This document shows positions 1-64,000 of a stretch of DNA of 64,000 nucleotides, piece after piece; within the stretch, counting starts at the first letter, position 1, and the number at the start of each line of letters is the position of its first letter. The notes beneath the pieces are model-generated. The model was given only the letters and a program-made list of their open reading frames with translations. It was not told the DNA's origin and ran no database searches. A program made the translations under genes and the position numbers. The stretch is from the NCBI GenBank assembly GCA_950097015.1, contig CATNEN010000003.1, positions 5,766,001 through 5,830,000 on the forward strand, written 5' to 3'. Source of the stretch: Macrostomum hystrix. Lineage: Eukaryota; Animalia; Platyhelminthes.

Positions 1-907
1 TTATTGGTAGACAACTGGTTGACTTATTGGTAGACAACTGGTTGACTTATTGGTAGGCAACTGGTTGACTTATTGGTAGGCAACTGATTGACTTATTGGT
101 AGGCAACTGATTGACTTATTGGTAGGCAACTGATTGACTTATTGGTAGGCAACTGATTGACTTATTGGTAGGCAACTGATTGACTTATTGGTAGACAACT
201 GGTTGACTTATTGGTAGACAACTGGTAGACTAATTGGTAGACAACTAGTAGACTAATTGGTAGACAACTGGTTGACTTATTGGTAGACAACTGATTGACT
301 TATTGGTAGACAACTGGTTGACTTATTGGTAGACAACTGATTGACTTATTGGTAGACAACTGGTAGACTAATTGGTAGACAACTGGTTGACAAAAAGGTA
401 GGCAACTGGTAGACTTATTGGTAGACAACTGATTGACTTATTGGTAGACAACTGATTGACTTATTGGTAGGCAACTGATTGAATTATTGGTAGGCAACTG
501 ATTGACTTATTGGTAGGCAACTGATTGACTTATTGGTAGGCAACTGATTGACTTATTGGTAGACAACTGGTTGACTTATTGGTAGACAACTGGTTGACTT
601 ATTGGTAGACAACTGGTAGACTAATTGGTAGACAACTAGTAGACTAATTGGTAGACAACTGGTTGACTTATTGGTAGACAACTGGTTGACTTATTGGTAG
701 ACAACTGGTTGACTTATTGGTAGGCAACTGATTGACTTATTGGTAGACAACTGGTTGACTTATTGGTAGACAACTGATTGACTTATTGGTAGACAACTGG
801 TAGACTAATTGGTAGACAACTGGTTGACAAATAGGTAGGCAACTGGTAGACTTATTGGTAGACAACTGGTAGACTAATTGGTAGACAAACAGGTTGACAA
901 CTGGTAG
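1..907. repeat. 23-bp minisatellite (TTATTGGTAGACAACTGGTTGAC)n, truncated at window start
   Basis: Directly visible tandem array with minor variants (ggc/gac, gatt/ggtt). Confidence 0.97.
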
Positions 908-1030
908 AAAAAGAAGATAAATTTGCATGCAAAAAGTTTAGCAAAATTTGTGCCTTTAAAATATTACTGCGAGTATAAACCTATTTCTTTCATGGTCCAC
1001 AAACTTAGGAGCTCTATCTGTCATTTGAGA

Positions 1031-2573
1031 ATGTCTACGCAACGAAACAACGACACAGCTGTTGAGCCAGTCGCGCCTGGCACAGGTCATCTTCCGGCTC
1101 TGATAGACGCCAATCCGATGGTGTTCTTTCCCTACATAAGCCTCACTTCGGTTGCCATGCTGATAGGATTTTTCGGTAACTTGGCCCTGATCATCACTCT
1201 GATAGTTCGCCGAGACGTGCAAAAAGTTGGTCGCGAGTTCCTGATCAACATGTGCCTGGCTGACCTGTGTGTCACTGGATTCGCTGATCCGTTGTGCATT
1301 ATAGGTCAGTAAGGGGTCCAATTTGGCGATTTTCTTGTTCAATCCATCCCTCCTCTTACGAATTCCAAAAATTTCGTGGCCTTATTACTGATTTTTCGAT
1401 ACATATCGGTTAGTTCTTGTTTCAGCTTTTGCATTCGAGATAGACGCTAATTATAGTTAAGACACAAGGATTTCACAATTCTGTCAAAAGCTCATTATAT
1501 TTAAGGTTGTTGCCACGTGGATAGAACCGAGGTGCTGAGTTCGAGTCAAGGACTTCTCAAGTAGTACTCAAGTACTTAAGATGTTCTTGGTTCGAGTCTC
1601 AACCCCAGGGGAGAGTTTTAATGTACTGTTAAAGATTCCTCATCACCTAAGTTTACCAGAAATTTAAGTGGTTTTGGCGGCCCTTAAAAGCCCAAAGGTT
1701 ATTTTTTGTCTTTCGGGAGGCAAACATTTAAAATAAGTTAATCGTTCTTTTAATTTCATCTAAACAAACGCGGCAGCCGCCATCATGGGGGAGCAATACT
1801 TAGCCGAGCGCCCGGCCCTGTGCACTCTGGTTGCGTCACTGTGCCTCTCTGCCTGCTTCTGCGCATTCTTTAGCCTGGCCTGCATTACCGCCTCTCGCTT
1901 GGTGTTCATCTGCTACAGCCGGGTGTACAATAGACTCTTCTGTCGATGGAAAGCCATCGGCCAGTGCTGCCTGTGCTGGCTTTTAAGCTTGGCCGCTGAA
2001 GCTGGAAACTTTCTTGGCTGGGGCGGCCATTTCTACGATAGGAAAAGCGAGAGCTGCGCCTGGCAACGGACAGCCTCGGTTTCCTACACTTACTTCGTTG
2101 GCCTTGTCCTCATCGCTCTGCCACTGGCGCTAATGCTGGCTGCCAATGTGAAGATTTTGGCCACCATTCGAGCGACTAAGAGTCGCTTGCTTGTGGCCTG
2201 CGCGACCCAGCCGTCGCGGAAGACACCGCGTCAAAGCGACGTCTGGCGCGAGACGGCAAGAGGCTGTCGGACTTTGCTAGCTCTGATTGTAGCCTTCTGC
2301 ATCTGCTGGTTGCCCTACACAGTTGTCATAATAGTTGATGTTCGCAACGAGACTGTTCCAGCAAATGTTCATCTGTTTGTCACCTGGCTGGCACACCTGC
2401 ACACGGCGGTTGTTGTCTGCGTTCACCTCGGCAATCGGCAAATTAGACGAGCCCTGACACAAACCTTTGCCTGTGCTCATAGTCCAATTGAATCGAGCCA
2501 TCCCACCGCTGCCACCACGCCAGCAGTGTTACAGCTTAGAGCATCTGACAAGAATGAGGACAACAAGATCTAA
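1031..2573 (+). CDS. Class A (rhodopsin-like) GPCR, melatonin-receptor-like; exons 1031-1304 and 1777-2573
   Basis: TM1 'GFFGNLALI', TM2 'FLINMCLADLCV', TM6 'FCICWLPY', ECL2 Cys. The GT (1305) ... AG (1776) intron joins in frame (ATA G|CC GCC ATC ATG). The melatonin-receptor-like label rests on overall resemblance ('RLVFIC', 'NFLGWGGHFYD'). Confidence 0.88.
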
Positions 2574-3964
2574 AACCACCTGACTCTATTTTGAACCAAG
2601 CGTCCGACACTGAAACTAAATTAACATTTAGAGATGCACGCTTAGATTGGTTATCAAAAATAGAGTAATTACCTGTAGTTTAGAAACGCTACCCAAAGCA
2701 TGGCTGAGCAATGTGTTTATCTACAGATATATACTACTAAATTATCTACTAATTCCCACATTGTTATCCTCATGAACTACCGAAATTGAATTCAAAACGC
2801 GAATGAGCTGGCAAAAATATATATGAGTTACGCTCGGATGTAATCGCTGAGTTTGTGACAACGTCTTCACAAATTTAATAGAGTTGCAGATGTAAACTAA
2901 TTGATTGCAAATCAGATGCTTAGAATGCACTTTTGTTTTCATAAAAACGTCAAATAGATTGAGTTGCAAAAGTTTAGCTCCAGAAGATAGGTTGCAGATT
3001 TCTAGCTTGTACAATGAGTTATGGTTAATATAAAAATCTATTAGAACTTTCATACGAAAACGACTCCATTTTTTAAACAAAGGTCTATGCTCGGCTGCAC
3101 ATGAATAAATAAAATGGCATACAGATTTGCACATCACACACTACTTATATTACTATCATGCAGGAAAAGAGTCACTGCTCACTGATTTATATTCAAGCGA
3201 TATGAGTACATGAGTACTATATATTTTTTATAGCGAGTCAAAGCACTTCAAAGGCCAGGGGCTAGTTTTCTGTACAAAAATTTAACTGAAGTCCGTGAAA
3301 ATCGAAGTTTTAAAAAACGTAATGCTAAAATTTTAACAGCTAGACCAAGTGATTGTGAGTCTAACAGCAAAGCTATTGAAATTGCGAACTTTTTTAATGG
3401 AAAAGTTTTACACTGCATTTGTGACTTTCGCCAATTTTTTAGTTAGTAAAATCGGCTAGCTAGAACAAAATCTCATAATGTGTACAAAACACAAAGTCAC
3501 AAAACTAGGTTAGATGGCGCGAACGAAATTAGGCTTAACGTTTTGTTTCCTAAAAAACACGTGAGTAGTAAGTGCTAGATAATACTGCAAACAGTAATTG
3601 CGTCGGGTTCGATTGCAGAACAGTTGCGAAGTTACACGACACGGTATATTTCACCCCTGTTTTACCAGCTATTGAAATAGCGGAATAGAAGACTCTTGAT
3701 TCAGGGATAAATACTGGAGGAGATAGTACTCAAGGAGGCAGTGTTTAAGTGCCTGGTACTGGAAGTTTAAGACGAAGCAACAAAGAAACTTTAAATCGAG
3801 AGTCATGAGTCTTTTTTAATCATAAGTCCTTGGGTTTGACACGTTTTCGCGACGAAAAATCATAACCGAATTCGATTAATTCTTCAATGAAAAAAACCTG
3901 GATTATGCACAAAGATTATGTCTGAAAAGTTCCCACCGATCAAGCTAGCCATTGCAATATTTTG

Positions 3965-6900
3965 TCAAACCATTGTTGACTTTCTCGGCTCGTAATAATA
4001 ATTGTCGTACTCAGACTCGTAAGCGCTGTACTGCATGCTCGGATCACTGGGGTACTCGGCACTCGTAGCCAGCGAGCTGCTGCTGATACAGCCGGGCAGG
4101 ATGAAGCGCTGAAGCTCCGGCGGTAGGACGCTGCGCATCCTGCCGTGCCGAGCCACGAAGCGTTGGAAACTCTGCGGCAGGCCGCGCACCTGGCCGTTGG
4201 CGCCGTTTCTAATTGCCAAGTCTCCGGAGTCTGCGTCTGCCGCGCCTGGCAGGAACCCAGTTGAAGCTGCCGCTGCTGATGCTGCCGCAGCCGCCGCCTG
4301 CAGCTGGTCGAGACTGGACGCCCGTCGAAGAGAAGTTCCTTGCGAGCCTCCGTTCAGGACAGTCGCCGCCGAGTTTTTCAGCGGCTGCAGTCGAAATTTG
4401 GGCTGGCCAGTCGGGTTCACATCCCTACCTGCTCGGTCTAGCGAGCCAAACAAGGAGTGGCCACTTTTTGGTCTTGCCTGATCCTGCTGAGTACCATTCC
4501 TGGGCTTTACTGGCGGTGTCATCTCAGGCATGTGCATTGGTGCCAGCAAGGCTGCCAGGGTTCTCCTGTCGCATAGCCTGTCCGGGACTTCGCCCTCGGA
4601 CAGGTCTGGCCCGTCTGGCATGCAGAACTCGCGACGAAAGACGCTGCTGATTCTACGAGCCTCCGCGGCGATGCGCTCGTGGAAACTATCGTCCATGGCG
4701 CCCCCGTTTGAGAACGGCAGTCCGGCGGCTCGAAGTCGGCGCGGAAAGTCGGCATCGTCGGTCATGTTGTCGTAGTCAGACTTTTTTGAAGCAGGTGTGG
4801 AATTGGCATCATTCTGTGTTAGTGAGGCCGTTTGAAATTGCTGCAATTGGCGACCGAAACCATTTTGGCTGGAGCCTCGGTATCCGTTGCTGCCATACGC
4901 ACCGCGTCTCTGAGCGGGCAAGTCCTCTGCCTCCGAGTGGGTCTCGTAAGCGCTGGATGGAACATCACACGTGTAGCCGCCTTCCTCTTCTTCGTCTTCG
5001 GCTCGAGTCTCGTAGCCGTACTCGTCAAAGTCGGTGTCACCGCCACCATTGTCGTAGTCGCCAGTTCGCCGAAGCTGGCGCGGTCTTGGCGCTGGCAACC
5101 GACGTTCAGCGTTCAACGGAGTCAGCAGCACTTCACCGTCGCTGACTCCGCCGAGGTCCTCACTGGAGATTGCTGCAGATGAGGTTGCAGCAGTTCTCGC
5201 TGGGAGAAGTCCAAAGTTAGGCAGACCGACCGGTGCGACCTGTGGAAGACGACGCTGTGCAGGCACTGGCGTTGGCGGCTCTGAAGTGATCGGTGCATGG
5301 GCAGCCGATACTGGCGGCTCACAGTAAGACGGCTCAGCGTCTGAGAGAGCGGCCGCAGCAGCCTCCTCTGGCCAGGCACGCATCAAAGCTGCTTCTGACT
5401 CGCCTGAAGAGAAATGTTAGAATATTATAATACGTGCCCGATTTTCTTAGTGAAGACCCTACAAATTCAAATACTCACCGACACTGCAGTTGTCACTCAA
5501 TCGTCTACCTCCGACAAAGTCATTTATGTCTGTTGCCGCAGTCGGGGTCTGTAGTGACGGCGGTGCAGACGGCCTGTAGGCCTGCGGTACGTACTGGAAA
5601 AAGTTGGCGCAGTCCTCGTCGATATCGCTCACCAAGACGTCGCTAATCTCACCGTCGTCACTCTGAAGACCTCGAAGCGCTTCTAGATCAGTTTCACAGC
5701 CGCCACCTTGAGTACTGCGAACGCCACCACCATCTGTGACCTCGTCTTCATCTCCGCTGGTGAGACCGCCTCCAACTGAGTCGGACACCAGAGACAGCAA
5801 CGAATCGCCGACAGCGTTAACGCCTGATGCGGCGCCAGCTCCATGGGAAGAAGGCGTTGCTACTGGAGCCAATCGGAAGGCTCCGCTGCGCTCTTTAGCG
5901 AGACGGAACAGCACAGCAGGTACTGTGGAGCCGCCGCAGGTGCTGCTCTCCCAGCCTGCGTTTCCGTTGGCACGCGGCGATGGCTCCGCATTTGCACCCT
6001 TTGAGGAGGTCGCCATGACTGATGACTCGATTGGTGGTAGAGAAAGCGTTGCGCCAGCAGTGTCCGATGGTGGCGACGTTTTCAAGCCGCCTCCACAACG
6101 GCTGCCACCTGAGGAATCACTCAGTCGACTGGCTGGTGACAAAATCGGCGGGCTAGGCCGAGTGTACTCTGGAAAGTCCAGATGGCGCGCGCTCGGCGTG
6201 CTTCTCTGGCTACCCTCAGCCGAGGGACTCGCTGAGGTGCGCGACTTTCCGCTAGAACGAGCAGCAGCAACTGGCGGCGCCTTGTACTGGTGCTGGTTTT
6301 GGTACTGGTGCTGCTGCTTGTGGTGCTGTACTGGGTGATGCCCGCTGGTGTCGGAGTTAGATCTTGTCATGCTGGAGCTCTGAGCATGGCTACCGCGCGG
6401 CGGTCTCGGCGGAGGCGGCTGCTGCTGGTTCGAGGACTTGACGGCCGCCATTTCCATGAAGATATTGGCGCTACTCTCGGCCATTGAGTCGTACTCAGTG
6501 TCCGTGTACAATGGGTTTCTGTGGCTAACTGCTCCTGGCGCAGCCGCTGATGTCGCGGAGGCCGTAATCGCAGCTGCACTTTCTGTCGCCTCCGTGACTC
6601 CCTCATCGTCATCAGACGTGACGATTTGGTCGTGCGCGTCACTTAGCGCGTGCCTTGCAGCCGACTGAAAAGCTGCACTCTCGTGCATGAGGAAGCTGCT
6701 TAGTGAGGACCTGCTTGCCACTGTGTCACTTATGCGACGCGGCCTCTGCGGCTGATGCTGCAGGGGTTGCTGCTGCAGCTGCGTCTGCTGATGCGCCTTG
6801 GCAACCTGAGTTGGCGGCGGCGGGGGAGGTGGCAGTGTCGGCGTCTGAGTCTCAGCAGCGGCAACACTGCGAGATTGCATCTCCGGTATCGGTCTGAGAC

Positions 6901-9900
6901 CTGCCCCGCTGCCGTAGTGGCCTGCGTACAGGTTGTTGGATACGCCCGCTTGCAGCACCGACGATGCAGACTCCAGCGGACTGGCTTGTCGGTGATTCGC
7001 GTGGTGATGGTGATGCTGGCTGGTCTGCTGTCGAAAGCCTGCAGCATTCGTAGAGGCCTGAGATTGTCTACTCGAAGCCGCAGGCCGACCATCGCGCAGC
7101 ACCATGGCGCGTACTCGCATGCCATCGACGCTGTGCAACGAATGCTCCGCGAAGTCGAACTGCTGCTGCGCGATCCGGTGCACCCTGTCCGACACCAGGA
7201 TCTGGCTCGGCCCGGCAGCCGATGCCAGCACGCGGGACACGCTGGCTGACTGACCCCAAACGTCGAAGACTGGCCTACCTCCGCCAACCACTCCGCAGAA
7301 GCCAGGTCCGAGGTCGATGCCCACACGCATACGAACGCGGTCCTCATACAGGGTGGCGTTCAGCTCCGCGACACGGCGTCTCATAAGCTGAGCCAGCTGC
7401 ACCAAACCGGTGAGGTGGAACAGCTTGCTGGCTGGGTTGTCCTGCAGCTGCGGGTTCATGCCCACAGCTACGACGTAGTTTTCTCCGACCGTGCGCACCT
7501 TGACCAGCTCCTGGTGACGGTCGGCCCTGTGAAGCAGCTCGTCCAGCTCGCAGATGACGTCATTGAGCACGCGGATGCTCTCCTGCACCAACAACGGCGC
7601 CTCCGTGCCGGGAGCTGGCTGCCAGTCCGGCAGATTGGCCCATAGAATGCCCAGCAGGGGATACTCCTGGGCGTACAGGTCCTGTTGTGGAGGAAAAACA
7701 CCACTTTGTTTGAATAAACTGACTGTGAAAACTAGATAAAACTCTCAGGTCAGTCACCATCTGTCATAAATAAATAGAGCGAGCTAGCAAATTTTTCCAT
7801 ACTAGGATTGAAGATCGCTAAACATTTGCAGAGAGCTAGGGAAAAAACGTAAAAATTGGAGCGATTTACGAAAACCGCCTTCAAGCATACATCCGGGTCT
7901 TGGCGGGATTCGGCATTGCTAAAATCGGCTCCCACGAGGTTGCAGCTTGGGTCAAATTGAATATCCCCCCCACACATTAGTTTCCCTCTAGCTAACAAAA
8001 ACTTTCTCTGATGACTCACTGCACGGAACTGCTGTTCCAGGCACGCATGCATTTGATGTGGAAGCCAAAAAAGATCAGAACCGCCTACCAATTTTGACTC
8101 GGTTCTTTCTTTCTCGGTGTACCAGCGCAAGGCCCTCAGCATGCATCCATCAAATGCATTGCCAGCAGCAGCATAGTTAGGTATGGTTTGTTGGGCAAGA
8201 CAAGGTATAGCATTGAATTGCAGAATGATTGCTAGTGAGGCAGAGTGTAGTATGGAAACGGCTTTAGCGAATAATATAGCGACCTCGTGTAGCTTGTTTA
8301 ACTCGAAAGCGCGAGTATGAAAGGGAGATATAAGATAAATAATAAGGATTACCTGGGCTGACTAATGCGCTGAAATTCAGTGACAGCGTTTGTGCGAGAG
8401 ACCCGACAAAGAGCCGTATGTATCAGGGGTACTAACTACCTCGTGTGCAGCCAGAAAACTCCGAGAAACTTATCCGACTGGTCACTGATAAACCAAACAA
8501 GGACACGAAATAACCCTTTTATCATTCGATGGGACGATAAAGCTTATGCCTATTTCAACTGGGGCAGTTTCGCTGACCCACTGTGTACACAAACAGTGAG
8601 CTAGAATTCGCAAAGCCAAGTCTTAGCCTTAACATTGTCTGCATTTTCCCCAAAGACCTGGCCAGTAGAACTGATTTCTCACCACTGGATTTCGATAGGT
8701 CGTATCAGTAAAGTGCAGAGCCACATGCTGCGGCAGCAGGTTGTTCAGCAAGCAGCTGCTGGCCTCCTTAACTAGAAACATATCGTGCTGGTTCTCAGTC
8801 GACTGCAATTTTTACGGGACATAAATTTAGGTAAGTCATCGATCAGTAGTTGCACCTGTACGCAACCTGTACCAACCTGTGACTTCCACTGGAACTCCTG
8901 TCTCTGCGCAAACTCATGAAACCTGGCGTGGACGAAAATGAGCACAGAGAACGCCGCCAGGCACACAATGCCCCAGACAAACGATGGCACCGGCCCGGCC
9001 GACATGTCGTGCGTAATCGATGTCAAAGCTGCCAGAGCTGTGAGGCCGCGAACCTCCGAGTCCACCAGAGAGAACAATGGTCGATGCGTCACTGCCACCG
9101 TCAGGCCGAACGTGGCGGACACCGCTGTGAGAAGGAACAGCTTCAGGAAGGAAGGCAGGGAGGCGAACACGGCCACTAGGATGAGGCAGAGAGCGCCAGA
9201 CAGGTAGATAAAATCCGGTACAGGGCACTGCAGCTCGAAAGCATTTTCAGACTCCTGCAGTATCGGCCCGTACCTGGTGTGATTGCCCACCGTTGACCGG
9301 CAGCAGAACTAAAAAAAAGTGTTTCGTTTAGAATTTTTTTGCGGTGAGAAGACTCAAAGCACTTTCTCCGATTCTTACCACATTGGCCTGGGAAACAGCG
9401 TAGACAAACAGCACTGACGTGATGATGACAACAACTCTGATCACAAATGAACTCTGAATGTTAAACTCCAAGCACTGGAAAAATACGACAATAATTCTTT
9501 GATTAACTAAGATTAAGAGTCAAAGTGTTCTCGTCATAATTTTTATTTCATCTTGTTCTCACCTTGAGTCTGGCAGCCAGTAGTACCATGAGCATCATAC
9601 CAATCCAGGTGAAGGCAATCATGAATAGAAGTAATAGAAGCATGGTTCTGTAAAAAAGGTACAGAGAGATTTGAAAGACGAATCTAAGTAGAAAATCGGC
9701 TCAGAAAAAGGTAACACACCTGGGAAGCACAGCTGCTTGAATACCGGCACTAATTAGTAGAATGAACAGAGACACCAGCATAGCCGCGGCAAAGGTGTGA
9801 TCGTCCTGCCTGTGAAACTGAAAGTTTTATTTAGAAAAAAGTCAGAAAAATCATTCAAAGGACACCAAATTGATTTTTTATGACAGTTTGAGACTGAATC

Positions 9901-12900
9901 GCATTTAGGGCATTGCTCACCTCATTTTCCTTGGCTTGAGTTGAGAATTTCAGTGTGACCGGGTTCATGCTAGTTCGGCAGCGTCTGAGAATGGTAGTTG
10001 TTGACATTGTCGCGACCTGGCAACGGCCAGACGAGGTCGATGAGGTCTTCGCACTGCCCATTCGTCCGAGTTCAGTGTCCTTAGCAACCAGAGAGTGTCC
10101 ATTGCCCATGAGCGGGCTTGAGCTGCCACCGGTGGCACTGCTGAAGGAAATAAAGCACTTTTACAATGCAACTTGCTCAATAAACGTGTTGACTATTGAT
10201 TTTATTGCTCACCTTTTCCCTGAAGGCTGACACTTCAGAAGATCTTCGGTCTGTTTCTGAAAAATACAGGTCACAGTTCAATCGAATAACAGAAAGAACA
10301 ATAATGAATAATGATTACACCTGCCCTGATAAAGGCCAGATGTGCAGCCGACAGCACATGCAGCCGCACTTAGTGCAGGGCGCAAGCCTCCAAAAAAACC
10401 TTTCAGTTCTGTCCAGTCCACAGACTGTGGGGGACGTCGAACCCGTATTTGATTAGTTAGGCTAATTCTGGAATGTCATTTACCAGCGACTACAACCCCC
10501 TTCCTAGACTACAACCCCCTTATAGACTACAACCCCATTCCTAGACTACACGCCCCTTTCCTAGACTACAACCCCCATCCTAGACTTCAACCCCTTTCCT
10601 AGACTACAACCCCTTTCCTAGACTACAGCCCCCCTTCCTAGACTACAACCCCCTTCCTAGACTACAACCCCTTTCCTATACTACACGCCCCTTTCCTAGA
10701 CTTCACGCCCCTTTCCTAGACTTCACGCCCCTTTCCTAGACTTCACGCCCCTTTCCTAGACTTCACGCCCCTTTCCTAGACTACAACCCCTTTCTTAGAC
10801 TACAGCCCCCCTTTCTTAGACTACAACCCCTTTCTTAGACTACAGCCCCCCTTCCTAGACTACAACCCCCTACCTAGACTACAACCCCCTTCCTAGACTT
10901 CACGTCCCTTTCCTAGACTACAACCCCCTACCTAGACTACAACCCCCTTCCTAGACTACACGCCCCTTTCCTAGACTTCACGCCCCTTTCCTAGACGACG
11001 ACCCCTTTCTTAGACTACAGCCCCCCTTCCTAGACTAGAACCCCATTCCTAGACTACGTACAACCCGAATCATAGTGTACAACACCCATCATAGGCTACA
11101 AACCCTGTTCTTGAACCCCTCACCATTCTCTGCGCGTGGTTGACTTTGGTCTCTCCAATGAACTGGAAAGGTGACTCGCACAGGTGATTGGCGAACTGGC
11201 TCAGACGCTTGAGGCCTTCTGCTCGCTCGGAGTCGTCCAGTTGTTGCTGCTGCTGACGACCAGAATTTTTTGACGACTAAAAAACAGAAAATAGGCATGT
11301 ATAGTAAGCTCCTGTAGCATTGTGTCTGAGTACCTAGTTAGTTAACAGCTTGTAGGAATCGATCGGGTCAGGTGTGCAGCCGACAGCACAGCCGCAGCTA
11401 TTGCACGGCGCATCTGAAGGCTGCATACGGCTGTTCAGTCAATGAACTGGGGGACGCCCCACCCACCTTCAATTACCCCAGCTGATGCTGGTACCCATTT
11501 AACAGCTGGGTGAACTGAAGCAACGCAGAGTTAAGTGTCTTGCTAAATGAAACAAATCCCCAACCTTCGATTTGAAGTTCCGACGCTCACTAGGCTAAAT
11601 CTCCCAATTAGTATTTATTTATTTGGTTGCTATGCGGATACAATATGGTTGCTATGCAGATAGATATCGTTTCTATGCCGATTCAATGTGGCTGTTATGC
11701 AGATACAACATGGTTGCTATGCACATATCATATGGTTGCTATGCAGGTTCAATGTGGTTGCTATGCAGATACGATTAAGCTGCATGAGGCAACTATTTGG
11801 TCGCTGTCTGCATTGTATTAAGTTGCTATATAAATATTTTTGGTTGCTATGCTCACCGACATGAGCTGTCTCGGCCGAACAATCACAGTCTCGAGCTTGG
11901 TCCTGACGCCTCCATTGACACCTGGCCTATCCAACAGCGGCCCAGGCTCAACCCGAAGATCTGCGTCCGCCAGCTCGAGATAAGCGGACTTGGCCAGCAG
12001 GATGCGCCTGTGATTGGTGGCGAGCCGTGATGATGGTTTCTTAGAAAGCTTGTTAAGAAAATATTAGTTTTTTCTATTCTCAGTGCACTGAATGGGTCGA
12101 CTATCATAGAATGCTCACCCAGGTGGACACGACTGTAGCAGGCGCCTAGCTATGGCCACCTGTTCGCCCATGACGTCATAGGTGAGTCGGCATTTGCCAA
12201 GCAGCGCGGCGTAGGCGACGCCGGAGTTGATGCCAACTCGAGCGTCAAGCGGCAGTTGCGAACACTCGGACAGGTTCCTATGGTGATTGGCGACAGGTGA
12301 ATGAATTCCAGGATTGTATCTGTCTAAAAGTGATTTCTCGGAATCTGCCATAAACTTTTTATATCGCACGGTTTTAAGCTATAGTACTGCCAAAAATTAG
12401 TTTCGCGGAATCTGCCTAAAGTCAGTTTTGTGGAATCCGCCTAAGGCTAGTTTCGTGGAATCTGCCCAAATTCAGTTTCGTGGAATCTGCCTAAAGTCAG
12501 TTTCTTGGAATCTGCCTAAATTTTTTCCTGGAATCAGGTTCAAGTTGGCTTCGTGTTATCCGTCTAAATGTGGCTTATCAAAAAACGGGCAAACTACTCT
12601 CTCTGAAACTGCAGATAGCATTTCTACACGTAGAAATCGCTCTAGCTTCTGAGACAAATAACCACATTTCTAAAACCCACACCTTACAACCCATACGCTA
12701 AAAACCCACACGCTAAAGACCCACACTCTAAAAACCGACACCCTAAAAACCCACACCCTAAAAACCCACACCCTAAAAACCGACACCCTAAAAACCCACA
12801 CCCTAAAAACCCACACCCTAAAAACCCACACCTTAAAAACCCACACCCTAAAAACCCACACCCTAAAAACCCACACCCTAAAAACCCACACCCTAAAAAC

Positions 12901-15900
12901 CCACACCTTAAAAACCCACACCCTAAAAACCCACACCCTAAAAACCCACACCCTAAAAACCCACACCCTTGAGACTCATACCCGATCATTTCAAGCAGAA
13001 CCTGGCCGAACCGCACTGCCAATGTGGCATGCTCCGTGCATTCGTTTGGAAATCCGACAGCGGCCGTGTACTCGTCTCCCTGGATTCGAACTCGGAACGC
13101 CTGGTGCTCCTGTTTGGAAGTTTTATTTGTTGGGCAATATTTTAAGGATATAATGCCTTTAGGCGATGAACAATAAAAAAAAGCGTAATTAAAAAAGTAA
13201 CAATTTCAGGAGGGTAGTGAGATATTAGAGAAGCGACACTTCAGGGAATTCAGTGAAACTTCAGGGAATTTAGTAAAACTTCAGGGAATTAGGTGAAACT
13301 TCAGGGAATTAGGTGAAACTTCAGGGAATTAGGTGAAACTTCAGGGAATTAAGTGAAACTTCAGGGGATTAAGTGAAACTTCAGGGAACTCAGTGAAACT
13401 TCAGGGAATTCAGTGAAACTTCAGGGAATTCAGTGAAACTTCAGGGAATTAAGAAAAACTTCAGGGAACTCAGTGAAACTTCAGGGAATTCAGTGAAACT
13501 TCAGGGAATTCAGTGAAACTTCAGGGAATTAAGAAAAACTTCAGGGAATTAAGTGAAACTTCAGGGAAATTCAGTGAAACTTCAGGGAATTCAGTGAAAC
13601 TTCAGGGAATTAAGAAAAACTTCATGTAATTAAGTGAAACTTCAGGGAATGAAGAAAAACTTCAGGGGAATTAAGTGAAACTTCAGGGGAATTCAGTCAA
13701 ACTTCAGGGGAATTAAGTGAAACTTCAGGGGAATTCAGTGAAACTTTAGGGGAATTCAGTGAAGCTTCAGGGAATAAAGTTAAACTTCATGTAATTAAGT
13801 GAAACTTCAGGGAATGAAGAAAAACTTCAGGGAATTAAGTGAAACTTCAGGGGAATTCAGTCAAACTTCTGGGGAATTCAGTCAAACTTCAGGGGAATTA
13901 AGTGAAACTTCAGGGGAATTCAGTGAAACTTTAGGGGAATTCAGTGAAGCTTCAGGGAATAAAGTTAAACTTCATGTAATTAAGTGAAACTTCAGGGAAT
14001 GAAGAAAAACTTCAGGGAATTAAGTGAAACTTCAGGGGAATTCAGTCAAACTTCTGGGGAATTCAGTGAAACTTCAGGGAATTAAGAAAAACTTCATGTA
14101 ATTAAGTGAAACTTCAGGGAATGAAGAAAAACTTCAGGGGAATTAAGTGAAACTTCAGGGGAATTCAGTCAAACTTCAGGGGAATTAAGTGAAACTTCAG
14201 GGGAATTCAGTGAAACTTTAGGGGAATTCAGTGAAGCTTCAGGGAATAAAGTTAAACTTCATGTAATTAAGTGAAACTTCAGGGAATGAAGAAAAACTTC
14301 AGGGAATTAAGTGAAACTTCAGGGGTATTCAGTCAAACTTCTGGGGAATTCAGTCAAACTTCAGGGGAATTAAGTGAAACTTCAGGGGAATTCAGTGAAA
14401 CTTTAGGGGAATTCAGTGAAGCTTCAGGTGAATTCAGTAAAACTTTAGGGAATTCAGTGAAGCTTCAGGGAATAAAGTTAAACTACAGGTAATTAAGTAA
14501 AACTTGAGGGTATTAACCGAAACATCAGGGTGTTAAGTTTTTGTTTAGTTTTATTAATATTTTAGTTTTTGACACTTTTAGGCCATAAAAATGTCATCTC
14601 TCCTGCACTTTTACCTTTTTCCTAAGTTTGTCCAACCATTTTTAATAGTTTTTTTCATCCATTATGACAGTATTTTTCAGCTCCATGCCTTTCTGTCACT
14701 CACTGTACCCTCAAGCCAGAGGCAGCTGTGTTTTCTGCGAGAAAATGTTGTCAGGCAGTCACACTCCTGTACCGAATCAGCCCGCACGGCATTGCCGCAT
14801 GTGAAAGCTATAATGCGTGTCTGACTCATCACTGTGCAAAGCACTTTTCTATTTTCTTGTCTTTCTTCATTTTGTCTTTTTCTAGGATCACTGGCTAAGC
14901 TAAGATTGACCCTTTGCAAACACACTGCAGAGACTCGAGCTTACTCAAGTAAGCTCGGGTAAAGTGTGAATTCAGTAGCCTTGTTTCAGTAGGATTGTGT
15001 CAGTAGGATTATGTCAGTAGAATTGTGTCTGTAGGATTATGTCAGTAGGATTGTGTCAGTAGGATTATGTCAGTAGGATTGTGTCAGTAGGATTGTGTCA
15101 GTAGGATTATGTCAGTAGAATTGTGTCAGTAGGCTTGTGTCAGTAGGATTGTGTCAGTAGGATTATGTCATTAGGATTGTGTCATTAGGATTATGTCGTT
15201 AGGATTGTGTCAGTAGGATTGTGTCAGTAGGATTGTGTCAGTAGGATTGTGTCAGTAGGATTGTGTCAGTAGGATTGTGTCAGTAGGATTATGTCATTAG
15301 GATTGTGTCATTAGGATTATGTCGTTAGGATTGTGTCAGTAGGATTGTGTCAGTAGGATTGTGTCAGTAGGATTGTGTCATTAGGATTGTGTCATTAGGA
15401 TTGTGTCAGTAGGATTGTGTCAGTAGGATTGTGTCATTAGGATTGTGTCATTAGGATTATGTCGTTAGGATTGTGTCAGTAGAATTGTGTCAGTATGATT
15501 ATGTCAGTAGGATTGTGTCAGTAGGATTGTGTCAGTAGGATTATGTCAGTAGGATTGCCAGTAGGATTGTGTCATTAGGATTGTGTCATTAGGATTGTGT
15601 CAGTAGAATTGTGTCAGTAGGATTGTGTCATTAGGATTGTGTCAGTAGGATTGTGTCAGTAGGATTGTGTCATTAGGATTGTGTCATTAGGATTATGTCG
15701 TTAGGATTGTGTCAGTAGAATTGTGTCAGTATGATTATGTCAGTAGGATTGTGTCAGTAGGATTGTGTCAGTAGGATTATGTCAGTAGGATTGCCAGTAG
15801 GATTGTGTCATTAGGATTGTGTCAGTAGGATTGTGTCAGTAGGATTGTGTCAGTAGGATTGTGTCATTAGGATTGTGTCATTAGGATTATGTCGTTAGGA

Positions 15901-18900
15901 TTGTGTCAGTAGAATTGTGTCAGTATGATTATGTCAGTAGGATTGTGTCAGTAGGATTGTGTCAGTAGGATTATGTCAGTAGGATTGCCAGTAGGATTGT
16001 GTCATTAGGATTGTGTCAGTAGGATTGTGTCAGTAGAATTGTGTCAGTAGGATTGTGTCATTAGGATTGTGTCATTAGGATTATGTCGTTAGGATTGTGT
16101 CAGTAGGATTGTGTCATTAGGATTGTGTCATTAGGATTATGTCGTTAGGATTGTGTCAGTAGAATTGTGTCATTAAGATTGTGTCATTAGGATTGTGTCA
16201 GTAGGATTGTGTCAGTATGATTTTGTCAGTAGGATTGTGTCAGTATGATTGTGTCAGTAGGATTGTGTCTGTAGGATTATGTCAGTAGGATTGTGTCTGT
16301 AGGATTATGTCAGTAGGATTGTGTCAGTAGGATTGTGTCATTAGGATTGTGTCAGTAGGATTATGTCATTAGGATTGTGTCATTAGGATTATGTCGTTAG
16401 GATTGTGTCAGTAGGATTGTGTCAGTAGGCTTGTGTCAGTAGGATTGTGTCATTTGGATTGTGTCAGTAGGCTTGTGTCAGTAGGATTGTGTCATTTGGA
16501 TTGTGTCAGTAGGCTTGTGTCAGTAGGATTGTGTCATTTGGATTGTCAGTAGGATTGTGTCAGTAGGTTGTGTCAGTAGGATTAGAAGTACTTATTCTAA
16601 ATAGCGATAAATCATTTCCAAGAGTCGATAAAGACTCAATGAAAATCACCAGTCCACTTCCCAATAACCATCTACTATAGTTATTGATTTCTCTCTGTCC
16701 GTGAGTCGTTCTATCTCGCCATCTCAATCACTCGGAGTCATCCCCGTGTCAGTCAGTGTGACTAAAGGCCTTCACTCACATATGCCAGCTGGTCCAGGCG
16801 GCAGAAGATCTGGTTCATCAGCTTCACGGCGTCCGAAGCAGGGAAAGCAGGCGGAAACTGGGTGAGACCGCTGACACTTGCACACATTATGCTGCGGAAT
16901 GGACGGGTTGTGAGGTTCAAGTGCCTGTCTATGGGTCCTGTCTGTTTTTTGGTGTCTGTCTGTCTTTAGTACCTGTCTGTCTGTCTTTAGTACCTGTCTG
17001 TCTGTCTTTAGTACCTGTCTGCCTGTCTTTAGTACCTGTCTGTCTGTCTTTAGTACCTGTCTGTCTGTCTTTAGTACCTGTCTGTCTGTCTTTAGGTACC
17101 TGTCTGCCTGTCTTTAGTACCTGTCTGTCTGTCTTTAGTACCTGTCTGTCTGTCTTTAGTACATGTCTGTCTGTCTTTAGGTACCTGTCTGCCTGTCTTT
17201 AGGTGTCTGTCTTTAGTACCTGTCTGTCTGTCTTCAGGTGTCTCTCTACCTTGAGGTGCCAGTCTGTCTGTCTTTAGGTACCTGTCTGTCTGTCTTTAGG
17301 TACCTGTCTGCCTGTCTTTAGTACCTGTCTGTCTGTCTTTAGTACCTGTCTGTCTGTCTTTAGTACCTGTCTGTCTGTTTTTAGGTACCTGTCTGCCTGT
17401 CTTTAGGTGTCTGTCTTTAGTACCTGTCTGTCTGTCTTTAGGTACCTGTCTGCCTGTCTTTAGGTGTCTGTCTTTAGTACCTGTCTGTCTGTCTTCAGGT
17501 GTCTCTCTACCTTGAGGTGCCAGTCTGTCTGTCTTTAGGTACCTGTCTACTTGTCTTTAGGTGTCTGTCTGTCTTTCTTCAGCTGATTGTCTGCCTGTCT
17601 TTCGTATGTCTGTCTTTATTCACCTGTCTGTCTGTCTTTAGGTGCCTGTCAGTATTTACATGTGTCTGTCTGTCTTTAACTGTCAGTCCGTTCTTGGAAA
17701 CCTGCCTAGAGGTGCCTGTCTGTCCTTGAATAACTGTTCTAATTTTAGTGAGTAGTTGGTAATCTACCTAGCGGTGCTAGCGGCATTTACCTCATGTAGG
17801 GCGTCTGGTTGACCTGGGCAACCTTCCAGCCAAAGTTGCCATGGAGACAGTCTGTTCTCATTTCGGCCGTGAACTCGGCTGGCACTACGGCTTGGACTAG
17901 CCGGTCCTGCGTAAGAAGACAAGTTCGTTTGACATTTGGTTGCTAGGGCAAATCGCGCAATAAGAGATAAGGAACACAAAATACTCTAACAAAAGGGATT
18001 AAAATATATAACTAGATAGTAAAAAATATAGAACAAATATAAAGCTAGAATCCCATTGCATAAAACTAGAATCCCATTGTATAAAACTAGAATCCCATTG
18101 TATAAAACTAGAATCCCATTGCATAAAACTAGAATCCCATTGTATAAAACTAGAATCCCAATGTATAAAACTAGAATCCCATTGTATAAAACTAGAATCC
18201 CATAGATTAATACTAGAATCCCATTGTATAAAACTAGAATCCCATTGTATAAAACTAGAATCCCATTGTATAAAGCTAGAATCCCATTGTATAAAGCTAG
18301 AATCCCATTGTATAAAACTAGAATCCCATTGTATAAAACTAGAATCCCATGGTATAAAACTAGAATCCCATTGCATAAAACTAGAATCCCATTGTATAAA
18401 ACTAGAATCCCATTGTATAAAACTAGAATCCCATTGTATAAAACTAGAATCCCATGGTATAAAACTAGAATCCCATTGTATAAAACTAGAATCCCATTGT
18501 ATAAAACTAGAATCCCATTGTATAAAACTAGAATCCCATTGTATAAAACTAGAATCCCATGGTATAAAACTAGAATCCCATTGTATAAAACTAGAATCCC
18601 ATTGTATAAAACTAGAATCCCATTGTATAAAACTAGAATCCCATTGTATAAAACTAGAATCCCATTGTATAAAACTAGAATCCCATTTTATATAACTAGA
18701 ATCCCATATAATAAAACTGGAATCCCACAGTATGAAAATAGAATCCCATGGTATAAAACTAGAATCCGTAATATATAAAAATAAACACTAGGATTTTAGC
18801 AAACGATAGGAAAATCTAAAAAAACTATGAATTCCAAAATCTCACTAGAAATCCCTTAGTTAAAAAACTAGCAGTGATGTTTTATAGTCATGCAAACTTT

Positions 18901-21900
18901 AGAATCCAAATAATGTGTTCAGAGTAATTTATCGGGAGAAATACAATAAATTAATTTTCCCAAAGAAGTCAGCTGAGAAACACGCCCTGTTCTGATCCCA
19001 CATTCTAAATCCTAAATCCCATATTTGCAATATCAGATAGCAAAGGCCTTTCCCACTAATCCTAAATCACAATTGCAGACAGATAATTCTGGTACTTTTG
19101 TCAATCCACACCGCCCAGTTGCTCAGACACTTTCCCCTTCGATGGCTCTCAGGCGGGGTATAAATCACGACCAGTTACTTTCTCTAAGCTCAAGAGTTCT
19201 TTCGTGCTACACTCCACGTGTTTTAGAGTTATCAGCGGGCACCAGTAAATCCCAACTTTCCTCTAACCCCAAATCCCTGTTCCCTTCAGCAATGCGATTG
19301 GGCTGGTTGGCCCTTGGGAAATTTTTTATCCGAAAAAATCCCACCTATCGCTCTCTCTTTCGCTGAGATTTGATTAGTGGAAGAACGAGAAAATGTACTT
19401 TAAGAACTTTGGCCTTCGAACTCTTCGAAAATTTCATTTTTTCTTTCTATCTACGAGTAGCTGACAGCCTGTCATGATACAAAAGTACATCTATCTGGTG
19501 CGTCATCAGTAACAAAGTATCGACTCAAATCAGTTGGGTTCTCGAGAACCAATCAGTATCCAAGTATTCGTGATTTCGCTAATTGGATTTATAGATTTCT
19601 ACTGCTGATTTCATCTAATTTTCATAGACATAACATGGGGCCACGCGTACCTGCGAGTAATTAAATACATTGATTCTACATTAGCAAAGCCATACGAAAT
19701 TAAAGTCACAGATAAGAATACCAAAAACGAAACCGCAGATTTAAATCCCAAACTTAAATCCCAGGTTGGAATCCCACATTGAAATCCCACAATGAAATCC
19801 CATATCGAAATCCCATAATAAAATCCCAGATTTAAATCCCAGATTGAAATTCCAGATTGAAATTCTAGATTGAAATTTCAGATTGAATTCCCAGATTGAA
19901 ATCCCAGATTGAAATCCTAGATTGGAATCCCAGTTTGAACTCACACAATTAAATCCCAGATTAAAATCCCAGATTGAAATCCCAGATTGAAATCCCAGAT
20001 TGAAATCCCAGATTGAAATCCCAGTTTGAAATCCCAGATTGAAATCCCAGATTGAAATCCCAGATTGAAATCCCAGATTGAAATCCCAGATTGAAATCCC
20101 AGATTGAAATCCCAGATTGAAATCCTAGATTTAAATCCCAGATTGAAATCCCAGATTGAAATCCCAGATTGAAATCCCAGATTGAAATCCCAGATTGAAA
20201 TCCTAGATTTAAATCCCAGATTGAAATCCCAGATTGAAATCCCAGATTGAAATCCCAGATTGAAATCCCAGATTGAAATCCTAGATTTAAATCCCAGATT
20301 GAAATCTCAGATTGAAATCCTAGATTTAAATCCCAGATTGAAATCTCAGATTGAAATCCCAGATTGAAATCCTAGATTGGAATCCCAGTTTGAACTCACA
20401 CAATTAAATCCCAGATTGAAATCCCAGATTGAAATCCCAGATTGAAATCCCAGATTGAAATCCCAGTTTGAAATCCCAGATTGAAATCCCAGATTGAAAT
20501 CCCAGATTGAAATCCCAGTTTGAAATTCCAGTTTGAAATTCCAGATTGAAATTCCAGATTGAAATCCCAGATTGAAATCCCAGATTGAAATCCCAGATTG
20601 AAATCCCAGATTGAAATCCTAGATTTAAATCCCAGATTGGAATCCCAGATTGGAATCCCAGATTGAAATCCCAGATTGAAATCCCAGATTGAAATCCCAG
20701 TTTGAAATCCCAGATTGAAATCCCAGTTTGAAATCCCAGATTGAAATCCCAGATTGATATCCCAGTTTGAACTCACACAATTAAATCCCAGATTGGAATC
20801 CCAGATTGAAATCCTAGATTTAAATCCCAGATTGGAATCCCAGATTGAAATCCCAGTTTGAAATCCCAGATTGAAATCCCAGTTTGAAATCCCAGATTGG
20901 AATCCCAGATTGAAATCCCAGTTGGAAATCCCAGATTGAAATCCCAGTAGCTGCTCACCAGTTTATAGGACTCATCCTCCAGCTGCAGCTGGTTGACGAT
21001 GCAGGCCTTAGTCTCCTGGAAGCCGCGGCGCAGCAGGCTGTCACGAAATCGCTGGAGCACACCGCCAGCTAGGTTGGCACACAGCAACACGAGCGAGCTG
21101 GCGACCAACTGCGGGTAGTGATTTCCCATCGATAATTTCCCTTGACATCATCGACATTAGAACTCCTGACATCATCGACATTAGAACTCCTGACATCATC
21201 GACATTAGAACTCCTGACATCATCGACATTAGAACTCATTATATCATCGACATGAGAACTCATAATATTATTCACATGAGAACTCATGACATCATCGACA
21301 TGAGAACTCATGATATAATCGACATGAGAACTCAGCAATGTGAACTCATCTAACAGAAGGTCATAACGAAATTTCATGAGGTCATCGATAATAAGATTCG
21401 AGTTCATATTTCAAATACACTGTAAATATTTATGACGTAGAATTCTGAATTCTAGCAGATAATAATCCCTTGCAGAACTATTACCCCAGAATTATATTGG
21501 TATCCTCTGGTCCGTATTCAGACAGTCCTGTAACCCAAATCAATTATTCATGAGCACACGAGAGCAGACAAAATGACTTAATTATTCCATATTTTACATA
21601 GGAAAATTATTTCATAATTTTATAATGCACATTAATTCCTGCTGAAGACTATTGGCTCTCTTTTTGAGAGCATAAAAAATTCATTTGAGCACTTTGAGAC
21701 CTGTAGTAATCCATCAATCCATGCGATGTGGATTTCCACTTGTGGTACGACGGGGGGGAAATAGATTTGATCAATTATGTCACTCTAGAACAGCGGTTAG
21801 CAAACTCCGGTACGTGGGCCAGATGCGGCCCTCGAAGCTCCCAAATCCGGCCCGTTGCCCCTTCCGACACCAATAGTATCCTGTTTCATCTTTCCTCGGT

Positions 21901-24277
21901 CTCATCTCTCCCGTGTCTCATCTCTCCCGTGTCTCATCTCTCCCGTGTCTCATCTCTCCCGAGTCTCATCTCTCTCGTGTCTCATCTCTCCCGTGTCTCA
22001 TCTCTCCCGTGTCTCATCTCTCCCGTGTCTCATCTCTCCCGAGTCTCATCTCTCCCGTGTCTCATCTCTCCCGTGTCTCATCTCTCCTGTGTCTCATCTC
22101 TCCCGTGTCTCATCTCTCCCGAGTCTCATCTCTCCCGTGCCTCATCTCTCCCGTGTCTCATCTCTCCTGTGTCTCATCTCTCCCGTGTCTCATCTCTCCC
22201 GAGTCTCATCTCTCCCGTGCCTCATCTCTCCCGTATCTCAACTCTCCCGTGTCTCATCTCTCCCGAGTCTCATCTCTCCCGAGTCTCATCTCTCCCGAGT
22301 CTCATCTCTCCCGTATCTCATCTCTCCCGTGTCTCATCTCTCCCGTGTCTCATCTCTCTACTATTTCATATTCCTACAGTCAATGCGGCCCGCTGTCGTC
22401 TTTAAGGCTCTCTCTTTGGCCCGCTAGCTAATAAGTTTGCCGACCCCTGCTCTAGAATAAAGAACTCAGCTTTTAGCTTGAAAAGGACTGAAGGACTGTG
22501 AGGTTTTCAGCTGGACACACTCTAAAGGAGCCATTTTTGGCCAAGGCACCTAGAAATAATTCATAGAGGGCTAAATTGACAATTCGATTTATTGAACACT
22601 TGGTCTGTCTGGCTTTCTAACTAAATTATTATAATACTCGCAATGGTTCTTGTTGCTAAACAGTTTCCGGCTGTTGCACTTTTAACTTTGCTTGACGACA
22701 GCCGAGTAAAATATTATGAGTTTTCTGATGGGATAACAGAGGTCAACTCATAGTGGGGAAAACAGGAAGTTTCGGTTCCGAGGTCACATGGCCCGATAAG
22801 GTCAATTTGGTATCCGAAAATTAATATCCTGCAGTACAACTATGCGAGTTCCGGTTCTGCTTGAACAAACTCGTCGGTTTTTTTGCTACGATTCGTAGCC
22901 GAAAATCGATTCTTCTGAGCACCAGTTGTTGGACATTCAAAGGCCAACTTGTACAGTTTCCATGCGCAGATGTATTTAACATACATAGCTGACTCCCTAA
23001 TACCCCTGAGTGGGGTTTCATTCCTAAATGCCAAGCATACAAACTTGGGTTATGATGCACGAGGTTTTAAAATGTCTGGTTCAAGCTTCGCCGTTCATCG
23101 CAGGTCGGAGAAAAATGAGACACATCTGCGCAATTGTCCATTTTCAGTAGTTTCAGTAAGACAGAAATAGCTGTTTAGTAAACTGGAAAATTTCTAGATT
23201 TAGAAAAATGGAAGGCTAGTGCTTAACAATCTAAAACTAAATTGGGTTATTGTAAGGGCCAATCAAACTGCTTATTGGAGTATGGCACTAAAGGCTTCTA
23301 AATATCACCAATGTACTTTCTAACGTCACATGAGAACTGTGAGTTCTCATTGTACTTTAGTTTCTCACCGAAGTCCAATAGCTGTCGGCGATGTGCTTGT
23401 ACGGTCCGTCAGCCGAGACTCCGTGTCGGCCCAGCTGCTGCCTTGTCAGAACAGCCGCACACACCAGGTAGCTCATGCTGAGCACGGCTCCAAACAGGCA
23501 GGTGGCAACCAGCTGGCCAGGTAGTAGGCAGTAAACTGAGAACACAGCGAATGCAATCTGCCACAGACCGTCAGCCATGGTGAACAGCTGCTGGGAGGTC
23601 CGATCGCCGACCCAGTTGACAGGGAAGGCAGTGGCAGCGAACAGGCTGACAATGAGCAGCACCAGTGCGCAGGCGGTCGCTGTGTGCTCCGACCGCATCA
23701 GTCGGCTGTGAAGGAAGACCGCAGCAAACAGGAACGCAGAAGCGGAAGCGACATACACGGCTGCCTTGTAGGAGAATCTCTGACCGAACGCGTAGTCTAT
23801 CGACGTCAGCGCCAGGAGCAGGCAGACGTAGGTGAGCAGGAAGCGACTCAGCATCGCCCGCTCTAGCCGGAACGCGTACTTTCTAAAAAGCCGTTCAATG
23901 CTCTGATCGGCAAAGGTGTGACTGTCGCAGAGGCTAGATAGGCGCGTTATGAAGCGTCGCCAGCTAGAACGAATGCCGCGTCGACCGCCACCACCAGCGT
24001 CCGATAGTGTCGACGAGGCGGCGTCTGCGTACGACGCCAGGTCCGTGTTCAACTCGGCGAAGAAGCGAGGCGCCAGCAGCTTGCGGTCTGAGCGATCGCT
24101 TTGCGGCTGCTGCTGCTGTTCAGTGTCAGTCAGAGTCTGATGGTTGCTGCCGATGCTGATCGAGTGGGCAGTCGCTGGTTGAGTGCCATTGCCGTGGTTG
24201 TTGCTGTTGCTGTTATTGTAGGGTGCCCCGCCTAGCAGGCTGTGGTAACCATTGCTGTGTGACTGCATTGAGCTCAT
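3965..24277 (-). CDS. Transmembrane class III adenylyl cyclase homologue (AC5/6-like architecture, probably catalytically degenerate). Exons traced: 24277-23369, 21108-20959, 17906-17791, 16891-16780, 13109-12982, 12277-12119, 12007-11857, 11276-11124, 10256-10213, 10140-9921, 9817-9720, 9647-9563, 9474-9379, ~9308-8877 (possibly split), ~8792-8660, 7681-5479, 5403-3965
   Basis: N-terminal 'FADQSIERLFRKYAFRL' plus first TM cluster. 'RRGFQETKACI' and 'DRLVQAVVP'. C1a: 'SIMCASVSG...LMNQIFCRLDQLA', 'RIQGDEY', 'RVGINSG...YDVMGEQV'. Second TM cluster, then 'LLNNLLPQHVALHF'. C2a: 'DLYAQEY...RVLNDVICELDELL...VKVRTVGENY...MRVGIDLGP...FDVWG'. Most junctions have GT-AG in consistent phase. Confidence 0.9.
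10340..10488 (-). mobile_element. Partial copy (3' part) of the SINE at 11370-11597
   Basis: Shares 'GTGCAGCCGACAGCACA...GCCGCA...GGCGCA', 'GGGGGACG' and 'CATTTAxCAGC' with 11373-11507. Abuts a minisatellite. Confidence 0.6.
10488..11058. repeat. ~20-22-bp minisatellite (CTAGACTACAACCCCTTTC)n, intronic
   Basis: Visible tandem array. Confidence 0.95.
11370..11597 (-). mobile_element. tRNA-derived CORE-like SINE
   Basis: The minus strand reads a degenerate tRNA head (AGCCTAGTGAGCGTCGGAACTTCAAATCGAAGGTTGGGG). This is followed by GCAAGACACTTAACTCTGCGTTGCTTCAGTTCACCCAGCTGTTAAATGGGTACC, which resembles the CORE domain (GGCAAGTCACTTAACCTCTCTGAGCCTCAGTTTCCTCATCTGTAAAATGGG). A second partial copy lies at 10340. 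Confidence 0.65.
11624..11851. repeat. Degenerate ~21-bp tandem repeat (ATATGGTTGCTATGCAGATAC-like)
   Basis: Recurrent TGGTTGCTATGC motif. Confidence 0.75.
12335..12536. repeat. Degenerate ~25-bp tandem repeat (GTTTCGTGGAATCTGCCTAAAGTCA)
   Basis: About 6-7 copies of GGAATCTGCC. Confidence 0.75.
12670..12968. repeat. 15-bp minisatellite (CCTAAAAACCCACAC)n
   Basis: Visible tandem array that starts right after a splice donor. Confidence 0.97.
13238..14530. repeat. 20/21-bp minisatellite (AAACTTCAGGGAATTCAGTG)n with higher-order duplication
   Basis: Visible tandem array. Variant blocks (e.g. GAAGCTTCAGGGAATAAAGTTAAACTTCATGTAAT) recur. Confidence 0.97.
14986..16585. repeat. 14-bp minisatellite (GTCAGTAGGATTGT)n
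   Basis: Visible tandem array of ~1.6 kb. Confidence 0.97.
16921..17725. repeat. ~21-bp minisatellite (TAGTACCTGTCTGTCTGTCTT)n
   Basis: Visible tandem array, degenerate at the 3' side. Confidence 0.95.
18038..18768. repeat. 21-bp minisatellite (TATAAAACTAGAATCCCATTG)n
   Basis: Visible tandem array. Confidence 0.97.
19740..20948. repeat. 13-bp minisatellite (GAAATCCCAGATT)n
   Basis: Visible tandem array with three recurring 'GAACTCACACAATTAAATCC' interruptions. Confidence 0.97.
21143..21335. repeat. 24-bp minisatellite (TGACATCATCGACATTAGAACTCC)n
   Basis: About 8 copies. Confidence 0.9.
21791..22449. mobile_element. Non-autonomous hAT (Buster/Charlie-type) MITE with internal 16-bp minisatellite
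   Basis: TIRs CAGCGGTTAGCAAACT (21791) and AGTTTGCCGACCCCTG (to 22449). Perfect 8-bp TSD CTCTAGAA at 21783-21790 and 22450-22457. Subterminal GCGGCCC motifs. Confidence 0.9.
21899..22358. repeat. 16-bp minisatellite (GTCTCATCTCTCCCGT)n inside the hAT MITE
   Basis: Visible tandem array. Confidence 0.97.
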
Positions 24278-27049
24278 GTGTTAGCGGTGTCGCAAAATAT
24301 TCTTTCACTTGAGTTTAGGCTTATATAACTAGTCTAGAGTGTCACGGTGGTGAATTTAAATGACTCATTGTAAATGACCTGTAAGGCTTAGAATGAGTCG
24401 TCAGTAGGGACAAAGACCAGTTTTCACATTGTGCAGTGCAGAACACGCGTATGAGAACTGCTTTTATTGTCGCTTGAAATGGGAAATGAGGAGGCTGCGT
24501 TTGGACAAAGATCCGTGGTTAGAAGTTGAGGATTTCGTTCTCTATGAGAGGGGGTTACAATGTGAAACAATCTCCTGAATTCAGCAGTGGGAAGTGGGAT
24601 AAACTTCTAATTTAAAACAGGAAGGAGTCAGGAAGCTCTATTTTGTTGGTCTCCGATCTTTATTTTCTGTTACTTCTACTTCTCTCTATTCGTATTAGTT
24701 CTGCACGGGTGTCTTCAATCAGGTCTGTCCTATTTGGCTCCAATAATACGTATTCTTACTTGCTTCTTTCTTTTTCTACTTTCACCCGCTCCCTGGTCGG
24801 CCTATCGGGTCCTACCGTCTGGGGTGGGTTGCAGCTTCGTTTGGGGGTTCCGAAACACAGCTATGGCAGCCAAAATAAAGCAGAAAAAAAGATTTGACGA
24901 AGCTATAGACAGGCTTTCTGACGAAGCGGGAGGCAGGGCAGAAGGGGTAGGGGGCAGAGGGGCAGAGGGGCAGGGGCAGAGGATAGGGAGGATTGGGGCG
25001 AGCGGTCTGGTTGGCTGTCTGGCTTCGGAGGACGGCAAGCCATAGACACGGGGTCGGATGGGGCAGGGCAAAAATGGAATCAAGTCCAATTCAACGGGTG
25101 TGCATTGGGGTCCCTCCACGCAAATGTGTTCATATATGAATGCTATTACCCAAAGCTACACACTATACCTCGTATTGCACGTCCTGTCTCCACCATCCCT
25201 TCCCTCCGCTCGGTCCTCGATCAGGCAGCACTGAAGAGAAAACTATTAGAAGACTCGTTTGCGGCAGGCACAGTAGACTCGACCCCCCAACCTCCCGACA
25301 TCCCGTTGCGGAAAACGGAATCCCAACTTATATAAATGGGTGCCTGCGTTGTCTCGATACCGCTTTCCATCCCTCTCCTGTCCTCTCTCCTCTCCTCTCT
25401 TTGCCTCCAACTAGATCCGAGCGCTTACCCCGTGGGTAGCCACTTCACTCCTATTTCCTCTAATTTCTCATGCTGCTGCTGCTGTTGCTGGATGATGCAG
25501 TTTCCACTAGCATAGAATGTAAGGGAGGGATAATGAGGAGGCTGCAGTGTGTGCAATTCGTGTGCATGGAACATTTCTTCCTATATTATGAAAATGTGCG
25601 TACGTTCATATAGTTGCGAGCGTATCAAGACAGGGCCACATGCAGTTTCAGTTAGCGATTTCGTCCGAGGCGGTAAATGGGGATCTTGAAGGTCGTTTGC
25701 TGCGAGGCGCCTGTGTGGATTTATCGTTTTTGCGGATCAGAGGAAACGACTTTAAGGCTTTACAGATAGGCATAGGGGATTTTAGACTTTAGAAGGCCGC
25801 TATATAGGGGCTAGAAAACTAGTAACATTTTATAGCGATACGAGCTTGATAAATTCTTCATCCTAGGGATTACAAACGGTTGACGCAATTCCCACAGAAG
25901 TAACCCGTCGATTATTCAACAGGATGCTGAAATATTGTTTGTAGTCTTTGTTAGTCCTTAGTTTTTTGCTGAGGCACGATATTTTGCAACAATTCTATTG
26001 ATATCGAAGCAGCAAAGTTGTGTGTAAAACATATTTAAGCAATTTAAAACCAGGGACAGGAAGAATTATGTTTCCTGATTTTTAGCATGACGAGAAAGCA
26101 TCCACGTATACGAAAGCATATACGAGTATTACTATACAATTAAGTATGCAATCCATATGTAGTAATGCAGGCGAAATTCAACTATAATGATTTTTTCTGC
26201 CCTTTAAGAAAAATTTGCTTTTTCAGAATAATCGATCTTCACAAGAGCAAAATATAACGAAGATAGACAAATAGACACATTAATAAGTATATGATCATAT
26301 TCATCTTCTAAAATAGATCCTTCATTAATTTAATTAAATCTTCTAGCCTTCTATTTGCGAGGCTTTTAGAATTACTTTAAGGCCTAATTATTATATTTCA
26401 TGTGAGTCAGAGCATTAAATGCGGTTATAATTTATAAAAAGTATTTTCTATAGTCAAGAAATGAGATCAATCTTTAGTCAAGTACCACGTATTTAAACCC
26501 AACTTTGACTTCATTTTAGTCAAAGTGAATTTTATTTAGCATGATTGCGGCAGTTGCATGAATTCGCAGAGTAACTATCTCTGAGCCGGACCGCGGCGAA
26601 GACTCATCGACGCCGTTATTGGCAATGCCGATTAGCAGCAACTAAGCGGGACAGTTAAACATCCAACGTCAATTTGGATGTTTATTATAGAAATTTTATT
26701 GTTAAATACGAACAAAGTGGGCGCCTTCAGGCCTCGAGCCGAGTGGAAATAAGCTCATTTCTTACTATAGTCTACGGTAAACACGCAGACAGACGTCTAT
26801 TTTTTAGTTAAAATACACAGTACATATTGCAAGAAGTCCTCCTATTCATGTATATTAGTATGAATAATCTTTATGTTTTATTTCTAAAAACATCTGTGGA
26901 ATTTGTAAATATATAATGTAAAAAGAGCAACGGCACGATAATTTGAGTAGTTGTCGTTACTTTACGCGTAAAGAGTCACAGCAGCAGCAGCTGATTCTTT
27001 TAAACTTTAAATATCTTACACTTTTTCGTGAACGTGCACACCAGCTGTG

Positions 27050-27209
27050 CAGCTGCAGCTAGGAATTTTCGATGGGGGGATAAGTAAAAAATAATAAACG
27101 AACAAAAAATGGACTGTATTTTAATAGTAATACCCCTCTGTCAACTCTCCCGCAATTTTTCTGCCGCTTGGGGGGATATATCCCCGTATCCCACTCTAGC
27201 TACGCCACT
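27050..27209. mobile_element. Possible short MITE remnant
   Basis: Left GCAGCTAGGAATTTT...GGGGGG and right CCCACTCTAGCTACGCCACT resemble common invertebrate MITE termini. The left end is degenerate and no TSD was confirmed. Confidence 0.4.
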
Positions 27210-27871
27210 CAGTGATCATATGCCACTGGTGCATACAATAGAGAGAGATCTAATTCATCCATTAAATAAACCATGGCAAAATATTTTTTCAATAATAGGA
27301 TATACATATATATAGATAGTTTTGAATTTTAGTATAGGAATTTATAGAAGTAGTACTTATACAGTAAAAATCACAGACTTCACATATAGAATTGTATTTA
27401 AGTTTGCACCATATTGCCATGATTTATTTGATGTCCACTTGTCCTGGTCGCAGCTGTAGCACTAGCTCTAGTGGATATTTTAAGCGCTTAATTTAATTGT
27501 TTAATTAAATTGAATAAATGTCTTTGATAACTGTGCAGCTGATTAATAAAGTGCAGATTTTCTTATTTCATTTTGTAAAATCGATCAATAATTTTTGAAA
27601 CCTCTTACTAATGCATTAAAATATCAACAAGCAAATTTAGTGTATTGAATTGTATATATCTCATGCACATTGCCTGGTAAATATAATGTTCAGTTTTTGC
27701 AGCAGACTTCTTGCAATTAACAATACATTTTATGCTTGAAACTAATGCAGGGATAAATAAACAAATATTAATAGGTCCATTCTAATATATAAGTCAATTC
27801 AATAAACTCATTGACATTTCAGATAAGTATCCTCTCAGTAAAAAATATTATTTGTTATTTCAGGAACAGAA

Positions 27872-30800
27872 ATGCAAGTTGATCAGAATCTACTAGTTGA
27901 AAGTGATCGTATTATATCATCATATCCACTGGTAAGCAGAAATTTATTCACTGTTTGTAAACGTCATTTTTTAATTGTTTATAAAAAACCTACTTTGCAT
28001 TTCAGCCCCACCTTGCTGAGTTCACTCCATTCAAGGATATTGACTTTCACCCAGCTGTAAAATCCATTTGTTCTTCAAAGCGTGGCTCTACAGCCAGGCA
28101 AGTATCATATAAGTGTTGCATCTAAAGTTTGTAAAATATACATGATGCTAAATGCCTTAAAAAGATATTACCAGTTGGAAGACCACACAATTTCCCCCCT
28201 GGGGAGAAAAATCCCAGGGTATTTCAAATACCCACTGCCTAATTGACGATAGCTCCCAAGCTATTTTGACTGATTTTTGTGAAAGTCCAGCACCTGAATA
28301 GAAACTTTCTGTACTTTATAATGAAGAAACTTTTAAAGCCATCCGACTCAGCACCATCGAGACATTCAGTCAAAATTTGTTGTAGGAGGCCCTGGTGACA
28401 AGGACATTGCTCTGCATAAACCTCTATGGCAAATCCATATTTGTTAAAAAATGGGAAAAGTGACATTTTTATCAATCCAAAGTAGTCAAAATGATTGTCA
28501 GCATGATTACATGATGGAATTTTGTGGGCAGAATTTTTTGCTGAAGTTAATTTTTCTTGCCACCTGACACTCGAGGAAAATCGTTGAAAATCTTGACGAT
28601 GCCAGTGTTTTGTGATTCTGGAAGTTTTTTCATCGATTAGTTGAATATTTTTGGAGATTCAGAATAAACTGAAAAATGGAGGCAGTCTTTCTATTGTTGA
28701 ATAAAGTTACGTATAATATTGACATATACTTAGTTAGAACTGTATTTATAACCCTATATGCCATTAATAATTATTAATAATCACTTTTTAAAACATGTGT
28801 TGAATTGCTTTATAATTCATAATCATAAAACAAAACACAGCTTCAAAACCTGCAAATGTGTCGTGGTTGGCGAGGTTGCAGTCGGCAAAACGTCGCTAGT
28901 CAATCGGTTCTGTCACAAAACTTTCCAACGCGACTACAAAGCTACAATTGGTGTCGACTTTGAGGTGGAAAAATTGGCAGTCCTTGGTGTGCCTTTTCGT
29001 CTCCAAATGTAAGCGGAGAAAAATAAATTATTGATTTGCGATTGACTTTGATAACAAAGTGGCATATGCATAGCTCTAAGAATGTTATATAACTGATTCT
29101 CTATTGTCGAACTGACGTAGAAACGTACGTTGAGACTTGTCACTGCCAGGCAGTGTACACTGTCACCGAGCCCTGGGGGGAGTTGGTCCACATAGGAGGA
29201 AATCGCAACACAAGCCCAAAGATTCTTGTCCATGGATATTGGTCAGTCTGACAGACGGACGTGTTGGGGTTTGAGTGGCAGAGCCTTTGCCTCTCGCACC
29301 AATGGAAGGTTCATAGCCAAATTTTTGGCAATGTCCCTGAGCTCGATTCCGCTGCGAGGCCACATTTATTTGGGGCGCATCAGCGGAGAGAAGGATTGGG
29401 GGCTTGTCGTGCAATTCACGACCTTGAGGGCCAACCTCCAAGGCACAGTGAGAGTGTACACTGTCTGACGATGAGAAAGTCAGGGCAGATGTACACACCT
29501 TTGTGAGCGAGTGCCTGCGTACAGTATCTGTGTGTACGGCAGAATCACCTCCTCGCTGGCTGCGGGTCTATAGTGTTACCAAATGATGTGCCATTGCCCG
29601 CAGCCGTGCAATTATTATTATTATAATTAACGGACGCGTTACCTCACCACTTCCCAACCAAGGACATGCAAAGAAGAAATTAGCTACTATTTCTCGACAG
29701 ATTGTAGAGTTTTTTCAACTTTTTTTATATTCCAAAGCCTTAATTATTTACTGTTTTTCCTCTGGCACAACCAACCATCTTCCAGTTGGGACACAGCCGG
29801 TCAGGAGCGTTTCAGAAGCATTGGCTCGGCCTACTACCGCGGCGCCCACGCTGTCATTGCCGCATTCGACTTGTCAGACCCGGCCACACTGGAGCGAGCG
29901 GTCCAGTGGACTGAGGACGCTTGTCAGAGCGTCTCGGAGTCGTCATCGGCCGCATCTCCTGCCAGATTTCTGGTGGGCACCAAACGAGACGCAATCGGCG
30001 ACACCAAGTATCGCACAGCCGTGGCTTCGGCTTCGGCAGTGGCCGCTCGACTTGGCGCAGAGTTCTGGCCAACCAGCGCGCTAACTGGCGATGCGGTTAG
30101 CGAACTGTTTCTTCGTGTAGCCACGATGGCATTTCAGGTTGCCGTGCTGCGTGACTCCGCTCAGGCCGGTGCGTCTGCGACATCCTCTGCGGCCACTGGC
30201 GGCGGAGGAGCTGACAGTCGAAGTGGCGGTCAGAGATTGGCGACTGCGGCCGATACTATCCGTAAGTGGACAGCTGCAGCTGAAGGACTTTTAGGACTTC
30301 CGATTTTAGTTCAGAAGGTTAAGCTTCCATAGCTTGAAGGGTTATGGGGTTGATGACTGAAGGGTTATGGGGTTGATGACTGAAGGGTTATGGGGTTGAT
30401 GACTGAAGGGTTATGGGGTTGATGACTGAAGGGTTATGGGGTTGATGACTGAAGGGTTATGGGGTTGATGAGTGAAGGGTTATGGGGTTGATGACTGAAG
30501 GGTTATGGGGTTGATGACTGAAGGGTTATGGGGTTGATGAGTGAAGGGTTATGGGGTTGATGAGTGAAAGGTTATGGGGTTGATGAGTGAAAGGTTATGG
30601 GGTTGATGAGTGAAAGGTTATGGGGTTGATGAGTGAAGGGTTATGGGGTTGATGACTGAAGGGTTATGGGGTTGATGACTGAAGGGTTATGGGTTTGATG
30701 AGTGAAGGGTTATGGGGTTGATGAGTGAAGGGTTATGGGTTTGATGAGTGAAGGGTTATGGGGTTGATGACTGAAGGGTTATGGGGTTGATGACTGAAGG

Positions 30801-31513
30801 GTTATGGGTTTGATGAGTGAAGGGTTATGGGGTTGATGACTGAAGGGTTATGGGGTTGATGAGTGAAAGGTTATGGGGTTGATGAGTGAAAGGTTATGGG
30901 GTTGATGAGTGAAAGGTTATGGGGTTGATGAGTGAAGGGTTATGGGTTTGATGAGTGAAGGGTTATGGGGTTGATGACTGAAGGGTTATGGGGTTGATGA
31001 GTGAAAGGTTATGGGGTTGATGAGTGAAAGGTTATGGGGTTGATGAGTGAAAGGTTATGGGGTTGATGAGTGAAAGGTTATGGGGTTGATGAGTGAAAGG
31101 TTATGGGGTTGATGAGTGAAAGGTTATGGGGTTGATGAGTGAAAGGTTATGGGGTTGATGAGTGAAAGGTTATGGGGTTGATGAGTGAAAGGTTATGGGG
31201 TTGATGAGTGAAAGGTTATGGGGTTGATGAGTGAAAGGTTATGGGGTTGATGAGTGAAAGGTTATGGGGTTGATGAGTGAAAGGTTATGGGGTTGATGAG
31301 TGAAAGGTTATGAGCTTGCGGTAAATATTTTCAAGATTGTGGACTGTATCTACACGTCTATATGACTCTTTATCAAAGAATTTTATTTAAAGTACTGATT
31401 AATAATTTGAAGCTCCTATGAAACACAATAATTGCCCTTTAATTTCAGAGATTGGATCAGCCCATGCGCGTGGTCGAGCTGACAAAAAAGTCAATCTTGG
31501 TTGTTGCAATTGA
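27872..31513 (+). CDS. Rab34/Rab36-subfamily small GTPase; exons 27872-27931, 28006-28097, 28841-29008, 29786-30261, 31449-31513
   Basis: N-terminal extension 'DRII...DFHPAV'. G1 'GEVAVGKT', switch I 'YKATIGVDFEVE', G3 'WDTAGQERF', G4 'GTKRD', G5 'TSALTG', C-terminal prenylation motif 'GCCN*'. Splice phases are consistent. Confidence 0.92.
29160..29610 (+). repeat. Dispersed repeat family, copy 1 (intronic)
   Basis: Shares GGGGCTTGTCGTGCAATT...AAGGCACAGTGAGAGTGTACACTG...GATGTACAC...CCTCCTCGCTGGCTGC with 32075-32330 and (inverted) 32730-33025. Confidence 0.85.
30336..31312. repeat. 23-bp G-rich minisatellite (GAAGGGTTATGGGGTTGATGACT)n in the last Rab intron
   Basis: Visible tandem array. Confidence 0.97.
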
Positions 31514-32073
31514 TCAAACTGATTAAGCGGAATAATATTCATTTCATTTATGAGCTGTTTAACACGGTTCCATCAAAGTGTAATAATTTGCTCATTGGAA
31601 TTATATAGAAAGATATAGAATTTCTCACTAGTCGCATTGTAGTTCTAATGCTCTGTCGTTTACTGACGATGTTTAAACTGTGAAAACATCATACATTCTA
31701 ACATGTGCTTTACTACTGAAACAGTAGCCGCTGAAGCAACTGAAAACTGTAAAAAATCTACTCCTACATTCAAAGATTTTCTTGGTTCCTTTTTTCACTA
31801 AGTATTTGTTCTTAGCTTATTTTTGGTGATCATTTTCTATGTTACAAAACTATTTTGTTTTATTTCCGTCCGAAAAAGTTTTACAAATTTTGTTCATTTG
31901 GTTTGACTTCAAATTTAACAGAATATACAGGACACGCAATTTGGCTAGTAGTGTTTTGAAAATTAATTTCGATATTAATAATAATTATTATTATCGACTC
32001 AAAGTAGATTTCTCTTCCCTTCAACAAGTATATATGAACTCAATCCTCACTGTTCGTCTCTTACACAAATGTA

Positions 32074-32330
32074 CCTGAGCTCGATTGATTCACAGCCGAG
32101 GAGAGAAGGCTCGGGGCTTGTCGTGCAATTTACGCCTTTGAACGCCAACCTCTAACAAGGCACAGTGAGAGTGTACACTGAAAGTCAGTGCAGAGATGTA
32201 CACCTCTGTGTGAGTGTGTGCCTGCGTACTGTATCTGTGTGAGTGTGTGCTCAGGAGTCAGCGAAGTGGGCAGAATTACCTCCTCGCTGGCTGCCGGTCA
32301 AGTGTCACCAAATGACGTACGAGTGCCCAC
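32074..32330 (+). repeat. Dispersed repeat family, copy 2
   Basis: Similarity to 29336-29600. Confidence 0.85.
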
Positions 32331-32727
32331 AACGCTTCTGCAAATAATAAATACTTGTTCTCTTATTATTAGAAAATTATTAATTATTAAATAGGGCTTA
32401 GAAAACTCCCGTTAAATGTGATTCACCCAGCCACGGAAGCAGATCGGGACATTAGATAAAAGCGTTAATTGGTCATTTGGCGAGACTGACAAAACCAGGC
32501 AGCGACGGCTTTTGTGTTTAGTGCTGGGCGCTGGCATGCTGCTTCTGTCTATTTGGCACTCTATCTTCTATTCATAGGAAATGCAACGAGATTAACGATA
32601 GATTAGCGATTGGGGCGAGCGACACTGAAGGAGAGACACTGATTTGCACTTTTCGGTTCAGAACATTTACCGCGAGAACTTTTACATGAGGCTCTCAGGC
32701 ATTTGCATTTTAATCTATCTATCTTTT

Positions 32728-33025
32728 GCACATCATTTGATGACACTAGACCCGCAGCCAGCGAGGAGGCAATTGTGCCCATTTCGCTGACTCCTGAGCA
32801 CACACTCACACAGATACCGTATACAGGCATACGCTCACGCAGGGTGTGTACATCTGCCCTGACTTTCTCATCATCAGGCAGTACACTCACTGTGCCTTGG
32901 AGGTTCGCTCTAAAGGGGGCGTAAATTGCACGACAAGCCCCAAGCCTTCTCTCCGCTGCTGCGGCCCCAAATAAATGTGGCCTCGCCGCGGAATCGAGTT
33001 CAGGGATCTTGGTGCGAGAGGCAAA
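32728..33025 (-). repeat. Dispersed repeat family, copy 3 (inverted)
   Basis: Reverse complement matches copies 1 and 2 (e.g. AATTGCACGACAAGCCCC, CACTCACTGTGCCTTGGAGGTT). Confidence 0.85.
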
Positions 33026-34777
33026 CAGTTTTCAATAGCTGCTTAATAGCCGTTTTCAATGTCCAATATTGTTTTTATTCCTCGGATAAAAATTTATTGC
33101 GTTTAATCCTGCATCAGAAATGTATGAACGAAGATTGATAGTTGTGATGACTATCGATTTCTCTTGGAATTATATGCTGCTTACTCGGGATGATATTCTA
33201 ATAATCAATAAGCTTTGAGAATTTCCTGTGTGGTGCCTGAAATGTGTCAGCATTGATTTTGGAAACATTTTTGCAAAACCCCGTTAAAAATCGCAAATGG
33301 TTTAATGGATGCATTATCTAGCTACACCCCCTCGTATTTGTTAATCTCGACGCACAAAACTCAGACTGAGCCTCATTGGTCAGTTAGACTGGCTAATTCG
33401 AACATAAGAAAATGTAAATAAATTTCTGTTATAAAGCAGTAATTATTTAAGGCCGTGGAAGACAACCAGAAAGAATTTGGAAGATCGGACAAAACAATTT
33501 TGCTTTGAAGCACATCATTCGGACGCTCAAAGGTTTGTAAAGCTGCTCTCTGACTTTCTTGGTTGTCATTGGCAAAAATTGCTTGACAATCCAACAAACT
33601 TTCTCACCAGTATAATGTGGTACCAACCGGAATTGCGCTTAGGGGCTTCAGTGCCAAGTTCCTGAAAATTATAATCAGTTTTTGCCTGCAATAACATTCT
33701 TCCCTGAAACCGTCACTATAGCAATAGCTAGACTGAGACCCATTCACACAGGCAAGGAAAACTTAATTGATTAAAAACCTAGCTCACGCAGTATAAGAAA
33801 AAATACACGACAGCTCCCTTGGAGGTTCCGGGACAACTATTCTCCACTGTGGCACGACTTAGAACTGGACTAGCCAAAGCTAAACAGTTGTTCTGTTGCC
33901 CAGGTCTCCCACGCCAACACACACGCGCACAGGGAGCAATGCCCCTCGCAACTCATCAATATTTAATTATCAAGGTGGACTCAAGGTGCGGTTTCTTCTC
34001 CTGAGCATTGGTCCCATTGGGGAACAGCAATTACACTAAACTTGCAATATGACACCCCTGGATATATACCAAACCAAATGAGGCGAAATGACACCAAATT
34101 TTTATGACACCAAAAACCACAAATCGCGGATATATACCAGTGCAATGTGACAACCCACGCACAAGCCAATTTCCACGGCCCAATTCACATCTCCTATTTC
34201 ATCTCCTCTTCAAAATTTAGTTTAGCGATGCTTAGCTGCCTACTGAGAGCAAATCGAACAAAGACCACTAGAGTGCTCATTCCAGTTTGCCAGAAGAAAA
34301 AAGAAACTACATTCAGAGAAGCACAATCTGATTCAGTCCAAAGTCTAGTGCCACATAGCCATTTTCATAGTAATATTTTGCTGCCGTTCTAATAGAGTAA
34401 TAGTACCATCTATAAGATTCTAAGTCTAAGAGGGCGCAAAATAGCAACTTAACTTTTCATAGACTATTCAAAAGCGATATAAAAGGAGGATCATTCACTC
34501 TCAAGCGCCGTGCAGGAATGAATCCTTTCAACTTTACTCATCTGACTCTTCTTCTCACTCCTCAACATGATCGACAGGCCAGAAACACTTTTTCTGGAAC
34601 AGAAAGACACATGCGTCATGCGCAGGTCTATAAGTTCTTCCATGACCTAAAGCAATGACCTCAAAAATGAGTCCGCTGCTCGTCACCACCACTTCACTAA
34701 TAAAGCCGCTGTGGTGCATATGCCGATGATGATGTGCTGATTGATGCTTGGCGCCGGGCAGACTAGACAGGAGAGAG

Positions 34778-37700
34778 TGAAATGACCCTAGCTACATGAT
34801 ACACGAGCTTCTATGGGAAAAGGTTAAAATGACACCCCATGAACATTGGATATATGGAACTGGTGAAATGACACCACATTTTCTATTGAGATAATAGACG
34901 GTGAAATGACACCCCATTTTCCATTGACCTAATAGACAGTGAAATGACCTTAGCTACCTGATACACGAGCTTCTATGGGAAAAGGTTAAAATGACACCCC
35001 ATGAACATTGGATATACGGAACTGGTGAAATGACACCCCATTTTCCATTGAGCTAATAGACAGTGAAATGACACCACATTTTCTATTGAGCTAATAGACA
35101 GTGAAATGACACCCCATTTTCCATTGAGCTAATAGACAGTGAAATGACCTTAGCTACCTGATACACGAGCTTCTATGGGAAAAGGTTAAAATGACACCCC
35201 ATGAACATTGGATATACGGAACTGGTGAAATGACACCCTTCCCTTCCTTTCAGTTAGTGGAGAGATGAGGTCGGTCTCAATGGATTAGATAAGGCTGTCT
35301 CCAGAGATTAGATGAGGCTGTCGCAATGGATTAGATGAGGCTGTCGCAATGAATTAGATGAGGCTGTCTCCAGAGATTAGATGAGGCTGTCTCAATGGAT
35401 TAGATAGGCTGTCGCAATGGATTAGATGAGGCTGTCTCCAGAGATTAGATGAGGCTGTCGCAATGGATTAGATGAGGCTGTCTCAATGGATTAGATGAGG
35501 CTGTCTCCAGAGATTAGATGAGGCTGTCGCAATGGATTAGATGAGGCTGTCGCAATGGATTAGATGAGGCTGTCTCCAGAGATTAGATGAGGCTGTCTCC
35601 AGAGATTAGATGAGGCTGTCTCCAGAGATTAGATGAGGGTGTCTCAATGGATTATATGAGGCTGTCGCAATGGATTAGATGAGGCTGTCTCAGTAGATTA
35701 GATGAGGCTGTCTCCAGAGATTAGATGAGGCTGTCTCAATGGATTAAATGAGTCTGTCTCAATGGATTTAATAAGGCTGTCTAAATGGATTAGATGAGGC
35801 TGTCTCAATGGATTAGATGAGGCTGTCTCAATGGATTAGATGAGGCTGTCGCAATGGATTAGATGAGGCTGTCTCAATGGATTTATTAAGGCTGTCTAAA
35901 TGGATTAGATGAGGCTGTCTCAATGGATTAGATGAGGCTGTCTCAATGGATTAGATGAGGCTGTCGCAATGGATTAGATGAGGCTGTCTCGATGGATTAG
36001 ATGAGGCTGTCTCAATGGATTAGATGAGGCTGTCTCAATGGATTAGATGAGGCTGTCTCAATGGATTAGATGAGGCTGTCTCAATGGATTAGATGAGGCT
36101 GTCTAAATGGATTAGATGAGAAATATAAAATGCGAGAGTAGAATGACGGCAAAAGAGAATAGAATAATGGAGGAAAGAGAATGTTAGAGAGGTGGTTTGA
36201 AAAAGCACCCAGCTACCTGATACACGAGCTTCAATGGGAAAAGGTTAAAATGACACGCCATGAACATTGGATAAATGAAACTGGTGAAATGACACCACAT
36301 TTTCTATTGAGCTAATAGACAGTGAAATGACACCCCATTTTCCATTGAGCTAATAGACAGTGAAATGACCTTAGCTACCTGATACACAAGCTTCAATGGG
36401 GAAAGGTTAAAATGACACCCCATGAACATTGGATATACGGAACTGGTGAAATGGCACCACATTTTCTATTGAGCTAATAGACAGTGAAATGACACCCCAT
36501 TTTCCATTGAGCTAATAGACAGTGAAATGACCTTAGCTACCTGATACACGAGCTTCTATGGGAAAAGGTTAAAATGACACCCCATGAACATTGGATATAC
36601 GGAACTGGTGAAATGACACCCTTCCCTTCCTTTCAGTTAGTGGAGAGATGAGGTCGGTCTCAATGGATTAGATGAGGCCGTCTCCAGAGATTAGATGAGG
36701 CTGTCGCAATGGATTAGATAAGGCTGTCTCAACGGATTAGATGAGGCTGTCTCTAGAGATAAGATGAGGCTGTTGCAATGGACTTGATAAGGCTGTCTCA
36801 ATGGTTTAGATGAGGCTGTCGCAATGGATTAGATGATGCTGTCTCCAGAGATTAGATGAGGCTGTTGCAATGGACTTGATAAGGCTGTCTCAATGGTTTA
36901 GATGAGGCTGTCGCAATGGATTAGATGAGGCTGTCTCCAGAGATTAGATGAGGCTGTTGCAATGGATTAGATGAGGCTGTCTCAATGGATTAGATGAGGC
37001 TGTCTCAATAGATTAGATGAGGCTGTCTCAATGGATTAGATGAGGCTGTCTCCAGAGATTAGATGAGGCTGTTGCAATGGACTTGATAAGGCTGTCTCAA
37101 TGGTTTAGATGAGGCTGTCGCAATGGATTAGATGAGGCTGTCTCCAGAGATTAGATGAGGCTGTTGCAATGGATTAGATGAGGCTGTCTCAATGGATTAG
37201 ATGAGGCTGTCTCAATAGATTAGATGAGGCTGTCGCAATGGATTAGATGAGGCTGTCTCAATCGATTAGATGAGGCTGTCTCAATGGATTAGATGAGGCT
37301 GTCTCTAGAGATTAGATGAGGCTGTCTCAATGGATTAGATGAGGCTGTCTCAATGGATTAGATTAGGCTGTCTCAATGGATTAGATGAGGCTGTCTCCAG
37401 GGATTAGATGAGGCTGTCGCAATGGATTAGATGAGGCTGTTTCAATGGATTAGATGAGGCTGTCTCAATGGATTAGATGAGGCTGTCTCAATCGATTAGA
37501 TGAGGCTGTCTCAATGGATTAGATGAGGCTGTCTCTAGAGATTAGATGAGGCTGTCTCAATGGATTAGATGAGGCTGTCTCAATGGATTAGATGAGGCTG
37601 TCGCAATGGATTAGATGAGGCTGTCTCAATGGATTAGATGAGGCTGTCTCCAGAGATTAGATGAGGCTGTCTCAATGGATTAGATGAGGCTGTCTCCAGA

Positions 37701-40700
37701 GATTAGATGAGGCTGTCTCAATGGATTAGATGAGGCTGTCTCCAGAGATTAGATGAGGCTGTCTCAATGGATTAGATGAGGCTGTCTCCAGAGATTAGAT
37801 GAGGCTGTCGCAATGGATTAGATGAGGCTGTTTCAATGGATTAGATGAGGCTGTCTCAATGGATTAGATGAGGCTGTCTCAATCGATTAGATGAGGCTGT
37901 CTCAATGGATTAGATGAGGCTGTCTCTAGAGATTAGATGAGGCTGTCTCAATGGATTAGATGAGGCTGTCTCAATGGATTAGATAGGCCGTCTCAATGGA
38001 TTAGATGAGGGTGTCTCCAGAGATTAGATGAGGCTGTCGCAATGGATTAGATGAGGCTGTCGCAATGGATTGATGAGGCTGTCTCAATGGATTAGATGAG
38101 GCTGTCTCCAGAGATTAGATGAGGCTGTCTCAATGGATTAGATGAGGCTGTCTCCAGAGATTAGATGAGGCTGTCTCAATGGATTAGATGAGGCTGTCTC
38201 CAGAGATTAGATGAGGCTGTCTCAATGGATTAGATGAGGCTGTCTCCAGAGATTAGATGAGGCTGTCTCAATGGATTAGATGAGGCTGTCTCCAGAGATT
38301 AGATGAGGCTGTCTCAATGGATTAGATGAGGCTGTCTCCAGAGATTAGATGAGGCTGTCGCAATGGATTAGATGAGGCTGTTTCAATGGATTAGATGAGG
38401 CTGTCTCAATGGATTAGATGAGGCTGTCTCAATCGATTAGATGAGGCTGTCTCAATGGATTAGATGAGGCTGTCTCTAGAGATTAGATGAGGCTGTCTCA
38501 ATGGATTAGATGAGGCTGTCTCAATGGATTAGATAGGCTGTCTCAATGGATTAGATGAGGCTGTCTCCAGGGATTAGATGAGGCTGTCGCAATGGATTAG
38601 ATGAGGCTGTTTCAATGGATTAGATGAGGCTGTCTCAATGGATTAGATGAGGCTGTCTCAATCGATTAGATGAGGCTGTCTCAATGGATTAGATGAGGCT
38701 GTCTCTAGAGATTAGATGAGGCTGTCTCAATGGATTAGATGAGGCTGTCTCAATGGATTAGATGAGGCTGTCTCAATGGATTAGATGAGGCTGTCGCAAT
38801 GGATTAGATGAGGCTGTCTCAATGGATTAGATGAGGCTGTCTCCAGAGATTAGATGAGGCTGTCTCAATGGATTAGATGAGGCTGTCTCCAGAGATTAGA
38901 TGAGGCTGTCTCAATGGATTAGATGAGGCTGTCTCCAGAGATTAGATGAGGCTGTCTCAATGGATTAGATGAGGCTGTCTCCAGAGATTAGATGAGGCTG
39001 TCGCAATGGATTAGATGAGGCTGTTTCAATGGATTAGATGAGGCTGTCTCAATGGATTAGATGAGGCTGTCTCAATCGATTAGATGAGGCTGTCTCAATG
39101 GATTAGATGAGGCTGTCTCTAGAGATTAGATGAGGCTGTCTCAATGGATTAGATGAGGCTGTCTCAATGGATTAGATAGGCCGTCTCAATGGATTAGATG
39201 AGGGTGTCTCCAGAGATTAGATGAGGCTGTCGCAATGGATTAGATGAGGCTGTCGCAATGGATTGATGAGGCTGTCTCAATGGATTAGATGAGGCTGTCT
39301 CCAGAGATTAGATGAGGCTGTCTCAATGGATTAGATGAGGCTGTCTCCAGAGATTAGATGAGGCTGTCTCAATGGATTAGATGAGGCTGTCTCCAGAGAT
39401 TAGATGAGGCTGTCTCAATGGATTAGATGAGGCTGTCTCCAGAGATTAGATGAGGCTGTCTCAATGGATTAGATGAGGCTGTCTCCAGAGATTAGATGAG
39501 GCTGTCTCAATGGATTAGATGAGGCTGTCTCCAGAGATTAGATGAGGCTGTCGCAATGGATTAGATAAGGCTGTCTCAACGGATTAGATGAGGCTGTCTC
39601 TAGAGATAAGATGAGGCTCTTGCAATGGACTTGATAAGGCTGTCTCAATGGTTTAGATGAGGCTGTCGCAATGGATTAGATGAGGCTGTCTCCAGAGATT
39701 AGATGAGGCTGTTGCAATGGATTAGATGAGGCTGTCTCAATGGATTAGATGAGGCTGTCTCAATGGAAAGGATGAGGCTGTCTCAATGGATTAGATGAGG
39801 CTGTCTCAATAGATTAGATGAGGCTGTCTCAATGGATTAGATAAGGCTGTCTCCAGAGATTAGATGAGGCTGTCTCAATGGTTTAGATAAGGCTGTCTCA
39901 TTGGATTAGATGAGGCTGTCTCAATAGATTAGATGAGGCTGTCTCAATGGATTAGATGAGGCTGTCTCAATGGATTAGATGAGGCTGTCTCAATGGATTA
40001 GATGAGGCTGTCTCTAGAGATTAGATGAGGCTGTCTCAATGGATTAGATGAGGCTGTCTCAATGGATTAGATAGGCTGTCTCAATAGATTAGATGAGGCT
40101 GTCTCAATGGATTAGATAGGCTGTCTCAATGGATTAGATGAGGCTGTCTCAATGGATTAGATGTGGCGGTCTCGAGAAATTAGATGGTGCGGTCTCAATG
40201 GATTAGATTAGGCTGTCTCAATGGATTAGATGAGGCTGTCTCAATGGATTAGATGAGGCTGTCTCAATGGATTAGATGAGGCTGTCTCAATGGATTAGAT
40301 GAGGCTGTCTCTAGAGATTAGATGAGGCTGTCTCAATGGATTAGATGAGGCTGTCTCAATGGATTAGATAGGCTGTCTCAATAGATTAGATGAGGCTGTC
40401 TCAATGGATTAGATAGGCTGTCTCAATGGATTAGATGAGGCTGTCTCAATGGATTAGATGAGGCTGTCTCAATGGATTAGATGAGGCTGTCTCAATGGAT
40501 TAGATGAGGCTGTCTCAATGGATTAGATGAGGCTGTCTCAATGGATTAGATGAGGCTGTCTCAATGGATTAGATGAGGCTGTCTCCAGAGATTAGATGAG
40601 GCTGTCTCAATGGATTAGATGAGGCTGTCTCCAGAGATTAGATGAGGCTGTCTCAATGGATTAGATGAGGCTGTCTCCAGAGATTAGATGAGGCTGTCTC

Positions 40701-43556
40701 ATAGGATTAGATGAGGCTGTCTTAAAGGATTAGATGAGGCTGTCTCCAGAGATTAGATGAGGCTGTCGCAATGGATTAGATGAGGCTGTCTCCAGAGATT
40801 AGATGAGGCTGTCTCAATGGATTTGATGAGGCTGTCTCAATGGATTAGATGAGGCTGTCTCAATGGATTAGATGAGGCTGTCTCCAGAGATTAGATGAGG
40901 CTGTCTCAATGGATTAGATGAGGCTGTCTCCAGAGATTAGATGAGGCTGTCTCAATGGATTAGATGAGGCTGTCTCCAGAGATTAGATGAGGCTGTCTCA
41001 ATGGATTAGATGAGGCTGTCTCCAGAGATTAGATGAGGCTGTCTCAATGGATTAGATGAGGCTGTCTCCAGAGATTAGATGAGGCTGTCTCAATGGATTA
41101 GATGAGGCTGTCTCCAGAGATTAGATGAGGCTGTCGCAATGGATTAGATGAGGCTGTTTCAATGGATTAGATGAGGCTGTCTCAATGGATTAGATGAGGC
41201 TGTCTCAATGGATTAGATGAGGCTGTCTCCAGAGATTAGATGAGGCTGTCTCAATGGATTAGATGAGGCTGTCTCCAGAGATTAGATGAGGCTGTCTCAA
41301 TGGATTAGATGAGGCTGTCTCCAGAGATTAGATGAGGCTGTCGCAATGGATTAGATGAGGCTGTCTCAATGGATTAGATGAGGCTGTCTCAATGGATTAG
41401 ATGAGGCTGTCTCTAGAGATTAGATGAGGCTGTCTCAATGGATTAGATGAGGCTGTCTCAATGGATTAGATGAGGCTGTCTCCAGAGATTAGATGAGGCT
41501 GTCTCAATGGATTAGATGAGGCTGTCTCCAGAGATTAGATGAGGCTGTCTCATAGGATTAGATGAGGCTGTCTTAAAGGATTAGATGAGGCTGTCTCCAG
41601 AGATTAGATGAGGCTGTCTCAATGGATTAGATGAGGCTGTCTCCAGAGATTAGATGAGGCTGTCTCAATGGATTAGATGAGGCTGTCTCCAGAGATTAGA
41701 TGAGGCTGTCGCAATGGATTAGATGAGGCTGTTTCAATGGATTAGATGAGGCTGTCTCAATGGATTAGATGAGGCTGTCTCAATGGATTAGATGAGGCTG
41801 TCTCCAGAGATTAGATGAGGCTGTCTCAATGGATTAGATGAGGCTGTCTCCAGAGATTAGATGAGGCTGTCTCAATGGATTAGATGAGGCTGTCTCCAGA
41901 GATTAGATGAGGCTGTCGCAATGGATTAGATGAGGCTGTCTCAATGGATTAGATGAGGCTGTCTCAATGGATTAGATGAGGCTGTCTCTAGAGATTAGAT
42001 GAGGCTGTCTCAATGGATTAGATGAGGCTGTCTCTATGGAATTGTGGTGGGTCTGAAGGGATAATTTAATGTGACTGGTCACGAATTTGGCTCGGCAGCT
42101 GCAGTTATGCAAGTGGCCATTGGCCTTTATATCTGCAACCTGACGATCCTAATTCTCCTGACGCCTTATGTACTGTGACGGACTGTGAACTTACTTTTGC
42201 TGATGCTGGAGAGGCGGTGAGCTGACTTCCCAGTGAAGTGAGCATGCATTCAGCATAAGCAGCTTAAATTATATGCATGTGATTCTTTGGACTAAACTGG
42301 GCTCTCTGAAATCAACTCAGTGCGCTGCCCGATATAGGGAGTGAAAAAACTAGCAAAGGTGTGACTCATGACATCACGATTGATACGATTGTCTCCTATT
42401 GGTCGCGAAACACAATGAATGCAGATCAGTTGATCCTCAATCCTGTTGCCATTTTAACATTTCCCATACACGTGCTTCAATGGGAAATGGTTAAAATGAC
42501 AACCCATGAACATTGGATATACGGAACTGGTGAAATGACACCCCTCCCTTCCATTGAGTTAGTGGAGAGATGAGGTCGGTCTCAATGAATTAGATGTGGC
42601 AGTCTCCAGAGATTAGATAAGGCGGTCGAATGGATTAGATGTGGCCGTCTGCAGAGATCAGATGAGGCTATCGCAATGGATTAGATGAGGCTGTCTCCAG
42701 AGATTTGATGAGGCTGTCTCAATGGATTTGATAAGGCTGTCTCAATGGATTAGATGAGGCTGTCTCATAGGATTAGATGAGGCTGTCTTAAAGGATTAGA
42801 TGAGGCTGTCTCCAGAGATTAGATGAGGCTGTCGCAATGGATTAGATGAGGCTGTCTCCAGAGATTAGATGAGGCTGTCTCAATGGATTTGATGAGGCTG
42901 TCTCAATGGATTAGATGAGGCTGTCTCATAGGATTAGATGAGGCTGTCTTAAAGGATTAGATGAGGCTGTCTCCAGAGATTAGATGAGGCTGTCGCAATG
43001 GATTAGATGAGGCTGTCTCCAGAGATTAGATGAGGCTGTCTCAATGGATTTGATGAGGCTGTCTCAATGGATTTGATAAGGCTGTCTCAATGGATTAGAT
43101 GAGGCTGTCTCAATGGATTAGATGAGGATGTCGCAATGGATTAGATGAGGCTGTCTCCAGAGATTAGATGAGGCTGTCGCAATGGATTAGATGAGGCTGT
43201 CTCCAGAGATTAGATGAGGCTGTCACAATGGATTAGATGAGGCTGTCTCAATGGATTTGATGAGGCTGTCTCAATGGATTTGATAAGGCTGTCTCAATGG
43301 ATTAGATGAGGCTGTCTCAATGGATTAGATGAGGCTGTCTCAGTCGATTAGATGAGGCTGTCTCAATGGATTAGATGAGGCTTTCTCAATGGATTAGATG
43401 AGGCTGTCTTCAGAGATTAGATGAGGCTGTCTCAATGGATTAGATGGGGCGGTCCCAGAGATTCGATGTGGCGGTCTCAATGGATTGGACTTTCAGTCTG
43501 CCAATCAGTCTTTATCGCCACTTTCATCCACTCCAAGGCTCTGAAATGGCCGCTAT
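34778..43556 (+). repeat. Left arm: 23-bp satellite (GATTAGATGAGGCTGTCTCAATG / ...CTCCAGA)n interspersed with ~160-bp GAAATGACACC-rich modules
   Basis: Modules at ~34778-35270, ~36211-36655 and ~42470-42580. Satellite fills 35275-36120, 36660-42040 and 42580-43485. Confidence 0.97.
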
Positions 43557-44733
43557 GAAGCACTAGAGTGCGGCAGTGGAAACTCGGATGTTTCACTCTC
43601 CAAGTCTAACCAATTTCCTGCACTTACTTTCAGTCTGCCCGCCAGTCTTTTACAGGGATAGAGTTAGGAAGAAGGAGCTAGATAGAGACAAATATGATGA
43701 AGATGAAGAAGCTGGAAAATACGAGTATTTCTCCAAGATGGCAGAAATTGGAGATCGCTGTGTGGTTCCTGGCGCAGCCCACTTCCCCATCCCACCCCAG
43801 CCCAGTCAATGTCTAGTTGCATCCTTGAATGGCACAGCATGAAGTGTTTCCGATTATTGTGTCGGTGGCTGTTGCTTAAGGCTGTTGGTGCGACTTTCAA
43901 CAAACTAGAAATTTAGCACGTTTGAGCCAACTTGTGATTTTCCCTTTCCAAAGGGAATCTTTTTTGAGAGCACACTCAATCCATAGCGTGCCGTGAAATT
44001 TGACTTTTTGGCTCAGTCAGATCGATGGGAAAATGAGGGAGACAATAACTTGAGCTCCAGTGATCCTGTCTTCTTTGTGATTACGCAATTGAATTCCCAT
44101 CTTTAAGCTCAGCTAAAAATTTCAACATGCCATTCGCACATTATATCATGGCGCATATACATACCTGAGCCTGCCGTGAAATGGGATTTATGGGTACAAA
44201 GGGTCGAGAGGTTAATATGAAGGGATCAGGGAGACATTGATTTGATCTCGCGTGGTCGTTGTTTGCTTTGAGATTACGCAACGCACAGCTCATCATGAAC
44301 ACGAAACTAAAATGCAAAATAAGCAGAAGAGAAATCGAAAATGAAACAGTTTCCTATATTTTGGGAAGAGTTGCCACACATTTAAGGCACCCATTGCGCA
44401 ACATTAGAAGCATCCCACTTCCAGTTTATTTATAGGTCGTATCTAGGACTCCAAAAGTTTCTCACCCACGTCTGAGTTTTACCCTCGTACATAGGATCAG
44501 CACAGATGATCTTGTATTAGGTATGGAGTATGAGAATGTTCTGTCCAGTTTTAGTTTGTTACGAGCGGAATTCCTCCTCCGGAGGAAGTTGAGGGGATAG
44601 AACTTTTTTGAGGATCTTAGAAATTGAAATTTCACAATTAAAATAGCCTATAGCCTTCCTCGGAAAATTTCCGATTTTCCTATATAAGTTTCAACGCTGA
44701 GTTGCCAGTATTCTAGGAGGAGATGTCGAACTG

Positions 44734-44925
<192 letters not shown>

Positions 44926-45212
44926 TGCTGTCCTCTTGGGATTTTTTCCTTTAAAGGCATACAAGTCATTCAATAATTTTGACAGGATTTTGCATGCACA
45001 GCAAGCCAATTTGCTCTTCCAAAAAGGAAATGGTGATGGTGATTGAAGACGGGGAGAAGGGGCGAGAGAGGTAGAGTGAAGGACATAGTGAAAATTACAA
45101 AACATGCAAAATGAGAAGCGAGAACATTTTGATACACGCCGAATTTGTACTGGAGGACGAAACATTGTAATCATGATTATAGAGGAAGACAAGGGAAATA
45201 CAATGAGAAGCT

Positions 45213-45265
45213 GAGATAGAGAAGAGAGAGATAGAGAAGAGAGAGAGAGAGAGCAGTGAGAGAGA

Positions 45266-45299
<34 letters not shown>

Positions 45300-45300
45300 C

Positions 45301-45333
<33 letters not shown>

Positions 45334-45388
45334 CAGTGAGAGAGAGAGAGACAGAGAGAGAGACAGAGAGAGAGACAGAGAGAGAGAC

Positions 45389-45438
<50 letters not shown>

Positions 45439-45566
45439 TGAGAGAGAGAGAGACAGAGAGAGAGACAGAGAGAGAGACAGAGAGAGAGACAGAGAGAGAG
45501 ACAGAGAGAGAGACAGAGAGAGAGAGACAGAGAGAGACAGTGAGAGAGAGAGACAGAGAGAGAGAC

Positions 45567-45601
<35 letters not shown>

Positions 45602-45746
45602 CAGTGAGAGAGAGAGACAGAGAGAGAGACAGAGAGAGAGACAGAGACAGAGAGAGAGACAGAGAGAGAGACAGAGAGAGAGACAGAGAGAGAGACAGAG
45701 AGAAAGACAGAGAGAGAGAGACACAGAGAGAGACAGAGAGAGAGAC

Positions 45747-45797
<51 letters not shown>
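45213..45797. repeat. (GA)n/(GAGAGAGAGACA)n microsatellite
   Basis: Visible. It generates spurious SL/ER ORFs. Confidence 0.97.
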
Positions 45798-45799
<2 letters not shown>

Positions 45800-46118
45800 A
45801 TATTTTGAATATTGTATTCTATTGCCTTGAAGAACGCGTGCACAGGGATTGGGAAGGTAGTGATTTGAACAAGATTCTGAGGATGGGTGTTTGAAATGGG
45901 GTGGGTGAAATGGGCGGGTGAAAGTGGGTGTGTGTGGGAGTGTGACCCACCTAAATGGACTGAGGAGATCGTGGGATCTGGGATAAGAGAACCTGGAATA
46001 TAATTTCTCTCGATTTCTATTGGCTGAGATCGTGTCATGACCTTAGAGCAAAGCCTGACATTGGCACGAAGCTAAAGGCGAGAAAGCATACTACCAGAGC
46101 CATCAGATGCGCTCGTAG

Positions 46119-46124
46119 TATAAA
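46119..46124 (+). promoter_or_regulatory. Possible TATA box of the recombinase gene
   Basis: TATAAA ~75 bp upstream of ATG 46195, with ATTGG (CCAAT reverse) boxes at ~46019 and ~46060. Confidence 0.4.
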
Positions 46125-46194
46125 TGAGCTTGTCTGTACTTGCTTTAGATAGTATTTGCACAAAATTTTGTATTTGTCTCAATTTCGATTCATC

Positions 46195-49100
46195 ATGACG
46201 AGTAGCCTAAGCTTTTTGCAACTGTTGCTTGGTGAGCCTGAGTCAAACAATGAAGCAACTGCCGCCAAGCCCAAGCCAAGAGCCGGAAAGCTCTACCTGT
46301 GCCCATTCGATGGGTGCACTAAGCCCATCAGCAATTCTCGACTGAGCCAGCATGTGCGCAAGAAGCACACGAAGAAGCTGGAGAAGCTGGCCTTGGACGG
46401 CGCGCTGTCCGATGATGAAGCTCGCAAGACCATTGTGGCAGCCATCAAGCTCCACACGCAGAACTTGACTGCTGGGCCGCTGCTCACAACAGTGAAGGCC
46501 TGCCGCTTTTGCGGAATCCACTTCAGCAATTCCGAGCTGCTGAACGCGCACGTCCGCAGGCAACATGCTGCCGAGAGAAGTGCTCAGCAAGCTGCTGAGA
46601 AGGAAGCTGTCATTCAACAGATTCGGCAGCTCAAGAAGCAGGCTCCAGCAGATCACGCCTCATCGGAGGTCATTGATGACTTGTGCATATACTGGAGGAG
46701 CTTCGATGGCGGCCGCTACAAGCCGTCCACCATCAGGCAGATGCGGTGCTACCTCTCTCGTCTGATGCGCCTGCTCGATGTCCCCACAATCGAGGAGCTG
46801 GTAGCCGAGGACAAGCGAGACGACATCAGCGACTACCTCGGTAATCTGTCCTACTGCATCCTCAAGCAGACAGTGTCGGCTCTGGTGAAGGTTGGCAGCT
46901 TCTTGTCCAAGCGGCGGCGCCAGCGCCTGTCAGAAGCCGGCTCACTGGAACAGCTGCATTCGTTCAGGGAGTCCACCGCTGACTGGACCAAGAGCTCCCT
47001 CAGGCTACGCGATGAATATCGCGCAATCCTCGCTGACAAGCAGGAGGACGAACTCCTGACGGCAGTCGAGGTTTTGGAAGTATTCGCCATGCACAAGCAA
47101 GTCCTGCAAATGGCGCGAGAGTGCAAGGACAGCAAGAAGCGAAGGTAAGTTTTGCGTTTCTTCTTTCATCTCAGTGTATTTTAGTCAGTGAAGGAGCTGC
47201 AAATAATATCACCTGTCCTGCACATCGGATCACAAATTATTCACACAAAATATTTATAACTAAACCATTCAATGGGCTGCTACTCCATTCAGGGCCCGCT
47301 ATTCCCTTTCTGACCATTTAATTCAGAGCTCATATTTTGAAAAAAAAAAATATCTGGCCAGACCTCAGATTTCGGGCTTTCGGGCCGGGCCATATTTCCT
47401 CATTTTTGGTCTTGGCCTGGATATTTCTTCTTTCCGGCGCATTAACCTGTTTCACAATATGCTTCCCAATCTTGTCACAATACTTAGGACTCTGGGCATG
47501 TTGGCAATTGGCATGACCATTTGCTTCGGCGATGGAAATGCCAACCGGCAAGATGTCGCCACCGAGTGCAAGGTCAGCGATGTGAAAAAGTGGCTTCAAC
47601 GCCCCACTGGCCTGCTGCTGGTTGCCGACCACAAGTCTTCAGCATCTCACGGCTCTGCTGCAGCCAGTCTGGCGCCAGTCTGCGACCTCGCCATCGAGGC
47701 ATTGAAGCTTCGCTTCGCGCAGCGGCCGGGCGACGAGGAACGGGCATTTATCTACCCGTATGGCAGCTTCGACCGCCTCTTTGCGGTCCACCGCACCCAC
47801 TACTCGCCTCTCCTGAAACGGGTGACGGCGACTAAATTCCGCAAGTGGGTGGAGACACAAGGGCTGGAACGCGCCACCGCAGATGAGCAGCGCAGGCTGG
47901 CTGACCACCTGCTTCACTCAGAAGGTGTGCAGCGGCGTCATTATCAGGTAAACAATCATAGAAGCATTTTTCTTTCTCATGAAATGAACGACATGAGATA
48001 CTTGTATGTTTGAGAACGAATAAGGAATGAATGAGAATGAGAATGTAGGATATTTGCATGGAAATTTTATTGTACATTAATAGTATAAGGAAATTGAATG
48101 TTCATGTGCACTTTGTTATGTGTAAAGTTCATTGAACTTCTTTTCATCCAATGCAACTTTTCATTATATACAGATTCACACCATGCGGTATCGATCGGAC
48201 AACGGCGAGCTGGCTCGGAGGCTTGTTCAGTCGGGCACTGAGGCTGCTGCTTCGTCCGACATTTTTGAGCCGCCAGCAATGGACGACGAGACGCTGTTGA
48301 AGGAGGCAGCCAGCTTTGCTGCTTTCATCAATGGCGGCGACAGTCATGGTTAGTCATCACGAGTATTAGCATATGCACCCTATTTTTCTCATTGAAAGGG
48401 ATTGTCAGGTAGTAGACAGTGGATTGGAGAAGTAGAACTTGACACTGAAGTCTATTGTTTCATTCTTACATTTTAGAAAATCCATTTTCCTATCCGTATA
48501 GAATACATGAGTATTTGAAATCATAATGTTACAAAAAATTGTTGCTCCACGAAAAAAAAAGCCAGGCCGAGAAGTTCGCTTTGCACAGCCTTTTTTAAAG
48601 TAAAAAGCCAACTGCAAAAGCCAATAGTGCTATCCCTCTCTGTCCACTCTGCCCTCTCCATGCTTCTCCCTCCTCATACTCGTACTTCCCCTGGCTCTCA
48701 GTTTCAGGCTTTATCTCTCTCTCTCATCACTATCCTTCTGTTCTTCATTTTAACTCTCTGCCTGCGGGTGTATTTACATATTGTAGTTCATCTCTGCTTA
48801 ATTCACATTTCTACACTTGTATGCGATTCATATGCCAGTTCACAATATTTGTAATTACAAAGGGTGTCAATTTGAGCGCATATTTCTGCCCTGAGTATCA
48901 GTCTCTGTGTGGCTGCCATTCTATACTCCCTGCATTGAAATCTGTATGGTAGAAACATGTCGCTCAGAAGAGACATTGCTTTACTTTATGATTATAGGAA
49001 ACGCTGGAAACAAACTTATTTAACCCGCTTTGCGGAGGTTGGATAGCACGCTCGATTGCATTTTTCTCATTGCCATTCACAGGAATTCCGTCCGAAATCG

Positions 49101-51394
49101 GAGCAAGCCCGTCCACCGCCGCCACTGCCGCCGATTCGGCTGACTACGCCTTCGCCCCTGCAGAGGACGACTTTGCTGCCGCCGAAGTAGAATTTGCTGC
49201 CGGAACCTGCGTTGTCGATGACTGCAGCGACATGTTCGAGACTTTTGACGCCGAAGTCTTCTTGGCGGCCGATGACTGCGACATCATCGAGCCGATCTGC
49301 TCCACCGGGGTTGGCGCTGCGGCCACGAAGAAGATCGCCGCGCCACAGAAACGCAAGGCGCCCAAGGCAGCGTCGAAGGCAGATGCATCAGCCGCAAAGC
49401 GACGGGCGGTGGCCGCTGAGTTTGCGGCCCAAGATCGCCTGAAAGCGGCATCGACGAAGGCGAAGGCGAGCAGCCGCGCCGCCGTTACCGCCGCCTCTGC
49501 CGTGTCGACCACAGGGGCTGCCGCTGCCGCCGCCACCTCGGCCTGTACTGACCCCCTTGCAGGCGCTGCGGCCACGAAGAAGATCACCGCGCCACAGAAA
49601 CGCAAGGCGCCCAAGGCAGCGTCGAAAGCAAATGCGGCAGCCGCAAAGCGGGCGGTGGCCGCTGAGTTTGCGGCCCAAGATCGCCTGAAAGCGGCATCGA
49701 CCAAGGCGAAGGCGAGCAGCCGCGCCGCCGTTACCGCCGCCTCTGCCGTGTCGACCACAGGGGCTGCCGCTGCCGCCGCCACCTCGGCCTGTACTGACCC
49801 CCTTGCAGGCGCTGCGGCCACGAAGAAGATCACCGCGCCACAGAAACGCAAGGCGCCCAAGGCAGCGTCGAAAGCAAATGCGGCAGCCGCAAAGCGGGCG
49901 GTGGCCGCTGAGTTTGCGGCCCAAGATCGCCTGAAAGCGGCATCGACCAAGGCGAAGGCGAGCAGCCGCGCCGCCGTTACCGCCGCCTCTGCCGTGTCGA
50001 CCACAGGGGCTGCCGCTGCCGCCGCCACCTCGGCCTGTACTGACCCCCTTGCAGGCGCTGCGGCCACGAAGAAGATCACCGCGCCACAGAAACGCAAGGC
50101 GCCCAAGGCAGCGTCGAAAGCAAATGCGGCAGCCGCAAAGCGACGGGCGGTGGCCGCTGAGTTTGCAGCCCAAGATCGCCTGAAAGCGGCATCGACCAAG
50201 GCGAAGGCGAGCAGCCGCGCCGCCGTGACAGCCGCCTCTGCCGTGTCGGTCACTGGGGCTGCCGCTGCCGCCGCCACCTCGGCCTGCACCGACTCCGCCT
50301 CCGAGGCCACCGCAGTGGCACACGATGACACCAAGGCGAGCAGCCACGCCGACGTTGCCGCCACCGCCATCGCAACCGACGACGCCGCCCAGGCTGCAGG
50401 CGAGCCAGCTGCCGTCGACACCGCCCAGGCTGCAGGCGAGCCAGCTGCCGTCGACACCGCCCAGGCTGCAGGCGAGCCAGCTGCCGTCGACACCGCCCAG
50501 GCAGCAGGCGAGCCAGCTGCCGTCGACACCGCCCAGGCTGCAGGCGAGCCAGCTGCCGTCGACACCGCCCAGGCTGCAGCCGTCGACACCGCCCATGCTG
50601 CAGGCGAGCCAGCTGCCGTCGACACCGCCCATGCTGCAGGCAAGCCTGCTGCCGTCGACACCGCCAATGCTGCAGGCGAGCCAGCTGCCGTCGACACCGC
50701 TTATGCTGCAGGCAAGCCTGCTGCCGTCGACACCGCCCAGGCTGCAGGCGAGCCAGCTGCCGTCGACACCGCCCAGGCTGCAGGCGAGCCAGCTGCCGTC
50801 GACACCGCCCAGGCAGCAGGCGAGCCAGCTGCCGTCGACACCGCCCAGGCTGCAGGCGAGCCAGCTGCCGTCGACACCGCCCAGGCTGCAGCCGTCGACA
50901 CCGCCCATGCTGCAGGCGAGCCAGCTGCCGTCGACACCGCCCATGCTGCAGGCAAGCCTGCTGCCGTCGACACCGCCCAGGCTGCAGGCGAGCCAGCTGC
51001 CGTCGACAACGCCCAGGCTGCAGGCGAGCCTGCTGCCGTTGACACCGCCCATGCTGCAGGCAAGCCTGCTGCCGTCGACACCGCCCATGCTGCAGGCGAG
51101 CAAGCGGCGGATGGCTACAAGATGGCTGACGTCGTAGTAGCCAAAATTGCGGGCTATTCACCATGGCCAGCTCTTGTATGTCCATCCCCCCGCGGCGGCT
51201 TTATTCTCCGGGGCCAACGAGTGCACGTGGCATTCCTGGAGCCAGGCCGCCCGCGCGCCTGGGTGCCAGTGGCGGATGTCTACCTGTTCACTGGTGAAGC
51301 GCCACAGTGTCAGCCGGCGGAGCTTCAGGAGGCTTACAACGAAGCGCTAAACCTCCTGAAAGTACCTGCACAGCAGCGCTTTGATCTTCAGTAA
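46195..51394 (+). CDS. Tyrosine recombinase fused to two C2H2 zinc fingers (N-term), Lys/Ala-rich repeats and a C-terminal PWWP domain; exons 46195-47144, 47488-47947, 48174-48348, 49083-51394 (~1298 aa)
   Basis: C2H2 fingers 'CPFDGC...HVRKKH' and 'CRFC...HVRRQH'. SAM-like core-binding segment 'YWRSFDGGRYKPSTIRQM'. Catalytic motifs 'NANRQD' (R), 'VADHKS' (K), 'TATKFRK' (HxxR-equivalent), 'LLHSEGVQRRHY' (H, Y). PWWP 'DVVVAKIAGYSPWPALV...VHVAFL...RAWV'. Three GT-AG introns give one open frame (950+460+175+2312 = 3897 nt). Confidence 0.85.
49313..50292 (+). repeat. Coding tandem repeat: 4 x 246-249 bp (82-83 aa Lys/Ala-rich unit containing PQKRKAPK)
   Basis: Unit starts at 49313, 49562, 49808 and 50054. 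Confidence 0.95.
50378..51100 (+). repeat. Coding tandem repeat: ~20 x 36 bp (AAVDTAQAAGEP)
   Basis: Visible in DNA and protein, always in frame. Confidence 0.95.
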
Positions 51395-52016
51395 TTTTTG
51401 GAAGTGACTGGGACAAACTGAGACAAGTGTATAGCTGCTCTATTTTACGCTTCTATTTCTACACTATTATACTATTCTGCTATTTCTACTATAGCAATTG
51501 TAAATTTCCTTAGCATTGTAATGCACAGAAAATGAGTTTTTGTTGCACAAACGATGATTGTGTGTTTGCAATTGGTCAATGTGCAATGCTTCCATTGCGA
51601 AGATGGGAAAGGATGTGACTGATTAAAACTTCACATTTCAAAAAAAAGCGGGTCATCAATTTGAACAGGGCACCAAGAGTCTGCAACAAAATCTCTAACT
51701 GAAATAGTTGCTTGTCGCACAAATTGTGTTTTAATGCAGCTGCTTATATGCTACTTTTACTGCATTTTCTTCACATTTTTTCATTTTAATTTCTACACTA
51801 ATTAGTACAAAATGTACTGCGTTGGCAACGCTTCTTTATGACCACAAGTCAATGACTACTTCTGTGTATGTGCACTCACATTTTACTCCATAATTTGCCA
51901 AACTTGACTTGTGAAAGTCAGCTCACTCTTCGCTAAACAATGCAAAAGTAATTTTTCAAAGCTGTCAAGGAGTGGAAAGACTTCGTCTTTGATCTCAAAA
52001 GTGCTCTTCAATATTT

Positions 52017-55000
52017 ATAGCGGCCCTTTCAGAGCCTTGGAGTGGATGAAAATGGCGATAAAGACTGACCGACAAGACTGAAAGTCCAATCATTGAGACC
52101 ACCTCATCTAATCCATTGCGACAGCCTCATCTAATCCATTGGGACAGCCTCTGGAGACGGCCACATCTAATCCATTGAGACAGCCTCATCCTTTCCATTG
52201 AGACAGCCTCATCTTTTCCATTGAGACCGCCTCATCTAATCCATTGAGACAGCCTCATCTAATCTACTGAGACAGCCTCATCTAATCCATTGAGACAGCC
52301 TCATCTAATCTCTAGAGACAGCCTCATCTAATCCATTGAGACAGCCTCATCTAATCCATTGCGATAGCCTCATCTAATCCATTGAGACAGCCTCATCTAA
52401 TCTCTGGAGACAGCCTCATCAAATCCATTGAGACAGCCTCATCTAATCTCTGGAGACAGCCTCATCTAATCCATTGAGACAGCCTCATCTAATCCATTGA
52501 GACAGCCTTATCTAATCCATTGCGACAGCCTCATCTAATCTCTGGAAACAGCCTCATCTAATCCATTGAGACTGACCTCATCTCTCCACTAACTCAATGG
52601 AAGGGAGGGGTGTCATTTCACCAGTTCCGTTTATCCAATGTTCATGGGGTGTCATTTTAACATTTTCCCATAGAAGCTCGTGTATCAGGTAGCTGGGTGC
52701 TTTTTCAAACCACCTCTCTAACATTCTCTCTCCTCCATTATTCTATTCGCTTTTGCTGTCATTCTACTCTCGCATTTTATATTTCTCATCTAATCCATTT
52801 AGACAGCCTCATCTAATCCATTGAGACAGCCTCATCTAATCCATCGAGACAGCCTCATCTAATCCATTGAGACAGCCTCATCTAATCCATTGAGACAGCC
52901 TCATCTAATCTCTAGAGACAGCCTCATCTAATCCATTGAGACAGCCTCATCTAATCCATTGCAACAGCCTCATCTAATCTCTGGAGACAGCCTCATCTAA
53001 TCTATTGAAACAGCCTCATCCTTTCCATTGAGACAGCCTCATCTTTTTCTTTGAGACCGCCTCATCTAATCTCTGAAGACAGCCTCATCTAATCCATTTA
53101 GACAGCTTCATCTAATCCATTGAGACAGCCTCATCTAATCTCTGGAGACAGCCTCATCTAATCTCTGGAGACAGCCTCATCTAATCCATTGAAACAGCCT
53201 CATCCTTTCCATTGAGACAGCCTCATCTTTTTCATTGAGACCGCCTCATCTAATCCATTGAGACAGCCTCATCTAATCGATTGAGACAGCCTCATCTAAT
53301 CCATTGAGACAGCCTCATCTAATCCATTGAGACAGCCTCATCTAATCCATTGAGACAGCCTAATCTAATCCATTGAGACCGCACTATCTAATTTCTCGAG
53401 ACCGCCACATCTAATCCATTGAGACAGCCTCATCTAATCTATTGAGACAGCCTCATCTAATCCAATGAGACAGCCTTATCTAATCCATTGAGACAGCCTT
53501 ATCTAATCCATTGCGACAGCCTCATCTAATCTCTGGAGACAGCCTTATCTAATCCATTGAGACCGACCTCATCTCTCCACTAACTGAAAGGAAGGGAAGG
53601 GTGTCATTTCACCAGTTTCATATATCCAATGTTCATGGGGTGTCATTTTAACCTTTTCCCATAGAAGCTCGTGTATCAGGTAGCTAAGGTCATTTCACTG
53701 TCTATTAGCTCAATGGAAAATGGGGTGTCATTTCACCGTCTATTAGCTCAATAGAAAATGTGGTGTCATTTCACCAGTTCCATATATCCAATGTTCATGG
53801 GGTGTCATTTTAACCTTTTCCCATTGAAGCTCGTGTATCAGGTAGCTGGGTGCTTTTTCAAACCACCTCTCTAACATTCTCTCTCCTCCATTATTCTATT
53901 CTCTTTTGCCGTCATTCTACTCTCGCATTTTATATTTCTCATCTAATCCATTTAGACAGCCTCATCTAATCCATTGAGACAGCCTCATCTAATCCATTGA
54001 GCCAGCCTCATCTAATCCATTGAGACAGCCTCATCTAATCCATTGAGACAGCCTCATCTAATCCATTGAGACAGCCTAATCTAATCCATTGAGACCGCAC
54101 TATCTAATTTCTCGAGACCGCCACATCTAATCCATTGAGACAGCCTCATCTAATCTATTGAGACAGCCTCATCTAATCCAATGAGACAGCCTTATCTAAT
54201 CCATTGAGACAGCCTTATCTAATCCATTGCGACAGCCTCATCTAATCTCTGGAGACAGCCTTATCTAATCCATTGAGACCGACCTCATCTCTCCACTAAC
54301 TGAAAGGAAGGGAAGGGTGTCATTTCACCAGTTTCATATATCCAATGTTCATGGGGTGTCATTTTAACCTTTTCCCATAGAAGCTCGTGTATCAGGTAGC
54401 TAAGGTCATTTCACTGTCTATTAGCTCAATGGAAAATGGGGTGTCATTTCACCGTCTATTAGCTCAATAGAAAATGTGGTGTCATTTCACCAGTTCCATA
54501 TATCCAATGTTCATGGGGTGTCATTTTAACCTTTTCCCATTGAAGCTCGTGTATCAGGTAGCTATAAGGTCATTTCACTGTCTATTAGCTCAATGGAAAA
54601 TGGGGTGTCATTTCACTGTCTATTAGCTCAATAGAAAATGTGGTGTCATTTCACCAGTTCCATATATCCAATGTTCATGGGGTGTCATTTTAACCTTTTC
54701 CCATTGAAGCTCGTGTATCAGGTAGCTGGGTGCTTTTTCAAACCACCTCTCTAACATTCTCTCTCCTCCATTATTCTATTCTCTTTTGCCGTCATTCTAC
54801 TCTCGCATTTTATATTTCTCATCTAATCCATTTAGACAGCCTCATCTAATCCATTGAGACAGCCTCATCTAATCCATTGAGCCAGCCTCATCTAATCCAT
54901 TGAGACAGCCTCATCTAATCCATTGAGACAGCCTCATCTAATCCATTGAGACAGCCTCATCTAATCCATTGAGACAGACTCATCTAATCCATTGAGACAG

Positions 55001-58000
55001 CCTATCTAATCCATTGAGACAGCCTCATCTAATCCATTGAGACAGCCTCATCTAATCTCTAGAGACAGCCTCATCTAATCTCTAGAGACAGCCTCATCTA
55101 ATCCATTGAGACAGCCTCATCTAATCCATTGAAACAGCCTCATCTAATCTCTGAAGACAGCCTCATCTAATCCATTGAGACAGCCTCATCTAATCGATTG
55201 AGACAGCCTCATCTAATCCATTGAGACAGCCTCATCTAATCCATTGAGACAGCCTCATCTAATCCATTGAGACAGCCTAATCTAATCCATTGAGACCGCA
55301 CCATCTAATTTCTCGAGACCGCCACATCTAATCTATTGAGACAGCCTCATCTAATCCAATGAGACAGCCTTATCTAATCCATTGCGACAGCCTCATCTAA
55401 TCTCTGGAGACAGCCTTATCTAATCCATTGAGACCGACCTCATCTCTCCACTAACTGAAAGGAAGGGAAGGGTGTCATTTCACCAGTTCCGTATATCCAA
55501 TGTTCATGGGGTGTCATTTTAACCTTTTCCCATAGAAGCTCGTGTATCAGGTAGCTAAGGTCATTTCACTGTCTATTAGCTCAATGGAAAATGGGGTGTC
55601 ATTTCACTGTCTATTAGCTCAATAGAAAATGTGGTGTCATTTCACCAGTTCCGTATATCCAATGTTCATGGGGTGTCATTTTAACCTTTTCCCATAGAAG
55701 CTCGTGTATCAGGTAGCTATAAGGTCATTTCACTGTCTATTAGCTCAATGGAAAATGGGGTGTCATTTCACTGTCTATTAGCTCAATAGAAAATGTGGTG
55801 TCATTTCACCAGTTCCGTATATCCAATGTTCATGGGGTGTCATTTTAACCTTTTCCCATTGAAGCTCGTGTATCAGGTAGCTGGGTGCTTTTTCAAACCA
55901 CCTCTCTAACATTCTCTCTCCTCCATTATTCTATTCTCTTTTGCTGTCATTCTACTCTCGCATTTTATATTTCTCATCTAATCCATTTAGACAGCCTCAT
56001 CTAATCCATTGAGACAGCCTCATCTAATCCATTGAGCCAGCCTCATCTAATCCATTGAGACAGCCTCATCTAATCCATTGAGACAGCCTCATCTAATCCA
56101 TTGAGACAGCCTAATCTAATCCATTGAGACCGCACTATCTAATTTCTCGAGACCGCCACATCTAATCCATTGAGACAGCCTCATCTAATCTATTGAGACA
56201 GCCTCATCTAATCCAATGAGACAGCCTTATCTAATCCATTGAGACAGCCTTATCTAATCCATTGCGACAGCCTCATCTAATCTCTGGAGACAGCCTTATC
56301 TAATCCATTGAGACCGACCTCATCTCTCCACTAACTGAAAGGAAGGGAAGGGTGTCATTTCACCAGTTTCATATATCCAATGTTCATGGGGTGTCATTTT
56401 AACCTTTTCCCATAGAAGCTCGTGTATCAGGTAGCTAAGGTCATTTCACTGTCTATTAGCTCAATGGAAAATGGGGTGTCATTTCACCGTCTATTAGCTC
56501 AATAGAAAATGTGGTGTCATTTCACCAGTTCCATATATCCAATGTTCATGGGGTGTCATTTTAACCTTTTCCCATTGAAGCTCGTGTATCAGGTAGCTGG
56601 GTGCTTTTTCAAACCACCTCTCTAACATTCTCTCTCCTCCATTATTCTATTCTCTTTTGCCGTCATTCTACTCTCGCATTTTATATTTCTCATCTAATCC
56701 ATTTAGACAGCCTCATCTAATCCATTGAGACAGCCTCATCTAATCCATTGAGCCAGCCTCATCTAATCCATTGAGACAGCCTCATCTAATCCATTGAGAC
56801 AGCCTCATCTAATCCATTGAGACAGCCTCATCTAATCCATTGAGACAGACTCATCTAATCCGTTGAGACAGCCTATCTAATCCATTGAGACAGCCTCATC
56901 TAATCCATTGAGACAGCCTCATCTAATCTCTAGAGACAGCCTCATCTAATCTCTAGAGACAGCCTCATCTAATCCATTGAGACAGCCTCATCTAATCCAT
57001 TGAAACAGCCTCATCTAATCTCTGAAGACAGCCTCATCTAATCCATTGAGACAGCCTCATCTAATCGATTGAGACAGCCTCATCTAATCCATTGAGACAG
57101 CCTCATCTAATCCATTGAGACAGCCTCATCTAATCCATTGAGACAGCCTAATCTAATCCATTGAGACCGCACCATCTAATTTCTCGAGACCGCCACATCT
57201 AATCTATTGAGACAGCCTCATCTAATCCAATGAGACAGCCTTATCTAATCCATTGCGACAGCCTCATCTAATCTCTGGAGACAGCCTTATCTAATCCATT
57301 GAGACCGACCTCATCTCTCCACTAACTGAAAGGAAGGGAAGGGTGTCATTTCACCAGTTCCGTATATCCAATGTTCATGGGGTGTCATTTTAACCTTTTC
57401 CCATAGAAGCTCGTGTATCAGGTAGCTAAGGTCATTTCACTGTCTATTAGCTCAATGGAAAATGGGGTGTCATTTCACTGTCTATTAGCTCAATAGAAAA
57501 TGTGGTGTCATTTCACCAGTTCCGTATATCCAATGTTCATGGGGTGTCATTTTAACCTTTTCCCATTGAAGCTCGTGTATCAGGTAGCTGGGTGCTTTTT
57601 CAAACCACCTCTCTAACATTCTCTCTCCTCCATTATTCTATTCTCTTTTGCCGTCATTCTACTCTCGCATTTTATATTTCTCATCTAATCCATTTAGACA
57701 GCCTCATCTAATCCATTGAGACAGCCTCATCTAATCCATTGAGCCAGCCTCATCTAATCCATTGAGACAGCCTCATCTAATCCATTGAGACAGCCTCATC
57801 TAATCCATTGAGACAGACTCATCTAATCCATTGAGACAGCCTATCTAATCCATTGAGACAGCCTCATCTAATCCATTGAGACAGCCTCATCTAATCTCTA
57901 GAGACAGCCTCATCTAATCTCTAGAGACAGCCTCATCTAATCCATTGAGACAGCCTCATCTAATCCATTGAAACAGCCTCATCTAATCTCTGAAGACAGC

Positions 58001-59870
58001 CTCATCTAATCCATTGAGACAGCCTCATCTAATCGATTGAGACAGCCTCATCTAATCCATTGAGACAGCCTCATCTAATCCATTGAGACAGCCTCATCTA
58101 ATCCATTGAGACAGCCTAATCTAATCCATTGAGACCGCACCATCTAATTTCTCGAGACCGCCACATCTAATCTATTGAGACAGCCTCATCTAATCCAATG
58201 AGACAGCCTTATCTAATCCATTGCGACAGCCTCATCTAATCTCTGGAGACAGCCTTATCTAATCCATTGAGACCGACCTCATCTCTCCACTAACTGAAAG
58301 GAAGGGAAGGGTGTCATTTCACCAGTTCCGTATATCCAATGTTCATGGGGTGTCATTTTAACCTTTTCCCATAGAAGCTCGTGTATCAGGTAGCTAAGGT
58401 CATTTCACTGTCTATTAGCTCAATGGAAAATGGGGTGTCATTTCACTGTCTATTAGCTCAATAGAAAATGTGGTGTCATTTCACCAGTTCCGTATATCCA
58501 ATGTTCATGGGGTGTCATTTTAACCTTTTCCCATAGAAGCTCGTGTATCAGGTAGCTAAGGTCATTTCACTGTCTATTAGCTCAATGGAAAATGGGGTGT
58601 CATTTCACTGTCTATTAGCTCAATAGAAAATGTGGTGTCATTTCACCAGTTCCGTATATCCAATGTTCATGGGGTGTCATTTTAACCTTTTCCCATAGAA
58701 GCTCGTGTATCAGGTAGCTATAAGGTCATTTCACTGTCTATTAGCTCAATGGAAAATGGGGTGTCATTTCACTGTCTATTAGCTCAATAGAAAATGTGGT
58801 GTCATTTCACCAGTTCCGTATATCCAATGTTCATGGGGTGTCATTTTAACCTTTTCCCATTGAAGCTCGTGTATCAGGTAGCTGGGTGCTTTTTCAAACC
58901 ACCTCTCTAACATTCTCTCTCCTCCATTATTCTATTCTCTTTTGCTGTCATTCTACTCTCGCATTTTATATTTCTCATCTAATCCATTTAGACAGCCTCA
59001 TCTAATCCATTGAGACAGCCTCATCTAATCCATTGAAACAGCCTCATCTAATCTCTGAAGACAGCCTCATCTAATCCATTGAGACAGCCTCATCTAATCG
59101 ATTGAGACAGCCTCATCTAATCCATTGAGACAGCCTCATCTAATCCATTGAGACAGCCTCATCTAATCCATTGAGACAGCCTAATCTAATCCATTGAGAC
59201 CGCACCATCTAATTTCTCGAGACCGCCACATCTAATCTATTGAGACAGCCTCATCTAATCCAATGAGACAGCCTTATCTAATCCATTGCGACAGCCTCAT
59301 CTAATCTCTGGAGACAGCCTTATCTAATCCATTGAGACCGACCTCATCTCTCCACTAACTGAAAGGAAGGGAAGGGTGTCATTTCACCAGTTCCGTATAT
59401 CCAATGTTCATGGGGTGTCATTTTAACCTTTTCCCATAGAAGCTCGTGTATCAGGTAGCTAAGGTCATTTCACTGTCTATTAGCTCAATGGAAAATGGGG
59501 TGTCATTTCACTGTCTATTAGCTCAATAGAAAATGTGGTGTCATTTCACCAGTTCCGTATATCCAATGTTCATGGGGTGTCATTTTAACCTTTTCCCATA
59601 GAAGCTCGTGTATCAGGTAGCTATAAGGTCATTTCACTGTCTATTAGCTCAATGGAAAATGGGGTGTCATTTCACTGTCTATTAGCTCAATAGAAAATGT
59701 GGTGTCATTTCACCAGTTCCGTATATCCAATGTTCATGGGGTGTCATTTTAACCTTTTCCCATTGAAGCTCGTGTATCAGGTAGCTGGGTGCTTTTTCAA
59801 ACCACCTCTCTAACATTCTCTCTCCTCCATTATTCTATTCTCTTTTGCTGTCATTCTAATCTCGCATTTT
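52017..59870 (-). repeat. Right arm: reverse-complement of the left-arm satellite and modules, arranged as ~8 higher-order units
   Basis: (CATTGAGACAGCCTCATCTAATC)n alternating with GGTGTCATTTC modules. The junction motif GACCTCATCTCTCCACTAACT recurs at ~52575, 53565, 54280, 55435, 56315, 57306, 58273 and 59340. Confidence 0.97.
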
Positions 59871-61099
59871 TTATCTTCACTGCTTGATTCGCTCTCTCAT
59901 TGTCTCATTATTTTACTGTCTTCTGCCATTCAGCTCTTCTGTCCCTCTCTCTATCATTCTCTAGCTTCCTGCATCTCTCCCTCGCTCACTCTGCCCTCCT
60001 GGCTCTCCTAGTACAATGTTTAGCGTTCAGTTTGCTGTTTAGGTATATTTGCTACATATGTAATTCATTTAGCTTTTTGATCTGCACTTGCGAGCCACTT
60101 TTGTCAACTCTCATGCTGAGACACGTGCGATTCAAGTTCCAATTCTGTTGATTTTTGCTGAAAGTAGCACAGAGCGTGGTGAAACTCCCTTTTGTGGGTT
60201 TCCCCTCGAAAAAAGTTTTATTGACTGTTTTCAATATTGTTTCATTCCTGACTTGACTCGGTGTCACAATGCAAGTGTCATTTTGCATTTTTGCAAGCGT
60301 GACATATATCCGCTTTGTAGGTGTCACTTTAAAGGTTTGTTAGTGACTATATCCAGGGCAGAAAAAAAATGGGTGTCATTTTAAACGTTTGGTGCACTGC
60401 CCCGTGTGAAGGGGTCCGGGCTTCCAGTGCAATCGAATCCGATGGGAAAGCGACAGAACTCATCTCGAACTACCACAGTCCATTCCCACCGGCCACTGCA
60501 GTCGGCGATGCTGATGTGACAACCTGGGTGAAGATTCTCGCTCCAACCTCGTCAAAACTAAATGCACGTGCTCCGGAATATTAGCTATAATTTGGGCACA
60601 GTTTTACAGTCAGAATCACGCAAACCAAAAACCATATTGGAAAAAGCGGAGCAGAAAAAAGAGGCCAAGAGTGGCTGTCCCAATTCAGCGAACCAACTGG
60701 CAAAAGCTTTAAACACGAAAAACAGAAAATTGAACTTTGCTTCGGCGGATGCAGCAACCGAAGAATTGGAAGTCAGTTAGGAGAAGAAAATAATCCGCCT
60801 AAAGAGTTCTTCTTCTGCTCTACAGTTAGCATCGACCCGCCGGATCGATGGAGCGGATAGAAGTTCATCTGTGCTCATAATTGGAGAATCTTTTGTCACG
60901 CACGGAGTGGCAACGATTAAAGGCCGCATGGCGCCTCCCAATTTGACATATGACACTTGTCATGAAAATTAAATTAAATGACAGCCCGGATAGGGCGACA
61001 GCAGCAGTCAATCTGGCACCAGATGAAGACGGAAGAAAATCGAAGCGCTGCATAAATTTGCAGGAAAGCGGGCTAAGAGGCTGCGCCACGATAAACGCC

Positions 61100-63849
61100 A
61101 TGGCTGTGGCTGTGACAACTGCAGCCATTCTGTGCATCCTTGCCGGCCAAGCAACAGCGCTGAACTTCAGGATCGGCGTGGTCACGGAGGACGGGCAGAT
61201 GAGCGAGTCGCTGATGGAGAAGGCGTTCGCCAGACGCGTGAACTCCAACTGGAGAGTGCTGCAGGGTCACACACTCTCATATGTGCATGTGAATGTGAGC
61301 TGGTGCAGTTCACAGCAGGCTGTCAGGACTGGTGAGTTGGCTGCTGCTGGCATTCGCCATTTGCTGTGCGCTGCCTGTGAAATGCTGAGCACAGTGCTGA
61401 TTGTGAAAGTGTGTCTCGCTCCGCAGTGTGCTCGGAGAGCGGCCTGTCAGCTCTGATTGGTGTCGGCAGCTGCTCTCTGCTCGATCAGGTGGGCTCACTC
61501 AGCAAGTCTCTGCAGCTGCCGCTCATCGCCCTGCCCACCGGCTTGTGCGACCCGGCGTTTCTTATCAAAGGTCTGTTTTGCTGTTGTAAATGTTCAATAA
61601 TGATATAGTCACTTTAATAAGCCGTGACATGCATTGTAATGCCATGCATTGCAGACTTCACAGTTGTCGGGAGCCACAGCTCAGAAGAACTCGTTGCTGC
61701 GGCAACACCGGTGATCACATTTGAATCCTTAGTCAACGATGTAGCCATTTTTTATGATGGCAAACAGAGTAAGCCTTATTGAGTATCATCTATGGAGTAC
61801 AGAACTTACTAAAATGAACATTATAACGTGAGAAAGTCTAACGCGGGAAAAGTCACGTCATATATCTGAGGAACTCTAAATAGGCAATCATTTGAATTTG
61901 TTTTTAGGCAGCACCGTGGTGCAGAGCCTGCAGAGCGGCCTCACCGCTGCCGGAGTGAGCAGTCTCACATTCCAAGTGGACAACAATGCCAACGCCTCTG
62001 TCACTCCGAGCCTGGTGCAGCACCTCAAGCGTCTGGTGAAGAAGAGACTGTTCAAGCTGCTGCTGCTGGCCAGTCCTCGCAATGCGCTCTCAGTCCTGAG
62101 GCTGGCCAGAGAAGCTGCAGTCATGCAGCAGAACTACTTCTGGCTCATTCTCGACACTGGACTGTCCAAGGCGGATGTGCTCAGCGTGACGCCAGCGAAC
62201 GCGAACGTTGCTCTGCTGAGAGGCAGCGTGTTCACTCACTGCACAGCAGCAGTGATGGATGTGTTTCCTCAGTGCCAGCTGGACTCAATTCGGGTGAGAC
62301 TGTCACACTGCAGTGCTGCCTTGCTCACGTCTGTCATCAGCGTGAGTGAGTGACTCAAGCATCGCAGCTCAATCACCGCAACCCCACACTGACCGCTCCG
62401 CACCACATTGAGCAGAGTCTGGACGCTCGATTCGTGGATGCGGTGGAAGCCGTGGCCAAGGCGCTGAACGACTCGCTGATGCATCCGGGATTCTCTCCGA
62501 GCAACGCCTCCTGCTTTCCGCTGCAGCACTGGACATTGGGATCGACTGTGCTCAGCAAACTGCTCAGCGTGAGCTGCTCACATTTAGACATGATGTCAGA
62601 GTCCAGTGAGTAGCTGCACTCACTCACTCACTCACCTGCCATGCACCCACTCGATGCTGCAGATGAGCAACTATGACACTCAGCGTGGCCTCATCTCGTA
62701 CAACAGCTCAAGCAGACACTTGAGCTCACAGGGTGTCGAAGTGGTCGCGTCCTACAATGAGCTGCGATGGTCTCCGATCTCGATGCTGAAGTCCGCTGAG
62801 TTCGATGTGTCGAGCGGCTCTCTGAGCAAGCAGTTTCGCTACAAGGGAGTGAGCCTGGCCTTTCCCAACACCTTCATGGGCTTCAAGAACCAGACTATTG
62901 TCATTTGCGCTCCAGAGGTATTCTTATACTTATTTGCTCTGTCTGAACTTTAGTTCATAAAATTGTTAATTCCTGCTCAATATACTGCAGAGTCCACCAA
63001 TGACGAACTACGTGCAGAAGTTCGCCAACAGCACAGTAGTCATAAACGGAATGACTCTTGATCTACTGAACATTTTGGCTGCGAAGCTAGACTTCCAGTA
63101 TGCTCTTTAGATTTTATTCCAGTTCGGGTTATAGAGTCAAAATCATTCACAGGTAAAGCTTCCTTTCCGGTATTGCATCTTCAATAGGTACTACACCAAG
63201 GACTCGGACGACGGCAACTGGGGCGCTCCAGTTCCCGGTCAGCCGTACTTTAACGGATGCGTTGGAGAGCTTCAGAAAGGGGTGAGCCTTCTTGCCTTGC
63301 TGGATTCAACGAATTATGCTTCGAGGTTCAAGCAAGGTCATCCGTGACACAGACGTGAAGGGCTCTAGGACACTAAACTTATGCAATATTGATTGTTTCG
63401 CTTATTGTACAATTCAATGCCCCATTTTCAGTTAGTGACCATCGCAGCAGGACCGTTCACTCAGAGCACCCTGAGGGACTCTGTCATCGACTTCTCTGCT
63501 CCGCTATTTCAAGAGTCGAACGGCATGCTGCTCCCCAGACCTCCTCCCGCCTCCAAGCTGTGGAATGTGTACACACCTTTTAATTATGACGTGTGGATTG
63601 CCGTGATTGGTTTCCTGTTTGTCAGCTCGTTTTTCACCTGGATATTGGCATACTTCTCACCTTTCACTGCCTACAATTTGCAAGAAGATTACGCTATCGC
63701 TGATGAGGTGTGGCTCCAGGAGTACATCTGGAGCATTGTGGGCAGCTTCCTGCAGCAGGGCCAGGATTTCTATCCTTTCGCCATGTCGCCGAGAACCGTG
63801 CTAGCATTCTGGTGGATGTTTACAGTCATCATCTATGGAGCTTATACAG
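61100..63849 (+). CDS. Ionotropic glutamate receptor (non-NMDA type), 5' part; continues beyond the window
   Basis: Signal peptide 'MAVAVTTAAILCILAGQATA', ATD exons, S1 'DGNWG...GCVGELQKG' and 'GPFTQSTLRDSVIDFSAP', M1 'PFNYDVWIAVIG', pore loop 'WSIVGSFLQQG', M3 'WWMFTVIIYGAYT'. Multiple GT-AG introns. Confidence 0.92.
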
Positions 63850-64000
63850 GTGAGTTGTACAGTAGTTGCTGAGTTCATTTAGCTTATTCCATGGATGACA
63901 GTCTATGCACAGTGATAGTGTTAACTACCTGATGCTGGCTGAGAAAATTAGGACAAGTGTGCAACTCCAGATATAAAATGTCTATACTAGTCTCGTAGGA

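Follow-up and report, generated by a model that had tools for sequence, protein, structure and literature searches.

Foldback-type transposons (Drosophila FB, Galileo of the P superfamily, Tetris and nematode Tm1) have long, internally tandem-repetitive terminal inverted repeats (TIRs) around a central loop that is sometimes coding, and the TIR repeats of Tetris grew into satellite arrays (PMC3573991, PMC4079207, PMC3169594). The seeding of satellites by foldback-type elements with such TIRs is documented (PMC4079207, PMC3573991). Repeat number varies between the arms of these elements, the homology of their TIRs extends as far as the tips, and their transposases are of the DDE kind (P, MULE), with target-site duplications (TSDs).

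Crypton DNA transposons were reportedly described by Goodwin in 2003. A tyrosine recombinase (YR) is the sole enzyme of these eukaryotic elements, which can contain introns, are proposed to move as excised circles and have been domesticated repeatedly in animals (Kojima & Jurka 2011, PMC3212892). Their copy number usually remains very low, and all eukaryotic YRs then known were encoded by mobile elements (PMC3212892). Cryptons lack TIRs and have at most 4-6-bp direct repeats, and the animal ones have no terminal repeats.

The prokaryotic conjugative elements Tn916 and Tn1549, which carry many genes and no long arms, excise in circular form, and Int binds their imperfect inverted ends. The yeast 2-micron plasmid is a 6.3-kb episome with 599-bp inverted repeats, each with one FRT, and recombination flips its unique segment. 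Its FLP/FRT system is cited in PMC3212892. DIRS elements encode a YR and have inverted terminal repeats, together with RT/RNase H/MT and an internal complementary region. The giant Starships of fungi also encode a YR, and some have TIRs (PMC13465315); they carry a DUF3435 captain at the 5′ end plus cargo. The telomere-associated YRs of endogenous nimaviruses have C2H2 zinc-binding, N-terminal SAM-like and YR domains and are associated with tandem repeats (PMC10871703); they lie in crustacean viral genomes of hundreds of kb.

Here we describe a 26-kb, mirror-symmetric block, in which two inverted arms enclose a single-gene core, within a stretch of 64,000 nucleotides that was analysed as a whole (the window). 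The original prediction compared this layout with Cryptons, DIRS elements and Starships and held that none matches it, which overlooked foldback-type transposons and the 2-micron plasmid. Like the former, the block has inverted tandem-repeat arms of unequal repeat number, and Tetris offers a precedent for the founding of satellites first proposed for this block. It differs in that its gene appears to encode a YR, no TSD was seen, its tips do not align and its spacers are not homologous. With Cryptons it shares a eukaryotic host, a YR as the apparent sole enzyme, the absence of RT and DDE, and introns. It differs from them in its kilobase-scale arms and in that its protein does not match DUF3504, as CryptonA YRs do (a clade test that covers CryptonA only); no Crypton has been described with kilobase-scale inverted satellite arms and with C2H2 fingers plus PWWP. 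The 2-micron plasmid is alike by layout, since its unique segment contains the YR gene and is bordered by inverted repeats with the recombinase's sites, although it is episomal rather than chromosomal and has no satellite arrays. Nimavirus YRs, compared by description, are alike in their C2H2 and YR domains and tandem repeats. DIRS, Starship, Polinton and Helitron were rejected, as none of their genes was present. The block also has no internal complementary region of the DIRS kind, and in contrast to Starships its gene is central, DUF3435 is absent and the host is an animal.

Architecture of the block

In our own map, the left arm (34772-43565), core (43566-51999) and right arm (52000-59874) measured 8.79, 8.43 and 7.87 kb, in agreement with the sizes of about 8.8, 8.5 and 7.9 kb noted originally (Table 1). 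As had been proposed, the block lies between host genes, a Rab gene on the left (exons 28758-29012 and 29871-30332) and an iGluR-like gene on the right (starting at ~60950), both on the + strand. A 7tm_1 receptor and an adenylyl cyclase in the window identified the host as an animal; a protein homology search with the adenylyl-cyclase reading frame gave no match. The sequence contained no Ns, and an Rfam scan and a tRNA scan gave no matches.

Table 1. Coordinates of features of the block (window positions).
Feature	Position	Strand	Remarks
Left outer motif cluster	34034..34160	+	candidate left end or recombinase-binding module
Left cluster motifs	TGACACC 34050, 34089, 34105; TGACAAC 34148; GGATATA 34060, 34128	+	
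Left spacer	34161..34771	.	unique; without homology to right spacer
Left arm arrays	34772..43487	+	repeat map, motif search
Left arm 162-bp-unit blocks	34772-35237, 36211-36620; fragment 42466-42542	+	
Left arm 86-bp linker	36125-36210	+	
Left arm 23-bp satellite blocks	within 34772..43487	+	one of 5.4 kb
Left arm unique insert, 418 bp	42048-42465		private to left arm
Left inner unique inverted repeat	43488..43565	+	~91% to 52014-52086
Core, upstream non-coding part	43566..46194	+	
(TAGA)n array, upstream core	44782-44926		
GA-rich array, upstream core	45213-45796		
TATAAA	46119-46124		71 nt upstream of ATG
Exon 1	46195..47144	+	two C2H2 zinc fingers, helical core-binding-like domain; donor GT 47145
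Exon 2	47488..47947	+	catalytic domain
Exon 3	48174..48348	+	58 codons + 1 base; sequence reading; GC3 0.63
Putative exon 4	49083..51394	+	repeats, then C-terminal PWWP
Core, downstream non-coding part	51395..52013	+	AT-rich, GC 0.35
Right inner unique inverted repeat	52014..52086	-	
Right arm arrays	52087..59874	-	8 higher-order units (23-bp satellite, 162-bp unit, 86-bp linker)
Right spacer	59875..60258	.	unique
Right outer motif cluster	60259..60394	-	
Right cluster motifs	GGTGTCA 60260, 60320, 60372; TATATCC 60305, 60348	-	

The predicted mirror symmetry was borne out by inverted repeat pairs, GC skew and strict motif polarity. A repeat search of the window gave 5579 inverted pairs, the longest of 1063 nt at 91% identity. 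GC skew was positive over 36-42 kb (+0.31 to +0.37) and negative over 52-60 kb (-0.21 to -0.31). A search with a 24-nt motif from the 162-bp unit gave 9 matches in the left arm, all on the + strand, and 24 in the right arm, all on the - strand (0 expected).

The two arms have a higher-order repeat in common, consisting of an 86-bp linker, n copies of a 23-bp satellite, 29 bp, and 1.5-3.5 copies of the 162-bp unit. Its copy number is unequal, with 2-3 units plus the single 5.4-kb array of the 23-mer on the left and 8 units on the right. The right-arm units were 98-100% identical among themselves and ~98% identical to the left-arm unit, and some higher-order units were 100% identical. Inverted homology extends ~72 bp beyond the arrays into unique DNA (43488-43559 versus 52014-52086), at ~91% identity. 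The earlier description of the arms as satellite-filled in part reflects the genome, since minisatellites of 13-25 bp occur all over the window.

Each outer edge has 3-4 TGACACC-type and 2 GGATATA motifs in ~100-120 bp, in opposite orientation at the two edges (34050-34154, + strand, on the left; 60260-60378, - strand, on the right). Against a background per kb of 0.32 for TGACACC-type and 0.11 for GGATATA motifs, these clusters were significant. Both motifs are also present within the 162-bp unit, and 385-610 bp of unrelated DNA set the arms apart from the clusters. The short inverted termini that had been predicted were not recovered: the local alignment of the two ends scored 26 in inverted orientation, with shuffles at 21.9 ± 2.5 (maximum 34) and the direct orientation at 22, and there are motif clusters instead of TIRs. 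A TSD was sought at the block edges with nothing convincing found, and no terminal direct repeat there was significant, a GGTCC near both edges being within chance. The outer ends could be decayed array edges.

The arms had been taken for amplified binding arrays of the recombinase or its zinc fingers. The multiplication of end-like motif modules in them agrees with this idea. Tyrosine recombination between inverted sites results in inversion rather than excision, so that the arms cannot act in excision as simply as the earlier interpretation implied. A canonical YR core site consists of a 6-8-bp spacer with a binding element of 11-13 bp on either side, the two in inverted orientation; nothing convincing of this form was found in the arm units.

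The core gene and its relatives

The core contains a single spliced gene, whose product has two C2H2 zinc fingers, a core-binding-like domain and a catalytic domain. Over exon 1, colinearity was seen with the N-terminal half of each of the relatives P0001-P0005. Exon 3 either ends at a TAG stop (48351-48353) or is spliced from a donor GT at 48349 in frame to 49083; the spliceosomal-type introns number 3 in the latter case and 2 in the former. Putative exon 4 has Lys/Ala-rich coding tandem repeats (246 bp, 4 copies; 36 bp, 21 copies) and a PWWP match in Pfam (6.2e-8, 33.5 bits; cut-off 25.6), and both probably belong to the same gene. Exons 3 and 4 had no significant similarity to P0003, so that the putative joining of the PWWP exon to the YR gene depends on splice phase, as read from the sequence. 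About 1300 codons are open, and the gene is compositionally well formed, with host-like GC, GC3 and intron contrast. A Pfam search of the core gave C2H2 fingers and PWWP only, with no RT, DDE, helicase or capsid found, as originally stated.

The identification of the gene product as a tyrosine recombinase is supported by the predicted fold of a relative and by catalytic residues, although no sequence profile detects a YR in it. The AlphaFold2 model of relative P0002, made from a 12-row alignment that included the window's exons, had a mean pLDDT of 72.8, with 85-95 across the catalytic part; a model of the window protein from exon 2 only was poor (62.5). When the P0002 model was searched with Foldseek, nearly all top matches in PDB and all top matches in BFVD were YRs. 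The best PDB matches included XerA (5hxy; E=3.6e-4, prob 1.00), archaeal Xer (4a8e), Tn1549 Int, Cre, XerD and lambda Int. The BFVD matches were phage, giant-virus and nudivirus integrases and VLF-1 (E to 1.1e-4, prob 1.00). Residues R20, H48-K49, T115, R118, H143 and Y152 (numbering of 47489-47947) were invariant in 7 sequences. The R-K, R-H and H-Y spacings were 29, 25 and 9, compared with 28, 23 and 9 in Cre. Three residues before R118, all members have Thr in place of the canonical His, which leaves five of the six catalytic positions as expected. Phage_integrase, DUF3504, DUF3435 and similar models gave no match at E<=1 in Pfam, PHROGs and NCBIfam, no YR was matched significantly in a sequence profile search of PDB, and in hhalign comparisons with Cre, lambda Int and HP1 Int the probabilities were <1%.

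A search of 1.84 billion representatives gave only 6 clusters of this very rare family, and the best match had 31% identity. One relative is from the flatworm Macrostomum lignano (Mlig028483, three loci) and another from an intron-bearing metagenome contig; a metagenome scan gave one 2.5-kb locus (no flanks). Protein homology searches gave no matches with exon 1, and P0002 and P0009 only with the family profile. Neither relatives nor the satellite were found in viral contigs, and orthologues were absent from the many annotated proteomes of animals. At one locus, L001, intron positions differ from those of the window gene. The rare, patchy distribution of the family is better accounted for by selfish DNA than by a conserved host gene.

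Mobile element or resident gene

Our best reading, to which we give about an even chance, is that the block is a Crypton-like, YR-only selfish element with foldback architecture and a candidate for mobility, with a recombinase from a previously unclassified metazoan YR family. The block may be a still-intact resident copy of such an element. More tentatively, and with a probability that we put below even, the block could represent a new superfamily of eukaryotic DNA transposons. Such a superfamily would have a ZnF-YR-PWWP recombinase unseen by current YR profiles, a foldback architecture, and arms that are arrays of the recombinase's own end modules, expanded, flipped and homogenised by the enzyme and able to found satellites at new loci.

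In the mechanism that we propose, the zinc fingers and the core-binding domain would recognise the motif modules. The two outermost modules would synapse, and staggered YR cleavage at both ends would excise a circle that is then reintegrated; this is the movement proposed for Cryptons and also that of Tn916/Tn1549-type bacterial YR transposons. The PWWP domain would bias the choice of target by tethering the enzyme to methylated chromatin. Recombination between direct modules within one arm, YR-mediated or homologous and unequal, would expand and contract the arrays, while exchange between the inverted arms would flip the core and homogenise the arms. These processes would explain the near-identity of the units, their unequal copy numbers and why the arrays (98%) are more alike than the unique DNA at the inner edges (~91%).

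In favour of an element, the motifs are mirrored with one polarity per arm, and each outer edge has a cluster of them, the two clusters being opposite in polarity. Against it, the window has a single copy, neither a TSD nor a terminal direct repeat is conspicuous, and the outer ends fail to align and are split from the arms by non-homologous DNA, unlike true foldback TIRs; the YR is undetected by sequence profiles and has Thr for the canonical His in all members. With one copy in view, mobility is unproven and a resident or domesticated gene is a serious rival, to which we give less than an even chance. The gene, lying in a satellite palindrome, would then encode a ZnF-YR-PWWP chromatin protein of TE origin that now serves the host, the arms would be a local inverted duplication of a minisatellite array kept similar by gene conversion, and the outer clusters would be old decayed monomers. 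In favour of this reading are the host-like GC, GC3 and intron contrast, the spliceosomal-type introns, the minisatellites throughout the window and the ends that cannot be aligned. The possible fusion to PWWP, a chromatin-reader domain, recalls domesticated Crypton genes, and Crypton YRs were domesticated repeatedly in animals (PMC3212892). The reading frames have stayed intact while the inner inverted repeat diverged by ~9%, an indication that the gene has been under selection here. However, the catalytic R, K, R, H and Y are kept, whereas domesticated DUF3504 genes mostly lost theirs (PMC3212892), and the lack of orthologues in annotated animal proteomes and the differing introns of L001 also speak against a resident gene. 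Unless gene and repeats are linked, modules mirrored about the gene with strict polarity are difficult to account for.

Inverted repeats with repeated candidate sites, from which inversion is expected, enclose the unique segment that contains the YR gene, and the arms are homogenised beyond the level of the inner edges. These features would also fit a module of the 2-micron (FLP/FRT) type that is chromosomal and inverts or amplifies, with a recombinase that acts on sites in the arms, flips the 8.4-kb core and turns the arrays over with no transposition. We consider this improbable: the canonical core site is not recognisable in the units, this sequence shows no sign of both core orientations, and such a switch between Rab and iGluR genes would have no known function. 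An assembly artefact, by a foldback or chimeric long-read join or by mis-resolved satellite arrays, is very improbable. Long satellite arrays are error-prone, and the complete identity of some higher-order units would be consistent with such an error, but a palindrome artefact at the read level would leave near-identical arms. The arms differ in unit number and organisation, including the private insert on the left, and a simple palindromic artefact was therefore rejected; moreover, the genes on the two flanks differ, the copies of the inner inverted repeat have diverged and there are no Ns.

If the block is mobile, it would join Crypton-like YR transposition and foldback satellite-seeding arms, which are known separately and have not been seen together. 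It would also represent an animal YR family undetectable by Pfam, PHROGs and NCBIfam models, and such elements are probably missed by current TE annotation because the family is invisible to YR models. A recombinase whose binding modules are the repeat unit would provide a concrete mechanism, open to testing, by which satellites arise, arrays turn over and DNA is inverted locally. If the gene is instead a resident one, it would be a chromatin-tethered animal YR that is catalytically intact, as judged by its residues, and a rare candidate for programmed DNA rearrangement.

Organization of the inverted arms and outer edges

Both arms were built from one higher-order repeat, as found with Tandem Repeats Finder and our own labelling (table). 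In a repeat search of the window, 5579 inverted pairs connected 35-43.5 kb with 52-60 kb, the longest being 1063 nt at 91% identity. GC skew mirrored the arms, with positive values in the left arm and negative values in the right arm. A 24-nt motif of the 162-bp unit matched 9 times in the left arm, always on the + strand, and 24 times in the right arm, always on the - strand. It had no further occurrence in the window, and the chance expectation was 0 hits. The strand polarity of the arm units is absolute. The insert in the left arm had no match in the right arm or in the rest of the window. The arm and core sizes of the original prediction agreed with those mapped here.

Beyond the arrays, inverted homology extended for ~72 bp into the unique sequence that borders the core on either side, with ~91% identity. 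This makes the arms a single inverted duplication rather than two independent arrays. Units were 98-100% identical within the right arm and ~98% identical between the arms. The arrays of the two arms thus resemble each other more closely than does the unique sequence bordering them on the inside, which indicates concerted evolution between the arms, although the numbers are small (5 mismatches and 2 indels in ~72 bp versus about 5 differences in 248).

At the outer edges, the two ends of the block were aligned locally with a best score of 26, compared with 21.9 +/- 2.5 for shuffles (maximum 34), and alignment in direct orientation scored 22. Of the mirror-symmetric block originally proposed, most was confirmed, including the inverted arms, but the short inverted termini were not ordinary inverted repeats. 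Each edge carried a cluster of two motifs, with those on the right being the reverse complements of those on the left. The background over the rest of the window was 0.32/kb for TGACACC-type motifs and 0.11/kb for GGATATA. The 162-bp unit opens with these motifs too, and their order is that of the outer clusters. The stretches that separate the outer clusters from the left arm (611 bp) and from the right arm (384 bp) were unrelated to each other.

Features of the window
Feature	Position	Strand	Remarks
Minisatellite arrays	1-898, 10488-11057, 12672-12969, 13238-14538, 14972-16583, 16953-17678, 18038-18767, 19736-20947, 21882-22358, 30335-31312
Rhodopsin-family GPCR ORF	1785-2573	+	7tm_1, 1.7e-21; animal-type
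Adenylyl cyclase	3965-7594 and 23357-24277	-	catalytic domain (5.4e-22) and N-terminal membrane region
Left outer cluster	TGACACC 34050, 34089, 34105; TGACAAC 34148; GGATATA 34060, 34128	+
Left arm	34772-43565		two full blocks, one fragment, one 5.4-kb 23-mer array and private insert
Left-arm insert	42048-42465		418 bp, unique, at place expected for linker and unit
(TAGA)n	44782-44926		with next array, directly upstream of recombinase promoter
GA-rich array	45213-45796		~580 bp
TATAAA	46119-46124	+
Start codon ATG	46195	+
Exon 1	46195-47144	+	donor is consensus AAG/GTAAGT
Exon 2	47488-47947	+
Exon 3	48174-48348	+
Putative exon 4	49083-51394	+	donor 48349 in phase with acceptor 49081-49082
Right arm	52000-59874		eight higher-order units
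Right outer cluster	GGTGTCA 60260, 60320, 60372; TATATCC 60305, 60348		reverse complements of left motifs
Higher-order repeat, part 1			86-bp linker
Higher-order repeat, part 2			23-bp satellite run; two variants, alternating
Higher-order repeat, part 3			29-bp junction
Higher-order repeat, part 4			162-bp unit x 1.5-3.5; 38-bp subrepeats inside unit

The window also carried at least 10 minisatellite arrays that bear no relation to one another, with periods of 13-25 bp and lengths of 0.3-1.6 kb; most are intronic or intergenic in the adenylyl-cyclase and Rab region. Arrays of short period are typical of this genome and are not peculiar to the 26-kb block. The parts of the adenylyl cyclase occupy very long single exons distributed across ~20 kb of the minus strand. 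The animal-type receptor and the cyclase with their long exons, the density of minisatellites and the flatworm relative of the focal gene (below) speak against a human origin of the window. An inverted pair of 113 nt at 88% identity (32206-32318 and 32730-32842) was found, and a 250-300-bp sequence near the Rab gene (~29150-29500) recurred inverted 3.5 kb away (32790-33030). These resemble copies of a short interspersed repeat of the MITE or SINE kind, with no relation to the focal element.

The gene in the core and its relatives

The core contains one gene on the + strand. Each exon was searched on its own. In Pfam, exon 1 matched two C2H2 fingers (C2H2_ASCIZ, 4.1e-7), the end of exon 4 matched a PWWP domain (6.2e-8; 33.5 bits, cut-off 25.6), and exon 2 had no match. 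From the splice phase, we infer that exon 4, with its PWWP domain, belongs to the recombinase gene. The exon 4 region showed no significant similarity to the Macrostomum lignano protein, which also runs into Lys/Ala-rich repeats. Exon 4 has two young tandem repeats in its coding sequence, one of 246 bp (x4, 97%; 49313-50293) and one of 36 bp (x21, 88%; 50376-51105), which encode Lys/Ala-rich and 'AAGEPAAVDTAQ'-type protein repeats. GC was 0.57-0.61 in the exons (0.68 across the whole repeat-rich exon 4), with GC3 of 0.59-0.72, and 0.29-0.40 in the introns. Neighbouring host exons had GC of 0.47-0.60 and GC3 of 0.50-0.71 (0.55-0.60 and 0.61-0.71 for the long ones).

Sequence profiles did not detect a tyrosine recombinase (YR). 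No match was found to Phage_integrase, DUF3504, DUF3435 or other YR models in Pfam, PHROGs and NCBIfam; a profile search of PDB sequences found no YR; and hhalign comparisons of the family profile with Cre, lambda Int and HP1 Int gave nothing significant. The fold and the active site nevertheless upheld the original YR call. An AlphaFold2 model of a relative, P0002, made from a 12-row alignment including the exons of the window, had a mean pLDDT of 72.8, with 85-95 in the catalytic part, and its Foldseek matches were almost exclusively tyrosine recombinases. In the PDB, these were XerA (E 3.6e-4, probability 1.00), archaeal Xer, Tn1549 Int, Cre, XerD, lambda Int and poxvirus topoisomerase; in BFVD, they were integrases of phage, giant virus, hytrosavirus and nudivirus, and VLF-1. 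R20, H48-K49, R118, H143 and Y152 (exon 2 numbering) were invariant in exon 2 and its relatives. The spacings of the catalytic residues (29, 25, 9) are close to those of Cre (28, 23, 9). Three residues ahead of the second catalytic Arg, where the canonical residue is His, exon 2 and the relatives P0001-P0005 and P0007 share an invariant Thr (T-x-x-R). The copy in the window had all the invariant residues and an undisrupted reading frame. The modelled fold of the relative and the active-site residues thus support the assignment of the focal protein as a tyrosine recombinase.

The family is extremely rare, with six clusters at 50% identity in public data. A phmmer search with exon 2 against 1.84 billion representatives returned six proteins, five with the full architecture of two fingers, helical domain and catalytic domain; the sixth was rejected as unrelated repeat noise. 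No library protein was more than 31% identical to that of the window, and no orthologues were found in many annotated animal proteomes. One cluster was the M. lignano 'hypothetical protein Mlig028483', with three loci (PAA91811.1, PAA87763.1, PAA93120.1); this flatworm protein is the nearest named relative. The remaining members came from ENA or Logan assemblies and one 2.5-kb JGI metagenome contig. This environmental eukaryotic contig (L001 1-2502, Ga0193947_1003596) encodes a relative whose introns are placed differently from those in the window, so family members do not share conserved intron positions. Such a patchy distribution is the pattern shown by selfish elements. At the time of an earlier survey, every known eukaryotic YR belonged to a mobile element, and Cryptons were noted to survive mostly in very few copies (PMC3212892).

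Known elements and rival explanations

The original statement that no known element matches this layout was too strong, as foldback-type elements share long repetitive arms around a loop. In FB, Galileo, Tetris and Tm1, a loop is enclosed by long TIRs that consist internally of tandem repeats, and those of Tetris have expanded into satellite arrays (PMC3573991, PMC4079207, PMC3169594). Unlike the block, they have DDE transposases and TIRs homologous to the tips. Cryptons resemble the block in enzyme class and single-gene simplicity, but they lack TIRs, and the CryptonA YR is of the DUF3504 type (PMC3212892, PMC13465315). DIRS and Starship features were absent from the block. Telomere-associated YRs of nimaviruses are described with a C2H2, SAM-like and YR architecture (PMC10871703). 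Membership tests assigned the block to none of the named families.

The gene could instead be a resident, domesticated ZnF-YR-PWWP gene inside a satellite palindrome. Its ~1300 codons are still open despite ~9% divergence of the inner repeat, its composition is host-like, it has introns, PWWP domains read chromatin, and this genome is full of minisatellites. Three points argue against domestication: the catalytic residues are intact, orthologues are lacking, and the motifs are arranged symmetrically about the gene. We consider domestication a serious rival, though less likely than the mobile-element reading. A 2-micron-like invertible module, without transposition, is improbable. Mis-assembly is very unlikely because the arms differ in organization and one contains a private insert, different genes flank the block, and the sequence is free of Ns.

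A possible mode of mobility

We give about an even chance to the block being a YR-only, functionally Crypton-like element of foldback architecture; all of this past the anatomy is inferred. More doubtful is the suggestion that it represents a new YR transposon superfamily with arms of self-amplifying end modules. Judged from sequence, mobility of the block is plausible, as is a role of the arms as candidate recombinase-binding arrays.

The motif modules, which recur within the arms and lie in opposite polarity at the two outer edges, would be recognition sites of the recombinase. The outermost modules might serve excision and integration through staggered cuts, as proposed for Cryptons and as in Tn916/Tn1549-type elements, whose ends are likewise inverted and imperfect. 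The PWWP domain may anchor the enzyme on chromatin. A YR acting on inverted sites flips the DNA between them and does not excise it; therefore, the arms cannot be simple excision substrates, which is a caveat to the original picture. Exchange among direct modules within one arm would let the arrays grow and shrink, and exchange between arms would invert the core and homogenize the arms. If mobile, the block would work like a mixture of two named families.

Follow-up and report, generated by a model that had tools for sequence, protein, structure and literature searches.

The locus considered here raises the question whether four separate open reading frames on one strand of Macrostomum hystrix DNA encode a single protein, and whether that protein joins zinc fingers, a tyrosine recombinase (YR) and a PWWP domain within one mobile element. 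A PWWP on the recombinase might let such an element choose its landing place in chromatin. The window, i.e., the whole stretch of DNA that was analysed, is 64,000 nucleotides long, and positions are counted from its first letter (Table 1).

An earlier note on this DNA had proposed that the four frames join through GT-AG introns in phases 2, 0 and 1 into one frame of 1298 codons, and a direct reading of the exons and splice sites bears this out. Translation of the exons (316, 153, 58 and 769 aa) gave no in-frame stop, and their summed coding length is 3897 nt, corresponding to 1298 codons plus the stop. The split codons read AG/G and G/GA, and thus neither is a stop. A TATAAAT sequence is found upstream of exon 1, at about position 46118. 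Splicing of the four exons is supported by comparison with paralogs. The closest of these, a mobile relative present in four copies, has the same three introns in the same phases and the same domain order, and its exon 3 acceptor and phase-1 donor are identical in kind. Exon 3 itself shows weak but collinear similarity to that of the four-copy paralog (LTKRLVTEG / LARRLVQSG; ...SRIN / ...AFIN). Translations, searches and structure models were all run exon by exon.

Table 1. Features of the recombinase-PWWP locus, in window coordinates
Feature	Position	Strand	Description
Outer left motif cluster	34034..34155	-	ATGACAC / GGATATA; possible end region of element
Left inverted arm	34772..43559	.	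23-bp satellite, 162-bp units (TRF); unique 55-nt inner repeat 43505-43559
Exon 1	46195..47144	+	316 codons + 2 nt; start ATG; two zinc fingers and recombinase N-terminal domain; phase-2 donor GTAAGT at 47145
Zinc finger 1	46294..46380	+	aa 34-62; C-x4-C-x11-H-x4-H
Zinc finger 2	46498..46566	+	aa 102-124; classical C-x2-C-x12-H-x4-H, read directly
Recombinase core-binding (N-terminal helical) domain (predicted)	46654..47013	+	exon 1 aa 154-273
Intron 1	47145..47487	+	phase 2; GTAAGT..AG; pyrimidine tract
Exon 2	47488..47947	+	recombinase catalytic domain (predicted)
Catalytic residues, exon 2	R20 47546-48; K49 47633-35; T115/R118 47840-42; H143 47915-17; Y152 47942-44	+	motif alignment
Intron 2	47948..48173	+	phase 0; GTAAAC..AG; pyrimidine-rich tract ahead of AG
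Exon 3	48174..48348	+	58 codons + 1 nt; stretch C-terminal to catalytic Tyr
Intron 3	48349..49082	+	phase 1; GTTAGT..CAG after pyrimidine tract
Exon 4	49083..51394	+	769 codons; Ala/Lys-rich repeat linker and PWWP; stop TAA 51392-51394
Linker repeats	49313-50293 (246 bp x4); 50376-51105 (36 bp x21)	+	periods both multiples of 3
PWWP domain	51128..51355	+	exon 4 aa 682-757; Pfam PF00855
Right inverted arm	52014..59874	.	mirror of left arm; unique inner repeat 52014-52068
Outer right motif cluster	60260..60390	+	GTGTCA(T/C) and TATATCC; possible end region

The predicted structures support the view that exons 1 and 2 encode a two-domain tyrosine recombinase. Exon 2 contains the motif strings GNANR (R20), DHKS (K49), TATKFRK (R118) and LLHS..RRHY (H143 and Y152); the catalytic residues were assigned from the order of these motifs and the secondary structure of the model rather than by residue-level superposition. 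The five residues R, K, R, H and Y, which the earlier note gave as apparently retained, are conserved in 14-16 of 16 family members and sit in invariant or near-invariant columns. In the note's reading the His of HxxR is replaced by Thr, and Thr is indeed read at T115; the position three before R118 is Ser, Asn, Thr, Lys or Arg in relatives and never His, i.e., this His is missing family-wide, recently mobile copies included. The His-II position varies in topoisomerases of type IB and in telomere resolvases as well.

The AF2 model of exon 2 has a pLDDT of 73, falling below 55 in the last 40 C-terminal residues. Against 48,161 PDB representatives in VIA-align, its best 26 rows were all tyrosine recombinases or topoisomerase IB, after which Z dropped to 2.7. 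The best match was XerA (Z 8.1, residues 119-273, rmsd 4.2, 131 aligned), with XerD (7.2), IntI (6.6), Cre (6.0) and QRICH1 (4.7) among the others. Foldseek likewise placed XerA and Cre on top, with a probability of 0.85 but an E of 0.18, and the ESM neighbours were Phage_integrase and ResT/TelK clusters (0.91-0.94). Residues 154-273 of exon 1, modelled at a pLDDT of about 85-95, matched Brujita Int (Z 9.7), XerA (9.0, residues 4-99), XerD (8.8), Ndc10 (7.9) and lambda Int (7.5) in VIA-align, which was needed here, as Foldseek with the entire exon 1 model returned helical noise only. The XerA segments matched by exon 1 and exon 2 are collinear on a single chain, and on each of eight uninterrupted homologues the matches of the two exon peptides are at most a few residues apart. 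Both models point to the YR fold that had been proposed.

Pfam PF00589, PF02899 and PF12012 (DUF3504) gave no match in the window or in nine relatives, even at E 10. Phmmer and profile searches of PDB sequences found no recombinase match, and Pfam scans of five external homologues found no recombinase domain. Word-based protein searches with the finger-recombinase region of an intronless paralog, a profile built from eight sequences and the PWWP region of the window gene gave nothing useful, a result which is limited by the word index and length filter and does not imply absence. Since recombinases were not matched at the sequence level, the YR assignment rests on a predicted structure of moderate confidence together with the motifs.

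The two C2H2 fingers expected at the N-terminus differ in how they were recovered. Finger 1 scores above the cut-off of Pfam C2H2_ASCIZ (aa 34-61, 30.9 bits versus 25, E 3.9e-7) and is kept in the external homologues P0001-P0005 and in the paralogs. Finger 2 was recognised from its spacing and from matches to zf-C2H2_4 (23.4 bits, cut-off 27) and zf-C2H2 that both lie under the cut-off; in the family alignment, its C103 and H124 are nearly invariant. The Cys and His columns of the fingers are conserved among relatives.

At the other end of the protein, the predicted PWWP was recovered at the C-terminus of exon 4 by PF00855 (33.5 bits versus a cut-off of 25.6, E 6.2e-8, profile positions 2-91 of 93). 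Among PDB sequences it matched the PWWPs of MSH6 (1.2e-5) and NSD2 (2.4e-4), and its alignment to the LEDGF PWWP was weak (E 0.02-0.03). Aligned with the MSH6 and NSD2 domains, it has the GY Tyr, a Trp at the second W of P-W-W-P (the motif reads SPWP in this protein) and the V-x-F Phe, and three aromatic-cage positions, numbered after NSD2 and LEDGF, look retained. W20, F43 and W52 are invariant in five paralog PWWPs, and one paralog has Glu at the first aromatic position. The repeats of the linker that precedes the PWWP are 97% alike; these near-identical repeats are recent expansions and could point to relaxed constraint.

The order fingers/N-domain, recombinase and PWWP occurs in at least nine paralogous lineages of this genome. 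In three distant intronless paralogs, single ORFs of 1422, 1531 and 1115 aa combine fingers and recombinase with a PWWP recognised by Pfam (E 1e-11 to 2e-14). The evidence for mobility comes from the four-copy relative, as the window copy is single. Its copies lie on four contigs, are 98-99.9% identical and have different flanks, and their ends are identical between copies (GGGGGGTTTG... / ...CATAGGGG), with a G-run at either end and without an inverted repeat. One copy sits within a G-run of host satellite. This relative contains arrays and the recombinase-PWWP gene and nothing else, and its satellite array is on one side only. Identity to the window gene is 60% in exon 2, 42% in exon 1 and about 30% in the PWWP, and intron DNA is unrelated; across paralogs, exon 1 identity is 42-49%. 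At the DNA level the two elements are similar in their coding parts only, and the ends of the window element could thus not be mapped by homology. Beyond this genome, an exhaustive HMMER search found five true relatives, namely one Macrostomum lignano cluster and four assembly/metagenome contigs. A sixth match, P0006, is a bacterial surface protein and was dismissed as spurious.

The window gene lies between long inverted arms, with inverted blastn matches of 88-94% between left and right and 95% in the inner repeat pair (I18). A genome search found the arm satellite at the window locus only, and for this reason a chance position of the gene next to a host satellite was rejected. A bipartite motif, GTGTCATTT-N10-GTATATCC, is present forward in the right arm and reversed in the left. 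It is common to the window arms and the satellite of the four-copy element, satellites that are otherwise unalignable, and could be a candidate binding site of the recombinase protein. The motifs of the outer left cluster are those of the arms and of the four-copy element's right end. Between 34.7 and 59.9 kb there is no other ORF of at least 150 aa apart from low-complexity frames, and the 8.5-kb core between the arms holds no further coding ORF. Through its conservation in otherwise unrelated satellites, this motif connects the recombinase family with the origin of private satellite arrays.

The locus is probably a single intact gene, spliced from four exons and belonging to a Crypton-like DNA transposon, that encodes two C2H2 fingers, a core-binding domain, an R-K-R-H-Y catalytic domain, a long in-frame Ala/Lys-rich linker and a C-terminal PWWP. 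What is documented here is the gene model, the predicted folds, the order of the domains and the fact that the closest relatives are mobile. The window locus represents a branch of the family that is spliced, at intron positions which it has in common with a demonstrably mobile relative. As a mechanism, the enzyme would excise and re-insert the element through strand exchange at a short sequence held in common; binding to the repeated GTGTCATTT-N9/10-GTATATCC sites filling the satellite arms would fall to the fingers or the core-binding domain, and the PWWP would anchor the complex on nucleosomes, probably ones methylated at H3K36, thereby biasing target choice. We infer a division of labour in which the fingers would read element DNA and the PWWP would choose target chromatin, and the fusion gives a testable model of target choice by Crypton-type elements. 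Far more tentatively, the family might be an undescribed animal clade of YR DNA transposons (“PWWP-Cryptons”) whose own H3K36me-type reader picks sites and whose bipartite site, with its N9/10 spacer, was amplified into private kilobase satellites, making it both a self-targeting transposon and a satellite generator. A search of the published literature found no paper pairing a PWWP with a Crypton, in agreement with the earlier remark that no YR family with a fingers-recombinase-PWWP architecture is known to have been described.

Somewhat unlikely, in our estimate, is that the gene is an inert relic, i.e., an open but unexpressed or inactive transposon gene caught in a foldback-like inverted duplication of host making. 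There is one full copy in 220 Mb, and the sole relative more than 80% identical is a truncated 5' fragment, as would be expected of a relic. However, 3.9 kb of coding sequence over four exons is without stops or frameshifts, splice sites are intact, catalytic and PWWP cage positions appear intact, and the arms hold an element-specific motif rather than a genome-wide satellite.

The same copy number would also fit domestication, in which a Crypton recombinase has become a chromatin protein of the host and the gene is no longer that of a transposon. Host proteins of Crypton origin include ZMYM2-4, QRICH1, KCTD1 and yeast Ndc10, and QRICH1 and Ndc10 are among the structural matches; furthermore, the window gene has introns and is surrounded by ordinary animal genes. 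Domestication is nevertheless improbable. The catalytic residues R, K, R, H and Y are kept, unlike in DUF3504 proteins, which do not keep them all (PMC3212892). The intron-bearing structure is also found in the recently moved four-copy family, and the gene lies within inverted arrays of a motif shared with that mobile relative. Among 1.84 billion representatives, the best outside match is only 31% identical, and thus no conserved orthologue is visible.

It is very improbable that the PWWP exon forms a gene of its own, or that its frame is open by chance across GC-rich repeats, with the recombinase ending in exon 2 or 3. Conservation of exon 3 is poor and multiple frames on both strands are open across the repeats, but in all of the at least nine lineages the PWWP lies behind the recombinase on one strand, in three as one ORF, and the closest mobile relative keeps all three intron positions and phases, that of the exon 3/4 intron included; the PWWP is therefore regarded as part of the recombinase protein. 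In addition, its frame opens merely 13 nt ahead of the exon 4 acceptor, and the coding linker periods (246 and 36 bp in the window, 30 and 48 bp in the four-copy paralog) are all multiples of 3, unlike those of the non-coding satellites (23, 19, 116, 13 and 14 bp). A retroelement like DIRS was rejected because reverse transcriptase is absent and introns are retained: DIRS, Ngaro, PAT and VIPER are also mobile elements of eukaryotes that encode a YR, with inverted terminal repeats in the case of DIRS, but the window core and arms are without a reverse transcriptase or RNase H ORF, and spliceosomal introns in genomic copies argue against an RNA intermediate.

The preferred reading as a Crypton-like transposon rests on several likenesses. 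Crypton DNA transposons were reportedly described by Goodwin et al. in 2003. Their YR is the sole enzyme, without reverse transcriptase, and the window element has no DDE transposase either; their genes may carry introns, and they occur in animals. The Crypton-derived QRICH1 and, for the N-domain of the window protein, Ndc10 are indirect structural matches. According to Kojima and Jurka 2011 (PMC3212892), who treat CryptonA, I, F and S, animal Cryptons lack a C-terminal domain and terminal repeats. The ends of the four-copy relative are short direct repeats rather than TIRs, and the window copy is a single one between long inverted arms. In contrast to Cryptons, the window gene has N-terminal C2H2 fingers and a C-terminal PWWP, there are kilobases of internal satellite, no DUF3504 or Phage_integrase signal is obtained from Pfam even at E 10, and the R-H-R-Y tetrad lacks its His.

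The predicted coupling of an integration enzyme to a Royal-family reader of histone marks, which would bias target choice, has parallels in chromoviruses (Ty3/gypsy integrase plus chromodomain) and in HIV integrase, which is tethered through the PWWP of LEDGF/p75. Chromovirus chromodomains are the elements' own chromatin readers on DDE integrases, and HIV borrows a host PWWP via the cofactor LEDGF. Both are DDE integrases of retroelements, whereas here the reader is fused to the tyrosine recombinase of a DNA element. If true, the YR-PWWP fusion would be an independent chromatin-reader solution, reached by another class of enzyme within a transposon group of which little is known. As we know of no Cre-like enzyme with a built-in chromatin tether that is naturally available, it may also interest genome engineers.

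With Xer, Cre and lambda Int, the predicted protein shares the core-binding plus catalytic two-domain fold, the R, K, R, H/W and Y positions and a putative beta-hairpin lysine; it differs in an identity below 20%, in Thr or Ser instead of His-II, and in the added fingers and PWWP. Foldback transposons of the NOF/Rehavkus type also have a central gene between multi-kilobase inverted short-repeat arrays, but theirs encodes a DDE (Mutator-like) transposase and the sole gene here a tyrosine recombinase, whose close mobile relative, moreover, carries its array on a single side.

The earlier note had read four open reading frames as a single gene, which the splice-site sequences and the stop-free, in-frame exons bear out (see table). 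Joined, the exons give 1298 codons followed by TAA, with AGG and GGA as the codons split by introns. All domain, fold and homology work on the gene was carried out exon by exon, never on the joined product. Comparison with paralogs and with uninterrupted homologues supports splicing of the four predicted exons. In the eukaryotic assembly searched (220 Mb, 42 contigs), where the window occupies G000:C3:5766001-5830000, exon 2 has about 30 matches, the best of which are four copies of one element at 60% amino-acid identity. L014, one of these copies (reverse strand), has the same layout as the window gene, with fingers encoded in exon 1, 153 codons in exon 2, a short third exon and a last exon in which repeat linkers are followed by a PWWP domain at the end. 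Its splice sites (...GACCG/GTGAGT, ...TACCAG/GTAAGA and ...GCCGCCA/GTGAGT) lie at homologous codons and share the phases 2, 0 and 1, and its introns and all its other non-coding DNA are unrelated to those of the window. Exons 1 and 2 also align back to back on uninterrupted proteins: aa 29-315 and aa 4-136 on residues 745-1032 and 1034-1171 of the ORF of paralog L029, and the two exons in turn on 651-952 and 954-1109 of the ORF of paralog L030 and on 1-262 and 263-411 of P0001, a homologue from outside this genome. The splice of exons 1 and 2 is further supported because they match successive stretches of a single solved chain, XerA (residues 4-99 for exon 1, 119-273 for exon 2). Exon 3 is the weakest piece: the collinear similarity it shows to exon 3 of the paralog is short (score 40), although the frame between exons 2 and 4 requires it.

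Features of the window gene, its relatives and its surroundings (window positions unless another sequence is named; a slash marks an exon-intron boundary)
Feature	Location	Strand	Details
Exon 1	46195-47144	+	316 stop-free codons; 3' boundary ...CGAAG/GTAAGT
Exon 2	47488-47947	+	153 stop-free codons; preceded by ...ATACTTAG/; 3' boundary ...TATCAG/GTAAAC
Exon 3	48174-48348	+	58 stop-free codons; preceded by ...TATACAG/; 3' boundary ...GTCATG/GTTAGT
Exon 4	49083-51394	+	769 stop-free codons; preceded by ...CCATTCACAG/
Intronless paralog	L030 1483-5748		1422 aa
Intronless paralog	L029 3854-8446	minus	1531 aa
Intronless paralog	L031 1923-5267		1115 aa
Four-copy element	C2:9.09 Mb (G000:C2:9078506-9096319), C12:1.38 Mb, C14:1.41 Mb, C39:6.64 Mb		
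Left inverted arm	34772-43486		23-bp satellite interspersed with 162-bp units
Right inverted arm	52154-59874		23-bp satellite interspersed with 162-bp units
GTGTCA(T/C) + TATATCC cluster	34034-34155		reversed
GTGTCA(T/C) + TATATCC cluster	60260-60390		forward
GTGTCA(T/C) + TATATCC cluster	four-copy element, last 130 bp		
Rhodopsin-type GPCR	1785-2570		
Adenylate cyclase	spread over ~3968-24277	minus	
Ras-like exon	29871-30329		
Ionotropic glutamate receptor exon	63393-63869		

A PWWP domain had been proposed in exon 4 and is recovered there by Pfam above the cut-off (aa 682-757, E 6.2e-8), with sequence matches in the PDB to the PWWPs of MSH6 (1.2e-5), NSD2 (2.4e-4) and HDGF/LEDGF. It retains the Tyr, Trp and Phe that we take to form the methyl-lysine cage in NSD2 and LEDGF, and the Trp and Phe are invariant in five paralog PWWPs. 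A genome search with the PWWP and exon 1 found distant paralogs with everything in one open frame: in each of L029, L030 and L031, zinc fingers are joined by the N-domain and catalytic motifs, followed by a repeat linker and a PWWP that Pfam recognises (E 1e-11 to 2e-14). Among the loci examined, the window and at least eight other lineages encode N-domain, recombinase and PWWP in this order and on the same strand, which together with the single ORFs of the three intronless paralogs upholds the claim that the PWWP is part of the same protein. Judged from sequence, it is fused to the recombinase. Two lineages at a greater distance (C24:5.80 Mb, C3:12.47 Mb) have no PWWP within the about 3.9 kb of downstream sequence at hand.

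The intronless ORFs L029-L032 (1115-1531 aa) combine long N-terminal tandem repeats, CHHC/C2H2-like fingers, recombinase and PWWP, and the fingers of L030 include a U11-48K-type match. The PWWPs of L031 and of a further locus, L034, are identical, so the family of L031 also has recent copies. All linker repeat periods are divisible by three (window, 246 and 36 bp; four-copy family, 30 and 48 bp); the non-coding satellites around have periods of 23, 19, 116, 13 and 14 bp. The window linker repeats (49313-51105) are very young, with 246-bp units that are 97% identical and a 36-bp unit that forms a 312-bp higher-order repeat at 95%. P0003, a homologue from M. lignano, has Lys/Ala-rich tandem repeats at its end and no PWWP in its partial record.

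The proposed tyrosine recombinase fold was recovered by structure search, in which predicted models gave a two-domain recombinase fold, and drew no recombinase match from sequence profiles. Pfam, even at E 10, assigned neither the window gene nor nine relatives to Phage_integrase, DUF3504 or any other recombinase family, and no recombinase among PDB sequences was matched by sequence or profile search. The AlphaFold model of exon 2 (10-sequence alignment, mean pLDDT 72.9, C-terminal third weak) was compared against 48,161 PDB representatives, and the top 26 matches comprise nothing but tyrosine recombinases and type IB topoisomerases, after which Z falls to 2.7. They include XerA (Z 8.1 over 131 residues), XerD (7.2 and 7.0), an integron integrase (6.6), Leishmania topo I (6.5), Cre (6.0), the Crypton-derived QRICH1 (4.7), Flp (4.5) and lambda Int (4.4). 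Foldseek likewise placed XerA and Cre on top, weakly (E 0.18, prob 0.85). In the exon 1 model (pLDDT 79), aa 154-273 match recombinase core-binding domains, namely those of Brujita Int (Z 9.7), a Haloarcula recombinase (N-domain, 9.1), XerA (9.0), XerD (8.8), Ndc10 (7.9) and lambda Int (7.5). Protein-language-model neighbours were the Phage_integrase and ResT/TelK clusters (0.91-0.94).

The motifs conserved in a 16-member alignment are GNA-x-R, (E/D)HK(T/S), T-x-x-x-x-R-x-x-x-E-T and H...Y, which in the exon 2 model lie at a helix start, a beta hairpin, a helix start and the C-terminal tail, respectively. As the earlier note had observed, the His of HxxR is missing: it is Thr in the window gene, Ser in the four-copy family and His in no member of the alignment. 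This position varies too in type IB topoisomerases and telomere resolvases, and the substitution is probably compatible with activity since the four-copy family evidently moved recently. As modeled, the product of the window gene folds as a recombinase of two domains that keeps the nucleophilic Tyr and the residues acting with it; near this Tyr the confidence of the model is only moderate.

The four-copy family is certainly mobile. Its copies begin and stop at exactly the same sequences, GGGGGGTTTGTATGACGCC... on the left (also given as GGGGGGTTTG...) and ...CGCTAACATAGGGG on the right (also ...CATAGGGG), within flanks unrelated to one another. They measure 11.3-19.1 kb, the sole difference being how long an internal 116-bp satellite is, and their end segments (about 1 kb each compared) are 99.2-99.9% identical. 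The element has no inverted repeats; a G-run stands at both ends, and the C39 copy lies within a host satellite unit, at its G-run. The same short-direct-repeat signature has been described for Cryptons (PMC3212892; PMC13465315). About 30 bp inside the left end lies an 8-bp palindrome with a 7-bp spacer (TTACGCAT GAGATAT ATGCGTAA).

The window copy is single in the genome. One truncated 5' fragment of its lineage is found at C2:6.92 Mb (L033 4522-5400, G000:C2:6920521-6921399), running from the equivalent of window 46076 to just past the exon 1 donor at 84-95% nucleotide identity, with one TGA and an internal deletion of about 180 bp. The window gene itself is intact, and its close relatives transpose. 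Unlike the four-copy element, the window copy is placed between two inverted arms (see table). Both are closed on the inner side by a 55-nt unique inverted repeat, and their satellite does not occur elsewhere in the assembly.

Every 162-bp unit of the arms (arrays 35263-43486 and 52154-59874) contains GTGTCATTT, 10 nt and GTATATCC, which run forward in the right arm and in reverse orientation in the left one. In the four-copy element, the same two sequences recur in every 116-bp unit, in unchanged order and 9 nt apart, and the two satellites are otherwise unalignable (local score 20 vs 17.6 ± 2.4 for shuffles); a rough estimate puts the chance of such a coincidence at about 1e-7. Clusters of the motif lie near the presumed element ends, and no copy of it was seen in 10-kb loci around nine other paralogs. 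The motif is a candidate binding site, recognized from sequence, of this branch's recombinase. If it is bound by the recombinase, the arms would belong to the element, which would then span about 34.0-60.4 kb.

By analogy with Cre, Xer and Crypton systems, the element would be excised as a circle and integrated in two strand exchanges, at a short core of identical sequence, and arrays of sub-terminal sites may be held by the fingers or the core-binding domain. Most characterised PWWPs recognise H3K36me2/3, and LEDGF steers the integration of HIV integrase. The PWWP here may similarly bind nucleosomal DNA and a methylated histone tail and would thereby steer integration. The Lys/Ala-rich linker (...QKRKAPKAASK...) could serve for nuclear localisation or be a tail that binds DNA non-specifically.

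Chromodomain integrases already provide the idea of a transposon enzyme that carries a histone reader of its own. New here are the spliced branch of a PWWP-recombinase family, introns conserved against a mobile relative, two-domain structural evidence for the recombinase from predicted models and a satellite motif common to the window arms and the four-copy element. The window element is Crypton-like in kind, and by sequence profile its gene belongs to no Pfam recombinase family. Animal Cryptons have been described without a C-terminal domain and without terminal repeats (PMC3212892), whereas the window gene has a C-terminal PWWP and lies between inverted arms. The only named external homologues are hypothetical proteins of M. 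lignano at about 27% identity. The literature search found no paper with both "PWWP" and "Crypton", and in one of four papers with both "PWWP" and "tyrosine recombinase" the terms stand in unrelated contexts.

The gene is flanked by ordinary animal genes. The adenylate cyclase exons, at 3968-7594 and 23360-24277 (Guanylate_cyc E 5e-22, AC_N E 1e-8), are separated by about 16 kb packed with at least eight different satellites with periods of 13-24 bp. Unrelated satellites in this period range are numerous in the window (1-898, 10488-22358 and 30335-31312), and private micro-satellite-like arrays appear to be unusually abundant in this genome.
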